In this document: positions 1 through 51,936 of the stretch, piece by piece | Layout of the letters: each line of letters starts with the position of its first letter | How positions within the stretch are numbered: position 1 is the stretch's first letter | Assembly (NCBI GenBank): GCA_009784085.1 | Contig: WRCJ01000002.1 | Span: 1 to 51,936, forward strand | Origin: Oscillospiraceae bacterium | GTDB lineage: Bacteria > Bacillota > Clostridia > Oscillospirales > UBA929 | Reading direction: 5' to 3' | DNA: 51,936 nucleotides | Notes under the pieces: generated by a model | The model's input: only the letters and a program-made list of their open reading frames with translations | The model's database searches: none | Told to the model about the DNA's origin: nothing | Position numbers and translations under genes: made by a program

Positions 1-87
1 GTCCGACGACGCGGCGGCTTTGGTCACCCCGATTTCTATCCGCCCGCCGGCCAAGTTTACATGCAATCCGCTGCTCTCTGGTTCCAT
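1..87 (-). CDS. 5' end of an unidentified gene running off the left edge (MEPESSGLHVNLAGGRIEIGVTKAAASSD...)
   Basis: ATG at 87-85 preceded by a purine-rich GAAGGGGGAAG Shine-Dalgarno-like run. The frame is open to position 1. Too short to assign a family. Confidence 0.3.
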   Translation of the reverse strand, partial: MEPESSGLHVNLAGGRIEIGVTKAAASSD

Positions 88-110
88 GTCTGTCTTCCCC
101 CTTCACTTTA

Positions 111-174
111 CATCTTTACTTCTCTACATCTTTGCATCTCTACATCTTTGCATCTTTGCATCTTTGCATCTTTT
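111..174. repeat. Eight tandem 8-nt units (CATCTTTG and variants; minus strand reads AAAGATGC)
   Basis: Read directly: catcttta cttctcta catctttg catctcta catctttg catctttg catctttg catctttt. It lies in the 5' leader of the left-edge gene. Confidence 0.85.
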
Positions 175-245
175 CTAAAAGGATAGCGTCGCAATATATT
201 GCAAAAACGTATCACCACGCCGCCTTTTCCCCAGATTACAGCGTT

Positions 246-275
246 ATTATAGCACAGATATCTCACATAATGCAA
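246..275 (-). promoter_or_regulatory. Candidate sigma-70 promoter with extended -10 for the left-edge gene
   Basis: Minus strand reads TTGCAT (270-275), an 18-nt spacer, then TGcTATAAT (-10 at 246-251). Confidence 0.4.
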
Positions 276-350
276 ATAAAATCGTTGCCGTGTTCCCAGT
301 GAGGCACGTATGTGCCCGCATGGGGTGCCCGTGCCGTCGGCATTGAAAAT

Positions 351-731
351 CTAATCTTCAAATGGAGATAAAAATTGCGACGGGGAAATAATAGACGGTT
401 TATCTGTGTAGTGCTTTTTATTTCCGGTAACCAAGACCGCACCAGCGGTTTTCGCCACATCGTAGAATTTTCGATCCATCTCGTCAGGCAATTTGATTTT
501 ACTGGGCGTACTGACGATATTGGAGCCTATTTCGTTCATCAAGTCAAAGAACCGTCTAATGGCTGGTGTGTGAATTACCTCCGCGAATTTTGACCGACAC
601 AGCACTTGCTCATACTCGGCCAAAATAGTCGGAGTGCCGTTGTTCGTTACTACCATCTCTTTGTTTGCCAACAGCCTTTTTTGCGTCTCTTTTGGCGAAG
701 CGGTAAACTCTCGCATGGAAACAAACTCCAT
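351..731 (-). pseudogene. Deletion-fused toxin-antitoxin relic: Phd/YefM-like antitoxin N-terminus joined in frame to the C-terminal two thirds of a PIN (PIN_3/TIGR00305-like) toxin
   Basis: MEFVSMREFTASPKETQKRLLANKEMVVTNNGTPTIL is antitoxin-like. ILAEYEQVLCRSKF ... DRKFYDVAKTAGAVLVTGNKKHY ... ISPSQFL matches the middle and C-terminal PIN consensus, but the N-terminal DTNV catalytic segment is missing. GAGGTGA Shine-Dalgarno lies 5 nt before the ATG at 731. Confidence 0.55.
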
Positions 732-775
732 TGATCTCACCTCGTTTATAGGTTGGTCTAACATAAGAACAAATA

Positions 776-800
776 TAGCACACTATCAGATAGTGTGCTA
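776..800 (-). promoter_or_regulatory. Perfect 10-bp inverted repeat (TAGCACACTA-N5-TAGTGTGCTA); a terminator for the upstream stub or an operator of the TA relic
   Basis: Read directly. On the minus strand the hairpin is followed by TATTTGTTCTT and then the ORF start region. Confidence 0.45.
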
Positions 801-826
801 ATGGAGTGTCGCCGATTGGCACACCT

Positions 827-1134
827 CTAATTGCTTCCCGCGCTTCCCGTCTTCCTCCGATACTTTTGCCCGCGTGCGTTTGGCGTTTGCGGCAGGGTCA
901 TTTCGATGAAGCCTTCTTCGAGAGCCGGATGCAGATAATTCTTTCGGAAGGTCGGGCGATGCTTCATGTCAAGCAGTTCCATGAGGGCCGCGGCAGAGAG
1001 TGTTTTATCGCCCAAAGCACCTAAAAGCCGTTTAACTTGATCGCTTGCTTGGTCGGTATCTTGGTCGCTCGCGGCGTACTGTTCGAATGTATCCCAGATT
1101 GCTTGCAGTAAATATCGGATAAATTCCGTTGTTT
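827..1134 (-). pseudogene. C-terminal stub of a Fic / RecG-like HTH DNA-binding protein (no usable start codon)
   Basis: The open frame reads KTTEFIRYLLQAIWDTFEQYAASDQDTDQASDQVKRLLGALGDKTLSAAALMELLDMKHRPTFRKNYLHPALEEGFIEMTLPQTPNARGQKYRRK. The DQxTDQ repeat, the 'HRPTFRKNYL.PA...G.IEMT.P..PN...QKYR' motif is the typical C-terminus of that family. The frame opens right after a TAG, about 25 nt from the sbcC stop. Confidence 0.5.
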
Positions 1135-1158
1135 TCTACATTGCCCGCATCGTTATCG

Positions 1159-4100
1159 CTAGGCCATGATCGTTATCTTGCTTCCGCGCGTGGTTTTCTC
1201 CACTTGGATTTGTTTGTCGATCCGCTCGCGCAATTCAGTAACATGGGAGATGATCCCTATGATCCTGTTCGTCCCTGCCATTTCCGAAAGTGTTCTGATT
1301 GCGAGTTCCAACACATCCGCGTCAAGGGAACCAAAGCCTTCGTCAACGAACATCGCGTCAAGGCGGATGCCACCGGCATTTTGCTGGACGACATCGGACA
1401 ACCCAAGGGCAAGCGAGAGCGACGCCATAAAGGATTCGCCGCCAGACAAACTGTTGGCTGAGCGGGCTTTGCCCGTGTAGGCGTCAAAGACTTCAATTTC
1501 TAGGCCCGAACGTTTGCGTCCATCGCTGCTTTGGGTCTTTCGCAAAAAGGTGTAACGATTCTGGCTCATGATTTTCAAACGAAGATTGGCGGCGCGGATG
1601 ACACGCTCAAAGTACGCCATTTGCGCGTAGGTTTCAAAATCGAGTTTGCCGTTTGCCGTGTCCGCCAATTGCTTTACGGCGGCGTAAGCCTTTTCGACCT
1701 TTTCAAAATCGGCGGCGGCACGGCGAAGCTCCCGGATCGCGTCTTCCGTTTTCCTGAGCCGGCCATGGATTTCATCGCGTTTCTCGCGCAACGCCTTCGA
1801 TTCAGCATGTATTGTTGCCGCTTCGACCCGCAAACGCGCAATGTCGGGCCGCTCCCTGCCGGCGGTCTCGTTTTTAAGCCGGGTGATGTCACGGGCAAGC
1901 CGTTCGCCGTTTTTCTCGTAATCCGATACCTGCTTCCTCAATTCGGCAAGATCCTTTTCCGTTACGAGATAAGCCTTGTATTCCGTTTCATCCGCAAAAC
2001 CATTGTCTTGCAAGGAAGTCATATAGGCTAATTGCGCCCCGTCACGGAGCTTCAAAAGCCGTTGTTCATGGGCGGCGCGCTCGCGCGTCAGCGTCTGGGC
2101 GGAGAGCGCGGCAGATTCAGCATTTGTTTTGCGTTTCGTCGCGGTATCCCAATCTTTGGTAAGTTTGTCAAGCGTTTTCTTATCCGCTTCTTTGCGCGCG
2201 GTTAATTCGTTTACCGCGTTTTTCGTTTGAGAAAGCAGTGCGGATAGTTCCAATTCCAGCTTCGATTCTAGTTCCGACCCTAGTTCCGACCCTAGTTCCG
2301 ATTCCAGTTCCGACCCCGATGACCCCCAATTGGCGTTCGTGACATATTGGGAGAAGTCGCTCATCAATCGTTTTCTGAGTGTATCGGTTTCGCTTTGGAG
2401 CGAAGCAATGTTCGGCGTCAGTTCGTCGCGCTTTTTTATTGTGGCTTCCATTTTCTTTGTGAGTTCGGCAAGTGATTTTTCGGCGGCGCTTTTCTTTTCG
2501 GTCAAGTCCGCAAGAGCCGATTTTGCCGCAAGGATCATGTCCGGCAACAGGGTTGACGCGGCCTCCATCGTGGATGCGGCCTCCATCGTGGCAGTGGGAA
2601 CAAAGACAGAGAAGTCGGAAATAAAACGCTTGCTCAGTGTTTCGATTTCAGCTTGCAGGGCGCCGCATGACGAGGATTTCGCTTCGCGTTTTGCTTGTGC
2701 TTTGTCCTTGGCGTCCCTTGCCTTTTTGAGTATCGCCTGGGTGATATTGTCGTCGGAGCATGGGGCGGGCGCCGGATGATGTGCGGAGCCGCAGACGGGG
2801 CAGGGCATGCCTTCTGTCAAGCTGCTTGCCATAATCCCCGCTTGGTTGCGAAGGAACTTGTCCTCTAGCATCAGGTATTTTTCATTGGCGCCATCGAAAT
2901 CAGCATGAAGCGTTTCAAAGCTCAGTTGCTCTTTTGCCAGCACAGATTGTTTGTTTGCGATAATCGTATAGTCGTTCTGCAATGGCGATAATTTCGCCAG
3001 CCTATCTTCTTCGTTTTTCAAATCCTCTGCTGCCTTGTTGAGCCTTTCTTGGTACGTTGCAACGGGCGGCAAATCCCTCAACATGTTGAGCGTGGTGGTC
3101 AGTTCGTCATTCATTTTGGTCAGATTGTTGCGTTTCGTGGTAATTTCCGCGTGATTCGTCTTCAGCATCGCAAGTTTTTGTAGTTTCTCCGCAGCGGTTT
3201 CCCACTCTTTCAACAACAGGGCATAAGCATCCCGCGTGTCGTCAAGCGGCGGCAAGGAGGCAACAGCTTTCTTCGCTTCTTCACACTCCCTACCGGCGGC
3301 AGCTTCTGTCTCCTTTGCGCTTGCTAAGCCGGCTTGCGCGGAGGTGTAATTTGCCGCCGCCTTATGCGCTTCCTCGGCAAGCGGTTTGACTTTGCGAAGG
3401 GCAGTTTCGCCGCGATGGGCGCGCGTTTCCGCGCCGGCGATTTCTTCGGCTTTGGCGCTATGCCCTGCAAGGTCGCGCTGGCATTGGGCGAGGTCGGCAA
3501 ACTTTTTGCCAAGATCTTCCGCGATAGCAATTTCGGCGGCGAGCGTTTGTTTTTTGTTGTCATAGATGTCGAGCTGCTTGTTCGCTTCCGACAACCTTGT
3601 TTTGTCGGCCTTGATTTGCATCTCCCATTCCGCAAACCGCTCGTCGCGTTGATAGACATCCACCCCATATCGATCGAAGCCGAGGAGGATCAGCGAGCGT
3701 TTATCGCTCTCGCGCTTCACTAGGTCCTTGAGCCGCTCCTGGAAGAATCGCAATGCCTCCGTACCGAAAATGCGGCGCAATATCTTGAGTCGCTCGTCGG
3801 TGCCGCTTTGCAGGAAGTGGAGAAAATCGTTCTGCGCGATCATCACGATTTGCGCGAACTGATCGCGGTCAAGGCCCACGATTTCGGAGATCTTCTGATT
3901 CACATTTTTGACTCGGTTCATCGAAGTGCCGTCAGGCAGGACAAGAAACACGTCTTGCCCGGCCTTCTTGATGACGCGCCGAATGCTATACAACTTGCCG
4001 CCGGAAATAAATTCAAGTTCGACATATGTCTTCGCTTTTTCCCCCGCGAAATCGGAGCGAAGCATGGCGTAGTCGTCGCGGCCCCAACCGCTTGCCTTGC

Positions 4101-4260
4101 CGAACAAGGCAAATGAAATGGCATCGAAGATGGTGGTCTTCCCTGAACCCGTGTCTCCCGTGATCAGATACAGGCCATTGTCCCCCAGTTTTGAGAAATT
4201 CACGGTTTGCACGTTGGCGTAGGAGCCAAACGCGCTGATCGTGAGCGTTAGCGGTTTCAT
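1159..4260 (-). CDS. sbcC: SbcC / Rad50-type exonuclease ATPase subunit
   Basis: Walker A GDTGSGKTT, zinc hook CPVCG in the middle of a long coiled coil, signature LSGGESF and Walker B VDEGFGSLD at the C-terminus. It overlaps sbcD by 4 nt. Confidence 0.92.
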   Translation of the reverse strand: MKPLTLTISAFGSYANVQTVNFSKLGDNGLYLITGDTGSGKTTIFDAISFALFGKASGWGRDDYAMLRSDFAGEKAKTYVELEFISGGKLYSIRRVIKKAGQDVFLVLPDGTSMNRVKNVNQKISEIVGLDRDQFAQIVMIAQNDFLHFLQSGTDERLKILRRIFGTEALRFFQERLKDLVKRESDKRSLILLGFDRYGVDVYQRDERFAEWEMQIKADKTRLSEANKQLDIYDNKKQTLAAEIAIAEDLGKKFADLAQCQRDLAGHSAKAEEIAGAETRAHRGETALRKVKPLAEEAHKAAANYTSAQAGLASAKETEAAAGRECEEAKKAVASLPPLDDTRDAYALLLKEWETAAEKLQKLAMLKTNHAEITTKRNNLTKMNDELTTTLNMLRDLPPVATYQERLNKAAEDLKNEEDRLAKLSPLQNDYTIIANKQSVLAKEQLSFETLHADFDGANEKYLMLEDKFLRNQAGIMASSLTEGMPCPVCGSAHHPAPAPCSDDNITQAILKKARDAKDKAQAKREAKSSSCGALQAEIETLSKRFISDFSVFVPTATMEAASTMEAASTLLPDMILAAKSALADLTEKKSAAEKSLAELTKKMEATIKKRDELTPNIASLQSETDTLRKRLMSDFSQYVTNANWGSSGSELESELGSELGSELESKLELELSALLSQTKNAVNELTARKEADKKTLDKLTKDWDTATKRKTNAESAALSAQTLTRERAAHEQRLLKLRDGAQLAYMTSLQDNGFADETEYKAYLVTEKDLAELRKQVSDYEKNGERLARDITRLKNETAGRERPDIARLRVEAATIHAESKALREKRDEIHGRLRKTEDAIRELRRAAADFEKVEKAYAAVKQLADTANGKLDFETYAQMAYFERVIRAANLRLKIMSQNRYTFLRKTQSSDGRKRSGLEIEVFDAYTGKARSANSLSGGESFMASLSLALGLSDVVQQNAGGIRLDAMFVDEGFGSLDADVLELAIRTLSEMAGTNRIIGIISHVTELRERIDKQIQVEKTTRGSKITIMA

Positions 4261-5417
4261 TCCTCACCCGACCTTTCCAGGAGTTCACGCACAATCTCGC
4301 TTTGCCCCTCGCTCATTGTCGAACCTTGCGTTTCAAGGAAAAACTCGCCAAACAATTCATAGATCGATAACTTTTCAACCGCTTCAGAAGCTATCATGAT
4401 GGCGTCCATGTCAGTGTTTGCCCGCGACTTTGTCCGCGAGTTCTCAAATCCAAGGCTCATCATATTGGGGTAGACGCTGCGGAGTTTCCCTATGGGGTCA
4501 ATAATCTCTTCTTCGTCGGTGAGGACTACGCGCAGATAATCCTCTTTGTCCGCAAGACAGGCTACTTCATCGCGCATCAGCTTGTCAATTTCGCCTTTTA
4601 TTTCGCGCATATCATGGAGTGGAGTAAGGGGGAGCGTTTTCGTTGATAGATTTCCCTTTTCGCCCAACGCGACAAGCGTTATAGATTTTTTCTGCTTCCA
4701 CTCAGAAAACGAATATTTTATCGGAGACCCGCAATAGTGGATATGCTCTTCGCCTGCGCTTTGCCTGCCGTGCAGATGCCCGAGCGCGGCATAGTCAAAG
4801 CGTTCAATAATCCCCGCGTCCACGGCGTCGAGCCCGCCTATAGGGTTCAACTCGGATTCGGAGCGAATGGGCGAAATGCCTGCTTTGGTGTAAAATTGAT
4901 GTGACACTAGCACATTGCGGGCCGTATAGTCAACGTTTGCCGCGCCCAACGCTGCGGCAATGGCGTCATCGTAGCTTTCGATCTCCTGTTCCCCAGACAA
5001 TACGCGCATAGAAGTCGGCTTGATGAACGGCAGGAGCCAGAAGTTCACTTCGCCGTGTTCGTCGGTCAAAATGACCTTGCGCGGCGATCCGGCGAATGAG
5101 CCGCAAAGATGCAACTGTTTATCCAATAGTAAACGGCTGGCGTAGCCTAGCCGTTCCGGCGAGTCATGGTTGCCGGAGATAAGCAAAACCGCGATTTCCT
5201 CATGCGCGAGCTCGGTGAGGAAATCGTCGAACAACCGCACCGCTTCGACGCTGGGGATGGCGCGGTCATATATGTCGCCCGCTATGATGACGGCGGTTGG
5301 GCTCTCTGTTGTTATGTACCCGAGGATCTGCCGGAAAGCGTTTTCCTGCTCCGCTATCATGGAGAAGCCGTTCACGCTTTTCCCGATGTGCAGGTCGGAC
5401 AGGTGTAGGAATTTCAT
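4257..5417 (-). CDS. sbcD: SbcD / Mre11-type nuclease subunit
   Basis: Calcineurin-like phosphoesterase motifs LSDLHIG, GDIYDR, GNHD and GHLH; located upstream of sbcC. Confidence 0.92.
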   Translation of the reverse strand: MKFLHLSDLHIGKSVNGFSMIAEQENAFRQILGYITTESPTAVIIAGDIYDRAIPSVEAVRLFDDFLTELAHEEIAVLLISGNHDSPERLGYASRLLLDKQLHLCGSFAGSPRKVILTDEHGEVNFWLLPFIKPTSMRVLSGEQEIESYDDAIAAALGAANVDYTARNVLVSHQFYTKAGISPIRSESELNPIGGLDAVDAGIIERFDYAALGHLHGRQSAGEEHIHYCGSPIKYSFSEWKQKKSITLVALGEKGNLSTKTLPLTPLHDMREIKGEIDKLMRDEVACLADKEDYLRVVLTDEEEIIDPIGKLRSVYPNMMSLGFENSRTKSRANTDMDAIMIASEAVEKLSIYELFGEFFLETQGSTMSEGQSEIVRELLERSGEE

Positions 5418-5462
5418 AGACAGGCCCCCATCAGCTATATTCTGTTATATCAGCTAAATCAG

Positions 5463-6917
5463 CTATCCGCTTACGACATCCGAAAGCGAAAACAGTTTTA
5501 TATTTTTATCTTCACTTGCTTTTTCAGCCAGCCCCTTTGTAAAACCCGATTTTGAGAAGAGAGCGTACTTCACTACCGCGCCTTTTTTTGTGACCGATGA
5601 CTTTTCTTTCAGATGTTCAAGATGGGAAGCATCCATTTCAGAGTTGCGGAATTTGCATTCTCCGAGGATATAATTTTTTGATTTCGCGCAGGACGCCAAG
5701 ATGTCGATCTCAGTATCAACCGCGATAGTTCTTTCTTTTCCTGTATCAGTAAGAACTGTTTTTTTTAATCTTCCCCACCATCTACCCAGCCTTGCAACAC
5801 GGAACGGCAACTCGCCCCGCCGGTTTTTCCCCCGTATAAATTCACGGCAGACTGTTTCAAAGATGGGCGAAGCGTAGTCGTTCATCTGCGGTAAAACAGC
5901 GTAGGTGTACACACCCTCGGTGTCGCCGGTTTCCAAATCCGACAGGTTGGGGGACACAAAGCAAAACCAAAAGCGGAAGAAGTTATCCGTTATCCGATAC
6001 AAGCCCCGCGTTGAGGTTGCCTGCTCTTTGCCGCTTGATAATACAGAAAATTCACGCGCCAGTATATGCAATTCAATGAGGTTTTTCAGATACACGCTGA
6101 TTTTCGCCTTTTCGAGTTGCGTTTTCATATAAATGTCGTTTAACCGTGTGTTGCCGAGCGCAATTGCCTCAATGACTGTATTATATAAGGCGGGTTCGCG
6201 CAGCTCCTGACGGATTAAAAATTCAACCTCGTTGTACAGGGTGCAGCCTTTCGTCAGCACATTTTTGATGATGTTTTCGCGTAAAGGAAGCGCCGGGTCA
6301 AACTGCCGGAGATAATGGGGAATGCCGCCCAATATTGAGTACGCCAGTATTTTGTCCTCATCGGAGTAGTTCGGGAAGAATTGAATGGCGTCATCAAAAG
6401 GCAGTTCGTTCATTTTATAGATGCCGGTTGCGCGACCGTATAGCGGGTTTTTTTCCGAGAGGATTTTTCTCTCAATAAAACTCATCGCGCTGCCGCACAG
6501 TACAATCATAACATCTTGATTTTTTAAGTCTTCATCCCACAGGATTTGCAAAATTGACGGGATAGCCGGGTCGCCTTTACACATATAGGGGAATTCGTCA
6601 ATGATAAGCAATTTCTTTTTGCCATCGGTCGGTAGCTCTAAAGCACTTTTAAAAGCCGATTCCCAATCCCCAAAAGCCTTCAAATACTTTGCCGCCGGAC
6701 TACCGGCTTTTAATATACGCGCTGAAAAAGCGGTAAGCTGTTTCTCGTCAGAAAGCTCACGGCAAGAATAAAAAACGTGCGGCTTGCTTTCGCAAAACTT
6801 TTGCAAGAGTTCAGTTTTACCTATACGCCGCCGGCCGTACAGTACAACAAGCTGTCCACCGGGAGCATTATATTTGTCTTCGAAAAAATTGAGTTCCTGT
6901 TCGCGCCCAATAAACAT
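5463..6917 (-). CDS. AAA ATPase of the archaeal-ATPase/DUF234 family
   Basis: N-terminus FIGREQELNFF...VVLYGRRRIGKTELL (P-loop), Walker B LLIIDEFPY, and a long C-terminal DUF234-like domain. It is visibly AT-richer than the flanking V-ATPase operon. Confidence 0.8.
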   Translation of the reverse strand: MFIGREQELNFFEDKYNAPGGQLVVLYGRRRIGKTELLQKFCESKPHVFYSCRELSDEKQLTAFSARILKAGSPAAKYLKAFGDWESAFKSALELPTDGKKKLLIIDEFPYMCKGDPAIPSILQILWDEDLKNQDVMIVLCGSAMSFIERKILSEKNPLYGRATGIYKMNELPFDDAIQFFPNYSDEDKILAYSILGGIPHYLRQFDPALPLRENIIKNVLTKGCTLYNEVEFLIRQELREPALYNTVIEAIALGNTRLNDIYMKTQLEKAKISVYLKNLIELHILAREFSVLSSGKEQATSTRGLYRITDNFFRFWFCFVSPNLSDLETGDTEGVYTYAVLPQMNDYASPIFETVCREFIRGKNRRGELPFRVARLGRWWGRLKKTVLTDTGKERTIAVDTEIDILASCAKSKNYILGECKFRNSEMDASHLEHLKEKSSVTKKGAVVKYALFSKSGFTKGLAEKASEDKNIKLFSLSDVVSG

Positions 6918-6947
6918 CGATGCACCTCGCGTCTAATAATCGAGATT

Positions 6948-6998
6948 ATACAAATCGTGATTTGTATTTATTGTAACCCATAACTTTGCGTTTGTCAA
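6948..6998 (-). promoter_or_regulatory. Strong sigma-70 promoter plus a perfect 20-bp palindrome (operator candidate) upstream of the DUF234 ATPase
   Basis: Minus strand: TTGACA (6993-6998), 17 nt, TACAAT (6970-6975). It is followed by ATACAAATC-gt-GATTTGTAT at 6948-6967. Confidence 0.55.
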
Positions 6999-7073
6999 GT
7001 CGAAGGGTTTATTTGATGTTTATGATATATGAAGGAGGCACCCCCTATCGAGGCACCTCCTATCGAGGCGCCA

Positions 7074-7676
7074 CTATCGGGGTTTCCCTTTGACGACCTT
7101 CATGCGGACGAATTCCTCCCGCTCCCTCTCCTCCAGCGCTTCGGCGATGAGGGAGAGGTTTTGCTTGTAGTCGGGGATGATGATGTTTTCCAGGGCGTTG
7201 GCGCATTTCTGCGTCTTTTTGATCGCATAGGCCAGGCGATAGATGGATGTCTCCACCTCGGCCAGCTCGCATGTCAGGTGGAGGACCGCGTGAAAGTGTA
7301 TGATGGCCTCGTCCAGCATGGAATTGGTAAAGGCAAAGCCCAGCATGGCCGGCGGCGTGTCCGCCATCGTCACGCTGGGGAGGGCGACGCCCATCACAGA
7401 CCGGAAGCGGATGCGTAGCGAGTCCTCCACCGGTGCGGACTGGGCCAGCCCCTCGCAATTGCCCAGCGTGATGTTGGCCGCCTGTAGCGAGGCGTAGGCG
7501 GTACGGAAGGTGGCGTCGATTTTGCCCTGTATGTCGGCCGCGCGCTCGATTAACCCCATCATCTCCCGGATGAGGATGTTGCGCTTGCGATCCATCATCT
7601 CGTAGCCCAGCGTGGCCAGGGAGAGGGATCGCCTGAGCGCCAGCAGGTTGCCTTTTGTGGGGATTACGTTGGGCAT
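7074..7676 (-). CDS. ntpD: V-type ATP synthase subunit D
   Basis: MPNVIPTKGNLLALRRSL...MDRKRNILIREMM is the canonical subunit D N-terminus; last gene of the operon. Confidence 0.9.
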   Translation of the reverse strand: MPNVIPTKGNLLALRRSLSLATLGYEMMDRKRNILIREMMGLIERAADIQGKIDATFRTAYASLQAANITLGNCEGLAQSAPVEDSLRIRFRSVMGVALPSVTMADTPPAMLGFAFTNSMLDEAIIHFHAVLHLTCELAEVETSIYRLAYAIKKTQKCANALENIIIPDYKQNLSLIAEALEEREREEFVRMKVVKGKPR

Positions 7677-7769
7677 AGTGCGCGCCTCCTGTCGGGCACA
7701 TGCGTAAATACTACGTATCTACGCATGTTACATATACTACGCGCCTCCTGTCGGGCATATTGATATTAC

Positions 7770-9218
7770 CTAGCGCGTGTTGCGGCCCTTATAATGCTTG
7801 GCCAGCAGCACGGCGTCCACCCGATCGAGCTCCTCCCGGGGCAGCACGGACAACGTCCGCCAGCCGATCTCCAGGGTCTGGTCGATAGAACGGAACTCCG
7901 TCATGCCTTGCTGCAAGAAGTCCTTCTCGAACAGCCGCCCGAAGGTCATATAGCATTTGTCGGTCTCGGAGATCTCGTCTTCGCCGATGACGGAAGCCAA
8001 CGCCCGCGCCTCCTGCACCCGCGCATAGGAGGAAAAGAGCTGGCTCGACAATGTGGGATGGTCGTCCCGGGTCATGCCCCGGCCGATGCCGTCCTTCATC
8101 AAGCGGGACAAGGAGGGCAACACGGCGATGGGCGGGTACAGGCCGCCCCCAGCCAGCGTGCGATCCAGCACGATCTGCCCTTCGGTGATATAGCCGGTCA
8201 GGTCGGGGATCGGGTGGGTGATGTCGTCGTTGGGCATGGTCAGGATGGGCATCTGTGTCACAGAACCGGGCTTGCCCACAAGCGTCCCGGCCCGCTCGTA
8301 CAGCGAAGCCAAGTCGGAATAGAGATAGCTGGGATACCCCTTGCGGCTGGGGATTTCACCCTTGGAAGAGGAGAACTCCCGCAAAGCCTCGCAATAGGAG
8401 GCGATGTCGGTCAAAATAACCAGCACGTGGTAGCCATGGTCGAAGGCCAGGTACTCGGCGGCGGTGAGGGCGCAGCGGGGCGTCAAGATGCGCTCGATGA
8501 TGGGGTCGGAGGCCAGGTTCATGAACATGACCACCCGTTGCAGGGCGCCGGATTCCTCAAAGCTCCGGATGAAGAAGTCGGCGGTGTCATTTTTGACGCC
8601 CATGGCGGCGAATACGATGGCGAACGCGCCCTCGTCATCCCCCGTGACACGGGCCTGGCGCACGATTTGGGCAGCCAGTTCGTTGTGGCTGAGGCCGGCG
8701 CCGGAGAAGATCGGCAGCTTTTGCCCCCGGATGAGCGTGGCCATGCCATCGATGGCCGAGAGGCCGGTCTGTATGCAGGCGCGGGGATACTGCCGGGAGA
8801 CCGGGTTGATAGCCGAACCGTTGATGTCGCGCGTCTCCACGGCGATGTGCGGCCCCAAGCCGTCGATGGGCCGCCCGCCGCCGCCGAACACGCGCCCTAG
8901 GATGTCGGGGGACAGCGGTAGCATCAGGGGACGCCCGGTAAACCGTGTGTGCGTGTTCTGGAGCGATAGACCCTTTGTCCCCTCAAAGACCTGCACCACC
9001 ACACGGTCGCCGTCGATCAGGATGACGCGCCCGGTGCGGGAACGATTGCCGGATGCGCCGGGTGCACTTGATGCGCCGGATGCGCCGGATGCGCTGGGTG
9101 AACCGGATAGGGTAATCTCGGCCATTTCCTCATAGGAGACCCCCGAGACCCCCTCCAGGACAATCAATGGTCCGTTGATCTCGGTCAAACCGATGTATTC
9201 CATGCGCACGGGCGGCAA
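7770..9218 (-). CDS. ntpB: V-type ATP synthase subunit B (with a ~26-aa low-complexity insertion near the N-terminus)
   Basis: Conserved B-subunit blocks (QVFEGT.GL, PGRRGYP-like [22 protein letters not shown]); located between A and D. Confidence 0.93.
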
Positions 9219-9310
9219 CCTCCCCTCGTTGGTGTTTGGCGGCTATTGGTGGTTGGTGGCTATTGGTGGTTATTGACGTGCTATAGGTGTCGATAGGTGT
9301 CTACTGGCGG

Positions 9311-11083
9311 CTATTGGTGGTCGGCCAGCACCCGGGCCACGCAATCGCGGATATCCTTCTTGTATCGGGACAACCTGTCCCCTTTATCATCCGAAAGCTC
9401 GTATTTCATCCGGATGAGGCGATCGAAAATGCCTGTGGCGGTCAGCTGGCCGAGCGGGATGCCGAGGTCAACGAGCTTTTTGCCCTCGTCTATGAGGGTC
9501 AAGACAACATCCAGCATCGCGGCTTGTTTCTTCAGGGGCATATAGGTATCCGTGCCGTGGTAGGCATTTTGCTGCAAAAAGCCCAAACGCGCCACGCGGG
9601 CGGCCTCAATGACCAGTTTCTGCCCCTCGGGCAGGATGTCGGCGCCTATCAATTTGACGATCTCGTTGAGCTGGGACTCCTCCTGGAGGAGCCGCGCCAA
9701 CCGGGCGCGGTTCTCGCCAAAGGCACGGCCAAGCCTAGCCTCGTACCAGGGAGCCAGGTCGTCGAGATACTCCGAATAGGACGACAGCCAGTTGATAGCC
9801 GGGAAATGGCGGGCGTAGGCCAGCTGGCGGTCGAGCGCCCAGAAACAGCGGACGAACCTCTTGGTGTTTTGGGTGACCGGCTCGGAGAAGTCGCCGCCTT
9901 GGGGGCTGACCGCGCCGACGACCGTGATAGAACCCTCCCGGTCGCCCAGCGCGCTTACGTAACCGGCCCGCTCGTAAAACTCCGCCAGCCGCGAGGGCAA
10001 ATAGGCGGGGAAGCCTTCTTCGGCGGGCATCTCCTCCAAGCGTCCGGCGATTTCGCGCAACGCCTCGGCCCAGCGGGAGGTGGAGTCCGCCATGATGGCT
10101 ACGTGATACCCCATGTCCCGGTAGTACTCCGCGATGGTCATGCCGGTGTAGACAGACGCCTCGCGCGCGGCTACCGGCATGTTGGACGTATTGGCGATGA
10201 GTACGGTGCGCTCCATCAGGGGCCGCCCCGATTTTGGGTCGATGAGCGCGCCAAACTCCTCCAGTACCTGGGTCATCTCGTTGCCGCGCTCGCCGCAGCC
10301 CAGGTAGATGATGATATCGGCGTCCGACCACTTGGCCAGCTGGTGCTGGGTGATCGTCTTGCCCGCGCCAAAAGGGCCCGGGATGGCCGCGCAGCCTCCC
10401 TTGGCGATGGGGAACAGCGTGTCGATTACGCGCTGCCCGGTGACAAGCGGCATGCTGACGGGGATGCGGCGACCGACCGGCCGGGGCGTCCGGATGGGCC
10501 ATTCCTGTGCCAGCGTCAGTTTTACCGATACGTCGTCCGGCGTCTCCAGCTTGACGACCGTGTCGTTCACGCGGCAGTCGCCGGCCTTGCGGACATAGAC
10601 CACCCGGCCGGAAACGCCCGGCGGCGTCATGACGCGGTGCCGGATGGCGTTGGTTTCCCGGCACTCGGCGTACACCTGGCCGGGGGACAACGTTTGCCCC
10701 ACAGCCGTCCGGGGGGTTATCTTCCAGACTTTTTCGGCGTCCAGCGAGGGGATGTTGACACCCCGGGCGAGATAGCATCCGGTGCGCTTCTCGATGGTGC
10801 GCAGGGGCCGGGCGATCCCGTCGAAAATATTGCCGATGAGGCCGGGCCCCAGCTTGAGGGACATGGGCGCCCCCGTGCCTTCGACAGGATGGCCGGGCAT
10901 GATGCCCGCGGTATCCTCATAGACCTGCACAACGATGTCGTCGCCGCGCAGGCCGACCACCTCGCCGATCAGGCGTTCAGGGCCGACATAGACCATATCC
11001 ATCATGCTAAACTCCCGCCCGCCTCGCACGGTGACCACGGGACCATTGACACCATGTACATAATACATAGGATCGTTCCTCAA
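9311..11083 (-). CDS. ntpA: V-type ATP synthase catalytic subunit A
   Basis: P-loop GPFGAGKT, GERGNEM, and the non-homologous-region architecture typical of A subunits. ATGA-type overlap with the upstream gene. Confidence 0.95.
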   Translation of the reverse strand: MRNDPMYYVHGVNGPVVTVRGGREFSMMDMVYVGPERLIGEVVGLRGDDIVVQVYEDTAGIMPGHPVEGTGAPMSLKLGPGLIGNIFDGIARPLRTIEKRTGCYLARGVNIPSLDAEKVWKITPRTAVGQTLSPGQVYAECRETNAIRHRVMTPPGVSGRVVYVRKAGDCRVNDTVVKLETPDDVSVKLTLAQEWPIRTPRPVGRRIPVSMPLVTGQRVIDTLFPIAKGGCAAIPGPFGAGKTITQHQLAKWSDADIIIYLGCGERGNEMTQVLEEFGALIDPKSGRPLMERTVLIANTSNMPVAAREASVYTGMTIAEYYRDMGYHVAIMADSTSRWAEALREIAGRLEEMPAEEGFPAYLPSRLAEFYERAGYVSALGDREGSITVVGAVSPQGGDFSEPVTQNTKRFVRCFWALDRQLAYARHFPAINWLSSYSEYLDDLAPWYEARLGRAFGENRARLARLLQEESQLNEIVKLIGADILPEGQKLVIEAARVARLGFLQQNAYHGTDTYMPLKKQAAMLDVVLTLIDEGKKLVDLGIPLGQLTATGIFDRLIRMKYELSDDKGDRLSRYKKDIRDCVARVLADHQ

Positions 11084-11778
11084 ATCATTATTTCGGCGAA
11101 GAATTTTTCTTTCCAGTCCTCAAAGTTGGCGTCGAAGGTCAGGTTGAGGCGCCGGTTCGCGGCCTTTGCGGTCAGACCACCCAGCTGGATGGCGCTGTCG
11201 CCACGGAACTCAGCGCGGCCGCAGACGGCGGCGGTTAGCGCCGGCGCGAGGGGCATGTCCGCATGGCGTAGGCTGACGACCACCGGCGACCCCAGTGCGC
11301 CCGTCGGCGACCCCACCGACGTGTCCGTCGGTGCCCCCACCGGCGCGTATTCCTCCGCGCCCGTCGGCGACCCCACCGACGCGCCTGCCTCCCCTGCCTC
11401 CCCCGCTTCCCCCAGGACATCGACGGCCTGCCGCGCCATATCAGCCAAGCGATCGGCATAACCGGGCGTTTGCACGTAGGCCTGCACACGCTCCCGCACG
11501 GAAAGTAGCACGCCCTGCGACAGCTCGGCGCGCCGCGCGAACAACAAACGCTTGCATTCCATCTGCCTTCGGGCCACGCGCCGCCCATTTTCGGTGCGTA
11601 CGCGCGCAATTTCCTGTTTGATATAACGATAGGACTCTTCCAGCGCATCGTCCTCGGCGCCGCGCCGCGCACTCTCGCGCCGCTGGCGGACTTCTTCCAG
11701 GATAACCTGGGTATCGGCGGCGGCGTCCGACGTGATGGTTTCAGTAAACCGCCTGAGTTTTTCATCAAAATCCGGCAA
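11080..11778 (-). CDS. ntpE: V-type ATP synthase subunit E-like stalk protein (TTG start, ~43-aa low-complexity insertion)
   Basis: Position immediately upstream of A. The N-terminus is a charged coiled coil and the C-terminal domain is globular. TTG at 11778 follows a G-rich Shine-Dalgarno. Confidence 0.65.
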   Translation of the reverse strand: MPDFDEKLRRFTETITSDAAADTQVILEEVRQRRESARRGAEDDALEESYRYIKQEIARVRTENGRRVARRQMECKRLLFARRAELSQGVLLSVRERVQAYVQTPGYADRLADMARQAVDVLGEAGEAGEAGASVGSPTGAEEYAPVGAPTDTSVGSPTGALGSPVVVSLRHADMPLAPALTAAVCGRAEFRGDSAIQLGGLTAKAANRRLNLTFDANFEDWKEKFFAEIMI

Positions 11779-11792
11779 AATATCCCCCCGCC

Positions 11793-11997
11793 CCCATTAT
11801 ATATTGAAACCGCGCCCCCCCGTAGGGGCGGCATCCTGCCGCCCGCGACCCCCGTAACCCCCAAACGGCGTATATGGATCCTGCGACTGCGCACAGGATG
11901 ACGGGGGATTATCGTAGGGCGCGGCATCCGTGACGCGCCGTTCGGCATCCGTGACGCGCCGTTCGGCATCCCGCCGCCCGCGCCCATTATATATTGA
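11793..11997. repeat. 175-bp hairpin-rich (REP-like) insert between the subunit F and E genes, bracketed by a perfect 15-bp direct repeat
   Basis: CCCATTATATATTGA occurs at 11793-11807 and 11983-11997; the latter contains the subunit F stop codon. The interior holds GGGCGGCA-tcc-TGCCGCCC, ATCCTG-N10-CAGGAT and GGCGCG-N10-CGCGCC hairpins, plus a 20-21 nt tandem copy. Confidence 0.65.
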
Positions 11998-12295
11998 CGC
12001 CGATCGCTTCGCGGATGTACTTTGTGATGGAATCCGGGCTACGGCCGGTGCCGTGGCGATCGGGGATCTCGATGACCAGCGTGCCAGTCAGCTTGAGTTT
12101 GAGCTCGAAGATCAAATCGGGGATCGAAGCAGCCAGCTTCTCCGTGATGAGCAGCACGCCGATGTCCGGGTTGGCGATGACATCGGACACTGCCGCCCGC
12201 GCCGCCTCCGGCGTCAACACGCGCATCCCTTCTACCCCGGCCAGGCGAAACCCGGTCACCGTGTCTGTATTGTCAGAAAGTACAAAGAGACGCAC
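11987..12295 (-). CDS. V-type ATP synthase subunit F (GTG start)
   Basis: VRLFVLSDNTDTVTGFRLAGVEG...VLLITEKLA...IIEIPDRHG is the canonical subunit F. GTG at 12295 overlaps the TAG of the proteolipid gene by 1 nt. The 250-aa ORF in the track is an upstream extension. Confidence 0.8.
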   Translation of the reverse strand: MRLFVLSDNTDTVTGFRLAGVEGMRVLTPEAARAAVSDVIANPDIGVLLITEKLAASIPDLIFELKLKLTGTLVIEIPDRHGTGRSPDSITKYIREAIGVNI

Positions 12296-12723
12296 TAGAA
12301 CTTCCCCAAAATCGTAAACGAAATGATCATGCCGTACAGCGCGATGCCCTCCGCCAACGCCACGAAGATAAGCGCCTTGCCGAAGGTCTTTTCGTTTTCC
12401 GAGATGGCGCCCAGCGCCGCCGACGCGGAGGCGGCCACGGCGATGCCGCCGCCTATGCCGGATAGCCCGGTGGCCAACGCCGCCGCCACCATGCCCAGCC
12501 CGGCTTGGTTGTCCAGCGCGGCCGCCGCCGCCGCCTCGGCCTCGCCGGCGGCCAACGCCCGCCCGGCTAGCGCGACGGTCAGCGCAATCCCCAAGACGAA
12601 AAACGAGGCGATGTTGCCAAGGAGCGCCCCCTTCACAGATTTGCCGGACACGCGGCGCCGGTAGATGGGATACAGCGGCAGAAGGATCACCAGCGTGAGG
12701 ATAAGCGCAAACAGGTATTCCAT
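12295..12723 (-). CDS. ntpK: V-type ATP synthase proteolipid subunit K/c
   Basis: Hydrophobic hairpins with GLSGIGGGIAVA and ALAEGIALYGMIISF (conserved Glu). The ATG at 12723 is chosen over the longer track ORF. Confidence 0.8.
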   Translation of the reverse strand: MEYLFALILTLVILLPLYPIYRRRVSGKSVKGALLGNIASFFVLGIALTVALAGRALAAGEAEAAAAAALDNQAGLGMVAAALATGLSGIGGGIAVAASASAALGAISENEKTFGKALIFVALAEGIALYGMIISFTILGKF

Positions 12724-12790
12724 AGTAATAAACCCCCATTCCTTGAAAAAGCCTCGTATTGCGAGGCGAATTATTGATCGATCTCGCGAG

Positions 12791-14728
12791 TTATTGGCTG
12801 TTCCGCGAGGAATAATCGATGATGATGGGATGGTACGGTTTGCCGTCCCCCTCGTAGAAGCGGGAAAAAATCTCATAGAACTCCAGGCGCAGCACCTGGA
12901 TGCCCACCAACAGGCCCTCGATGCCCATGACGATGAGGTTGCCGACGGCGACCACCGCGATGTTGGGGCTGTCATGGCCGCCGGCCAGCATGAACACGAC
13001 CGACATCATGGAGGCGTGGCTGATGGCGTAGGCGCCGACGCGCAGGAAAGAGATGGTGTTGGTGATGTACGACAGCAACACCTCGATGAGTTCGAAGAGG
13101 TTCTCCAGGATAAAATCCGCCATGCTCCCCGGTTTTCGCGCACGGCGGTGCGTGATGAGGTGGGACAGGGGCTCCCGCAGGAAAACAAGCGCAAAGGGAA
13201 GCGCGGCGAAGGCCAGCAGGAGGCCAGAGGGCAGGATTTGGTCGGCGAAACCCAAAATGGGCAACGTCGCGCAGATGACGGAGAGGTATAGAATCAAACC
13301 GGCCAGCCCCGACGGCCCAAACAACAGCTTGCCGTAATTCTTTTGCCTGATGCCGTTGAGCAGGTTGGCCAGCATGGAGAAAGCCAGCAACCCGACGCCC
13401 ATATAGACGGCCAGGCGCAGCCCCAGCGCCGTGTTGTCGCCGGAGGCCAATATCCTGAAATTGAGGCCGACAAGCCCTGCCGGCTCGAATCCGAACACGC
13501 TGCCATACACAAAAAGCCCGAACACAACGGCCGACGCGCCCATATAGCAGACGGCGCGCCCCAGCCACATGCCTTTGCATTTCCACAGCAGGAAACCGAT
13601 GACCATCAGCAGCGCACCCTGCCCGGCGTCGCCGAACATCAAGCCGAACAGCAACGTGAAGGTGATGCACATCATCGGCGTGGGATCGGCCTCGTGGTAA
13701 GAAGGCAGCCCGTACATCGCGATAAATGGCTCAAAAGCCCTGAATATGCGCGGGTTCTTGAGCAGGATGGGCGGCGTGTACGCCGAGACGGCCTCGGGTT
13801 CGTCGGATAAGACCACGACGGAGAGGTTGGGCTGGTGGCCCAGAAGATCGGTAAAGGCTTCAAAATCCGGTTCCGGCACCCAGCCCAGCAGATAGAAACT
13901 CTCGCGGGTGTGCGCGGCGTATCGGCGGATGTCGAAGCTGTCGTTCATAAACCGGATGTAGGAGTAGTGCCGCAGGAAGTTGTCCCGCTCGCGCATGAGC
14001 AAGTCCACAAGCTCGGCCTCCACGTCCGACAGTCGGGCAGCCGCCTTTTCGGAGTTCTCCTGAATCTCGTGGATCGCCTGCTCGCGGGTGCCGTGGACGC
14101 GCTCGGAGATGCGGATGCGCTCGAAGTGTAGCGAGGCAAACAGGGCGTCCACCTTCTCCTTGTCGCTGCGCGGCACCATATACATGCCCCAGACCCAGTC
14201 CCGCTCGATGCTGGTGGGGAAGAAAAAGAGGTCAAACCGCTCGTTTAAGTGGCCGATGAAGTTGTTGTAGGTCTCCCGGGGCATGCGGCCGAACCGGAAT
14301 TTGATGTACGAAACGTTAAAAAATTCTTCCAAGGGGACGTTGACTTCCAAGATATGCCTGAGATGCGTGAGGATGCGCTCGTTTTCGTCGATGCGCTGTT
14401 TGATTTCCTCCGACTCCCGCGCGAGCGCGTCAAAACGGTCCCCCACCTGGCGCAAATAGGTTAAAACCTTGTCCGGCGTGTCGTTTTGCGATTCGAAAGG
14501 CCGGTAATCCAGTTTGATGCCCAGCCGGTCAGCCAGGGACTCAGCCTGCCTGAGCATGTCGACGAAAGGGTTCTGCTGATCGAAGGGGTAGAGGAATTTT
14601 ACGTTCTTCATGATTTTGGTCGTCGGCTCTGGGTGAAACTGTTGGTTGATTATGCATGAATAGACCACGGAATCGAACTCGCCCAGCGGCCCCGCTATGG
14701 TCACCAGTTTCATGGGAACAACAGACAT
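12791..14728 (-). CDS. ntpI: V-type ATP synthase subunit I/a
   Basis: 645 aa, with a soluble N-terminal half and a polytopic C-terminal half containing the LRLxxxxxxE-type motif (SFLRVGAYAISHA); operon position. Confidence 0.9.
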   Translation of the reverse strand: MSVVPMKLVTIAGPLGEFDSVVYSCIINQQFHPEPTTKIMKNVKFLYPFDQQNPFVDMLRQAESLADRLGIKLDYRPFESQNDTPDKVLTYLRQVGDRFDALARESEEIKQRIDENERILTHLRHILEVNVPLEEFFNVSYIKFRFGRMPRETYNNFIGHLNERFDLFFFPTSIERDWVWGMYMVPRSDKEKVDALFASLHFERIRISERVHGTREQAIHEIQENSEKAAARLSDVEAELVDLLMRERDNFLRHYSYIRFMNDSFDIRRYAAHTRESFYLLGWVPEPDFEAFTDLLGHQPNLSVVVLSDEPEAVSAYTPPILLKNPRIFRAFEPFIAMYGLPSYHEADPTPMMCITFTLLFGLMFGDAGQGALLMVIGFLLWKCKGMWLGRAVCYMGASAVVFGLFVYGSVFGFEPAGLVGLNFRILASGDNTALGLRLAVYMGVGLLAFSMLANLLNGIRQKNYGKLLFGPSGLAGLILYLSVICATLPILGFADQILPSGLLLAFAALPFALVFLREPLSHLITHRRARKPGSMADFILENLFELIEVLLSYITNTISFLRVGAYAISHASMMSVVFMLAGGHDSPNIAVVAVGNLIVMGIEGLLVGIQVLRLEFYEIFSRFYEGDGKPYHPIIIDYSSRNSQ

Positions 14729-14748
14729 GGGATAAACACCTCACATGC

Positions 14749-15798
14749 TCACATGGGTACGCCAAACAGGTAGGCCGGCGCCTTGTCGGGGCTTACCCCG
14801 TAGCGGACGCATTCGATAGCCGCTATCAGGTTCCTCAGCTCCACATCGCGCAAGCCGAGATAGGCGGATGGCGTATATACCGTGGGAATCCCACTTTTGA
14901 GAATCCTTCGGTTGAAATCGAAAAGAAACCGGTAATAGAAATCTTCAATTCGGGAAATCCGGCGGTCGTCGAGCCTCTTGCCGTACGGACCCTCGCGCAG
15001 CAACGCCTCGGCGGACTCATCGGTCTGGGCGGTGTACAGCCTGTTGACATAGGCGGGCGTAAGCTTGTATCGCACCGGCAACAGCATGGGGAGCACGGCG
15101 TCGCGCTGTCCGGGGAAAAACTTGCGCACCCGCATGATAATAGTCAGGTTGATCATGTCGGCCTGGGCGCCCACCGCCTCGCGCAGCAACTTATATTCGC
15201 GGCCCCGGTAGCGTTTGTCCACCAGGTTCATCAGTTCACGATAGTAGTGGTTGCGCATGATCATCTCCACCGACATGTAGTCCGGGAAGCCGCCGGAAAC
15301 GAGCGGCAACCGGGAGAGCGCGCCATGAAAACGCGCCCCGGCCACGGCCTGCATCATCTCCTCGTAGGTGGAGGCATGAGACAGCAAATCGTAGTCGATA
15401 CGGCTTTGGCGATAGATCGACGGCGGCAAATCCGGCCGATAATCGTCCGCCCTGCCAACTTGGGCATAACGCAGGAAGCGCATGATTTGCTCCATGTCGG
15501 ACTGCAGGATGCGGTCGTAGGTGATGAAGCGATCCTCCCGGGCGATGAAGCGGATAATGCGCGTATACTCGGACAAAAGGTGTCGCCGCAGACCCTCTTC
15601 CAGCGGCCCCCGGCGGGTCTCGTCGAAGGAAGCGTCAAAGGCGCCCCGCCAACCGGGATGCGCCTTGAGGAATTGCACGACGTCCGGCACGGTGCGCTGC
15701 GCCGCAATCCGGGCGAAGTCCTCCGGCGTCAGCCGCTTCGCGTACATAGCCCTGACCTTGGCGGCCGCCGCGCCATGGCTGAGCAGCGCGCCTATCAT
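14749..15798 (-). CDS. ntpC: V-type ATP synthase subunit C (V0 d-like)
   Basis: 349 aa helical protein at the expected position. 4-nt overlap with the upstream small stalk gene. Confidence 0.8.
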   Translation of the reverse strand: MIGALLSHGAAAAKVRAMYAKRLTPEDFARIAAQRTVPDVVQFLKAHPGWRGAFDASFDETRRGPLEEGLRRHLLSEYTRIIRFIAREDRFITYDRILQSDMEQIMRFLRYAQVGRADDYRPDLPPSIYRQSRIDYDLLSHASTYEEMMQAVAGARFHGALSRLPLVSGGFPDYMSVEMIMRNHYYRELMNLVDKRYRGREYKLLREAVGAQADMINLTIIMRVRKFFPGQRDAVLPMLLPVRYKLTPAYVNRLYTAQTDESAEALLREGPYGKRLDDRRISRIEDFYYRFLFDFNRRILKSGIPTVYTPSAYLGLRDVELRNLIAAIECVRYGVSPDKAPAYLFGVPM

Positions 15799-16112
15799 GT
15801 GTCGATGACCAACGAAAAAAGCTTGTCGGCCAGCTCGTCCCGGTGGGCGCTAAAATAAGCCTCCAAGCGTTGCATGTCGCTTGCCAGCGTGGCGTCCAGG
15901 CGCGCCACCTCTTGTTCCGCCCGCCCCTCTTCCTCTTGGCGTACAATCTGTACGCGGCGTTCGGCGCGGGCCAGGTAGTCTCGGCGCAATTCGTCGGCTT
16001 CGGCGCGAAGCTCGTCCGGTAGGTTGTCGCGCTCGGTTTTCGCGTCAAGCGTAATCCGCTTGGCCTCACGATCGGCGTCTATGATCTTGCCAAGCATCTC
16101 CATGTATTCCAT
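15795..16112 (-). CDS. Small coiled-coil V-ATPase stalk protein (G/H-like), first gene of the operon
   Basis: 105 aa, charged and helical (MEYMEMLGKIIDADREAKRI...). AGGAGG lies 6 nt upstream of the ATG at 16112. The longer track ORF runs back into pyrB. Confidence 0.5.
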   Translation of the reverse strand: MEYMEMLGKIIDADREAKRITLDAKTERDNLPDELRAEADELRRDYLARAERRVQIVRQEEEGRAEQEVARLDATLASDMQRLEAYFSAHRDELADKLFSLVIDT

Positions 16113-16143
16113 CAGGCGCCTCCTGAAGTCCTCAGCTATAGCA

Positions 16144-17250
16144 TTAGTTATCGCAATATAGACAACGCTTGCCATCGGAAAGCGCCGGGAGGTATCGTTC
16201 CGAGGCGGCGATACAGCGTGGGTTGGCGCAGACGAAGGAGGGGTGGCCGCGGCCGTGGCTATGGCCCTGGCCCTGACCCTGGCTATGTCCATTGTTATGG
16301 CCATGGTTATGGCTATCGGGGGGCGGCGGCAGATCGCCGCGCGGCTGCTCCAACAGATGTGTCAACAATGCCATACGCACGTACATCCCCAGCCTGGCCT
16401 GCTCGAAATAGAACGCGCGGGGGTCGCGGTCGACTTCGACGCTGATTTCTTCCCTGCGGGGCAATGGATGCAGGATCAGCAAGTCGCGCTTGGCCGCGCT
16501 GAGCTTGTCGGTCGTGAGCACATAGACCCCCCTGAGGCGGTCGTACGCGGACGGGTCGGCCAGCCGTTCGTGCTGGATGCGCGTCATGTAGAGCACATCC
16601 AAATGGGGTAGCGTATCCTCTAAGCTGGATGTTTCCATACAAGCTTGGCCGCATGCGCGTAAAAACATGCGCAGGTACTCCGGGATGGCCAGCTCCCGGG
16701 GCGATATGAGGGATAGGGACAGCCCCGGGAAAGAAGCCAGTGCGCGGATGAGCGAATGCGCCGTGCGGCCATACTTGAGATCCCCGCATACGCCGATGTG
16801 CAGGCCGGAAACGCTGCCGCGCCGGCGCGTGATGGCGGCCAAGTCGATGAGCGTCTGGGTGGGGTGCAGATGCCCGCCGTCGCCGGCGTTGACAACCGGT
16901 ACGCGGGAATAGAGCGACGAGGCCATCGCGGCGCCCTCCCGGGGATGGCGGACGATGAGGAGGTCGGCGTAGCCCGAACACATCACAATGGTATCGCTCA
17001 GGGTCTCCCCTTTGGACACCGAGGTGGCGGAGGGATCGCTCATGGAAAACACGCCGCCGCCCAAGCGTTGCATGGCTGCCTGAAAGGAGAAGTTGGTGCG
17101 CGTGGAGGGTTCGAAGAACAGGGAACCCATGACCTGGCCCCGCGCGACGTCCCTGTAGTCGGCGGGATGCGCCAGGATGTCCTCGAAACGCCGGTATACG
17201 CCCTCCCACTCCGCCAGGGAGAGATCGGAGAAATCGATGAAATGCCGCAT
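16144..17250 (-). CDS. pyrB: Aspartate carbamoyltransferase catalytic chain with a C-terminal His/Gly/Gln linker and a four-Cys PyrI-zinc-domain-like tail
   Basis: STRTR-type motif (EPSTRTNFSF), HPTQ, and HPLPR near the C-terminus. The tail reads FVCANPRCI...RCLYCDN. Start taken at MRHFIDF (17250); the upstream ORF extension covers the leader hairpin. Confidence 0.9.
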   Translation of the reverse strand: MRHFIDFSDLSLAEWEGVYRRFEDILAHPADYRDVARGQVMGSLFFEPSTRTNFSFQAAMQRLGGGVFSMSDPSATSVSKGETLSDTIVMCSGYADLLIVRHPREGAAMASSLYSRVPVVNAGDGGHLHPTQTLIDLAAITRRRGSVSGLHIGVCGDLKYGRTAHSLIRALASFPGLSLSLISPRELAIPEYLRMFLRACGQACMETSSLEDTLPHLDVLYMTRIQHERLADPSAYDRLRGVYVLTTDKLSAAKRDLLILHPLPRREEISVEVDRDPRAFYFEQARLGMYVRMALLTHLLEQPRGDLPPPPDSHNHGHNNGHSQGQGQGHSHGRGHPSFVCANPRCIAASERYLPALSDGKRCLYCDN

Positions 17251-17306
17251 GGGAAATCTAAATCCCTTCCTTGGGCGCCTTCGGGGCGCCATTCTTCTTC
17301 GCAATC

Positions 17307-17315
17307 ATTTTACCA
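17307..17315 (-). promoter_or_regulatory. Extended -10 element (TGgTAAAAT) upstream of pyrB
   Basis: Read on the minus strand. I found no good -35. It is followed by the leader hairpin GGCGCC-ccgaa-GGCGCC and then the RBS. Confidence 0.35.
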
Positions 17316-17358
17316 TATGTAGTTCACGAAGGGAAGATCTCAGGCAAGAATTATTTGC

Positions 17359-17394
17359 GGCGCGTATATTCTCGATAATGAGAAAATACGCGCC
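17359..17394 (-). terminator. Long hairpin downstream of the sigma/anti-sigma genes
   Basis: GGCGCGTAT..TTCTC-loop-GAGAA..ATACGCGCC. The trailing sequence is A/T-rich but not a clean U-tract. Confidence 0.45.
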
Positions 17395-17492
17395 GCCGTC
17401 ATCAATATACTTCTTATATGTAGTAAGGAACCATTTCACATTCCGGCTGACATGATGGATGACACATGGATGACACTATGGCTGACTGTACA

Positions 17493-18425
17493 CTATGGCT
17501 GATAGATAACGATCAGCACCAACTCCAGGGCCGAGTCGGCCGATCCGGCCAAGTCGGATAAAAACTGTCGCTGCGTATCCTCGTCAATGGCCGAATTGGT
17601 ATCGCTGGGGGGATCGATCCCCCCAAAACCTACCAGCGCCGCGCCTGCCTGATGCAGGGCGGGCCAGATCGCGTCCAGTTCGGCGACGGTCATGGTAATC
17701 TCCAGCAGGTCGCCGCAGTCTTTCGCTGGGTAGGGCGCCAGGATATCGGGCAAGTTCGCCGATGTCAAGGTGACTGTGCCAGCGTAGGCCGCCGAAGACC
17801 CAGGGTCGTCACCAGTTTTGCCGTTGTCATCAGCATCATCGACGCTTTCCTCTGCGTGGTGCCGATTATCGGATGGTTCCCCTTTCGGATCGGGCGGCGC
17901 ATTGGTAGCCGCTATATCGGGCATGTCGCCAGCGCCGCCCGGGTCGCCGCCCTCTCCAAAGGTCTCATCGTAAGCGCCCCCGGTGCCGCGCACCGGATCT
18001 CCGGCGGGATCCTGTACGTCGGCGGGATATTGTACTTCGTTGTTTTCAAACGGCGCCTCCTTGAGCGCGCGCTGCGCGTCCGGCAGATAGTTCCCGAGCG
18101 TGAGAAACAAGGCCAGTACCGCCGCCGCGCCCAGGGGGAGAGCAACGCGACGCAGGGACCATCCGGGGGCATGGGCACGGGACCACCCGGGGGCATGGCG
18201 TTTGTTTTCTTTCGCAAGCTTTTGCATGATGGAGGGCGTCAGCGTGTCGGGAGGCGTTTCGGCTAGGCCGGGCATGACCTCCCGGAAGGTGGTAAACGCC
18301 CGCGCACGCGCCGCACAGACGGGGCATGACGCCGTATGCGAGGCCAGCGACTGCCGCCCTTCCTCGCCCAGGGCGCCGTCGGCGTCCAGGCTGATTTGAA
18401 AAAGATAGAATTCGCAATCCGTCAC
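17493..18425 (-). CDS. Anti-sigma factor (zf-HC2 type, single-pass membrane protein)
   Basis: N-terminal H..C..C motif (ASHTASCPVCAARARAF), a TM helix (LPLGAAAVLALFLTL), and a GTGA overlap with the sigma gene stop. Confidence 0.75.
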   Translation of the reverse strand: MTDCEFYLFQISLDADGALGEEGRQSLASHTASCPVCAARARAFTTFREVMPGLAETPPDTLTPSIMQKLAKENKRHAPGWSRAHAPGWSLRRVALPLGAAAVLALFLTLGNYLPDAQRALKEAPFENNEVQYPADVQDPAGDPVRGTGGAYDETFGEGGDPGGAGDMPDIAATNAPPDPKGEPSDNRHHAEESVDDADDNGKTGDDPGSSAAYAGTVTLTSANLPDILAPYPAKDCGDLLEITMTVAELDAIWPALHQAGAALVGFGGIDPPSDTNSAIDEDTQRQFLSDLAGSADSALELVLIVIYQP

Positions 18426-19120
18426 GGCGCGCCACCTCCCCTTTCTTTGCTTGATGAACTCTTAGACGTTTCCGAAGGGGAATAAGTTCCCTGCGATATC
18501 AATATTTCGCGCAAAGCCTCACGCGCCCGCGCCAGGCGCGACTTGACCGTGCCGGCGGGCAGCGCGAGCACATCGGCGATCTCGTCATAGCTGAGGCCCT
18601 GGATCTCCCGCAGTGTGAGGACGGCGCGTTGATCGGGGCGCAAGCTACCCATGGCGTGGGCGATGGCCTCCTGCAACTCCTTTTTTTCCCACTGGCGCTC
18701 CGGGTCGTACCGCGTGTCGGGCAAGTCGCGCTCGCGCTCCTCGCCGCCGTCCTCCGAGGGCAAGGTCAGAGGCAGCTCCCGCCGACGCTTGGTTTTGCGC
18801 AAGTGATCGAGGCAAATGTTGTGGGACAAGCGGTATAGCCATGTGGAAAAGGAGGAATCCCCCATAAAGCTGGGCAGTGCCCGGTACACGCGCAAAAAGA
18901 CCTCCTGGGAGAGGTCATAGGCGTCGTCCCGATTGCGCGACATACGCAGGGCCAAGGAATAAACCTGTTTTTCGTAGTTTTTCACAAGGGTCTCAAAGGC
19001 GCCTTGATCCCCGCCCGCCGCGCGCGCAATCAGCCGGGCCTCATCCATAGCATCCGTGGCCTCACCCGTGGCCTCACCCACAGTATCATCCTTAATATCC
19101 TTAGTATCCTTAATATCCAT
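18422..19120 (-). CDS. ECF-type RNA polymerase sigma-70 family factor
   Basis: Region 2 (FETLVKNYEKQVYSLALRM ... WLYRLSHNICLDHLR) and region 4 HTH (LSYDEIADVLALPAGTVKSRLARAR). The start is uncertain: 19120, or Met25 at 19048. Confidence 0.85.
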   Translation of the reverse strand: MDIKDTKDIKDDTVGEATGEATDAMDEARLIARAAGGDQGAFETLVKNYEKQVYSLALRMSRNRDDAYDLSQEVFLRVYRALPSFMGDSSFSTWLYRLSHNICLDHLRKTKRRRELPLTLPSEDGGEERERDLPDTRYDPERQWEKKELQEAIAHAMGSLRPDQRAVLTLREIQGLSYDEIADVLALPAGTVKSRLARAREALREILISQGTYSPSETSKSSSSKERGGGAP

Positions 19121-19123
19121 TGC

Positions 19124-20131
19124 TCATATTCCGCATCCGCATTCTCCCGCAATCCTTTCGAGTTCATCCAAGGTTGTCGCGTGGGATATCAGCTGCTTGT
19201 AGCGGCTCGCGTGGGGGATGCCGCGCAAATACCAAGCGAAGTGCCGCCGCGCTTCCAGGCAGGCGATGTGCTCGCCCTTGTCCAGGGCGGCCATCTGGAT
19301 CTGCCGCAACGCCACAGCGAGGCGGTCGCGCAAGGGGGGGCAGGGGGGGATCGGCCGACTGTCCAGCGCGGCGGCGACTTGGGCAAAAATCCAGGGGTTG
19401 CCGAAGGCCGCCCGGCCGATCATCACCATGTCGGCGCCCGTGATCCGCCGCGCGCGAAGGGCGTCATCCGGAGAAAAGACATCCCCATTGAGGATAACCG
19501 GGATGCCGACGGCGCGCTTGACCTGGGCAATCGTGTCCCAGTCCGCCCGGCCCGCGTACATCTGCACCCGTGTGCGCCCATGCACGCAAATGGCGGACGC
19601 CCCGGCGGATTCCGCCATCCGCGCGAACTCCACCACATTGATATGGCCCCTGTCCCAGCCCAGGCGGCACTTGACGGTGACCGGGACCGACGGCGCCGAC
19701 GCCGCCGACGCCGCAACTGCCGCCGCCGACACGCAAGCCCCGATGATGCGCTCGGCCAGGGGGAGGTTGCGCATCAGGGCGCAACCGTCGCCGTTCGCGG
19801 TGATTTTGGGCGTGGGGCAGCCCATATTGAGATCGATAAAATCGGGCGCCACTTCACAAATGGCGAACGCCGCCGCTTCGGCCAGGCACGAAGGATCGTT
19901 GCCAAAAAGCTGCACCGCAACCGGGTGCTCATCCACGCCCAGGCGCAGCAGTTTTTTGGATTTTTCGTCGCCATGGGACAACGCGCGGGCGCTGACCATT
20001 TCGGTGTAAGTGAGCAGGCGGGCCTGTTCCCGGCAAATCGCCCGGAAGGCCCTGTCGGTTACACCGGCCATGGGCGCCAACGCCTGGAGGGTGCCCACCG
20101 TCACGCCGCCGATGGAAAAAGACTGATTCAT
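19124..20131 (-). CDS. dusB: tRNA-dihydrouridine synthase
   Basis: LAPMAGVTDRAFR and the FMN-binding TIM-barrel blocks (DLNMGCP, VTVKCRLGW, ICVHGRT). Start taken at MNQSFSIGG. Confidence 0.85.
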   Translation of the reverse strand: MNQSFSIGGVTVGTLQALAPMAGVTDRAFRAICREQARLLTYTEMVSARALSHGDEKSKKLLRLGVDEHPVAVQLFGNDPSCLAEAAAFAICEVAPDFIDLNMGCPTPKITANGDGCALMRNLPLAERIIGACVSAAAVAASAASAPSVPVTVKCRLGWDRGHINVVEFARMAESAGASAICVHGRTRVQMYAGRADWDTIAQVKRAVGIPVILNGDVFSPDDALRARRITGADMVMIGRAAFGNPWIFAQVAAALDSRPIPPCPPLRDRLAVALRQIQMAALDKGEHIACLEARRHFAWYLRGIPHASRYKQLISHATTLDELERIAGECGCGI

Positions 20132-20346
20132 GGTATCTAGTGTATCACAACCGGCGGGAAATGCCAAGATTACGGATCTATTTATGGGATATTTATGGGG
20201 ATATTTGCGGGATAGCAATTGCTATTTTTCGGCGATGGTGTTATGATATTATAAAACGCACGCCGCGAGGAGAAAAGCATGTCATGGCGCATGTCATGAG
20301 GCATGTCAAGACGTATGTCATGAGGCGTGTCATGAGGAGCTACCGT

Positions 20347-21219
20347 ATGCGAAAATTTCTAATCCCCATTACGTTGCTGATCGGCGCCGCCGTTGGCCTC
20401 ATCCGGGCTTTCGAGTGGCGGGAGGCATGGGACACAGAGCTTTGGCTGATGATGCCATGGCATTGGTTGTCCATTTTGCTCCTCTTGTGTTGTTTCGCCG
20501 TGGCTGTCGCCCTCTTCCTGGCGATGCGCAAGTCGCCCAGTGTGGCCGCCACGCCCACGCAGGAGGACTTTGAGGGGATACGGGCTTTGTTGTGGGCAGA
20601 TATAGCCGCCGGGCTTGTGTTGCTCGTCAGCGCCGCGCTGGAGATCCGTAGCTTCATCCGCGCACAGTATGGGATGGAGCAGGTACAAGAGTTATTCGGG
20701 CTGATATTCGCGATTCTGTCCGTGTTTACCGCCATATGCGTGATTGTGACGGCGTCGGCGGCGGCCAGGGGCGCGCTGAACCGCACGCACTCCATCTATA
20801 TGCTGACGCCGGTTTTCTGGGCTTGCTTCTGGTTGCTGCGCAACATCGGCGAATACGCCGTGAACCCGGAACCGCTCAGCTTCCTGTTCGAGATGCTGGG
20901 CGTCGTCTTCACGTTGCTTGCCCTATACACCGCCGCCGGTTTCTTTTTCTACCGCGCCAATGTCCGGCGGACGATGCTATATGGCGCGTTGGGTATCTTT
21001 TTCCTGCTGGTCACATTATTGGGCGACGGGCTGTACTATTTGTTTTGGAACGACTTCCCCATGGGCGATCCGACCTTTGCGAACCTTGCGCGCGCGCTGT
21101 TTGCCCTGTTCCATCTGATGGCGATCGTACATGCGTATGGAGCGAAGAGGAAGAGATCCCGATGGAAACACAAGGGAAGGGCAGGCCCGATGTATTACCC
21201 CTACAACTACCCCTGCTGA
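20347..21219 (+). CDS. Polytopic membrane protein of unknown function
   Basis: At least six hydrophobic helices. GAGGAG lies 7 nt upstream of the ATG at 20347. Four further in-frame ATGs lie in the 12-nt repeat array just upstream. Confidence 0.6.
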   Translation: MRKFLIPITLLIGAAVGLIRAFEWREAWDTELWLMMPWHWLSILLLLCCFAVAVALFLAMRKSPSVAATPTQEDFEGIRALLWADIAAGLVLLVSAALEIRSFIRAQYGMEQVQELFGLIFAILSVFTAICVIVTASAAARGALNRTHSIYMLTPVFWACFWLLRNIGEYAVNPEPLSFLFEMLGVVFTLLALYTAAGFFFYRANVRRTMLYGALGIFFLLVTLLGDGLYYLFWNDFPMGDPTFANLARALFALFHLMAIVHAYGAKRKRSRWKHKGRAGPMYYPYNYPC

Positions 21220-21278
21220 TCAATTCACGTTGTATAATTAACTAATTCACGTATATTAACGTTTACTGAGGTGTCAAC

Positions 21279-22580
21279 ATGAGCAATCTGAATCCCTTTG
21301 GCAGCATCGATTCCCAAATCATCGCGACAGCGGCGCGCCAGTTTGGTACGCCGTTCTATCTTTACGACGAGAGGCTCCTTATCGACAAATGCCAGCGGCT
21401 CCTCGCCATGCCCCACGCATTTGGCATCACGGTGCGCTTTGCCATGAAGGCCAATTCCACCCGGGCTATCTTGAAGATTATCAGCGGCCAGGGGCTGAAG
21501 ATCGACGCGAGTTCGCTCAACGAGGCCAGGCGGGCCAGGCTGGCCGGCATCCCCTATGGGGACATCCTGCTGACAACCCAGGAGGCGCCTGCCGGTCAAG
21601 ATATGCAAGACCTTCAGGACATGATGCGGCAAGGCCTTCGCTACAATGTCTGCTCCGCTTTGCAACTCCAAAATATAGCCGACTTTGCCTCGGAAACGGG
21701 GACAAGCCTGTCCGTCAGGGTATCTCCGGGCATGGGCGCGGGCGAGTCGGCCACCCGCAACACGGGGGACGACTACTCCTGCTTCGGGGTTCACCTATCT
21801 GACATGGAAAGAACCCTTGCCATCGCGAAAGACAAGGGCTTGGTTTTGGATCAATTGCATGTGCATATTGGATCGGGGGGTAGCCCAGAGATATGGCGCG
21901 CCAACATCGTAAACGAGCTGGGTATCCTGGAAAAATACTTCCCCGATGCGAAAATCATCAGTTTCGGCGGTGGGATGAAGGAAGCCCGTATGCCGGATGA
22001 GGCGCCTGCCGACATCCTGTCGCTGGGTCAATACGCGAAAGAGAAAATCGATCTGTTCTACCAAAAGACAAGCCGGAAGATGCATGTGGAAATCGAGCCG
22101 GGCACATACGTCGCGGCCAACGCGGGGTACGTGGTCACCCGTGTCTTGGACAAAAAACGGACCGGCGGCGACGGGTTCCTTTTCCTGGTTTTGGACGGCG
22201 GCATGGAACTCAATGCCCGCCCCCTGCTGTATGGATCGCGGCATCCGTTCTACATGATCTCGCAGCAGGGGCGCTTGCTGTCCACCGAATTTTTCGGGGA
22301 TCCCGGCGCCGAGCTAGCCGTGCCCGTCGGGCGTTGCTGCGAAAGCGGCGACGCGCAAAGCCTTACCCCGGAGGGCCTGAGCCTGCCGCGCCCCATGACG
22401 GCGCCGTCGGTGGGCGATTACGCGGTCATCGGCGGGGCGGGCGCGTATTGCTCCTCCATGGCGCCGATGAACTACAACTCGCATGTCCAAGCCGGGGAAG
22501 TCCTCTACACCCGCGACGGGAACTTGGTCGAGATCCGCCGCCGGCAGACCTTGGAACAGCTCTTGGCGAACGAGATATAA
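21279..22580 (+). CDS. lysA: PLP-dependent Orn/DAP/Arg decarboxylase family 2 enzyme, diaminopimelate-decarboxylase-like
   Basis: FGTPFYLYDE, the PLP lysine in FAMKANS, HVHIGSGG, and CCESGD near the C-terminus. GAGGTG Shine-Dalgarno. Substrate assignment is by family resemblance only. Confidence 0.7.
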   Translation: MSNLNPFGSIDSQIIATAARQFGTPFYLYDERLLIDKCQRLLAMPHAFGITVRFAMKANSTRAILKIISGQGLKIDASSLNEARRARLAGIPYGDILLTTQEAPAGQDMQDLQDMMRQGLRYNVCSALQLQNIADFASETGTSLSVRVSPGMGAGESATRNTGDDYSCFGVHLSDMERTLAIAKDKGLVLDQLHVHIGSGGSPEIWRANIVNELGILEKYFPDAKIISFGGGMKEARMPDEAPADILSLGQYAKEKIDLFYQKTSRKMHVEIEPGTYVAANAGYVVTRVLDKKRTGGDGFLFLVLDGGMELNARPLLYGSRHPFYMISQQGRLLSTEFFGDPGAELAVPVGRCCESGDAQSLTPEGLSLPRPMTAPSVGDYAVIGGAGAYCSSMAPMNYNSHVQAGEVLYTRDGNLVEIRRRQTLEQLLANEI

Positions 22581-22640
22581 ACGGGGCGAAATATAGCGAA
22601 CGAAATATTACGAACGAAATATAGCGAGCGAATTATAAAC

Positions 22641-22670
22641 GGGGCGCACCGCCAGATGACGGTGCGCCCC
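22641..22670. terminator. 11-bp GC-rich hairpin between convergent genes (bidirectional terminator candidate)
   Basis: GGGGCGCACCG-ccagatga-CGGTGCGCCCC. The minus-strand side is followed by GTTTATAATT. Confidence 0.6.
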
Positions 22671-22716
22671 GGAGGGTTCAAAGGGGGTAGGGGGCCTGAG
22701 GTAGTCTATAGGGGCT

Positions 22717-24459
22717 TTACCCGAGACCAATATACTTTGCCGGGTTGACCGCCGTACCGTTGATACGGATTTCGAAGTGCAGGTGTGGCCCCGTGGATTG
22801 GCCGGTGTTGCCCACCTTCGCGATCTTCTCGCCTTTGGCGACAGCCTGCCCCGTGCTGACCAACAGCTTGCTGCAATGGCCGTATACCGTGGAATAGCCG
22901 TTCGCGTGTTGAATGGTCACACTTAAACCGTAACCGCCCCTGTAGCCGGCGAAGGTCACCTTGCCGCCGTCGGCCGCCACGATGGGATCGCCGGTAGAGC
23001 CGGCAAAGTCGATGCCCTGGTGGTTCCTGCTACCTCCGGAAATCGAGCGGTATCCGAACCGTGAGGACACCCGCCCCCTAGACGGCCGGATAAACGATCC
23101 GGAGGATACCTTCTTGGGGCGTTCCTTCGTCCCTACGGCGATGACCTCGTCCACGGCCTCTTCGGTGATCACCCGGCGCGTTTCCTCGCAGCTGAGCATA
23201 GCGCCGTCGCGGTATAGTAGATCGACCGACACCAGCGACACGCCCGCTTCCCCTGTCACGCGCACCTTGGACTCGCCCTTGTATAACGAGTTGTCGTCGA
23301 CATAGATCGTTTCGAAGGGGATTTCCTCTTCGTACTGGGCGCCCGCGCGGGACTCCACCGTGAGGAAGGGCGCCGCCCTCTTGACCAACAGCCGATTGGG
23401 CAGATCGTCTGCCGCGGGCAGCCTGCTCGACAGCCGCAACGGCTCCGGCAGGTTGGACGGGCCGGCGTTGAGAGCCAGGAGAGCCTCTTCGTTCATGCCG
23501 TTGCGCCGGGCGACATCCGCCAATTCTTCCTCGCCCCCCACTCTGTCATAACGCGCCTGGGTGGTCGCCGTCAGCATGGCGGCGATTTCGTTGAGCGGAC
23601 GCTCCATGGAGGCGGCGACCCATTGCTGGCTCAGTTCCACATCCTGCACGAAGGCGACCGAATCCATCTTGCCACTCAGGGAGCGAACAGCGAGCAACCC
23701 GTCCAGGATTTTCTGCAACCCCTCCCTATCGGACGTCGCGGACAGCACGGCGCCGTCCACAATGAGCAGATCGAGTTTCTTGATATCCGAAATTTGACTG
23801 AAAAGCTGGTCTTCCACCTCGGACTGGTTGAATACCGAGGTGCGGTCGACGACCGTATAGTTGAAGGTGACGTCCGGGTTGGGGAGGTAGGGATAATTCA
23901 ATATCTCGCTGGCGCGACGGGAGACCTCCTCGATCGCGTTGGTAAATTGAGACGTCGAGGTCACAAACCCGACGGATTGCCCGCCCAGCATGACCTCCAT
24001 GCCCAGCGTGTAGAACGAACCGATGATCAGGCACAACCCCAAGCCGGTAAACAGGCACACCAGCGTGATCCGGCGGCACATCCGGCGGCCGGCTGTAATT
24101 TTAAATCTGTGCCAGCCGATGAGGAGATGCTCGCCCGATTTGACCGACGCCTCGCGGGCCGCCGCGAACGCCCCGGCCGACAGCGTGCCGACGGCGCGCA
24201 GGAAACGGGACAACCCCAGGCCGATGGCAAGGAAAAACGCGCTTAAAACCGTCCAAACGGGGGACAGGGGACGTAAAAACAAGATAAGCCTCTGTTTGGC
24301 AAAGGCATAGCACCAAACGACAAACCGCGTCCGCCCAAGCGCGGGGGGCGCGCCTGTCTTCTGCGCGGCACGTGCGCCGCCGCGATCCTCCCCTTGGTCA
24401 AGGGGAAACGGCGCGTATCTATCGGAACCCGCGCGCGGGATGCGTAAGCTCTCCGACAT
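22717..24459 (-). CDS. Membrane-anchored G5-domain / M23 (LytM) peptidoglycan metalloendopeptidase
   Basis: C-terminal HQGIDF...GNTGQSTGPHLHFEIR motifs, a G5-like block upstream, and an N-terminal TM region. Start taken at MSESLRI (24459). Confidence 0.85.
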   Translation of the reverse strand: MSESLRIPRAGSDRYAPFPLDQGEDRGGARAAQKTGAPPALGRTRFVVWCYAFAKQRLILFLRPLSPVWTVLSAFFLAIGLGLSRFLRAVGTLSAGAFAAAREASVKSGEHLLIGWHRFKITAGRRMCRRITLVCLFTGLGLCLIIGSFYTLGMEVMLGGQSVGFVTSTSQFTNAIEEVSRRASEILNYPYLPNPDVTFNYTVVDRTSVFNQSEVEDQLFSQISDIKKLDLLIVDGAVLSATSDREGLQKILDGLLAVRSLSGKMDSVAFVQDVELSQQWVAASMERPLNEIAAMLTATTQARYDRVGGEEELADVARRNGMNEEALLALNAGPSNLPEPLRLSSRLPAADDLPNRLLVKRAAPFLTVESRAGAQYEEEIPFETIYVDDNSLYKGESKVRVTGEAGVSLVSVDLLYRDGAMLSCEETRRVITEEAVDEVIAVGTKERPKKVSSGSFIRPSRGRVSSRFGYRSISGGSRNHQGIDFAGSTGDPIVAADGGKVTFAGYRGGYGLSVTIQHANGYSTVYGHCSKLLVSTGQAVAKGEKIAKVGNTGQSTGPHLHFEIRINGTAVNPAKYIGLG

Positions 24460-24537
24460 ACTCTTCACCCTCACAGACCGCCGCGCCCCGCAAAGGTAAA
24501 AAATAGGCAACAACGGTTACAATTTGGTTACAATACC

Positions 24538-24566
24538 ATCATACCATTTCTTTTTCCCTTCGTCAA
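24538..24566 (-). promoter_or_regulatory. Sigma-70 promoter with extended -10 for the M23 peptidase gene
   Basis: Minus strand: TTGACG (24561-24566), 17 nt, TGgTATGAT (-10 at 24538-24543). Confidence 0.55.
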
Positions 24567-24642
24567 GCTTTTTTATCACCGGTTGACACCTATCATACTC
24601 ATTTGCAACATACCCATTTTCACATTGACGTTGCATCCCTAT

Positions 24643-25545
24643 CTATACTTGATTATCCGTGTTCTCTTTATCGGCAAGTATCTTGCTCAATTTTGCCTTT
24701 TCATCAAGCACTTTCAACTTTTTCACGCTGCTGTATGACAGCAATGCCGCCATTTGCGAACGGGCAAGCCGATTCAATTCTAAAAGCCGCTCGGACTGCG
24801 GCATACCGTTATTGATATACAGAGCGTTGACGTTTTCAAGATTGGCGAGTACGAGCAATTGCTCTATCGTCGCATAATCGCGAATATTACCTTTTTTATC
24901 GACATTGTCTTTTCGCCATTCTGCAGCGGTCATTCCGAATAGAGCAGTATTTAATAGATCCGCTTCGTCCGCGTAAATGAACGAACGCTGGCGTGGCGTG
25001 AGTTCCGGTGGAATAAGATTGTCGCGGATAGCATCCGTGTGTATACGGTAATTGACTTTGGCGAGAATCCGTTTTACGTTCCAATCAAGGGATATGCGGC
25101 TGTTCTCGTCAGCTTTCAGACGCTGATAGTCTTTGATTATATAGAGCTCAAACTCTGCGGAAATCCACGACGCGAATTTGAACGCGATATCTTTATGCGC
25201 GTATACACCGCCGCCGCGTCCGGCTTTCACGATAATGCCCAAGGCATTTGTCGCTGTCACCCACTTTGTCGGCGATAATGTAAAAGCGTTCGCCCCGGCT
25301 TCATGCAAAAACCTATCGAATTCGATAGGTTTAAATTCGGCGTTGTTCAGTTTTTCCCATATTCCGAGGTACTCTATCGTGTTGCGAACACGCATCCAGT
25401 TATTTACAACGATAAACGGCTCTTCGACATTTTTGTATTTTGCGATATCCGTCAAGCTGATGTAGTCGTCGGACGTACCTTTTGAAAGCACGGCAATTTT
25501 GGTGCCTTTCGCTGTTATCGTGCCTTTGAAAGTTTTGTCTACCAC
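24643..25545 (-). CDS. KilA-N domain DNA-binding protein
   Basis: DYISLTDIAKYKN...VVNNWMRVRNTIEYLGIWEKLNN..FKPIEFD...FTLSPTKW...HKDIAFKFASWISAEFELYIIKDYQRLK is the KilA-N signature. Preferred start is the GTG at 25545 with GGAGGA 8 nt upstream. The ATG at 25626 is the alternative. Confidence 0.8.
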   Translation of the reverse strand: MVDKTFKGTITAKGTKIAVLSKGTSDDYISLTDIAKYKNVEEPFIVVNNWMRVRNTIEYLGIWEKLNNAEFKPIEFDRFLHEAGANAFTLSPTKWVTATNALGIIVKAGRGGGVYAHKDIAFKFASWISAEFELYIIKDYQRLKADENSRISLDWNVKRILAKVNYRIHTDAIRDNLIPPELTPRQRSFIYADEADLLNTALFGMTAAEWRKDNVDKKGNIRDYATIEQLLVLANLENVNALYINNGMPQSERLLELNRLARSQMAALLSYSSVKKLKVLDEKAKLSKILADKENTDNQV

Positions 25546-25632
25546 GGGATCATCCTCCGAAATCGAATAATAATATTTGATATTTTTGTTGCTTTGCGTT
25601 TTCTGTTCGCGACAAAAATGTGTCACGTGTTC

Positions 25633-26247
25633 TTATGCACCATTAACGCGCATGGAAAGCGTTTCCGCCACCGCGAAAAGCAACGCCTCGTTATCTTGAT
25701 ACCACGCAGTATCACCGCCATGATTGATGGAAAAGAAAAACACGCCACTATCCGTGATATTGACAAAGTCGGTATACGTTTCGGTCTTCCGGCAATAGCC
25801 TTTACCGCCATCGGCAAAACTGAAATCCTCAACCGAGAATCCCTCGTCATTTTTCAGCAAGTCCCGGTACTCATCCTCCGAAATGTCCTGTCCCAAAAAG
25901 ACTTGGTGCCCCCACATATGTATTTCGCCATGCGAACAATCAATCACCAATATAGTTTCATCTTCGTCTTCATAATCGGGCTCTGTGTGATAGCTCCACG
26001 CGGACGGTATCTTCAGATAAAACTCAACCAGTTCGTCGGTCGCTGTCTTGTCCAACACGGGCAGATTGGGTTCAAGCGTGTCTGCCGGCGCGGGCGATGT
26101 TTCCGGCGCGGGCGATTCCCCGCCAGACGGGGGCGGGGGGTCGGTTTGGGTGCCGGGGTCAGTTACCTGCTGAATCTCAACGCTACAGCCGGAGATCACC
26201 GCAAGCGTAAGACATGCGATAATCGCAAATGTAAATATCCTCTTCAT
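25633..26247 (-). CDS. Lipoprotein of unknown function
   Basis: Signal peptide with lipobox (LAVISGC), a Pro/Thr/Ser-rich linker, and a ~150-aa acidic globular domain. AGGAG lies immediately after the mazF stop; the gap is 12 nt. Confidence 0.7.
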   Translation of the reverse strand: MKRIFTFAIIACLTLAVISGCSVEIQQVTDPGTQTDPPPPSGGESPAPETSPAPADTLEPNLPVLDKTATDELVEFYLKIPSAWSYHTEPDYEDEDETILVIDCSHGEIHMWGHQVFLGQDISEDEYRDLLKNDEGFSVEDFSFADGGKGYCRKTETYTDFVNITDSGVFFFSINHGGDTAWYQDNEALLFAVAETLSMRVNGA

Positions 26248-26259
26248 AAAACCACTCCT

Positions 26260-26589
26260 TTAATAAAATGAACAAATCATGTCGATTACCCTATCCAAAA
26301 CATCATCTGAAACATACTCGACATAATCAGCATTTCTGGCAATCACGTCAAGCGCACGAGTTTGATCGCATAGGATCACACCGGTTGTCTTTGTATCGTT
26401 TCCCAGTGGCATGTGAAATACATGGGCCTTATCTGTATTTGTTATGGGACAGACCATGGCCAATTTGCAATGTTGATTAAAAACGTTGTTGCTTACCACC
26501 AAGGCCGGTCGCCGTCCCCTTTGCTCGAATCCTTTTTGAGGATCAAAATCCATCATTATGATGTCACCTTGATTGGGGGTGTACCTCAT
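26260..26589 (-). CDS. mazF: MazF/PemK-family endoribonuclease toxin
   Basis: MRYTPNQGDIIMMDFDPQKGFEQRGRRPALVVSN...VCPITN is the PemK fold signature. Its ATG overlaps the mazE TAA by 1 nt. Confidence 0.85.
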   Translation of the reverse strand: MRYTPNQGDIIMMDFDPQKGFEQRGRRPALVVSNNVFNQHCKLAMVCPITNTDKAHVFHMPLGNDTKTTGVILCDQTRALDVIARNADYVEYVSDDVLDRVIDMICSFY

Positions 26590-26879
26590 TACCAAAACTC
26601 CCTCCCAACTGATGCCCCCCAATCGTACGCAACCGGGGAGTATAATGTGTCATCAGCAAGGATTTCATCAATTGGTCTCCCATAAAACTCCTCAAGTCTT
26701 TGCTCGAGACTCTTCTTTGACCGACGCTTACGTTGATTTTTTCTGATAACGATAGAATCATTATCAACATCTGCCATAATCTCAACTTGATCATTTTCCT
26801 GGAGCATCAGGCTCTCTAAAACTGCTTTAGGTAGGCGAACTGCCTGGCTGTTGCCCCATTTCTGAATTGTCGTTATCAT
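26589..26879 (-). CDS. mazE: MazE / AbrB-SpoVT-family antitoxin
   Basis: IQKWGNSQAVRLPKAVLESL is the swapped-hairpin AbrB/MazE motif; located upstream of mazF. Confidence 0.85.
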   Translation of the reverse strand: MITTIQKWGNSQAVRLPKAVLESLMLQENDQVEIMADVDNDSIVIRKNQRKRRSKKSLEQRLEEFYGRPIDEILADDTLYSPVAYDWGASVGREFW

Positions 26880-26899
26880 ACGCTACCACCTCGCATCAT

Positions 26900-26928
26900 A
26901 GTATATACTGCGTATCTACAATTGTCAA
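26900..26928 (-). promoter_or_regulatory. Consensus-like sigma-70 promoter of the mazEF-lipoprotein operon
   Basis: Minus strand: TTGACA (26923-26928), 17 nt, TATACT (26900-26905). The -10 sits inside the palindrome AGTATATACT, a possible MazE operator. GGTGG RBS precedes the mazE ATG. Confidence 0.65.
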
Positions 26929-27004
26929 GCGCAAGTCGGCTCGGATTGTGGTTAACCTGTGATAATGTCAGGATGTAAATTAATCTGAGAAAATGGTGTT
27001 AAAT

Positions 27005-27370
27005 TCAGGTTTTTCCATTCGTCAAGTTTTTTTCGAATCGCTGTGACGCCATGCCGGACTTTGAAAATGAAATATTCTCAATTATACGTAGAGCGTGAAC
27101 ATCATTGTCACTTAAACCAAGATCACGAAGGTGTTTTATTAATGCTATTCTTTCGCTAATTGCTTTGATGTAATTTTCATTACGTAGCCTTTCGTTATCG
27201 ATCTCCATTCTTTCATTGACTAATTTCTGTTGTTGAATCTCTTCGCTTGTTTTAACTAAACCAAGCTCTGCTGCTTTGGCTTCTGCCTCTGCTTTTCGCT
27301 TGGTAATCGCTTTACCGATCATCACACGTTCTATTACGTCTTTTGGATCAAAGCCTACTGATACCCCCAC
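27005..27370 (-). CDS. Hypothetical 121-aa coiled-coil protein (GTG start)
   Basis: GGAGAGGAGAG lies 6 nt upstream of the GTG at 27370. The frame is uninterrupted in AT-rich DNA, where stops are frequent. Charged heptad-like middle (KAEAEAKAAELG...QQQKLVNERMEIDNERLRNEN). No family recognised. Confidence 0.5.
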   Translation of the reverse strand: MGVSVGFDPKDVIERVMIGKAITKRKAEAEAKAAELGLVKTSEEIQQQKLVNERMEIDNERLRNENYIKAISERIALIKHLRDLGLSDNDVHALRIIENISFSKSGMASQRFEKNLTNGKT

Positions 27371-27686
27371 AAGTATCTCTCCTCTCCTAACCAGTGATGA
27401 TATTATGTAAAAAAGTACACCGTGCTGATCAAATTGGACTTTTTATATTTCCGAGTTATCAGGTGTCCTTTTCTGGCGCGTATTGTCCAGTAAGAAATAA
27501 TTACCTATTTCATATATCGAGAAGATCCATCCTCCAATTTATCATCGTGGCATTTGGAGGGTTTGCATAAGTAGAACTTTCACAACGAATTAGACTATAT
27601 AATGCCACACATTTCAACTAGCGAGCCATGCGCGACGCGAGAAAAGTGTGTATTTCTCCGGCAAAGTCGCTAACAAAGGAGACGTT

Positions 27687-27861
27687 CTATCTGTATTCCT
27701 GCAACTCCCTGAGTATAAGTTGTCGAAAAAAAGATGAAAAAAGTTGAGTTTTCGCCGATAGGAGTGGTTGAACTTTGGGGAAGTGGGTGTAGAAAGCAGA
27801 GACTTTGTATTCTTCGTTAAATGTCCTGGTCTCTCGCTTACTTGTGTTTCCCATTGCTCAT
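27687..27861 (-). pseudogene. Possible decayed IS3-family orfA (HTH_Tnp_1-like) relic
   Basis: MSNGKHK, then a stop; the adjacent frame gives KRETRTFNEEYKVSAF...LILRELQEYR. This resembles the KRR.F..EFK..AV ... L..W...Y.E layout of IS3 OrfA over about the right length. The middle HTH region is not recognisable. Confidence 0.25.
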
Positions 27862-27951
27862 ACCTTGCCTTTCTTATCGTGACAAAAAATGTGTCAAGTT
27901 TTGTTATACATCATACACCATCGATTTGCCGAAAGAAGAATCGACGACGCG

Positions 27952-27992
27952 CTCAAATGAAAAGCGGGACGCTCTCATTTGAGCATCCCGCT
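27952..27992 (-). terminator. Terminator-like hairpin after the 53-aa ORF, interleaved with a second complementary pair
   Basis: Minus strand: AGCGGGA-N16-TCCCGCT followed by TTTCATTT. CTCAAATGA/TCATTTGAG is interleaved with it in A-B-A'-B' order. Confidence 0.4.
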
Positions 27993-28022
27993 TCGCCGTC
28001 AGGCGTATACCACTTATTGGAT

Positions 28023-28184
28023 TTAGTTTTTGACAGTTCTGAGTGGCTTGTTTAACTTTTCAGAAAGCCACGCAAGCGCCTTATCAGATTCTTTGCGGCG
28101 TTCTTCTTTAGTCATGGTCATGCGGCGCAGAGAGTTATCGTCCCGAATTTTTCTAATCTCAGTCATGGATTCACTAACCTTCAT
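28023..28184 (-). CDS. 53-aa charged helical ORF translationally coupled to the 3' end of the PIN gene (candidate cognate antitoxin/partner)
   Basis: Below the 60-aa cut-off of the track. GGAGGT lies 8 nt upstream of the ATG at 28184, which is inside the last codons of the PIN gene. Sequence: MKVSESMTEIRKIRDDNSLRRMTMTKEERRKESDKALAWLSEKLNKPLRTVKN. A terminator-like hairpin follows. Confidence 0.5.
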   Translation of the reverse strand: MKVSESMTEIRKIRDDNSLRRMTMTKEERRKESDKALAWLSEKLNKPLRTVKN

Positions 28185-28662
28185 TTTCATCTACCTCCTC
28201 TAACAGCATAGTCGGTGAAATTATGCTGATTTCCTTGTAATGGTTCACAGCGTTTACAATTTTTACTTTGTTAATCGTCCGATAATTCACCAAGTGTTTG
28301 AAATTCCACGATATAATAATATCGCAGTTCATAACAACGGCGCAGGCCATATGCAAACAATCGTCCACACTTTTTTTGGTAAGCACTCCGTTGTAAAGAT
28401 ACTCATAGGCGAGGTTGTTTATTTCGTCGGTTTCCTCTAATACTTGAAAATCAATCTCGCCTAGCCTTTCAGCCATTTTTGACCGTTTGGGTTCGGAACA
28501 TTTTTGCAGTTCTTCGACTGTTATCGTCGAAATAAAGATGTCGTATTTACCGGCTTTGAAGTCATCCCAGAGCTTATTTGTGTCGTCCATTTTGTCCGGT
28601 GTATCGTCAGCAAACAAATGGCTCACAACGGATGTGTCAAGATATATTTTCAATTTTTTCAT
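28174..28662 (-). CDS. PIN-domain protein (VapC-like ribonuclease toxin candidate)
   Basis: IYLDTSVVSHL (first acidic residue), ...TVEEL..., DCLHMACAVVMNCDIIISWNFKH (distal acidic residues); 162 aa. Confidence 0.85.
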   Translation of the reverse strand: MKKLKIYLDTSVVSHLFADDTPDKMDDTNKLWDDFKAGKYDIFISTITVEELQKCSEPKRSKMAERLGEIDFQVLEETDEINNLAYEYLYNGVLTKKSVDDCLHMACAVVMNCDIIISWNFKHLVNYRTINKVKIVNAVNHYKEISIISPTMLLEEVDENEG

Positions 28663-28710
28663 TTTGCCTTGAACCTCCGCTTTGATTTTTCTATCTCAGC
28701 CCGAGAGGGG

Positions 28711-28842
28711 GATGACGACGGGAGTATGGATTCTGCGACTGCGCGCAGAATGACGAGGGGATGGAATGACAACGGGGAGACGACGGGGGGGGACGGGGGT
28801 ATGGATTCTCCCGGCGCGTCAGGGATGCCGCGCCCTACGGGG
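28711..28842. repeat. REP-like hairpin block, related to the insert at 11808-11982
   Basis: TATGGATTCTGCGACTGCGCGCAGAATGACGAGGGGAT (28725-28762) matches 11873-11909 except for 4 substitutions and a 1-nt indel. CCGGCGCGTCAGGGATGCCGCGCCCTACGG (28811-28840) is the reverse complement of 11913-11939 with one mismatch. Confidence 0.65.
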
Positions 28843-28854
28843 AGCAAGACAGGG

Positions 28855-29673
28855 TTACGGGCACGCGATGCGGTTTGCGAGGAGTTTTTTGGCATTTCCG
28901 GACAGCACGCCGGCCCTCTCCTGTTCGTTGAGGCCCAGCGCGTCGATGAGCAATATCTCGTTGGCCGGGCGGCACCACGGCGCATCGCTGCCGAATAGGA
29001 TGCGGTCGGCGCCATGTTTCTTCACAATCTCCCGGCACAGCGGCAACGGGATGCGCGAATAGCAAAACGAGGTGTCGAAATAGGCCGGGCCCCCGGCCAA
29101 GACCTCCAGGACCTCGTCCCACAGGATATAGCCGCCCATGTGCGCCAACACCACGGGAGTCTTCCCGAAGGCAGGCAAGATAGCGGCCAGGCGCCGGGGC
29201 GATGCCTTGACAGGGGCGGCAAACCCGATATCCGCCCCGGCGTGGAAGACCGTGATGAGATTCAGTTTGCGGATGGTTTCGTACACCGGGGCAAGGGCGT
29301 CGTCGTCCACGAAAAAGCTCTGGTATTCCGGGTGGAACTTGACACCCAAGACACCGCTTTCCTTCAGCCGGTGCAACTCCTCCAAGGCGCCCGCGCCTTT
29401 GGGGTACACCGATCCGAAGCCAATGAGCCGTCCGGCGCCAATCGAGATGGCATAGTCGTTGACCCGTGGCATCTGCTTGTCGTTGGTGGCGATGCCCAGG
29501 GCGACCGCCTTCCCCACGCCGTCCGCGTCCATCAACGCCAACAAGCCTTCCCTGGTGCCGTCGGCGCAGGGCATAAGATTTCCGCTGTTCCTTATCAGGA
29601 TATCCATGGCGCGGCCGGCGATTTTACGCGGGAAAATATGCGTGTGGAAATCGATGATTTCCCATTTTTCCAT
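28855..29673 (-). CDS. Amidohydrolase-2 family TIM-barrel metal-dependent hydrolase
   Basis: IIDFHTHIFP (HxH), later His residues, and GSDAPW near the C-terminus. Its ATG overlaps the rnc TAA by 1 nt. Confidence 0.75.
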   Translation of the reverse strand: MEKWEIIDFHTHIFPRKIAGRAMDILIRNSGNLMPCADGTREGLLALMDADGVGKAVALGIATNDKQMPRVNDYAISIGAGRLIGFGSVYPKGAGALEELHRLKESGVLGVKFHPEYQSFFVDDDALAPVYETIRKLNLITVFHAGADIGFAAPVKASPRRLAAILPAFGKTPVVLAHMGGYILWDEVLEVLAGGPAYFDTSFCYSRIPLPLCREIVKKHGADRILFGSDAPWCRPANEILLIDALGLNEQERAGVLSGNAKKLLANRIACP

Positions 29674-30344
29674 TACCCGCGCTCCTCCAACCACTCCAGA
29701 GCCATGCAGGCGGCGGCCTGTTCGGCTTCTTTCTTGCTGGCGCCCGATCCGCTGCCCGCCAACTCGCCTTCGATGAGGATCTCGACCGTGAACACCTTGG
29801 CGTGATCCGGCCCGCTGGCGTCCGCCAACCGGTATGCGTACTGACGGGCGGGTTCGCGCTGTAAGAGCTCTTGCAACGTCGTCTTGTAGTCGGTGGGCAA
29901 ATAATCCTTCTCGTTGAGAAGGAATTTTTCAGCCAGTGTACGCGCGGCGGACATGCCGCCGTCTAAAAAAACGGCGGCCAGCAATGCCTCCATCGCGTCG
30001 GCCAACAGCGATGGTCGATTGCGCCCCCCGCCCATTTCCTCCCCGCGCCCCAGCTTGACCGCGGCATGTAGCCCGATCTCACGTGCCGCCTCGGCTAGGC
30101 TACTCTCGCAAACCAACGCGGCCCTCATGCGGGTCAGCTCCCCTTCGGTTTTTTTCCGGTACGTGTGAAACAGATGATCAGCGGTCAGGAAACCCAGCAC
30201 GGAGTCGCCCAGGAACTCCAGGCGTTCGTTGTAGCCCGGCGACGCGCCGCGATTTTCGTTGTAATAGGAGCTGTGGGTCAGCGCGATTTCGTACAAGAGC
30301 GGATCGCGAAAGGCATAGCCTATGACCTCCTCCAGCTGTGTCAT
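29673..30344 (-). CDS. rnc: Ribonuclease III
   Basis: NERLEFLGDSVLG signature and a C-terminal dsRBD (GSGSGASKKEAEQAAA). Confidence 0.93.
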   Translation of the reverse strand: MTQLEEVIGYAFRDPLLYEIALTHSSYYNENRGASPGYNERLEFLGDSVLGFLTADHLFHTYRKKTEGELTRMRAALVCESSLAEAAREIGLHAAVKLGRGEEMGGGRNRPSLLADAMEALLAAVFLDGGMSAARTLAEKFLLNEKDYLPTDYKTTLQELLQREPARQYAYRLADASGPDHAKVFTVEILIEGELAGSGSGASKKEAEQAAACMALEWLEERG

Positions 30345-31378
30345 CCCGTCCCCCCCCCTTGGTCGGGCAAGCGCATGTGTTCCATATTGTTTGCGATCTC
30401 CTGTATCACTTGGGACGCGGCGAAATCGCGCGCCTGCCGGATTGTCGAGCGGATGGCGTTGGCATTGGACGAGCCATGTGTCTTGATGACCGGCTTGCCC
30501 ACGCCCAGGAAGGGCGAACCGCCGTACTCCGTGTAGTCCAGCATCTTTTTTAGGGAACGCAAGCCGCCGCGCACAAAAAGCGCGCCCATTTTGGCGATGA
30601 TATTTTTCGTGAACATCTGCTTCATCAGGCTGGCAAAAAACAGCCCCATGCCCTCGGTGGTTTTGAGCATGATATTGCCCGAAAACCCGTCGGACACCAC
30701 CACATCGGCCAAACCGAAGGCGATGTCGCGGCCCTCCAAGTTGCCGACAAAGAGCAGCCTCCCGTCGTCATGCGCCTGCCGGAGGAGCTTATAGGTTTCT
30801 TTGCGCAGCGCGTCGCCTTTGGTCTCCTCGGCGCCGATGTTCATCAACCCAACCCGCGGCTTGTCGATGCCCATGACGCACGAGGCATACAGGGAACCCA
30901 TGAAGGCAAATTGCAGCAGGTACTCGGGGGTACATTCCACGTTGGCGCCGCAGTCGATGAGCATCGCGCCGCCTTTGGCGGTCGGGATGATGGGGGAGAG
31001 GGCGGCGCGGCGGACGCCTTTGATTCGCTTGACAATCAATGTGGCGCCGGATAGCAGGGCGCCGGTGTTGCCGGCCGACACAAAGGCGTCGCCGACACCC
31101 TTGTTCAGGAGATCCAGCCCTACCACGATCGAAGAATCCGGTTTTTCTTTGATAACATTCGATGGGTTGTCATCCATGGTGATGACCTGCTCTGCGTGGG
31201 CGATTTCCATACCGCGCGGCAGGGTGTCCAAGCCCTCTTCCTTCAGGACATGCAAAATATCTTCGCCGCGCCCGACCAATACGGTGTCCGCTTCGCTCTC
31301 TTTTTGCGCCAGTAACGCCCCGCGGACAATCTCCCTCGGCGCGTTATCGCCACCCATGGCATCCAGAATGATCTTCAT
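30341..31378 (-). CDS. plsX: Phosphate acyltransferase PlsX
   Basis: MKIILDAMGGDNAP start, and a GNTGA-type motif (SAGNTGALL). 4-nt overlap with rnc. Confidence 0.92.
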   Translation of the reverse strand: MKIILDAMGGDNAPREIVRGALLAQKESEADTVLVGRGEDILHVLKEEGLDTLPRGMEIAHAEQVITMDDNPSNVIKEKPDSSIVVGLDLLNKGVGDAFVSAGNTGALLSGATLIVKRIKGVRRAALSPIIPTAKGGAMLIDCGANVECTPEYLLQFAFMGSLYASCVMGIDKPRVGLMNIGAEETKGDALRKETYKLLRQAHDDGRLLFVGNLEGRDIAFGLADVVVSDGFSGNIMLKTTEGMGLFFASLMKQMFTKNIIAKMGALFVRGGLRSLKKMLDYTEYGGSPFLGVGKPVIKTHGSSNANAIRSTIRQARDFAASQVIQEIANNMEHMRLPDQGGGTG

Positions 31379-31406
31379 ACTACACCCCTTCTTCGCCTGA
31401 ATTTCC

Positions 31407-32819
31407 TCACAAGACCGATACGCCCCCGCCACCACCGGCGCCCAGCTCTTCGCCACCGGTGGGCCGCAACCCATAGCCTGTAAGGATCTCCTCCACTTTC
31501 CCCAAGGCGCGGGCGGCTTGCGCCTGACGCCTCGCCTGTTTGCCTTTGACCGTCGTTTGGATGGGTGCCAGCAACCCGAAGTTGATGTTCATGGGCTGGA
31601 AATCGGTGACAGCCGGGTTGGAAATATACCCAGCCAACGCCCCGAGGGCGGTCTCTCCCGGCCAGTCGATGGACGGCAACCCCAGGCGTTTCCTGGCCAA
31701 CGCCACGCCGGCGAGAAAACCGGAGGCGGCTGACTCCACATAGCCCTCCACGCCGGTCATTTGCCCCGCGAACGACACGCGCGGTTCGCGCCGGGCTTCG
31801 AAATGGCGGGTCAACAGCCGGGGCGAATCCAGGTAGGTGTTGCGGTGCATGACGCCATAGCGCAAGAATTCCGCGTCGCGCAAAGCCGGAACCAACCCAA
31901 ACACCCGGCGCTGTTCGCTAAAGGTTAGATGTGTCTGGCATCCCACTAGATTATACACGTCACCGGCGGCATTGTCACGCCTTAATTGCAAAACAGCATA
32001 ATATCTTTGCCCAGTTTGCAGGTTTCTCAGCCCCACCGGGCGCAGCGGCCCGTATCGCAAGGCGTCCTCGCCCCTGCGCGCCAAGACTTCCACAGGCAGG
32101 CACCCCTCAAACACATGGCCATCCTCAAACCCATGCACCGGCGCCTGGCGGGCGGTACACAGCGCGTCACGGAAAGCCAGGTACCCCTCGCGGTCCAGCG
32201 GGCAGTTCAGATAGTCATCGTCGTCGTCGCTGCCGCGCCCGTAACGCGAACCCCAAAAAGCGTGGCGCATATCCACGCTGTCGGATAGAATGAGCGGCGC
32301 GGCCGCGTCGTAGAAAAACAATGTCGATGCGCCCCCGAAAAATCGTGTTATGGCGCCGGCCATCGCGTCGGAGGTCAGCGGGCCGGTTGCGACGATGACG
32401 TCGCCTTGCGGGATTTCGCGCATCTCGGCACAACGCGTTTCAATGAGCGGATGGGCCATAATCGCTTCGGTGACCGCGCGGGCAAAAGCCTCCCTGTCCA
32501 CCGCCAGCGCGCCGCCGGCCTTCACCCGGTTGCCGTCCGCGCAGGCCATAATCAGGCTACCGACGCGCCGCAATTCCGCTTTGAGCAAACCGGGCGCGTT
32601 GTCCACGCGATCGCCGCGCAGAGAATTGGAACAGACAAGTTCGGCCATATAAGGGCTATGGTGGGCGGGCGTGAATTGCAACGGCTTCATGTCAGTCAGC
32701 ACGACCGGGATGCCCTGCCGCGCCAGTTGCCAGGAGGCTTCGGCGCCGGCGAGGCCGGCGCCGATACAATGCACGGGGGGGCGTGGCGGGTTGATATTTG
32801 CGGGATGGGCGTTATCCAT
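31407..32819 (-). CDS. trmFO: Methylenetetrahydrofolate-tRNA-(uracil-5)-methyltransferase TrmFO
   Basis: FAD fingerprint IGAGLAGAEASWQLA, ELVCSNSLR, and the GQMTGVEGYVESAASG block. Confidence 0.9.
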   Translation of the reverse strand: MDNAHPANINPPRPPVHCIGAGLAGAEASWQLARQGIPVVLTDMKPLQFTPAHHSPYMAELVCSNSLRGDRVDNAPGLLKAELRRVGSLIMACADGNRVKAGGALAVDREAFARAVTEAIMAHPLIETRCAEMREIPQGDVIVATGPLTSDAMAGAITRFFGGASTLFFYDAAAPLILSDSVDMRHAFWGSRYGRGSDDDDDYLNCPLDREGYLAFRDALCTARQAPVHGFEDGHVFEGCLPVEVLARRGEDALRYGPLRPVGLRNLQTGQRYYAVLQLRRDNAAGDVYNLVGCQTHLTFSEQRRVFGLVPALRDAEFLRYGVMHRNTYLDSPRLLTRHFEARREPRVSFAGQMTGVEGYVESAASGFLAGVALARKRLGLPSIDWPGETALGALAGYISNPAVTDFQPMNINFGLLAPIQTTVKGKQARRQAQAARALGKVEEILTGYGLRPTGGEELGAGGGGGVSVL

Positions 32820-32845
32820 CGGCGTTATCCACGGGCATATGGGGT

Positions 32846-35296
32846 TTATCCATTTTCGGATGAGGCGGTAGGTTTCTTCGCAGTAGTTTTGGAAGTGGTT
32901 TTGGTCGCCGCTTTCGACGCGGTTTCCGTCGCGATTTTCGTCGCCGTTTTCGTAGCGGCGGTTTTGACCGTCGCCTTCTTGGCGGGCGCTTTTTTGGTCG
33001 CCGCTTTCTTCGCAGTGGTTTTGGCCGCCGGTTTTTTCGCTGGCGCCTTTTTGGCCGCCGCTTTCTTTGCAGTGGTTTTTGCTGCCGGTTTTTTCGCTGG
33101 CGCCTTCGTTGCGGCGGCGTTGGCCCCTGCCTCCTGGCCCCCAGCCGCAGGCGATTGCTCATTGCCCGCGCCGTCTTGTTCCTGATCTTGATCGCCCTTA
33201 CGCTTCCGGTAGCCGCGCTTGTCCTCGGGCAAGAAGGCCGGGCATTCCGCGTTGGCGCAGAAGGGCTTGGCGGCGCCGCGGCCGCTCTTTTTAAAGAGCG
33301 TGCGCCCGCATTCGGGGCACCGGTCGCCGACGGGCGCGTCCCAGGTCATGAATCCGCAGGCAGGGTGCTTCTCGCATCCGTAATAGTCGCGGTTGTTGCG
33401 GGACTTCTTCTTCAAGATGGTCGCCCCGCAGGCCGGGCACTCGCCCGGGGTCGGCTCGGACATGGGCTTGGTGTTTTTGCAATCGGGATACCCCGGACAG
33501 GCGAAAAACCGTCCATACCGCCCCATTTTAATCACCATTTGCCGGCCGCATAGTTCACAGATCAGATCGGTGGGCTCGTCGGGCACCTTATAGCGCGTCT
33601 TGTCCTCGATGGCCAGCGTAAGCGCCTCGTGGAACACGCCATAAAACTCCGCCAGCATGGCCTTCCAATTCTTGCGGCCTTCTTCAATCATATCCAAGTC
33701 GTTTTCCATGCGGGCCGTAAAGGCTACGTTGATAATGTCGTTGAACCTTTCCTTCATCATGGTGGTGACCACTTCGCCCAAGGGCGTGGGGGATAGGGCG
33801 CGGCCCTGTTTGCACACATATTCGCGCTCCATGATGGTGGAGATGGTGGGCGCGTACGTGGACGGCCGGCCGATACCCGATTCCTCCATGGCTTTGATCA
33901 GGCTGGCTTCGGTATACCGGGGCGGCGGCTGGGTGAAGTGCTGGCCGGGGGTGGTCCCTTGTAAAGTGAGTGCTTCCCCGCGCGTGAGATTGGGCAGCGG
34001 ATCGTCCACGTCGTCGTTATCGTCGTCGCGCCCTTCCTCATAAACCGCCGTGAACCCGGCGAATCGCAAACTCGTATGGTTGGCGCGGAAGATGTAGCCG
34101 GCCGACAGCACGTCGATGGATAGCGTGTCGTACAGCGCGTTTTGCATTTGGCAGGCTACGAAACGCGACCATATCAGCTTGTACAGCCGCCATTGATCCT
34201 CGGTGAGGCTGGCTTTCAGGTAATCGGGCGTCAGGTTGACGTCTGTGGGGCGTATGGCCTCGTGGGCGTCCTGCGCGTTGGATTTGCTCTTGTAGACGCG
34301 CGTCGCGCTGGGGCAATAGTCGACGCCGTACTGCGCCTTGATAAAAGCCCTGGCCTGCCCGGTCGCCTCGTCCGAGAGCCGAAGCGAGTCGGTGCGCATG
34401 TAGGTGATGAGCCCCACAGGACCCAAATCCTTGATGTTGATGCCCTCGTAGAGCTGTTGCGCCACAGCCATGGCGCGGCGGGCGGTCAGGCCCAGCTTGC
34501 GCGAGGCCTCCTGCTGGAGCGTGGAGGTGATAAACGGCGGCGCCGGGTTGCGTTTGCGCACCCCCACCCGGACATCGCGCACCGAAAACGGCGCCTTCTC
34601 TACAGCGGCCATTACCACATCGGTGTCTTCTTTGTTCTTCAGCTCCTGCTTCCCCTCGGTGTCGCCATAAAAATGCGCCATAAAGGCGCCGCCATCGGCG
34701 CGGGCCAGCGTCACATCCAATGACCAATACTCGTCAGGCGTGAAAGCCCTGATCTCCAGCTCCCGGTCGACCACCAGCCGTGTCGCCACGGATTGCACGC
34801 GCCCGGCCGACAAACCCGGCTTGATTTTGCGCCATAGCAAGGGGCTGAGCTCGTAGCCCAAGATGCGGTCGATGACGCGGCGGGTCTGCTGGGCGTCCAC
34901 CAGATCGGCGTCGATGCCCCTGGGGTTTTCGATACTCTCGCGCACGACCTTCTTTGTGATCTCATTGAAGGTGACCCGGGCCGTCTTCTCGTCCGGAAGC
35001 TCCAAGAGTTGCTTGAGATGCCAGGAAATGGCCTCGCCCTCCCGGTCGGGGTCGGTGGCCAGGTAGACGCGCTTGGCCTTTTTGGCTCTCGCGTGCAGGT
35101 CGGAAATGGTCTTTTCCTTGCCCGCAATGGGTTTATAGTCGATCACAAAACCGGCGGGGATATCCACGCCCATCTTGGACTTGGGCAAGTCCCTCAGGTG
35201 CCCCATGGTGGCTTTCACCGAGAAGTCCTTCCCCAAATACTTTTCAATGGTCTTCGCTTTGGCGGGCGATTCCACGATGATTAGATTTGCGGCCAT
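32846..35296 (-). CDS. topA: DNA topoisomerase I with C-terminal zinc ribbons and a Lys/Ala-rich repeat tail
   Basis: LIIVESPAKAKTIEKYLG (Toprim), the active-site region, several CxxC...CxxC zinc ribbons, then KKPAAKTTAKKAAAKKAPA repeats. Confidence 0.95.
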   Translation of the reverse strand: MAANLIIVESPAKAKTIEKYLGKDFSVKATMGHLRDLPKSKMGVDIPAGFVIDYKPIAGKEKTISDLHARAKKAKRVYLATDPDREGEAISWHLKQLLELPDEKTARVTFNEITKKVVRESIENPRGIDADLVDAQQTRRVIDRILGYELSPLLWRKIKPGLSAGRVQSVATRLVVDRELEIRAFTPDEYWSLDVTLARADGGAFMAHFYGDTEGKQELKNKEDTDVVMAAVEKAPFSVRDVRVGVRKRNPAPPFITSTLQQEASRKLGLTARRAMAVAQQLYEGINIKDLGPVGLITYMRTDSLRLSDEATGQARAFIKAQYGVDYCPSATRVYKSKSNAQDAHEAIRPTDVNLTPDYLKASLTEDQWRLYKLIWSRFVACQMQNALYDTLSIDVLSAGYIFRANHTSLRFAGFTAVYEEGRDDDNDDVDDPLPNLTRGEALTLQGTTPGQHFTQPPPRYTEASLIKAMEESGIGRPSTYAPTISTIMEREYVCKQGRALSPTPLGEVVTTMMKERFNDIINVAFTARMENDLDMIEEGRKNWKAMLAEFYGVFHEALTLAIEDKTRYKVPDEPTDLICELCGRQMVIKMGRYGRFFACPGYPDCKNTKPMSEPTPGECPACGATILKKKSRNNRDYYGCEKHPACGFMTWDAPVGDRCPECGRTLFKKSGRGAAKPFCANAECPAFLPEDKRGYRKRKGDQDQEQDGAGNEQSPAAGGQEAGANAAATKAPAKKPAAKTTAKKAAAKKAPAKKPAAKTTAKKAATKKAPAKKATVKTAATKTATKIATETASKAATKTTSKTTAKKPTASSENG

Positions 35297-35324
35297 AATG
35301 TCCCCCTCAAAAGAATGTAATATA

Positions 35325-36587
35325 TCACTTGTTCATAGCCCCCAAGACGCGGCCGGCGGCCCGGTACCTGTTCCCCGGCAACGCATGCACCGCGTCGTTT
35401 AATTCCAGCAAGGTGAGCTCCCGCAATACGCGAAAGGCGGGCAAGCCGACTCGCCCGACAAGCTCGTCCACATGGCAGTCTTTGTCCGCCAAGGCTTCTA
35501 TGATGGTTTTGCCCTCTGGCGACAAGTCGCGGTTGTCTTCGATAGAACCGGTGATCCCCGACATCGGAACCCACGGCGCCGTGGTTCCGGGCGTGGGCAT
35601 ACCGGGCGTGGGCGCATCGGGCGCATTGGATTCCGACACATCGGGCATCGGGTTGCCCGACAGCGCGGGCGGCGGCATGCTTGGGGTTTGCGGCTGGGTT
35701 ATCCTATGCGGGTAGAGGGCGACGTATTCCCGCAGGACATCCTGCGGCTCGGTCACCATCTGCGCGCCTTCCTTCAGCAATCTGTTTGTCCCCACGCTCC
35801 CGGGGGCGTCGATGTTGCCCGGTACCGCAAAGACGTCCCTGCCTTGCTCCAACGCATGGTGCGCCGTGATGAGCGCCCCGGACTTTTCGCCGGCCTCCAC
35901 CACCATGGTCCCCAGCGTCAGCCCGCTGATGATGCGGTTGCGCATGGGGAAATGGCCGCCTAAGGGGCGCGTCCCCGGCGGATATTCGCTCACGAGTGCC
36001 CCCGCCGAGGATACGTCTTCGTATAGTGATCGGTTTGACGCGGGATACGGCACGTCGGCGCCGCATCCCAGGACGGCTACGGTGGGCGCGCCGGCCCTGA
36101 GGGCGGCGGCGTGGGCGGCGGCGTCTATGCCGGCGGCCAGGCCGGATACAATCAACATGCCGGAACCCGCCAGCGAGAAGGATAGCCGGCCCGCCGCCTG
36201 GATTCCATAGGGCGTCGCCTTCCTGGCGCCTACTATCGCCAGGGCCGCCTCCTCGTCCATGGTGGGAAGGCGTCCTTTGATATAGAGTACGCTGGGCGGC
36301 GCATGAATATTTTTCAATCGTTCGGGATAATCGGCGTCCTGCATCGTCATCACACGCAACGAGAGTATATCGCATTGCTCCAAAATGCGCTCCGCCGTGT
36401 CCAAGTTGCGGGAGAAAAGACCCTCCGACGGACGCCCGGTCTGTCGTCCCAGGAACGCCTGCAATTCGGCGTTGCCCGCGAAATAGACGTTTTCCGGCGT
36501 GCCATAGGCGTCTATCAGCGAAAAAACCGCAACCGGACCCACTTGGCGCAGGGAACTCAGCCAAATCCAGTACTTGAGCGCGGACAC
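35325..36587 (-). CDS. dprA: DNA-processing protein DprA/Smf
   Basis: Rossmann-like core (SGLAAGIDAAAHAAAL, GALITA...A.EQGRDVFAVPG); located upstream of topA, as is common. Confidence 0.88.
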   Translation of the reverse strand: MSALKYWIWLSSLRQVGPVAVFSLIDAYGTPENVYFAGNAELQAFLGRQTGRPSEGLFSRNLDTAERILEQCDILSLRVMTMQDADYPERLKNIHAPPSVLYIKGRLPTMDEEAALAIVGARKATPYGIQAAGRLSFSLAGSGMLIVSGLAAGIDAAAHAAALRAGAPTVAVLGCGADVPYPASNRSLYEDVSSAGALVSEYPPGTRPLGGHFPMRNRIISGLTLGTMVVEAGEKSGALITAHHALEQGRDVFAVPGNIDAPGSVGTNRLLKEGAQMVTEPQDVLREYVALYPHRITQPQTPSMPPPALSGNPMPDVSESNAPDAPTPGMPTPGTTAPWVPMSGITGSIEDNRDLSPEGKTIIEALADKDCHVDELVGRVGLPAFRVLRELTLLELNDAVHALPGNRYRAAGRVLGAMNK

Positions 36588-36598
36588 GCAAACACCCC

Positions 36599-37420
36599 TT
36601 AGCCATGAATGAATGGATTACTACCGCGTTTGGACTCCCCCGCCCTCTTGGATTCCCATAGCAAAATGGCGGCTGCCGCCGCTACGCCTAAGGATTGGCA
36701 GGCGGGGCCAGTGGGGATCCTGACGCGAATATCTGCCCGGCGCATCAGCGGGGCGGACAGGCCGGCGCCCTCGTTGCCCAGCAACAGCACGCCGGAGGAC
36801 AGATCGACATCGCGCACATCCACGGCGTCCGGGGCCGGGGCGGCGGCGTAGACCGGCAACGGGCAACCCGATAGTATTTCCCACAAGCCCTCGTCCGCGG
36901 ATCCGCATTCATACACAGGAGTTCCGAAAATGGCGCCCATGGAGGCGCGCACGGCCTTTGGCGAATAAGGATCCGCGCAGCCGGGGCCTAGCAACACGCC
37001 GCCGACAGAGAAAGCGTCGCAGGTGCGCAGGATGGATCCGACGTTGCCGGGATCCTGCACGCGGTCGAGCGCGATGTAGAGCGACGGCGATGAGAAACCC
37101 GGCCAACCGGCGTCCAACCGTTCGGCATCCGGCCGGCGGCACAGGAACACCAGCCCCTGGGGCGTATCGGTGGGCGAGATGGCGCCAAGCAACCTCTCGG
37201 GCAACTCGGCCACGCGGACGCCGGCGGGCAACCGGGGCAACGCCGCGCCTGGACGGCACAGCACCGCGTAAATCTCCGCCCCCCGCGCCAACGCCTCCGG
37301 CAAGAGTGTCGGGCCGTCGCAAAGGAACAAGCCGCGATCCCGGCGGGCCGACTTGGAAGAGGCCAGTTTAACAGCCAGTTTCACGAGCGGATTATCACGG
37401 CTGACAATGATTTCCCGCAT
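36599..37420 (-). CDS. TrmH/SpoU-family RNA 2'-O-methyltransferase
   Basis: SpoU blocks (LDRVQDPGNVGSILRT, LLLGNEGAGLS, IP...SLGVAAAAAILL). The ATG at 37420 overlaps the upstream TGA. Confidence 0.8.
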   Translation of the reverse strand: MREIIVSRDNPLVKLAVKLASSKSARRDRGLFLCDGPTLLPEALARGAEIYAVLCRPGAALPRLPAGVRVAELPERLLGAISPTDTPQGLVFLCRRPDAERLDAGWPGFSSPSLYIALDRVQDPGNVGSILRTCDAFSVGGVLLGPGCADPYSPKAVRASMGAIFGTPVYECGSADEGLWEILSGCPLPVYAAAPAPDAVDVRDVDLSSGVLLLGNEGAGLSAPLMRRADIRVRIPTGPACQSLGVAAAAAILLWESKRAGESKRGSNPFIHG

Positions 37421-38043
37421 CAAGGTTGGTTCATCTCCCAGAGCATATTGGCAAAGGCAATGGCCTGTTCGTAGTGTACCCATATCTCCGGATCCGCCCG
37501 CTTTTCGGGCGTCAACGCCCTGACGCAGAGATAAAAATCACGCACAGCCCCCAAGCTCTCCAGCGAGGGCGGTGGATCCACCCGCATCAGCCACGGGCTG
37601 TCGGGCAGGGAAGGCAAACCCAGATCGGACAGGGGCATCAGGAAATCCCCCGACTCCACCATGTAGCCCAGATCCGTTAAGGTTGCCTCGTCCAATACCA
37701 GCACCAGAAGTTCGTCGTTTGTCAATTCCGCTTGAAACTTGATGCGGGACGCCATACCCATCTCGGAGTTTGAAAATCCAAGCGCCATGCCGTGTACAAT
37801 CACCTGCCCGTCGCCGTTGAGGTCGGCGAGCCTCTCGGTGGCGAGATCGGTCCATTCGATATAGGTGTCCCCCGCAAACCCGTCCGCCACCAAGATGTAC
37901 TTGAAGTCCGGGATTTCCCTGCCCAGGACCGACGCGACACTGAACGCGACGAGGGCGATGCCGCCCAGCACGCCAATGGTATGCCATTTGTAATGGTACC
38001 AGAATGTGTTTTGGAACCAGTGGAGGAACTGACGAAGTTTCAT
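37420..38043 (-). CDS. N-terminally anchored protein of unknown function
   Basis: 207 aa with one TM helix (IGVLGGIALVAFSVASVL). ATGA overlap with the lysS stop and TGATG overlap with the trmH-like start. The longer track ORF is an upstream extension. Confidence 0.55.
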   Translation of the reverse strand: MKLRQFLHWFQNTFWYHYKWHTIGVLGGIALVAFSVASVLGREIPDFKYILVADGFAGDTYIEWTDLATERLADLNGDGQVIVHGMALGFSNSEMGMASRIKFQAELTNDELLVLVLDEATLTDLGYMVESGDFLMPLSDLGLPSLPDSPWLMRVDPPPSLESLGAVRDFYLCVRALTPEKRADPEIWVHYEQAIAFANMLWEMNQP

Positions 38044-39524
38044 GGGTCGAGGGGTTTCATCGTGGGGAACAGGATGACATCGCGGATGGAGGCGCTGTCG
38101 GTCAACAGCATGACCAGCCGGTCGATGCCGAGGCCGCAACCGCCGGTGGGCGGCAGGCCATATTCCAACGCCGTGAGGAAGTCCTCGTCCAACATGCAAG
38201 CCTCCTCGTCGCCGGCGGCGCGCAGGGCGGCTTGGCGGACAAAACGTTCCCGCTGGTCGATAGGGTCGTTGAGTTCGGAGAAACCGTTGGCCATCTCGCG
38301 GCGGGTGATGAACAACTCAAAGCGATCGGTGAGCCTGGGGTCGTCCCGGCAACGCTTGGCCAGTGGGGAGACCTCCACCGGATACTGGGTGATAAAGGTG
38401 GGTTGCGCCAGGGAGCCTTCGACTTTTTGCTCAAAGCATTCATACAGCCACTCCCCCCAGGAAAGCGTGTCCCGCCCCTCCACGCCGGCGCGAAGCGACG
38501 CCTCCCGGGCGCCGGCATCCGTGGGGGTGGGGATGGCCAAAAAGTCCACGCCCGTGCGCTCCAAGACCGCCTCGGCCATGCTTTGCCGCCTGAAGGGCAA
38601 ACGCAGGCTGATCGCGTCCCCCTGGTAGGTGATGTCGGTCGTGCCCAATATATCTTGCGCTAAACCGGATATCAGCCCCTCGGTGCGTCCCATGATGCCC
38701 TCGCAGTCCGTGTAAGCTTCATAAAACTCTATCGTGGTAAACTCCGGATTATGCTTGGTACTCATGCCTTCGTTGCGGAACAAACGCCCAATTTCGTACA
38801 CCCGCTCGAAACCACCGACAACCAGCCGCTTGAGCGGCAGTTCGGTGGCGATGCGCAGGAACATATCCAAATCGAGGGCGTTGTGGCGGGTGGTAAAAGG
38901 CCGCGCCGTCGCCCCGCCCAGGATAGTGCCCAACACAGGCGTGTCCACCTCTAGGTATCCCAGCGCGTCGAAGTAAGCTCGGATGCCGCTGACAAGCCGC
39001 GTACGCAATTGAAAAACACGGCGGCATGCGGGGTTCATGATGAGATCCACATACCGCTGGCGGTAACGCAAGTCGGTGTCGGTCAGGCCGTGGTACTTCT
39101 CGGGCAACGGGTGCAGGGACTTGGACAGCAGTGTGATTTCGGTCACATGCAACGAAATCTCCCCCCGGCGCGTGCGGAACACCTGGCCGGCCACCCCCAC
39201 GATATCGCCGATGTCCATCTTCTTGAACCGGGCGAAGTTATCCGGGCCCAAATCGTCCACTTTTAGGTAGAGTTGGAGGCGGCCGCTGCCGTCTTGCAGA
39301 TCGCAAAAGAAAGCGCGGCCCATGTCGCGTTTGGACATAATGCGGCCGGCCAGCGACTTGGATTGCCCTTCCCATTCGCCAAAGCGAAGAACCACGTCAT
39401 GGCAGCGCGCCGTTACGTCGTATCGTGAAATCTGAAAGGGATCTTGCCCTTCCGCCTGCAATGCGTTGAGTTTCTCCCGCCTAATCTGCGTCAAATCGGA
39501 ACTAGTAAAATTAATTTCAGACAA
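38040..39524 (-). CDS. lysS: Lysine-tRNA ligase (class II)
   Basis: OB-fold N-domain and class II motifs (FRNEG, GLGIDRLVMLLT). Confidence 0.95.
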   Translation of the reverse strand: MSEINFTSSDLTQIRREKLNALQAEGQDPFQISRYDVTARCHDVVLRFGEWEGQSKSLAGRIMSKRDMGRAFFCDLQDGSGRLQLYLKVDDLGPDNFARFKKMDIGDIVGVAGQVFRTRRGEISLHVTEITLLSKSLHPLPEKYHGLTDTDLRYRQRYVDLIMNPACRRVFQLRTRLVSGIRAYFDALGYLEVDTPVLGTILGGATARPFTTRHNALDLDMFLRIATELPLKRLVVGGFERVYEIGRLFRNEGMSTKHNPEFTTIEFYEAYTDCEGIMGRTEGLISGLAQDILGTTDITYQGDAISLRLPFRRQSMAEAVLERTGVDFLAIPTPTDAGAREASLRAGVEGRDTLSWGEWLYECFEQKVEGSLAQPTFITQYPVEVSPLAKRCRDDPRLTDRFELFITRREMANGFSELNDPIDQRERFVRQAALRAAGDEEACMLDEDFLTALEYGLPPTGGCGLGIDRLVMLLTDSASIRDVILFPTMKPLDP

Positions 39525-39555
39525 GTTCTCCCTTCTCTCTTCACACCCATATCGC

Positions 39556-40038
39556 TTACACGTGGATGCCCACGTGGATGCCGATGATTTTATAGCGCAG
39601 GGCGCCCGCAGGCACGTTCACCTGCACCTCGTCGCCCTCATGTTTCCCCAGCAATGCGCAGCCAAAAGGGGATTCGTCCGATATGCGCGACTCCAAGGGA
39701 TTGGCTTCCTGGGAGCCGACGACCGTGTACTCTTCCCGCGCCTCGGTGTCCAAATCGATCACGGTGACGCGGCACCCCGCCGCCACCACGCCGGAGGCAT
39801 CGTTGGGGGTAATCACCTGCGCGTGGGATAAGATTTCCTCCAGCTCTACCATCCGGGAAAACATGCGCCCCTGCTCGTTTTTGGCTTCGTCGTATTCGCT
39901 GTTTTCCGAAAGGTCGCCAAAGGATCGGGCCTCTTTGATCTGCTCGGCAACCTCTTTCCCCTTCACGGTTTTCAGGTAATTCAGTTCTTCCTGCAAGGCT
40001 TTCTTTCGCTCGGCGGTCAGTTTGTATGTTTTTTGCAT
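39556..40038 (-). CDS. greA: Transcription elongation factor GreA
   Basis: GDLSENSEYDEAK motif and a C-terminal FKBP-like domain. It carries an extra GIHVGIHV tail from a 12-nt tandem duplication. Confidence 0.92.
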   Translation of the reverse strand: MQKTYKLTAERKKALQEELNYLKTVKGKEVAEQIKEARSFGDLSENSEYDEAKNEQGRMFSRMVELEEILSHAQVITPNDASGVVAAGCRVTVIDLDTEAREEYTVVGSQEANPLESRISDESPFGCALLGKHEGDEVQVNVPAGALRYKIIGIHVGIHV

Positions 40039-40140
40039 GTCACACTACAGCTCCTCAGGTCTCTGGGCATTACTAATCTTATCGAAAGTAATCGCCATAA
40101 CATAATACTTAAAGATACTTAAAGGGAAACGTTACGTATG

Positions 40141-40169
40141 AGTATACGTATTTCCGGCCCATTTGTCAA
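40141..40169 (-). promoter_or_regulatory. Consensus-like sigma-70 promoter for greA-lysS
   Basis: Minus strand: TTGACA (40164-40169, overlapping the ctpA stop), 17 nt, TATACT (40141-40146). Confidence 0.6.
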
Positions 40170-41437
40170 GGATCCGGCACCTCCGGGGATTCCGCGGGGT
40201 CCGGGGATTCCGGCGGTGGCGGCGGCGGCAACAACGGCTGCAAGATTTCTATCGCCTTTTGGAGCTGGCTGTCACGCTCATGGGGCAGCGTGTACAGGTT
40301 TGCCCCCTCAAACAGGCTCACGGCATGATCCGGCAGCAAGCCTACGCCGGACAACCCGCGCCCCAGCACGGGGGTAAAATATTCCCGGTTCGACAGGACA
40401 ATCGCCGCCTCGCCGGCATGGAGGGGAATGAGCTCCTGGGCATATCCCTTCCCCGTGGTGGGGTCGCCCACCAGGGCGGCCTTCTCATATTCATGGAGGG
40501 CGGCGGCGAAGAACTCGGCGGCGCTGTAGGAATCCTCGTTGATGAGGACCACCATCGGTTGATCCGGGAGATCCACGTCGCCCGGCCCCGCGGAGGTGCG
40601 CGGGTACTCCTTTCCGGTCCTGTCCCGCAACGTAATGAGTAGCTCGTCGCGGGGCAGCAACATGCCCAGCATGTTGCACATGACATCGATCTGCCCGCCC
40701 GGATTGTTGCGCACATCGAAAATGATGGCGTCCACATGGGCGTTTTGCAGATGGATGATGGCATCGCGGAAGTCCCTGTCCACATTGTGGCTGAAATTGC
40801 GGATGCGGACCAGGGCAATGTTCTGCCCGGCCAGTATTTCGGAATATACGGCCTGAAAATTGACCCTCCTGCGCTGGAGCGTCAGACCAATGGTTTCCCC
40901 GTCCGACGCGCGGCGCACGCGGATATCCACCTTCGTGTTTTCCTCGCCCGCCAGCATGTTGATGGCCTGCCGGAAGTTGTCCCGGTTCACGGGTAGCCCG
41001 CCGACCTCGACAATGCGGTCGAAACGTTGCAGTCTGGCTTCCTGGGCGGGGGAGCCTTCGTATACCTCCTCGATGAGAATGTCCCCGGCCTCGCTCGCGC
41101 CGGCGACGATGCCAATGCCAAACGGGTTGTCCTGGCTGTCTTTGTAGGCGGCATACTCCTCGGGGTTCATATAATAGGAATACTCGTCCGCAAGGGAACC
41201 CGCCATGCCCCGGATGGCGCCCTCCAGTAGCGCGACATCGTCTACGGATCCCACAAAACCATTCAGGATGACATTGCGCGCCTCGATGTAATCCGCCAAT
41301 TCCCTGCGCGACCGCGCGAGGGAGTCGTTATCTTTCTGTATTTTGTCCCAAGCCACGGAGTACGCAATGATGACCGACAGCACCGCCACCGGCAACATCA
41401 ACGCCAACACCGTGCCCAATGTGAATCTTTTTTTCAT
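40166..41437 (-). CDS. ctpA: S41-family carboxy-terminal processing protease
   Basis: N-terminal TM, a PDZ segment, and the S41 core (LINEDSYSAAEFFAAAL with the catalytic Ser, and TTGKGYAQ). Pro-rich tail. Confidence 0.85.
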   Translation of the reverse strand: MKKRFTLGTVLALMLPVAVLSVIIAYSVAWDKIQKDNDSLARSRRELADYIEARNVILNGFVGSVDDVALLEGAIRGMAGSLADEYSYYMNPEEYAAYKDSQDNPFGIGIVAGASEAGDILIEEVYEGSPAQEARLQRFDRIVEVGGLPVNRDNFRQAINMLAGEENTKVDIRVRRASDGETIGLTLQRRRVNFQAVYSEILAGQNIALVRIRNFSHNVDRDFRDAIIHLQNAHVDAIIFDVRNNPGGQIDVMCNMLGMLLPRDELLITLRDRTGKEYPRTSAGPGDVDLPDQPMVVLINEDSYSAAEFFAAALHEYEKAALVGDPTTGKGYAQELIPLHAGEAAIVLSNREYFTPVLGRGLSGVGLLPDHAVSLFEGANLYTLPHERDSQLQKAIEILQPLLPPPPPPESPDPAESPEVPDP

Positions 41438-41530
41438 GGACGCTCCCTAAGTTATCAGTTGCTTATTATGTATTCCATCGTTGCCAATATGTAGTTGCCT
41501 ATATGTATACATCTAATTGCCTATCGTTGC

Positions 41531-42886
41531 CTATACGTATTTCGTCGGGTTGACCGGGGAACCGCTGATACGGACCTCGAAGTGCAGATGCGGCCCCGTG
41601 GACAGCCCCGTGGATCCGACCAAGCCGACGCTTTCCCCCCGGGATACGGATTGGCCCCTAGAGACCAGGATGCGGCTCAAATGGGCATACAGCGTGGATT
41701 TCCCGCCCCCGTGGTCGACGACCACATAGTTCCCGTACCCGCTGGCATAGTTGGCGATGATGACAGTGCCCGAAGCCGCGGACACGACCTTGGAACCGCT
41801 GGGCGCCGGTATATCGATGCCGCTGTGCATCCGGTATTCTTTGAGGATGGGGTGGTACCTCATGCCATAAGAACTCGAAATCTTGCCAGACGCCGGGCAT
41901 GGCCACAAAAAGCCGCCCCCCGCGTAGTCGCCGCTATTGCTGGGCGGTGGATCGTCGTCGATGTCGTCTTCGAAATCGTCGTCGTCAATATCGCCGCCGC
42001 CCTGGCCGCCGCCGCCGCCGCCTTTGGCCCTCTCTTCTTCCCTTTTCCTGCGTTCCTCTTCCTTTCGCCTGCGCTCCTCTTCCCTCCTGCGCGCTTCCTC
42101 CTCTTCCCTGAGCCTGCGCTCTTCCTCGATACGCTGTATTTCCAGTATGATCTCGTTTTCTATCTCTTCGGTCTGCCGGTCGAACTCCTCCTCCAGCTTC
42201 CGGTAATCGTCTACCTTGGACTCGATCTCCTCGATGAGGAGCAACTGATCGGCGTACTGCGCCTCCTGCTCGGCCCGCCGCTCCGACAACGCGGCCTTGA
42301 TGGCGGATTGCTCGTCCCGGTCCCGTTGCAACGCCTTCTTCTCGGCGTCAACCTGCTCGCGCGCGAGCTTGAGTTCATCCAGCATCTTGCGGTCATACGC
42401 AATGATGTCGTTGACATCGCCCAGGCGGCCCAATAAGTCGGAGAAGCTATCGGCCTTCAGCAAGATGCCCAAGTATTGCGCGTCGCCGGCCTCTTCCATC
42501 GAGCGGATGCGCGTCCGGAAGAGTTCCATCTGGCGGGACTCTTCCCGCAATGCCTCCTCCAGGGCCGCCTGATGTTCGTCTATGGCAATCTCCAACGCCT
42601 CGATCAGGAGTTCGGCGTTTTCGATTTCCGCGCTCGTGATCTCGATCTGTTTGTCGATGGCTTCCTTCTTCTCCAAAGCCGAGGCCCGCTCGTCGGCCAG
42701 CTGGCCGATTTCCGCTTGCACCTTCACCTTCTCTTTGGCCAGCGCCTCGGCTTCTTCCCGTAGCACGTCCAGCAAAGACTCGGCGCCGGCGGGCCGGACA
42801 AAGTTGAGGATCAAACCGGCCAGCAGGGTAACAGCCAGCAAAACGGCCATTGTCATGGCAAAGATACGCACACGCTTCGAACTCAT
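41531..42886 (-). CDS. Coiled-coil M23 (LytM) peptidase, EnvC-like
   Basis: Signal/TM, a long coiled coil, a highly charged R/E then G/D block, and C-terminal HSGIDI...GSTGLSTGPHLHFEVR. AAAGGAGGT Shine-Dalgarno lies 9 nt before the ATG at 42886. Confidence 0.85.
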   Translation of the reverse strand: MSSKRVRIFAMTMAVLLAVTLLAGLILNFVRPAGAESLLDVLREEAEALAKEKVKVQAEIGQLADERASALEKKEAIDKQIEITSAEIENAELLIEALEIAIDEHQAALEEALREESRQMELFRTRIRSMEEAGDAQYLGILLKADSFSDLLGRLGDVNDIIAYDRKMLDELKLAREQVDAEKKALQRDRDEQSAIKAALSERRAEQEAQYADQLLLIEEIESKVDDYRKLEEEFDRQTEEIENEIILEIQRIEEERRLREEEEARRREEERRRKEEERRKREEERAKGGGGGGQGGGDIDDDDFEDDIDDDPPPSNSGDYAGGGFLWPCPASGKISSSYGMRYHPILKEYRMHSGIDIPAPSGSKVVSAASGTVIIANYASGYGNYVVVDHGGGKSTLYAHLSRILVSRGQSVSRGESVGLVGSTGLSTGPHLHFEVRISGSPVNPTKYV

Positions 42887-42902
42887 AGTAGGTGAACCTC
42901 CT

Positions 42903-43811
42903 TTATACACGCAGGAACTTCCGAATCGTCAGCACGCTGCCGCCAATGCCGGCCAGGAAACCGGCCAGTAAGAAAATGGCCAGCACCGGAAGCAGGACAT
43001 CCCCGACATTCAGGGCATGGATCATCGGGATCCTGCCCACCATCCGGGCCAGGAAACCGGCGAATACGTCATAGAGCCTCCACTGGAGGAAAAATGCCAC
43101 GATGGATCCCAAGAGCCCCAGCATAAACCCCTCGATGACAAAGGGCCAGCGGATAAACCGCTTGGTGGCGCCCACCATCCGCATCACGGCTATCTCCTCC
43201 CGCCGGTCGAAGGTAGCCAATTTGATTGTGTTGGAGATGATAAAAATCGATACCGCCATCAAGATGACAATCAGCAACAGGCAAATGGTGTTGACCGTAT
43301 CGCGTATCTGGCCCAAATCCTCCACAATATCCAGCCGGGCATGCACCACGGCCACGCCGGGCAGGAGCTCCAGCGCGTCGATGGTCTCCTGCATCAGGTC
43401 GGCGTCCATGATTTGCACCCTGTAACGATCGCGCAGGGGGTTGTCGTCGCCGAACCCCAATAGAAAATTGGTCTCCGGATCTACCTTGCCGGAAAACACT
43501 TCCAACGCCTCGTCCCGGGAAATCAATTCCGCGCTCTGGACATTCCGCATGATCGCTTCATTCTTGGCCAGATCGGTGCCAAACTGCTTGGCTTCGTCCG
43601 AGGTCATGGTTTCGTCGAGCACCACCAAGACTTCGTTGTTGTTTTGAAGCTCCTGGATCATATTGTCCAAGTTCAAGGCCAGCAGTGAAAAGCTGCCCAT
43701 GATGAGAAGGCATGCCACAATGACGCCAACGGCCGCGAAACTCATAAAGCCGTGCAGGAAAATACCTCGGATGCCCTCGCGGAAAAAGTAACTAGTTTCG
43801 TATCGCTTCAT
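42903..43811 (-). CDS. ftsX: Cell-division permease-like protein FtsX
   Basis: FtsX topology (four TM helices and a large first extracytoplasmic loop). It overlaps the ftsE 3' end. Confidence 0.88.
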   Translation of the reverse strand: MKRYETSYFFREGIRGIFLHGFMSFAAVGVIVACLLIMGSFSLLALNLDNMIQELQNNNEVLVVLDETMTSDEAKQFGTDLAKNEAIMRNVQSAELISRDEALEVFSGKVDPETNFLLGFGDDNPLRDRYRVQIMDADLMQETIDALELLPGVAVVHARLDIVEDLGQIRDTVNTICLLLIVILMAVSIFIISNTIKLATFDRREEIAVMRMVGATKRFIRWPFVIEGFMLGLLGSIVAFFLQWRLYDVFAGFLARMVGRIPMIHALNVGDVLLPVLAIFLLAGFLAGIGGSVLTIRKFLRV

Positions 43812-44487
43812 ATTGGTAATACCCGCCTGTCCGGTCGCCGATCACGCGCCCGCCGTCTATGGCGATGACGCGCTTCGAAAACCGGTTGACCAATTCCTTT
43901 TCGTGGGTCACTGCCAGAACGGTCGTCCCCAGGGCATTGATGCGTTCGAGCAACATCATGATCTCCAGGCTGCGGGCCGGATCGAGGTTGCCGGTAGGCT
44001 CGTCGGCGATGATCATTTTGGGGTTGTTGATGAGGGCCCGGGCGATAGACACCCGTTGTTGCTCCCCGCCGGACAGCTCCGCGGGCCGCCGGCGGGCTTT
44101 ATGCGACAAACCGACCAAATCCAGCACATAGGGCACCCGGATTTTGATTTCCCTGGGCGAGGAGCCCACCACGCGCATGGCGAAGGCGACGTTTTCATAG
44201 ACGCTTTTTTTCTCGACGAGGCGAAAATCCTGAAAGATCACGCCCAGCGTGCGGCGCAAAAAGGGGATGTCCTTCTGCCTCACGGCATTGACGTTGTACC
44301 CATTGATCAGCACGCGCCCCTCCGTCGGCTTGATCTCCCCCGTGAGGAGCTTGATGATCGTGGACTTGCCCGAACCGGAAGGCCCGACCAAAAAGGAAAA
44401 CTCCCCGTCTTCTATCTGGAGGCTGACGCCCTTGAGGGCGCGGGTGCCGTTGGGATACGCCTTGTACACGTCTATCATGCGGACCAT
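43792..44487 (-). CDS. ftsE: Cell-division ATP-binding protein FtsE
   Basis: ABC motifs GPSGSGKST, LSGGEQQRV and IIADEPTGNLD. Confidence 0.92.
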   Translation of the reverse strand: MVRMIDVYKAYPNGTRALKGVSLQIEDGEFSFLVGPSGSGKSTIIKLLTGEIKPTEGRVLINGYNVNAVRQKDIPFLRRTLGVIFQDFRLVEKKSVYENVAFAMRVVGSSPREIKIRVPYVLDLVGLSHKARRRPAELSGGEQQRVSIARALINNPKMIIADEPTGNLDPARSLEIMMLLERINALGTTVLAVTHEKELVNRFSKRVIAIDGGRVIGDRTGGYYQYEAIRN

Positions 44488-44489
44488 CG

Positions 44490-45578
44490 TTAAAACTCTT
44501 CCCGGGAGGTCAGATATTTTTTCACCATCATGGCCACCTTGAAGATGATGGCGTGGTCAAACTCGCGGAGATCGAGCCCCGTCAGCTTCTTGATCTTTTC
44601 CAGCCGGTACACCAGCGTGTTGCGGTGGACGAACAGCCGGCGCGAGGTCTCGGACACATTGAGGCTATTTTCGAAGAACTTCTGGATGGTGATCAGCATC
44701 TCCTGATCCAGCGCGTCGATGGAGTTCTTCTTGAACACCTCGGATAGGAACATCTCGCACATCGTGACCGGCAATTGGTAAATCAATCGCCCCAACCCCA
44801 GGTTCTCGAAGTTGATGATGGATTTTTCGGCGTCGAAGACCTTGCCCACCTCGATGGCGATCTGCGCTTCCTTGTAGGAGGAGGCCAAATCCTTGAGGCT
44901 GGACGCCACCGTGCCGATGCCGATGACCGTGTGGACATACACCTCGGAATTGACAGTCTCCTCGATGGCGGCGGACAGCTTGCGCAAGTCCATCGTGTTG
45001 ACGCCGCCCCTGACATCCTTGACCAGCGCGATGTCGGTTTCGTTCAGGCTGACAACGAAGTCATATTGCTTGTCCGGGAAGAGGCTTTGGATCACATCGA
45101 CGACGGAGAGCTCGATCCGCCCCACCTGGCGCACCAAAATAACCACCCGGGGGAGTTCGCTCTCGAAGTTCAGCTCCCGGGAGCGCATGTGGATGTCGCC
45201 CGGCAAGATGTTGTCAAGTAAAATATTCTTGACAAAGGTGGCGCGATCGTGCTTTTCATCGTAGAATGTCTTGGCGCCGTTGAGCGCCACGGCCGACAGC
45301 AAACAAATCTCCCTCGCCCTGTTGTCTTGTCCCTGCGCAAACACCGCGAATTCAAAGCGCACGCCCCAGCTAAAAAGCGCCTTGTATTGGAATCCGTCGA
45401 AGACGGTCACGGGTTCGTCGGACGCGTTGAGCGCCGAGGCCGCCGCCGCCCGCTGCGTGCCGATGAGCGCTGGCTCGGTGCAGGCGATGACCTCGCCTTC
45501 GGCGTCGATGACGCCAACAGTACACTCCACGGCGTCCTTCATTTGCGATACGATGCTTTGAAACAGTCTGCTTGACAT
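44490..45578 (-). CDS. PucR/CdaR-family transcriptional regulator
   Basis: C-terminal PucR HTH (TSRRLFVHRNTLVYRLEKIKKLTGLDL) and a CdaR-like N-terminal region. Start taken at the ATG at 45578, with GGGAGGG upstream. Confidence 0.75.
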   Translation of the reverse strand: MSSRLFQSIVSQMKDAVECTVGVIDAEGEVIACTEPALIGTQRAAAASALNASDEPVTVFDGFQYKALFSWGVRFEFAVFAQGQDNRAREICLLSAVALNGAKTFYDEKHDRATFVKNILLDNILPGDIHMRSRELNFESELPRVVILVRQVGRIELSVVDVIQSLFPDKQYDFVVSLNETDIALVKDVRGGVNTMDLRKLSAAIEETVNSEVYVHTVIGIGTVASSLKDLASSYKEAQIAIEVGKVFDAEKSIINFENLGLGRLIYQLPVTMCEMFLSEVFKKNSIDALDQEMLITIQKFFENSLNVSETSRRLFVHRNTLVYRLEKIKKLTGLDLREFDHAIIFKVAMMVKKYLTSREEF

Positions 45579-45709
45579 GATGATAGTCCCTCCCAACACA
45601 TTAAAACGAACAGTCCCTATCTAATATATATTAGTATGGTTTCGATCAGTTTGCAAGGGTTACTTTACATAATTCACATATTTGTAACAAAGTACCTTGC
45701 GAATTTCTT

Positions 45710-45738
45710 TTGACAGAGGCGCGGATTTGTGTTAGGAT
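45710..45738 (+). promoter_or_regulatory. Sigma-70 promoter of rpsO-pnp
   Basis: TTGACA (45710-45715), 17 nt, TAGGAT (45733-45738). Confidence 0.6.
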
Positions 45739-45744
45739 TAACTT

Positions 45745-45900
45745 AATCGTGTGCGAAATTACGCGCCGGCAAGCCCTTTCGCGCGGTTTGGGGGAACCGC
45801 CCGCCTTTGCGGGTACCCGTATGGGGTCCTTCACCCGCCCTTTACTGCGCGAAGAATTCATACGTGAATCGGGGCAAATTTGAAAGAAAAGGTGAAAAGT
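45745..45900 (+). promoter_or_regulatory. Structured GC-rich rpsO 5' leader (candidate S15 autoregulatory element)
   Basis: ~150-nt leader with several stems (CGCGC..GCGCG, GCCCGC-cttt-GCGGG, ACCC-gtat-GGGT) ending at the RBS. The assignment is by position and precedent, not by a motif match. Confidence 0.4.
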
Positions 45901-46167
45901 ATGATCCCCAAAGAAAAAAAGTCCATGATTATCATGGAAAACCGCGTCCACGATACCGATACGGGGTCCCCCGAGGTACAGATTGCCATCTTGACAGTGC
46001 GTATCAGCGAGTTGACCGAACACCTCAAGTTACACAAAAAAGACAATCACTCCCGCCGCGGCTTGCTCAAAATGGTCGGCCAACGCCGTAGCCTGCTCGA
46101 TTACCTCCAAAAAAAGGATATCGAGCGGTATCGCGCCATCATCGCCAAGCTGGGCATCCGCAAGTAG
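45901..46167 (+). CDS. rpsO: 30S ribosomal protein S15
   Basis: [39 protein letters not shown] is canonical S15; 88 aa from the ATG at 45901. Confidence 0.93.
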
Positions 46168-46180
46168 GGGCGACTCGCAG

Positions 46181-46199
46181 GGGCGGCTTCCGGCCGCCC
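46181..46199 (+). promoter_or_regulatory. GC hairpin between rpsO and pnp (attenuating terminator / RNase III-type processing stem candidate)
   Basis: GGGCGGC-ttccg-GCCGCCC, with no U-tract after it. Confidence 0.45.
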
Positions 46200-46247
46200 G
46201 CCATCATGGAGGGCTGTAATAGTGAATGAAGTGATATGGAGGAAAGT

Positions 46248-48413
46248 ATGCTAAAACAACGCGAATTCCCTGCCGCCCGCACCTTCGAGACCACGCTGGG
46301 CGGCCGCCGCCTGACCGTCGAGACCGGCCAGCTGGCCGAACTGGCCAACGGCGCCTGCCTGGTGCGTTGCGGGGACACCACCGTATTGGTGACCGCCGCC
46401 GCCTCGGCCGCGCCGCGCCAAGGCATCGATTATTTCCCACTGTCCGTGGATTTCGAGGAGAGGCTGTATTCGGTGGGCCGCATCCCCGGCTCTTTCCTGC
46501 GCAGGGAAGGGCGCCCCTCGGAAAAGGCTGTGTTGGCCTCCCGCCTCATCGATCGCCCGCTGAGGCCCCTGTTCCCCCCCGACATGCGCAACGACGTGGC
46601 TGTGACGGCCACGGTTTTGAGTATGGAACCCGACTGCGCCCCCGAGATCCCCGCCATGATCGGCGCGTCCATCGCCCTGTCGATCTCCGACATCCCTTGG
46701 GGCGGGCCCATCGCCGGCGTATCGGTGGGATGCGTGGACGGGAAGTTTATCATCAATCCGGACGCCGCCGCCCGGGAAGCCAGCACGCTGGCGTTGACCG
46801 TGGCCGGGACTGCGCACAAGGTGGTCATGATCGAGGCCGGCGCCAACGAAGTCTCAGAAGAGGCCATGTTTGACGCGATACAGTTGGCCACGGCGGAAAT
46901 CAAAAAGCTGACCGCCTTTATCTCCTCGATTGCCGCCGAGATTGGCAAGCCCAAGTTTGCACCTGTCAGCGCGGCTTTCCACACCGAACTCTACGACGAG
47001 CTTGAGGGTTCGATCATGGAAAAACTGCGCTATTGCTTGGATACCGACGACAAAAACATCCGCGAAGAACGCCTTTCCGCCCTGCGTGCCGAGCTTGTTG
47101 CCGAGTTCGCCGAGAAATACCCCGATATCGAGGCCGGCTTGGGCGACGTGCTGTACAAACTGCAAAAGCAAGTCGTGCGCCGCTGGTTGCTGGACGAGAA
47201 AAAGCGCGTGGACGGGCGCGGGTTGCTGGATGTCAGGCCGCTGTCGGCCGCCGTGGGGCTCTTGCCCCGCGCCCATGGATCCGGCTTGTTTTCCCGGGGA
47301 CAGACCCAGGTGCTGACGACTGCCACGCTGGGCACCATATCGGATCAGCAAAAGCTGGACAACATCTTCGATTCGGAAACCAAGCGGTATATGCACCACT
47401 ACAACTTTCCCTCCTATTCGGTGGGCGAGGCGCGCCCGTCGCGTGGGCCCGGCCGCCGCGAGATCGGACACGGCGCCTTGGCCGAGCGGGCGTTGGAACC
47501 GGTCATCCCCAACGAAGAGGAGTTCCCCTACTGTATCCGCCTGGTGAGCGAGGTGCTGTCCTCCAACGGATCCACCTCGCAAGGCGCCGTGTGCGGCTCC
47601 ACGTTGGCCCTGATGGACGCCGGCGTGCCGATCAAGGCGCCGGTGGCCGGCATCTCCTGCGGTCTGGTGACCGAGGGCGACCGGTGGCTGACGTTTGTGG
47701 ATATCCAGGGCGTGGAAGACTTCTTCGGCGACATGGACTTCAAAGTGGCCGGCACAAAGGCCGGCATCACGGCCATCCAGATGGATCTCAAGTCGGACGG
47801 CTTGACGCCCGAAATCATCCGCGACGCGCTGACGATCACCAAAGACGCCCGCATCGCGATTTTGGACGAAATCATGCTCCCCTGCATCCCGGCGGCGCGC
47901 GAGGATCTCTCCCCCTACGCGCCGAAGATGCTCCAGACCACCATCGACCCGGAGAAGATCCGGGATGTCATCGGCAAGGGCGGTAGCGTGATCCAGAAGA
48001 TCACCGCCGAGACCGGCACCAAGATCGACATCGAGGACGATGGGCATGTGTACATCTCGGCGCCCAACCGGGACGACTGCCAGCGGGCGCTGGCCATCAT
48101 CGAGGCTATCGTGCTCGATCCGCAGATTGGCGACATCTTCTACGGCCGCGTTACGCGGCTGATGACCTTCGGCGTCTTCGTGGAGTTCGCCCCCGGCAAA
48201 GAGGGCATGATCCATATCTCCAAGTTGGCGCCGCAACGGGTGGCCAAAGTGGAGGACGTGGTATCCATCGGCGACATGACATGGGTCAAGGTGGTCGAGA
48301 TCGACGAAAAGGGGCGCATCAACCTATCCCGCCGCGACGCTCTTTCGGAGTTGGAAAAACGCGGGCAGGGGCAGGGGCAGGGGCAGGGTGCGAATCAGAA
48401 ATCCCATGCGTGA
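46248..48413 (+). CDS. pnp: Polyribonucleotide nucleotidyltransferase (PNPase)
   Basis: Two RNase PH domains, KH and S1 domains (GRVTRLMTFGVFVEF). The C-terminus ends in GQGQGQGQG. ATG at 46248 preferred (GGAGGA upstream); ATG at 46236 is possible. Confidence 0.95.
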   Translation: MLKQREFPAARTFETTLGGRRLTVETGQLAELANGACLVRCGDTTVLVTAAASAAPRQGIDYFPLSVDFEERLYSVGRIPGSFLRREGRPSEKAVLASRLIDRPLRPLFPPDMRNDVAVTATVLSMEPDCAPEIPAMIGASIALSISDIPWGGPIAGVSVGCVDGKFIINPDAAAREASTLALTVAGTAHKVVMIEAGANEVSEEAMFDAIQLATAEIKKLTAFISSIAAEIGKPKFAPVSAAFHTELYDELEGSIMEKLRYCLDTDDKNIREERLSALRAELVAEFAEKYPDIEAGLGDVLYKLQKQVVRRWLLDEKKRVDGRGLLDVRPLSAAVGLLPRAHGSGLFSRGQTQVLTTATLGTISDQQKLDNIFDSETKRYMHHYNFPSYSVGEARPSRGPGRREIGHGALAERALEPVIPNEEEFPYCIRLVSEVLSSNGSTSQGAVCGSTLALMDAGVPIKAPVAGISCGLVTEGDRWLTFVDIQGVEDFFGDMDFKVAGTKAGITAIQMDLKSDGLTPEIIRDALTITKDARIAILDEIMLPCIPAAREDLSPYAPKMLQTTIDPEKIRDVIGKGGSVIQKITAETGTKIDIEDDGHVYISAPNRDDCQRALAIIEAIVLDPQIGDIFYGRVTRLMTFGVFVEFAPGKEGMIHISKLAPQRVAKVEDVVSIGDMTWVKVVEIDEKGRINLSRRDALSELEKRGQGQGQGQGANQKSHA

Positions 48414-48465
48414 AACAAGGCGTGAAACAAGGCATGATACAAGGCATGAAACGATGCATGAAACG

Positions 48466-49737
48466 ATGCCTGACTTAGTGCCTGAACCCGTGTATGAAAA
48501 GATCACGTTGCCCAATGGGGTCAGGTTGCTGTTCGAGGAAATCCCCCATGTGCGGTCGGCTACGGTCGGTATTTGGGTGGGTTGTGGTTCCCGCCTGGAG
48601 CCCCGGCACCTGTCCGGCGTCTCCCACGCTTTGGAACACATGGCGTTTAAAGGCACGAAAAAGCGCACGGCCGAGAAAATCGCCGCCGATTCCGACGCCA
48701 TCGGCGGGCAGGTCAACGCCTTTACCACAAAGGAGTGTACCTCTTATTACGCGCGGGCGTTGCGCGATCACCTGCCCCTGGCCATCGACATCATCACCGA
48801 CATTTTCAGCTCGCCGCTCATCACCGCCCAAGATTGGGAAACCGAGCGGGGGGTTATCCTGGAAGAGATTGGCATGTACGAGGACACGCCGGAAGACCTT
48901 GTCACGGAGCGCCTGTTTGGCGCCGTGTTCCGCGGTTGCTCGTTGGGCAGGCCGATTTTGGGGTCGGCTGGCGCGTTGCGGCGGATGAGCGCCGGCCAGA
49001 TAGCCCGTTATAAAGACAGCCACTACCGTGCCGGCAGTACGGTGGTGGCCCTCAGCGGCAACTTCTCCCCCGGGGACAAGGCCGCGTTGGTAGATTGCTT
49101 CGCGCCCATGGCCGCTGAACCGGCCTTGACGCCGCCGACTTCGTCGCTGGCGCCATCCTTTACGGTCCGCCGCAAGGATATCGAGCAGAACCACCTGTGT
49201 TTGGCTTGGCCGTCCCTGCCCTATAACAGCCCCGACCGCTACACGCAACAGGTGCTGTCGAACATCTTGGGCGGCGGCGTGTCCTCCCGGCTGGTGCAGG
49301 AGATCCGGGAGGCGCGGGGGTTGTGCTATTCGATCTATACCTTTGCCACCGGGCACGAAGATACCGGCTTATTTGGCGTCTACACGGCGCTCTCCCCGGA
49401 GGCCGAGCGGAAGGCGTTGCCGCTCATCGCACAGCTGGTGGGGGACTTTGCCCGGCATGGCCCCACCGAAGACGAGGTCGCCAGGGCGAGGGAGCAGGTC
49501 AAAGCCAATGTCCTCATGGGCTTTGAATCGACCTCGGCGCGTATGACGCACTTGGCCCGTTGCGAATTGCTCCTTGGGAAAGTCATCCCGGCGCGTGAGC
49601 TGGTTGAGGCGTACGACGCGGTCACCAGGGAGTCTGTGTGCGCGTTGGCGCGGCGTATCTTTGTCCCGGAATCGCTCTGTTTTTCGGCGGTCGGCCGGTT
49701 GTCTGCGGCTTCGGAGTATAGGAAGCTGTTAGCATAG
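48466..49737 (+). CDS. M16-family (pitrilysin/insulinase-like) zinc peptidase
   Basis: Inverted zinc motif HALEHMAFKGT, with N-terminal ...LPNGVRLL.... The start is ambiguous: in-frame ATGs at 48406, 48454 and 48466 lie inside a 12-nt repeat array. Confidence 0.85.
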   Translation: MPDLVPEPVYEKITLPNGVRLLFEEIPHVRSATVGIWVGCGSRLEPRHLSGVSHALEHMAFKGTKKRTAEKIAADSDAIGGQVNAFTTKECTSYYARALRDHLPLAIDIITDIFSSPLITAQDWETERGVILEEIGMYEDTPEDLVTERLFGAVFRGCSLGRPILGSAGALRRMSAGQIARYKDSHYRAGSTVVALSGNFSPGDKAALVDCFAPMAAEPALTPPTSSLAPSFTVRRKDIEQNHLCLAWPSLPYNSPDRYTQQVLSNILGGGVSSRLVQEIREARGLCYSIYTFATGHEDTGLFGVYTALSPEAERKALPLIAQLVGDFARHGPTEDEVARAREQVKANVLMGFESTSARMTHLARCELLLGKVIPARELVEAYDAVTRESVCALARRIFVPESLCFSAVGRLSAASEYRKLLA

Positions 49738-49774
49738 GAAGCTGTTATTTTATAATTCTTGAGGAGGGTTTTAG

Positions 49775-50707
49775 ATGCCTTGTGAACAGTGCGGCGCCAA
49801 AACCAACGGGGACGTAACGTTGTGCCCCGCTTGCGAGGCGGAGGGGAAGTCTGCGGCTATCTTCTCCGACCAAGATGGGAAGGAAGGGAAAGCCACAACC
49901 AAGGGGAAGCTTTCAGGCTTTGCCGAAGGAGACGGGGAAGACGGGGAGGCCGGTAAGGCCGGTAAGGCCGGTGATGCCGGTGAGGGTGCCGGCGACAAAG
50001 GCGGCGACGGTGCCGGCGATGTTGCTGACGGTGATGCCGGTGACGCTGACGGCGAGGGCGGCGACGATGTCGATGATTATGTCGACGATGACGATGCCGA
50101 CGAGGGCGCCGATCCCGACGGGTCCCCAGGCGGAGGAGACGGGCAAGACGGCGGCCAACACGAAGTAGCCGTGGAAAAACAGAAAACAAAGATTATGCCT
50201 TTTGTAATTTCCCTGGTGGTGATCGCGCTTTTGGGCGTGGGCATGGTCTTCTACTTCTTCTTGGGGCATATCTTCCAGGTGGACGAAACCGGTATCGTGG
50301 CCGATAGGTTCGAGATCTTCACAGCGGCCATGGAAAAGGGCGATATCGATGGGATGATTGCCATTTGGGAGCCGGAAATGGGGTTTACGCAAGACTATGT
50401 CCCCTTCTTCGGCGATATGCCTACGTTTATTGAGAATCTGAAATCCGGCGCCATAGGGGAATTTGACATCGATTACACAAGCCATGGATCGGTCATCGCC
50501 AGCTTTATCAAGTCAGCCTCTTATCGCCTCGAACTCGACAGTGAGAATATCACCATCGATGAGTACCAGAACGAGGAAACGGGCGTGGTCGACTATGAGT
50601 ATGCCATACTCCCCATTACGGAGTATATGTCCACCGTGGAGGGGGATCCCTATTCCGGGTACCTCTACATGATCAAACTGGACGGTCAATGGTATTTGAC
50701 TTCCTAA
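49775..50707 (+). CDS. Zinc-ribbon / single-TM protein with a Gly-Asp-rich spacer and a C-terminal globular domain
   Basis: MPCEQCGAKTNGDVTLCPAC, a G/D/A-rich repeat region, a TM helix (IMPFVISLVVIALLGVGMVFYFFL), and a ~150-aa C-terminal domain of unknown family. Confidence 0.6.
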   Translation: MPCEQCGAKTNGDVTLCPACEAEGKSAAIFSDQDGKEGKATTKGKLSGFAEGDGEDGEAGKAGKAGDAGEGAGDKGGDGAGDVADGDAGDADGEGGDDVDDYVDDDDADEGADPDGSPGGGDGQDGGQHEVAVEKQKTKIMPFVISLVVIALLGVGMVFYFFLGHIFQVDETGIVADRFEIFTAAMEKGDIDGMIAIWEPEMGFTQDYVPFFGDMPTFIENLKSGAIGEFDIDYTSHGSVIASFIKSASYRLELDSENITIDEYQNEETGVVDYEYAILPITEYMSTVEGDPYSGYLYMIKLDGQWYLTS

Positions 50708-50763
50708 AACCTTCGTGAGTGATGGGCTTCGTATAAGGAATAGGGGAGGGGGATCGGGTTCCT

Positions 50764-51684
50764 ATGAATATCGATGCGCTCATCGAGGGCATACGCGCTA
50801 AACAAAACCCCACCGTTGCCGGGCTGGATCCCCGCCCGGAACACTTGCCCGCGTTTTTGCTGGACGACGCCATCAGGGAACACGGCGAGACGCTGGCGGC
50901 CCTTGCGGCGGCGACCATGCGATTCAACACGGCCATCTTAGACGCGCTACATGACATCGTCCCGGCTGTCAAACTGCAGTCAGCATGCTACGAAATGCTG
51001 GGGCCGGAGGGCATGGCCGCGATGAGGGACAGTATTGCCTATGCCAAGGGCTTGGGGTTGTATGTCATTGTAGACGCCAAGAGGGGCGACATCGGTTCGA
51101 CTGCCGAATGTTACAGCGCGGCCTTCTTGGGCCGGGTCAAGGTGGGGGGCGCCGAGATCGCGCCCTTCGACGCCGACGCATTGACGGTCAACCCTTACTT
51201 GGGTTCGGACTGTGTTTTGCCGTTTCTCGATGATGTAGGCGCCAATGCGCGGGCTATCTTCATCCTGGGGCGCACCTCGAACCGGTCATCCAGCGAGCTA
51301 CAGCTGTTGCCCGCGCCCGACCGCCCGCTCTACCGCGTGGTGGGCGAGCTGACCGAACGCTGGGGCGCCGCCTATATCGGCGCCCATGGGTACTCGTCGG
51401 TGGGCCTGGTGGTGGGCGCCACGCAACCTGCGGAGATTGTGGAGTTGCGCCGCCATTTGCGGCGCACTTTTTTCCTCATACCCGGCTATGGCGCGCAGGG
51501 AGGCGCGGCATGGGATATTGCCCGCGCCTTTGACAATCTGGGACGGGGCGCGTTGGTCAACTCTTCCCGCGCCATTCTTTGCGCTTGGCAGAAAAAGGGA
51601 ACCCCGGAGGCGTACGCCGACTGTGCAAGGGCCGAAGCGTTGCGCATGAAGGAAGAGTTGGGGAGATATGTCACGTTTAACTGA
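50764..51684 (+). CDS. pyrF: Orotidine 5'-phosphate decarboxylase (type 2, long form)
   Basis: VAGLDP, VDAKRGDIGST and PGYGAQGG blocks. Confidence 0.9.
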   Translation: MNIDALIEGIRAKQNPTVAGLDPRPEHLPAFLLDDAIREHGETLAALAAATMRFNTAILDALHDIVPAVKLQSACYEMLGPEGMAAMRDSIAYAKGLGLYVIVDAKRGDIGSTAECYSAAFLGRVKVGGAEIAPFDADALTVNPYLGSDCVLPFLDDVGANARAIFILGRTSNRSSSELQLLPAPDRPLYRVVGELTERWGAAYIGAHGYSSVGLVVGATQPAEIVELRRHLRRTFFLIPGYGAQGGAAWDIARAFDNLGRGALVNSSRAILCAWQKKGTPEAYADCARAEALRMKEELGRYVTFN

Positions 51685-51936
51685 ATCCCACACGCAAGAC
51701 GCCGCCACGATGTCAACGTCAACGCCGCCGCGCCGGGGCGGCCACGCCCTCATGCTGGTCTTCTGCGCGTTTATCGCGATTGTCACGTCCGCCATCGTAC
51801 TCATCGGCGGGCAGTATCATGACACGGGCGATCCTGTCCCGCCCACGCCCGGCGCCTTTGCCCATTTGGAACCGCTGCCCGGCAGCTTGGCGCCGCTGGC
51901 GGTCCCGACTGACCGCGGCCAGCCCGTCGGCGACAA
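51668..51936 (+). CDS. 5' part of a membrane protein gene running off the right edge
   Basis: The ATG at 51668 overlaps the pyrF end by 17 nt. The frame is open to the window edge and has a TM helix (ALMLVFCAFIAIVTSAIVLIGG). The start is uncertain. Confidence 0.35.
   Translation, partial: MSRLTESHTQDAATMSTSTPPRRGGHALMLVFCAFIAIVTSAIVLIGGQYHDTGDPVPPTPGAFAHLEPLPGSLAPLAVPTDRGQPVGD

Follow-up and report, generated by a model that had tools for sequence, protein, structure and literature searches.

Short tandem duplications at gene ends and within genes in a 52-kb contig of an uncultured Oscillospiraceae bacterium

Introduction

Among the processes known to leave short direct repeats in bacterial DNA, the closest to the case described here is replication slippage or microhomology-mediated tandem duplication (MTD), from which bacterial minisatellite/VNTR-type repeats arise. 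Like these, the repeats analysed here are 6–57-nt copies placed head to tail, in arrays that expand and decay and whose periods are multiples of three (3n) within genes. In a small sample, their microhomology arms measure 0–8 nt, with about half of them zero, close to the 50–60% of duplications without microhomology published for bacterial reference genomes (bioRxiv 10.64898/2026.02.28.708716). They differ from ordinary MTD in a density 5–11 times that of GC-matched or syntenic relatives, in a strong insertion bias relative to the closest relative, and in a copy number that, at contig level, is invariant between samples.

Other systems share single traits with the locus. Target-site duplications of IS elements and MITEs resemble the 13–21-nt direct repeats that surround an inserted segment in two spacers of a V-ATPase operon (ntpB-ntpD, and between the genes for subunits F and E, here F-E) and at the end of a lysA-like gene; here, in contrast, the duplication length is variable, the sites have no common element, one filler is single-copy, and the inverted repeats do not lie at element ends. 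The direct repeats are also longer than most known target-site duplications. Quasipalindrome-associated template-switch mutations are treated in the Ripley and Lovett models of snap-back synthesis. The 41-nt filler of the ntpB-ntpD spacer, with its near-perfect 14-bp hairpin adjoining a duplicated flank, is what such synthesis would be expected to leave, but no template or donor for it was found in the window or in the related loci compared.

REP/REPIN sequences are palindromes repeated between genes and linked to RAYT transposases (Nunvar et al. 2010, PMC2817692). Some modules of the locus are built alike (GTAG plus a GC-rich hairpin, intergenic, highly multi-copy, often in inverted doublets about 50 nt apart in other contigs); unlike REPs, they are accompanied by no RAYT (Y1 transposase) gene among the window genes scanned, and an identical 26-mer occurs in contigs of 36–67% GC. 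REPs are usually species-specific, and their insertion is not known to duplicate the target. Finally, Beggiatoaceae and cyanobacteria carry intergenic TAACTGA direct repeats, a single heptamer at about 169 loci (PMC4679880); these, too, are short intergenic direct repeats with stop codons, whereas here every locus repeats its own local sequence.

Here we analyse a contig of 51,936 nt (~52 kb; hereafter the window, to which densities and repeat counts refer) from an uncultured Oscillospiraceae bacterium of the termite gut. An initial annotation had reported that the last 12–18 nt of genes, stop codon included, are repeated downstream at eight gene ends.

Results

All eight sets of gene-end repeats are present, each string at its reported position, and the impression that they are too frequent for coincidence is borne out. 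The window contains 69 exact direct repeats of at least 11 nt within 200 nt, 49 of at least 12 nt and 27 of at least 14 nt, compared with about 3–7, 0.6–1.9 and 0–0.2, respectively, under Markov models of order 1–5 and local shuffles. The same sequence is recovered in other assemblies: an ENA contig assembled independently with MEGAHIT (L081) shows no difference across 5946–9787, three repeat sites included, and the Logan contigs of run X1 match gap-free at every repeat site. In contigs of runs X2 and X3, from other samples, the greA duplication, a 10-nt x2 repeat at 40105 and the 12-nt array at 16251–16316 are unchanged. No indels at repeats were seen across X1–X3 at the level of these contigs, which drop rare variants. 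Single reads should span the repeats, since the assembly word length is greater than theirs.

The excess is equally apparent against relatives. TRF clusters number 29 at a score of at least 40 and 19 at a score of at least 50, where the rate in 27 GC-matched relatives (409 kb in total) predicts 6.2 and 1.8 (Poisson P = 3e-11 and 9e-14), and exact direct repeats of at least 12 nt within 200 nt occur at 0.94/kb, compared with a median of 0.107/kb among 80 related loci. In syntenic DNA of the closest relatives, 30341–45599 has 9 clusters against 2 in locus L087, and the V-ATPase operon 5 against 1 in locus L084. Short tandem repeats are thus 5–11 times denser than in GC-matched and syntenic relatives. 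Repeats are fewer (0.24/kb) in a short low-GC3 island at 24.6–28.7 kb, a load that would fit recent acquisition of the island. As for repair genes, sbcC and sbcD are intact in the window, and no other informative one is present.

The nearest relatives (NtpD 79% identical, GreA 82% identical) have spacers that cannot be aligned with those of the window, so that intergenic events are not polarisable and the comparison is restricted to spacer lengths and protein indels. The latter are strongly one-sided: relative to the closest relative, window proteins contain 11 internal insertions of at least 3 aa (119 aa in total), against 2 (19 aa) in the relative. Several of these proteins carry inserts encoded by repeats (Table 1), and GreA has 160 aa, compared with 156 aa in all close relatives sequenced. 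Repeat periods within coding sequence are multiples of three (9, 12, 15, 18, 21 and 57 nt), and any length occurs between genes (non-coding periods of 8, 10, 11, 14, 15, 16 and 17 nt), which is the signature of selection on the surviving events.

Table 1. Genes and repeat features of the window
Feature	Positions	Strand	Remarks
ntpD	7074-7676	-	Pfam; stop (CTA) at 7074-7076
ntpB	7770-9209/9218	-	Pfam
ntpA	9311-11083	-	Pfam; stop 9311-9313
V-ATPase subunit F gene	11987-12295	-	Pfam; stop 11987-11989
ORF downstream of ECF sigma gene	17493-18425	-	
ECF sigma gene	18422-19120	-	Pfam
lysA-like gene	21279-22580	+	Pfam
greA	39556-40038	-	Pfam
M16 peptidase gene	ends 49737	+	Pfam
ntpD end: three 14-15-nt units, ...CCTCGATAG (mRNA strand)	7036-7079	-	ntpD TAG in first unit; two further copies downstream, out of frame
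ntpB-ntpD spacer: 59-nt insertion	7681-7757	-	18-nt direct repeats (7681-7698, 7740-7757) around 41-nt filler
ntpA-ntpB spacer: copies of ntpA terminal motif (CCACCAATAGCC) nearly throughout	9229-9321	-	three 17-mers and diverged CTAT(A/T)GGTG(T/G) copies in the 'filler'
F-E spacer: 15-nt direct repeat including subunit F TAA	11787-11997	-	around REP-like cluster of ~170 nt
Perfect 21-nt x2.4 tandem	11922-11971		within F-E REP-like cluster
AC39 (subunit C/d) gene stop: perfect 8-nt x2	14740-14755	-	spans stop; 12 nt from subunit I start
Anti-sigma-like ORF end: four decaying ATGG(A/C)TGA copies	17455-17506	-	from last codons and TAG into spacer
lysA-like gene end: about five 14-nt units	22574-22646	+	between TAA and terminator-like hairpin; outer copies identical (13 nt), inner three diverged
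greA: perfect in-frame 12-nt x2	39559-39582	-	just inside stop; adds GIHV
pnp-M16 junction	48363-48500	+	GGGCAG x4.3 inside pnp, then 12-nt units (48408-48500)
M16 peptidase gene: 16-nt tandem duplication in last codons	49718-49749	+	TAG in second copy
ntpB: 9/18/27-nt repeats	9048-9108	-	encode 18-aa insert absent from every aligned relative
Subunit E-like gene (NtpE): 9- to 25-nt repeats	11284-11412	-	encode 39-aa insert absent from L084 orthologue
Carbamoyltransferase gene, near 3' end: in-frame 12-nt x5.2 array	16251-16316	-	also in runs X2, X3
Topoisomerase I, lysine-rich C-terminal tail: 57-nt x3, sub-periods 12-30 nt	32882-33151	-	protein 37 aa longer than that of L087
PcsB-like M23 peptidase gene: 3-, 12-, 21-nt repeats	41942-42127	-	encode 53-aa E/R/K/G/D-rich insert absent from L087 orthologue

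At the gene junctions, copies stand head to tail without a spacer at the ends of ntpD, the anti-sigma-like gene, greA and the M16 gene, at the AC39 stop and at the pnp-M16 junction, as they do at about 40 other loci; the ntpB-ntpD and F-E sites depart from this arrangement. The AC39 and pnp-M16 cases were absent from the first list of eight. Each 12-nt unit of the pnp-M16 array closes with a TGA in frame with pnp and includes an ATG in frame with the M16 gene; the array can be read as duplication of an ATGA overlap of stop and start. The 16-nt duplication puts the end of the M16 gene in another frame, so that about four C-terminal residues are replaced. The hairpin beyond the lysA-like gene has 12 bp (22640–22671). 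The label 'anti-sigma' for the ORF after the ECF sigma gene is based on its position and a weak zf-HC2 match (E = 0.0023). No known RNA families or tRNAs were found in the spacers.

The ntpB-ntpD site had been listed among the stop-containing gene ends, but its 18-mer has no stop codon, lies 12 nt beyond the ntpB stop and bears the ntpD Shine-Dalgarno sequence. The hairpin in its filler, given as 8 bp, has 14 bp (7698–7728) and covers part, not the whole, of the 41 nt; at a depth of 9.4, this filler is a single-copy sequence within the metagenome. In the F-E spacer, the 15-nt repeat at subunit F can be extended to 21 nt with one mismatch. What the initial annotation had presented as a series from pure tandem duplication to duplication with filler would be mostly a series of ages, the fillers at ntpA, the lysA-like gene and the anti-sigma-like gene resembling degenerate versions of the unit found there; true insertions are seen at two sites, ntpB-ntpD and F-E.

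Gene ends and stop codons are not specific targets of the repeats, for the same kind of repeat is common inside genes, where it has periods of 3n and yields lineage-specific protein insertions. Intergenic DNA has 3.3 repeats per kb and the interior of genes 0.63; the 60 nt at the start of genes and the 60 nt at their end are enriched to the same degree (1.9 and 1.8/kb), contrary to a process specific to gene ends. The initial annotation had set against its own reading the case of termini not enriched beyond tolerance together with an ordinary overall rate: such enrichment is indeed not clear, but the rate, given the comparison with relatives, is not ordinary.

Discussion

These observations are probably best explained by a lineage that has accumulated short (6–57 nt) tandem duplications, to 5–11 times its relatives' density, through slippage or template switching followed by selection, that is, by an ordinary mechanism operating at an unusual rate. 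To call this load genome-wide is to extrapolate from 52 kb. Replication slippage or template switching would generate duplications throughout the DNA, partly with microhomology, and the arrays, once formed, would expand and then decay. The pattern of periods suggests that within genes only in-frame (3n) events survive, in tolerant loops and termini, and that between genes events of any length do. A unit containing the stop codon would leave the protein intact and therefore survive, which would make the repetition of the last 12–18 nt plus stop downstream of genes conspicuous. Two separate events would have to be added, namely insertion of a REP-like hairpin cluster in the F-E spacer and of the unique quasi-palindromic 41-nt segment in the ntpB-ntpD spacer; at both, the flanking spacer duplication would keep intact the stop upstream as well as the ribosome-binding site downstream.

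The suggestion of template-switch or microhomology-mediated footprints thus holds insofar as the repeats are genuine footprints of duplication, most of which are best accounted for by slippage or template switching. The microhomology arm, however, is 0 nt in 7 of the 14 perfect two-copy duplications with a period of at least 8 and 2–8 nt in the rest (75% with none would be expected by chance; the sample is small). Because half of the perfect duplications lack microhomology, slippage in its simple form is not established.

Tentatively, the lineage could have a heritable, insertion-biased, duplication-prone mutation spectrum, possibly owing to loss or alteration of a flap-processing or single-strand exonuclease function, analogous to the Rad27 effect reported in yeast, and perhaps with a real boundary preference in addition. 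Bacterial genomes are usually deletion-biased; a spectrum of this kind, if true, would run against that bias, with housekeeping proteins visibly lengthened.

Such a preference on its own, in the form of a hot spot of mutation confined to gene boundaries (stalling of the replication fork or of RNA polymerase at gene ends and terminators, for instance, leading to template switching), is an unlikely explanation of the repeats. Several arrays do begin exactly within the last codons, and 9 of the 18 junction or intergenic events have units containing a stop codon, compared with 10–16% in simulations under a naive uniform model (P = 2e-5 to 9e-4). Yet enrichment is as strong in the first 60 nt of genes as in the last, many repeats lie deep within genes, and ancestral spacers were only 0–34 nt long, so that nearly any surviving insertion touches a stop or a ribosome-binding site. 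After allowing for plausibly constrained and event-inflated spacers, the excess falls to about P = 0.01–0.14 by a rough binomial estimate, and within the 52 kb of the window it is not separable from selective tolerance. A shared motif or cleavage site was also considered, as CTATCG/ATAG recurs in several units, and was rejected, the recurrence being due to TAG stops and NNA bias; the 'A-TAG' context is general because 18 of 46 genes have NNA as the last sense codon, and CGATAG occurs at 33 sites in the window.

An origin of the repeats in very small mobile elements, as their target-site duplications or as footprints of their excision, is improbable in our view, although in the F-E spacer direct repeats (15–21 nt) do enclose a small element present in many copies, and to this extent the initial annotation's proposal of tiny elements stands. 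Modules with a GTAG head followed by a GC-rich palindrome lie between genes at 11822–11843, 11914–11939, 28812–28838 (minus strand) and 46164–46200; the sites include the F-E spacer, 28812–28842 and a position after rpsO. Those in the F-E spacer reach 400–21000x metagenome depth, against 8.6x for the flanks, and more than 116 metagenome contigs contain the 26-mer of the module, many of them in inverted doublets (+/- pairs ~50 nt apart), the high copy number being one of metagenome depth, not a per-genome count. The ntpB-ntpD insert, with its inverted repeat and 18-nt flanking repeats, points the same way. A single kind of target-site duplication is unlikely, since the direct repeats have no fixed length (13, 15–21, 17 and 18 nt) and the fillers are mutually unrelated, with no one inverted-repeat-bounded element recurring at different sites; moreover, the ntpB-ntpD filler is single-copy, and the pure tandems require no element at all. 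Direct repeats of at least 12 nt flank a REP module in 5 of 58 clusters elsewhere, compared with 9 of 290 controls, a signal too weak for long flanking duplications to be a general property of REP modules. No transposase genes were found among the window genes scanned.

It is still less probable that the repeats are selected functional elements, whether back-up stops, translational-coupling spacers of operons or sites for RNA-binding proteins. Several of them do lie in the operon of the V-ATPase, an enzyme for which subunit ratios matter; the pnp-M16 array forms a row of in-frame TGAs, and the ntpB-ntpD insert brings a stable hairpin and a second Shine-Dalgarno sequence. The unit, however, differs at every site with no motif in common, the same repeats are frequent within genes, and the spacers of relatives at the same junctions are unrelated. 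Back-up stop codons fail as a general reading at ntpD, where the extra stops, 14 and 29 nt downstream, are out of frame. Phase-variable contingency loci were likewise rejected: the units are mostly 8–21 nt, lie at gene ends or in frame, and are identical in three samples at contig level. Artefacts of assembly or sequencing, an alternative that the initial annotation had allowed for and that a metagenome contig at a depth of just ~8–9x invites, are very nearly negligible given the identical sequence in the independent MEGAHIT and Logan contigs and the three repeats unchanged in contigs of other samples and another study.

Duplication by slippage or template switching, followed by selection, thus remains our preferred explanation, in which the gene-end pattern largely reflects which duplications survive; neither a new element nor a stop-directed process is established. 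The interest of the locus is primarily quantitative, in that a free-living gut bacterium carries 5–11 times its relatives' short tandem duplications and many more insertions than its sister lineage, even in the V-ATPase, GreA, topoisomerase I and PcsB. For annotation of the clade, this means lineage-specific low-complexity protein inserts and inflated operon spacers. Should the rest of the genome show the same pattern, the lineage would offer a natural system in which to ask what determines how often tandem duplications arise in bacteria.

Short direct repeats exceed chance and are reproduced in independent assemblies

The initial annotation had described the last 12–18 nt of genes, stop codon included, as duplicated downstream at eight gene ends with 0–175 nt of filler, and every string that it quoted was recovered in place. 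The window contains 69, 49 and 27 exact direct repeats of at least 11, 12 and 14 nt, respectively, within 200 nt, whereas Markov and local shuffles give about 3–7, 0.6–1.9 and 0–0.2. An assembly artefact is excluded in practice because independent assemblies and other samples show the same repeats: a separate ENA MEGAHIT assembly has a contig (L081) with the same sequence as this termite-gut metagenome contig at 5946–9787, including three repeat sites, in the source run Logan contigs span all sites gap-free, and the greA duplication, a 10x2 repeat at 40105 and the 16251–16316 array are unchanged in contigs from other samples. The observation of repeated gene ends is thus confirmed. Separately, one source-run contig (depth 7 of 35; 85% likeness threshold) carries a 6-nt deletion inside ntpD at 7116, which a related strain or species in that sample probably contributed.

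Stop codons lie at the annotated positions for ntpD, ntpA, subunit F, the anti-sigma-like ORF, lysA and the M16 peptidase. The ntpB-ntpD 18-mer, by comparison, carries the ntpD Shine-Dalgarno and no stop, and the greA repeat is located inside the gene, so neither is a stop-containing duplication. Two junctions had escaped the initial annotation: an 8x2 repeat spans the AC39 stop, and at pnp-M16 every unit of a 12-nt array has a terminal in-frame TGA and an ATG in the M16 frame, which we read, from this arrangement, as a duplicated ATGA stop/start overlap. Of the 46 window genes, 18 have A at the third position of their final sense codon, against an overall third-position A share of only 12%.

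Coordinates and identities of the features discussed
Feature	Position	Strand	Identity or remark
V-type ATPase AC39	14749–15798	minus	Pfam
V-type ATPase I	12791–14728	minus	Pfam
V-type ATPase K	12295–12723	minus	Pfam
V-type ATPase F	11987–12295	minus	Pfam
V-type ATPase E-like	11080–11778	minus	Pfam
V-type ATPase A	9311–11083	minus	Pfam
V-type ATPase B	7770–9209	minus	Pfam
V-type ATPase D	7074–7676	minus	Pfam
ECF sigma gene and downstream ORF			downstream ORF: weak zf-HC2 match only (Pfam)
lysA-like decarboxylase, greA, pnp, M16 peptidase			Pfam
NtpB insertion	9054–9107		18 aa; repeat locus
PcsB insertion	41942–42100		53 aa; repeat locus
S41 peptidase insertion			PPPPP; repeat locus
TrmFO insertion			DDD; repeat locus
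Topoisomerase I insertion			10 aa, plus longer tail; repeat locus
GreA insertion			GIHV; repeat locus
REP-like family	11817–11946, 28725–28842, 46164–46200		also loci L088–L167

The excess of short tandem duplications is lineage-wide

In the window, 29 tandem-repeat (TRF) clusters score at least 40 and 19 score at least 50, against 6.2 and 1.8 expected from 27 GC-matched related loci totalling 409 kb (Poisson P 3e-11 and 9e-14, respectively), and direct repeats of at least 12 nt reach 0.94/kb versus a median of 0.107/kb across 80 related loci. The best NtpB relatives in a species-representative genome set are Oscillospiraceae MAGs of at most 75% identity, and a large protein collection yielded a nearest NtpD and GreA 79% and 82% identical. 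The collections searched contained no strain-level relative, so ancestral states between genes are not directly readable. The comparison used contigs from its closest kin: L082 and L087, both from the same sample, together with L084, L085 and L086. The syntenic interval 30341–45599 has 9 clusters in the window versus 2 in L087, and the V-ATPase operon 5 versus 1 in L084. Raised repeat density was not seen in these nearest relatives, and the trait thus arose within the window's lineage. Short tandem duplications are in lineage-wide excess, as measured on this 52-kb window.

Polarity was assessed by aligning 16 orthologous window proteins with those of L082 and L087 and counting internal insertions of at least 3 aa. 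There were 11 (119 aa in total) in the window proteins versus 2 (19 aa) in the relative, and many of the former fall on repeat loci. The NtpB insert is absent from all aligned relatives, including one of 82% identity, an insert of 39 aa occupies 11293–11409 in the E-like subunit, and sequenced close GreA relatives have 156 aa without the second GIHV. Judged from these alignments, the length differences are insertions in the window's lineage rather than deletions in others.

Third-position GC falls to about 0.5 in two islands, from 0.75–0.83 elsewhere. The first (1–7000) holds sbcCD, an archaeal-type ATPase/DUF234 gene and a PIN gene; the second (24600–28700), with a KilA-N gene, small ORFs, a PIN gene and few repeats (0.24/kb), may be recently acquired DNA.

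Repeats are found throughout genes and spacers

Confinement to gene ends did not hold: 38 of the 50 TRF clusters lie within genes. Nearly all periods there are divisible by three (9, 12, 15, 18, 21 and 57 nt), the few others being weak, roughly two-copy matches; between genes, periods are 8, 10, 11, 14, 15, 16 and 17 nt. Repeat density is 3.3/kb in intergenic DNA, 1.9 and 1.8 in the first and last 60 nt of genes, and 0.63 in gene interiors. This gradient is symmetric at both gene ends, as expected if selection acted on duplications supplied uniformly. Among individual arrays, an 8/16-nt one (CTTTACAT/CTTTGCAT, 8.5 copies) occupies unannotated DNA at the contig start (106–173), upstream of a PIN-domain gene. 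A 12-nt x5 array lies in a carbamoyltransferase ORF (16144–17304, 386 aa) that extends about 70 aa past its Pfam domains to end in ...RCLYCDN and may be a fusion with a regulatory-chain fragment.

Plain tandem duplications account for ntpD, the anti-sigma-like gene, the AC39 stop, pnp-M16, greA and M16. In M16, the duplicated 16 nt cause a frameshift, so that roughly the final four residues are replaced. At ntpA, copies of the motif surrounding the stop, GCTATTGGTGGT, with diverged forms GCTATAGGTGTC and CGATAGGTGTC, make up the entire 92-nt spacer, the supposed filler included; at lysA, an array of roughly five 14-nt units, the outermost being the identical 13-mers, lies between the stop codon and a 12-bp hairpin. 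Because these fillers are themselves made of repeat units, duplication with filler largely represents older, decayed tandem arrays.

Two operon spacers carry insertions of other kinds

The 59-nt insertion between ntpB and ntpD comprises an 18-nt duplicated flank and a 41-nt sequence with a 14-bp hairpin. Metagenome depth (9.4) shows this filler to be single-copy, and no donor for it was found in the window; an origin by snap-back or template switch is plausible. In the F-E spacer, 15–21-nt direct repeats instead enclose REP-like modules, each a GTAG followed by a GC-rich hairpin, over about 170 nt; the modules are at 400–21000x depth versus 8.6x for the flanks. Their 26-mer GTAGGGCGCGGCATCCNTGACGCGCC recurs in more than 116 metagenome contigs of 36–67% GC, mostly from termite gut and at least one from human gut, many copies being paired as inverted doublets about 50 nt apart. 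Long direct repeats around REP-like clusters elsewhere are only slightly commoner (5 of 58) than in controls (9 of 290), and the window showed no RAYT gene. Involvement of a small repeated element, one of the readings first proposed, does apply to F-E. At rpsO, the GTAG head of a downstream REP-like module overlaps the TAG stop.

In both insertions, one flank copy keeps the upstream stop and the other the downstream ribosome-binding site, an arrangement that we infer to be required of any insertion surviving in an 18–34-nt operon spacer. The ntp operon spacers are insertion hot spots in the clade. In L084 (NtpD 76% identical), a PIN/MazE toxin-antitoxin pair lies on the opposite strand between ntpA and ntpB (7589–8226) and the ntpB-ntpD spacer is taken up by a 61-aa ORF. 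Among the other relatives, spacers measure 101–326 nt and have unrelated hairpins, and in L086 the genes overlap.

Stop-codon preference, mechanism and significance

Duplications may prefer stop codons beyond what selective tolerance explains. Among 18 events at junctions or between genes, 9 have stop-containing units. In a simulation, duplications with the observed lengths were placed at random and retained if wholly intergenic, spanning a stop, or spanning a start with its ribosome-binding site; the predicted stop-containing share is 10% with all non-coding DNA (binomial P 2e-5) and 16% with spacers of at most 210 nt only (P 9e-4). This null is, however, too generous to the intergenic class, because today's spacers owe roughly 600 of their 2271 nt to the very events being counted and short spacers are largely constrained, those at junctions being ancestrally about 0–34 nt. 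By rough binomial estimates rather than simulation, correcting for inflation gives an expected share of ~0.22 (P ~0.01), and assuming half of spacer positions constrained gives ~0.35 (P ~0.14). The symmetric enrichment of gene starts and ends is evidence against a mechanism confined to 3' ends.

Seven of 14 perfect two-copy duplications with periods of at least 8 nt lack microhomology and the others have 2–8 nt; by chance, 75% would have none. According to a recent preprint, 50–60% in bacterial reference genomes lack microhomology, most tandem duplications are ascribed to microhomology-mediated events, and in yeast Rad27 deletion raises their rate (bioRxiv 10.64898/2026.02.28.708716). Our values fit that picture, with n=14 too small for proof. 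No common motif was found at duplication boundaries. The raised rate has no evident cause in the window: sbcC and sbcD are intact, and the contig has no other informative repair gene.

The initial interpretation is partly right in that the repeated gene ends are real duplication footprints, but the idea of gene ends as their unifying feature gives way: the gene-end pattern is for the most part survivorship, superimposed on short tandem duplications that are in excess across the lineage. Events of this kind are already known; it is their rate and the bias towards insertion in this uncultured bacterium that are of interest.

Follow-up and report, generated by a model that had tools for sequence, protein, structure and literature searches.

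Composition and gene content of the AT-rich block

The stretch of DNA analysed (the window, 51,936 nt of contig WRCJ01000002.1, Oscillospiraceae bacterium assembly GCA_009784085.1) contains an AT-rich block of about 4.1 kb. The site is intergenic, between an amidohydrolase gene and the promoter of a core G5/M23 peptidase gene, and the host is an uncultured gut-type Clostridia. Seven ORFs are present, all on the minus strand (Table 1). The G+C fraction of positions 24575–28700 is 0.435, against 0.589 in the remainder of the window, and a two-border maximum-likelihood fit places the island borders at 24492 and 28698. Island genes have GC3 values of 0.33–0.58, compared with 0.76–0.80 for the M23, amidohydrolase, rnc and plsX genes. 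Measured as tetranucleotide L1 distance, the island lies 0.517 from the rest of the window, which is above all 26 core segments of the same size (mean 0.186, maximum 0.346). The island is compositionally foreign DNA, and its modules differ in G+C (PIN 0.39, orf121 0.39, mazEF 0.42–0.44, KilA-N 0.46, lipoprotein 0.52). There are no tRNA genes in the window, and no recombinase, integrase or transposase occurs among the called genes for about 10 kb to each side of the island.

These results bear out several claims of a preliminary description of this DNA, which had noted the abrupt shift from GC-rich to AT-rich sequence and proposed these composition measures for fixing the borders, as well as the single orientation of the cargo, the M23 promoter and the absence of an integrase. 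Its readings of a PIN gene overlapped by a 53-aa ORF, a terminator-like hairpin behind that ORF, the gene order mazE-mazF-lipoprotein and a KilA-N DNA-binding protein were likewise upheld.

Table 1. Features in and beside the AT-rich block, with positions in the window
Feature	Position	Strand	Remarks
M23 promoter (core G5/M23 peptidase gene)	24538..24566	-	TTGACG-17-TATGAT + TG extension
24-bp direct repeat, left copy	24551..24574		TTTTTCCCTTCGTCAAGCTTTTTT; left edge of AT-rich DNA
KilA-N protein, 300 aa	24643..25545	-	GTG start, RBS GGAGGA; gene call in L001
Lipoprotein, 204 aa	25633..26247	-	Signal peptide with lipobox ISGC
mazF, PemK/MazF endoribonuclease toxin, 109 aa	26260..26589	-	Pfam PemK 6.2e-27
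mazE, AbrB/SpoVT-type antitoxin, 96 aa	26589..26879	-	Pfam MazE_antitoxin 1.1e-13
mazEF promoter	26900..26928	-	TTGACA-17-TATACT, 11/12 matches
121-aa ORFan, putative gene	27005..27370	-	GTG start, RBS GGAGAGGAG
24-bp direct repeat, right copy	27010..27033		22/24 identical to left copy
Non-coding spacer, ~640 bp, includes terminator	27371..28014		No protein/RNA family match
Intrinsic-terminator-like hairpin	27952..27993	-	13-bp GC-rich stem, then UUUUCAUUU (U tract)
PIN + small-ORF cassette, 686 bp	28015..28700	-	Sharp borders of DNA homology to other contigs at both coordinates
53-aa PIN partner, putative antitoxin	28023..28184	-	Overlaps PIN 3' end by 11 nt
PIN, 162 aa, VapC-like, putative ribonuclease toxin	28174..28662	-	Pfam PIN 2.5e-7, PIN_3 1.9e-6

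The PIN cassette

The PIN cassette recurs at 92%, 89% and 80% DNA identity on other contigs, in at least three unrelated contexts with unrelated flanks. Its right edge is the GC border, while on the left the homology ends 8 nt past the stop codon of the small ORF, and none of the elements carrying the PIN pair has a counterpart of the adjoining DNA. No promoter of its own was found within the cassette. The PIN protein has 682 homologues, and relatives are labelled VapC family toxin by NCBI. Its acidic residues D9, E51, D101 and D114 are invariant. Its AF2 model (pLDDT 88.6) has as top Foldseek matches the VapC toxins VapC20, VapBC1, VapBC15 and VapBC2, all with probability 1.0; by sequence, the PIN profile matched no PDB chain even at E≤1.

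The 53-aa ORF has an RBS (GAGGAGG) 9 nt upstream and no match in Pfam or NCBIfam. The dN/dS values are 0.06–0.09 for PIN and 0.07–0.08 for orf53, and a ratio of about 0.08 indicates that the latter is a real gene under purifying selection. All 18 loci examined, with 14 distinct sequences, have a small ORF 3' of PIN, which was recognised by tblastn or HMM in 12 and by eye, via a common motif, in the other 6. It is retained with PIN relatives down to 31% PIN identity, one of them on a Leptospira plasmid.

The pair is found by itself in more than 10 other contexts, beside a large serine recombinase (L091, L094-96, L106, L108), IS605 TnpB (L087), a tyrosine integrase with an ISL3 fragment (L109), a plasmid rep gene (L111) or glycogen genes (L090). 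Typically it adjoins serine recombinases of Tn4451-like/ICE elements, and it also occurs in prophage-like viral contigs. Next to a recombinase is where an addiction module would be expected to lie. The pair appears to be a VapC-like toxin-antitoxin family in which the toxin gene comes first and the partner has no curated family; PIN would be the toxin and the 53-aa protein the antitoxin. It is the sole element of the island with some novelty, and only mildly novel.

Terminator, spacer and 121-aa ORF

The hairpin (-36 kcal/mol for the whole stretch, z=-3.8) is located after the small ORF, just beyond the PIN cassette. The spacer that includes it has no homology elsewhere; protein and RNA family searches were empty and no phage or conjugation gene fragment was detectable. 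An IS3 orfA-like relic, proposed earlier for this spacer, found no support: none of the four longest stop-free six-frame segments of 27371–28022 (56, 59, 87 and 98 aa) matches a transposase family, including those of Pfam, even at E≤10.

No other island ORF has a GC3 as low as that of the 121-aa ORF (0.33). A search for its homologues returned only the ORF itself, apart from a weak match to phrog_2525 (9.5e-4). It is the one ORF of the three previously described as lacking a family for which this stands; the 53-aa ORF and the lipoprotein both have homologues.

The mazEF, lipoprotein and KilA-N genes

The mazE stop and the mazF ATG share one base (TAATG), and a palindrome, AGTATATACT, overlaps the -10 box of the mazEF promoter and is likely the mazEF operator. 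MazF is 52% identical to a Klebsiella plasmid MazF and matches NCBIfam MazF at 8e-25, and because the scores are under the NCBIfam equivalog cutoffs, the pair is to be regarded as a family member and not as the E. coli MazEF orthologue. Its sequence features mark it as a canonical mazEF pair.

Only 12 nt separate the mazF stop from the lipoprotein gene, which has an RBS (AGGAG). The protein consists of a signal peptide, a Pro-rich linker and a single 140-aa globular domain. A word-index search returned only the protein itself, and exhaustive HMMER gave 29 matches, 10 of them below 1e-10, with no Pfam domains in the homologues. The family comprises a few dozen proteins from Clostridia only, most with an additional C-terminal domain. 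The nearest homologue lies in a lipoprotein cluster that adjoins WYL and XRE/ImmA genes, without a toxin-antitoxin pair. Structure prediction and Foldseek, as proposed in the preliminary description, gave an AF2 model with pLDDT 80 (core >90), according to which this small unnamed Clostridia family has a PsbP/DcrB-like fold.

In the KilA-N protein, a KilA-N DNA-binding domain at the N terminus (Pfam KilA-N 3.6e-18) is followed by a conserved C-terminal region; the protein matches PADLOC PDC-S22 at 4.1e-129 (model positions 5-275 of 281) and phrog_2657 at 7e-58. Relatives 57–62% identical in amino acids occur in other phyla; each stands on its own in Bacteroidota, Gammaproteobacteria and viral contigs. 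Relatives also occur at the ends of two IMG/VR contigs. In the varied contexts examined the relatives are never next to mazEF or the lipoprotein gene, and no phage or plasmid record matches beyond the KilA-N gene. So far the protein can be regarded only as a candidate for anti-phage defence.

Direct repeat and relatives of the locus

A 24-bp direct repeat occurs twice in the window (chance expectation 0.00 in 100 shuffles), and homology of the flanks stops at the repeat ends. The right copy forms the final 8 codons of the 121-aa ORF. The repeat is T-rich, and the -35 box of the M23 promoter falls within the left copy. Between them, the copies bracket a 2,459-bp segment with mazE, mazF, the lipoprotein gene and the KilA-N gene, and this segment may have been inserted via the repeat. 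We know of no recombinase able to use it.

The flanking amidohydrolase has a best genome match of 62% identity, where synteny is absent, and a metagenome scan with M23 gave a single match of 39% identity; neither search found a close relative. The locus is carried by only two other metagenomes, and as each copy is 100% identical, there is no population variation at this locus. An empty or partly filled island site was found in no genome, so that how many insertions took place, and in which order, is inferred.

Origin of the block

The AT-rich block is probably a mosaic of at least three selfish or defence modules, independently acquired at one intergenic site and each working, or formerly working, on its own. 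One would be the PIN cassette, encoding a putative VapC-like ribonuclease and a translationally coupled putative antitoxin of 53 aa, stranded without recombinase or own promoter. The next would comprise the terminator, the dead DNA (about 640 bp) and the 121-aa ORFan, and the third the repeat-bracketed 2.46-kb segment with the self-promoted mazEF, the lipoprotein gene and the KilA-N/PDC-S22 gene. In the latter, MazF would act as an mRNA endoribonuclease and MazE as AbrB-type antitoxin and autorepressor, while the lipoprotein gene would be transcribed by read-through from mazF and the KilA-N/PDC-S22 gene translated separately. Co-orientation and uniform AT-richness relative to the host are also compatible with a single acquisition of an element that was a mosaic beforehand.

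A rather unlikely alternative is that the 4.1 kb are the decayed stump of one larger element (a prophage, serine-recombinase ICE or mobilisable transposon), which already bore the whole gene set, in the role of morons or stability genes, before its recombinase and core genes were lost. The common orientation, the AT-richness of the entire block, the resemblance of the dead spacer and ORFan to decay, the usual company of the PIN pair and the position of two KilA-N relatives at viral contig ends are as expected of such a remnant, but the G+C of the modules varies, PIN homology stops 8 nt past the stop codon in DNA without a counterpart, and the direct repeat encloses only the part from mazE to KilA-N. 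A remnant is also at odds with a spacer in which no fragment of phage or conjugation genes is detectable, and with phage and plasmid records that match nothing but KilA-N. That the block is instead vertically inherited, merely AT-rich native DNA of the lineage is hardly credible: just two other samples contain the organism, both with an identical block, and no empty site is known, but its tetranucleotide distance exceeds that of every core segment, GC3 falls by 0.2–0.45, the PIN cassette shares 92% DNA identity with copies in unrelated contexts, and the KilA-N protein shares about 60% identity with copies in other phyla.

Earlier it had been suggested that a defence or addiction island, perhaps an undescribed multi-gene system, lies here. 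The foreign block with VapC-like PIN, MazEF and PDC-S22-matching KilA-N cargo agrees with the former, but not as one system. It is very improbable that the PIN, 53-aa, 121-aa, mazEF, lipoprotein and KilA-N genes cooperate, even with their shared orientation, the tight packing from mazE to the lipoprotein gene (12-nt gap) and two RNase toxins next to a candidate defence gene. In a co-occurrence analysis of 111 fetched loci, PIN with its small ORF was the only pair of island-gene relatives found adjacent. Because a conserved neighbourhood is lacking, cooperation as one system is already largely refuted; the modules occur separately elsewhere. The block is also split by the terminator and non-coding DNA, mazEF has a separate promoter, orf121 is without homologue, the lipoprotein family is found without toxin-antitoxin genes, and no PADLOC multi-gene model matches in the island.

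Comparison with known systems

In Foldseek, the globular-domain model of the lipoprotein resembles PsbP, MTC28, DcrB and EagT (Mog1p-PsbP-like alpha-beta sandwich proteins, extracytoplasmic) with probability 0.87–1.0 and TM-scores of 0.35–0.49 on target length. As are DcrB and MTC28, the lipoprotein is a bacterial protein that is secreted or carries a lipid anchor. Sequence identity is only 8–14%, and the likeness in fold transfers no function.

PDC systems are candidates, inferred from their embedding in R-M, BREX or DISARM loci (Payne et al. 2024, bioRxiv 10.1101/2024.01.29.577857). The island KilA-N gene resembles PDC-S22 in its full-length HMM match and as a solitary single gene in varied contexts. 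One relative has a type I R-M methylase and S subunit as neighbours, and Qat genes lie near another, whereas the island gene is not embedded in an R-M, BREX or DISARM locus, and its product has a 22-aa C-terminal extension.

The likeness of the PIN pair to VapBC, known from sequence and predicted structure, lies in the VapC fold, the invariant acidic active-site residues and a compact, translationally coupled two-gene operon carried on mobile elements next to recombinases. Unlike VapBC, the gene order is inverted, with the partner downstream and overlapping the PIN 3' end; the partner (53–78 aa) has no DNA-binding domain of the AbrB, RHH, Phd or HTH type, and the island PIN protein exceeds classical VapC in length by about 30 aa. 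The island mazEF differs from MazEF (ChpA) in the closely following lipoprotein gene, and shares with it the antitoxin-first order, an AbrB/SpoVT-type MazE, a PemK-type MazF, the stop/start overlap and a strong promoter with a palindrome over the -10 box.

Composition and borders of the AT-rich block

The block between the M23 peptidase promoter and the amidohydrolase gene is compositionally foreign. The window has a mean GC of 0.577, with 0.435 for positions 24575-28700 versus 0.589 for the remainder, and the sliding GC profile falls from ~0.62 to 0.39-0.47 over ~24.4 to 28.7 kb. GC at third codon positions (GC3) is 0.33-0.58 in the island genes versus 0.76-0.80 in the genes for M23 peptidase, amidohydrolase, rnc and plsX. 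The tetranucleotide L1 distance between the block and the remaining window is 0.517, and same-size core segments (n=26) give a mean of 0.186 and a maximum of 0.346. A two-border likelihood fit places the limits at 24492 and 28698. GC, GC3 and tetranucleotide checks thus agree on the abrupt AT-rich block of the preliminary description, whose coordinates were correct to within a few tens of bases. The seven ORFs named there are all present, all on the minus strand, and the family names of PIN, MazE, MazF/PemK and KilA-N are backed by Pfam, NCBIfam and PHROG matches.

Features of the AT-rich block and its surroundings (window coordinates)
Feature	Position	Strand	Remarks
M23 promoter	24566-24538		TTGACG-17-TATGAT
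24-nt repeat, left copy	24551-24574		includes -35 box of M23 promoter
KilA-N gene	24643-25545	minus	300 aa, GTG start, RBS GGAGGA
30-nt imperfect repeat, first copy	25614-25643		just upstream of KilA-N
Lipoprotein gene	25633-26247	minus	own RBS
mazF	26260-26589	minus	109 aa
mazE	26589-26879	minus	96 aa
mazEF promoter	26928-26900		TTGACA-17-TATACT, 11/12 matches
121-aa ORF	27005-27370	minus	GTG start, good RBS GGAGAGGAG
24-nt repeat, right copy	27010-27033		last eight codons of 121-aa ORF
Spacer	27371-28014		~640 bp
Proposed IS3 orfA relic	27687-27854		rejected
30-nt imperfect repeat, second copy	27885-27914		in spacer
PIN cassette	28015-28700		PIN and 53-aa ORF
53-aa ORF	28023-28184	minus
PIN gene	28174-28662	minus
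G-rich block	28711-28842		between amidohydrolase stop and PIN cassette
Second M23 peptidase paralogue	41534-41896

The island is flanked by genes for a G5+M23 peptidase and an Amidohydro_2 protein (Pfam). Pfam-labelled gene calls to ~10 kb include Orn/DAP decarboxylase, Dus, an ECF sigma factor, OTCase and V-ATPase on one side, and rnc, plsX, gidA, topA, dprA and spoU on the opposite side. These are housekeeping genes only, with no recombinase within ~10 kb either way, so that the absence of an integrase, remarked on earlier, is upheld. There is no tRNA gene in the window, and the search for a direct repeat around the entire block found none, only the internal 24-bp repeat (24551-27033). The G-rich block marks the right border of the foreign DNA. 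It carries GACGGG[A/G]GTATGGATTCT twice, 75 nt apart, each copy followed by a short GC hairpin, and the window holds no further copies (2 observed; 0.17 expected by chance); it could be a host terminator or a REP-like element. The second M23 paralogue and the M23 gene beside the island share 49% identity in their C-terminal domains.

The repeat-bracketed segment

The 24-nt direct repeat TTTTTCC[C/A]TTCGTCAAG[C/T]TTTTTT occurs in two copies in the window (zero matches expected from 100 shuffles), and no homology was found past the ends of the copies. Between them lie mazE, mazF, the lipoprotein gene and the KilA-N gene. This layout is the pattern that site-specific insertion would leave, and suggests that the 2.46-kb segment arrived separately; we infer this arrival rather than observe it, because there is no empty site and no known recombinase. 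An imperfect 30-nt direct repeat (83%) that holds a TTGACA-like box was not significant in blastn-short and was dropped.

The predicted mazEF pair is canonical. MazE matches Pfam MazE_antitoxin (1.1e-13) and MazF matches PemK (6.2e-27), the mazE stop and mazF start overlap by 1 nt (TAATG), and the palindrome AGTATATACT spans the -10 box of the promoter. MazF is 52% identical to a Klebsiella plasmid MazF, and exact protein look-ups of mazF and mazE returned no record.

The lipoprotein gene begins 12 nt past mazF. The preliminary description had placed its product among three ORFs of no nameable family, and a word-indexed search did give a self-match only. It is no orphan: 29 relatives came out of an exhaustive HMMER scan, and 10 of these lie below 1e-10. 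All nine retrieved have a signal-peptide-like hydrophobic N-terminus and eight of the nine a lipobox cysteine, and most are of 290-430 aa with a second, C-terminal domain. Pfam gave no credible match for any of ten relatives scanned. The AlphaFold model (core pLDDT >90) predicts an alpha-beta sandwich fold like that of PsbP/MTC28/DcrB/EagT. The closest relative (50% identity) is encoded in a run of lipoprotein genes next to WYL and XRE/ImmA regulators, and no toxin-antitoxin pair is present there. In that locus (L092:22-3798, ena:ERZ27257304:k141_935758) it is the third, of 344 aa, of three consecutive secreted protein or lipoprotein genes (341, 515 and 344 aa) that have no Pfam matches and are followed by a WYL regulator and an XRE + ImmA/M78 pair. 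A role in superinfection exclusion was considered, and no evidence for it was found. Neither the lipoprotein nor MazF has relatives in IMG/VR, and a prophage-moron origin for these two is therefore unsupported.

The KilA-N gene starts 88 nt past the lipoprotein gene. Its product matches the Pfam domain at 3.6e-18, and over almost all of the model the PADLOC HMM of PDC-S22 (E=4.1e-129; residues 35-306 against model positions 5-275 of 281), making it a member of this candidate anti-phage family. The PDC systems are 145 candidates for phage defence, inferred from their embedding in R-M, BREX or DISARM loci (Payne et al. 2024, 10.1101/2024.01.29.577857). Genes for relatives with 57-62% amino acid identity to the island protein stand alone. 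The Parabacteroides copy lies between ybeY and a porin gene, a Xenorhabdus IncC plasmid carries one close to Qat genes and a recombinase, the Haliscomenobacter copy adjoins genes for a COR-domain protein and type I R-M, and two viral contigs each have one near an end. In no case does mazEF or the lipoprotein gene lie alongside. One homologue from a viral contig (59% identity; L101:99-914, IMGVR_UViG_3300045988_171841) has an in-frame stop codon, and is either a pseudogene or a case of stop-codon reassignment.

The PIN cassette

The PIN protein (Pfam PIN 2.5e-7, PIN_3 1.9e-6) has 682 homologues at E<=1e-3, mainly of 155-165 aa, some annotated 'type II toxin-antitoxin system VapC family toxin'. 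Residues D9, E51, D101 and D114 are invariant across 25 homologues. Its profile had no match among PDB sequences. The AlphaFold (AF2) model (pLDDT 88.6) has as top Foldseek matches in the PDB VapC20, VapBC1, VapBC15, VapBC2 and further VapC toxins, with probability 1.0 and TM-scores of 0.62-0.75 by target length. Third-best, amid these toxins, is PcrIIC1 (PDB 8wmm_G; TM-score ~0.7 by target length), a Cas9-associated accessory protein.

The 53-aa ORF, also listed earlier as an orphan, proves to have a counterpart beside PIN in every locus retrieved: a small ORF abuts or overlaps the PIN 3' end in all 18 loci checked, which took in L087-L091, L093-L096, seven IMG/VR contigs (PIN identity 35-51%) and a Leptospira interrogans plasmid (31%). 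The small ORFs have in common the motif [TL][IL][ED][DE]-I-[RH]-x-I-R. No Pfam or NCBIfam model matched the 53-aa protein, and its profile gave spurious repeat-protein matches only among PDB sequences, with no solved structure. Relative to copies that are 92% and 89% identical, PIN has dN/dS values of 0.09 and 0.06 and the small ORF values of 0.08 and 0.07; both are therefore under strong purifying selection.

DNA homology to other contigs is limited to the cassette (L093, 92%; L094-96, 89%; L087-89, 80%), ending 38 nt upstream of the PIN start and 8 nt past the small-ORF stop. What flanks the pair varies from locus to locus. L094-96 have a large serine recombinase (Resolvase + Recombinase + Zn_ribbon + DUF4368) that overlaps the start of PIN, in L091 a similar one lies directly upstream with TnpW, DUF3847 and MobA relaxase nearby, and in L106 and L108 a serine recombinase is directly downstream. 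Other neighbors are an IS605 TnpB (L087), a tyrosine integrase with an ISL3 fragment (L109), a plasmid rep gene (L111) and glycogen-metabolism genes (L090). In L093 just ~18 nt of the recombinase 3' end remain. The pair is spread over Bacillota, Spirochaetota plasmids and viral contigs, and judged by its gene neighborhoods, the distribution is that expected of a putative addiction module of mobile elements. Habitually placed against serine recombinase genes, it may stabilize Tn4451-like/ICE elements and prophages, and may itself be a discrete ~690-bp cassette able to relocate with neither repeats nor its own recombinase. No recombinase accompanies the pair in the window, and there is no promoter-like site upstream of PIN within the cassette. 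Transcription reading through from the amidohydrolase gene, across the G-rich hairpin block, would be needed to express the pair.

Terminator, spacer and 121-aa ORF

Just outside the PIN cassette is a hairpin with a 13-bp stem followed by UUUUCAUUU; the 88-nt stretch folds at -36 kcal/mol (z=-3.8). The spacer beyond it gave no family match in its long stop-free segments, and no Rfam match, tandem repeat or similarity to other fetched sequence. Rfam and tandem-repeat scans of the whole block were likewise blank, the sole sub-threshold match being FTHFS (E=0.36) inside the PIN gene. An IS3 orfA-like relic had been proposed within the spacer; neither this ORF nor the other long stop-free segments have a Pfam match at E<=10, NCBIfam and PHROG are blank, and the supposed HTH_Tnp_1/transposase homology was not detected. 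The 121-aa ORF, a candidate gene with the lowest GC3 of the block (0.33), is the one orphan that stands, having a self-match only in a word-indexed search of 5.8 billion protein clusters; the sole hint is a PHROG match with E about 1e-3.

Occurrence of the locus

Beyond the window, exact-protein look-ups place the identical island (100% DNA, same context) in just two samples, ENA ERZ27257304 and Logan SRR10512951. Both of these independent metagenome assemblies (contigs L001/L003 and L002/L004, respectively) break inside or beside mazEF, with contig ends at window positions 26462, 26735, 26307 and 26966. These breaks, at 26307-26966, suggest that those communities have either a further, nearly identical mazEF copy or strains that differ at this point. 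Looked up by exact protein, the amidohydrolase and rnc occur in one other assembly only, and there too the island is present. The closest amidohydrolase match among 185,579 species genomes has 62% identity and is from an Oscillospiraceae MAG, and none of 80 retrieved amidohydrolase loci shows synteny with rnc, plsX or M23. A scan of JGI metagenomes with M23 gave a single match at 39% identity and no close relative.

Origin of the block

The block is probably an accretion of independent addiction or defense modules at one intergenic site, rather than a single system. GC varies from 0.39 to 0.52 among its modules, which are divided by dead DNA and a terminator. The mazEF pair is served by a promoter of its own, and a repeat brackets one of the modules. 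The main rival is a single decayed mobile element, which is unlikely. That it is native DNA is very unlikely, given the composition of the block.

The preliminary description had raised the prospect of one undescribed multi-gene system. A unified novel system of this kind has very little probability: among the 111 loci fetched, no relatives of any two island genes co-occur, the PIN pair excepted. On the whole, the block is another case of toxin-antitoxin and defense genes accumulating at an intergenic site, here in an uncultured Oscillospiraceae-like host without a close sequenced relative.

Comparison with known systems

The island belongs to a known kind, of which it is an ordinary case, and calls for no conceptual change. 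Measured against genomic islands and integrative elements, it has no integrase or recombinase within ~10 kb, no tRNA gene in the window and no direct repeats around the whole block. Its mazEF resembles MazEF in that an AbrB/SpoVT-type MazE precedes a PemK/MazF-fold toxin in a single operon. Orthology to E. coli MazF and ChpB does not hold at the NCBIfam equivalog cutoffs (87 bits vs 120, and 67.9 vs 129), and the predicted MazF is a family member, not an equivalog. For those testing PDC-S22, the locus is relevant as a Clostridia case outside any R-M or BREX locus.

The single element that merits follow-up is the family of PIN and its small partner, which is large, conserved, selected and toxin-first, and for the partner of which no model has been curated. 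A search of the literature on toxin-first PIN systems did not turn up the pair; this is absence of evidence only, and weak evidence of novelty. That PIN and its partner of 53-78 aa form an undescribed toxin-first VapC-type branch of toxin-antitoxin or defense systems, tied to serine-recombinase elements and with an antitoxin lacking a known DNA-binding domain, is a tentative proposal to which we give somewhat less than an even chance. For a large PIN subfamily (at least 682 homologues), the 53-aa ORF establishes a family of partners that is conserved and under selection. The subfamily members are currently annotated 'VapC family toxin' and the partner 'hypothetical'; curating and testing the pair would correct many annotations.

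Like VapBC, the pair has a PIN fold with conserved acidic active-site residues, and is a conserved two-gene unit under selection, counted as co-transcribed from the abutting or overlapping genes. It differs in gene order, the partner lying downstream, whereas the VapBC antitoxin gene is upstream of the toxin; upstream of PIN the cassette has 38 nt only, and elsewhere the upstream gene is a recombinase, leaving no upstream antitoxin gene. The 53-aa partner also has no recognizable DNA-binding domain, in contrast to VapB, the N-terminus of which is AbrB, RHH, Phd/YefM or HTH. Because of the inverted order and the missing domain, the pair is treated as VapBC-type-like and not as a demonstrated member, a putative toxin and putative antitoxin that would work as a VapBC-type system does, and it would add to VapC a variant with inverted gene order and an antitoxin without a DNA-binding domain.
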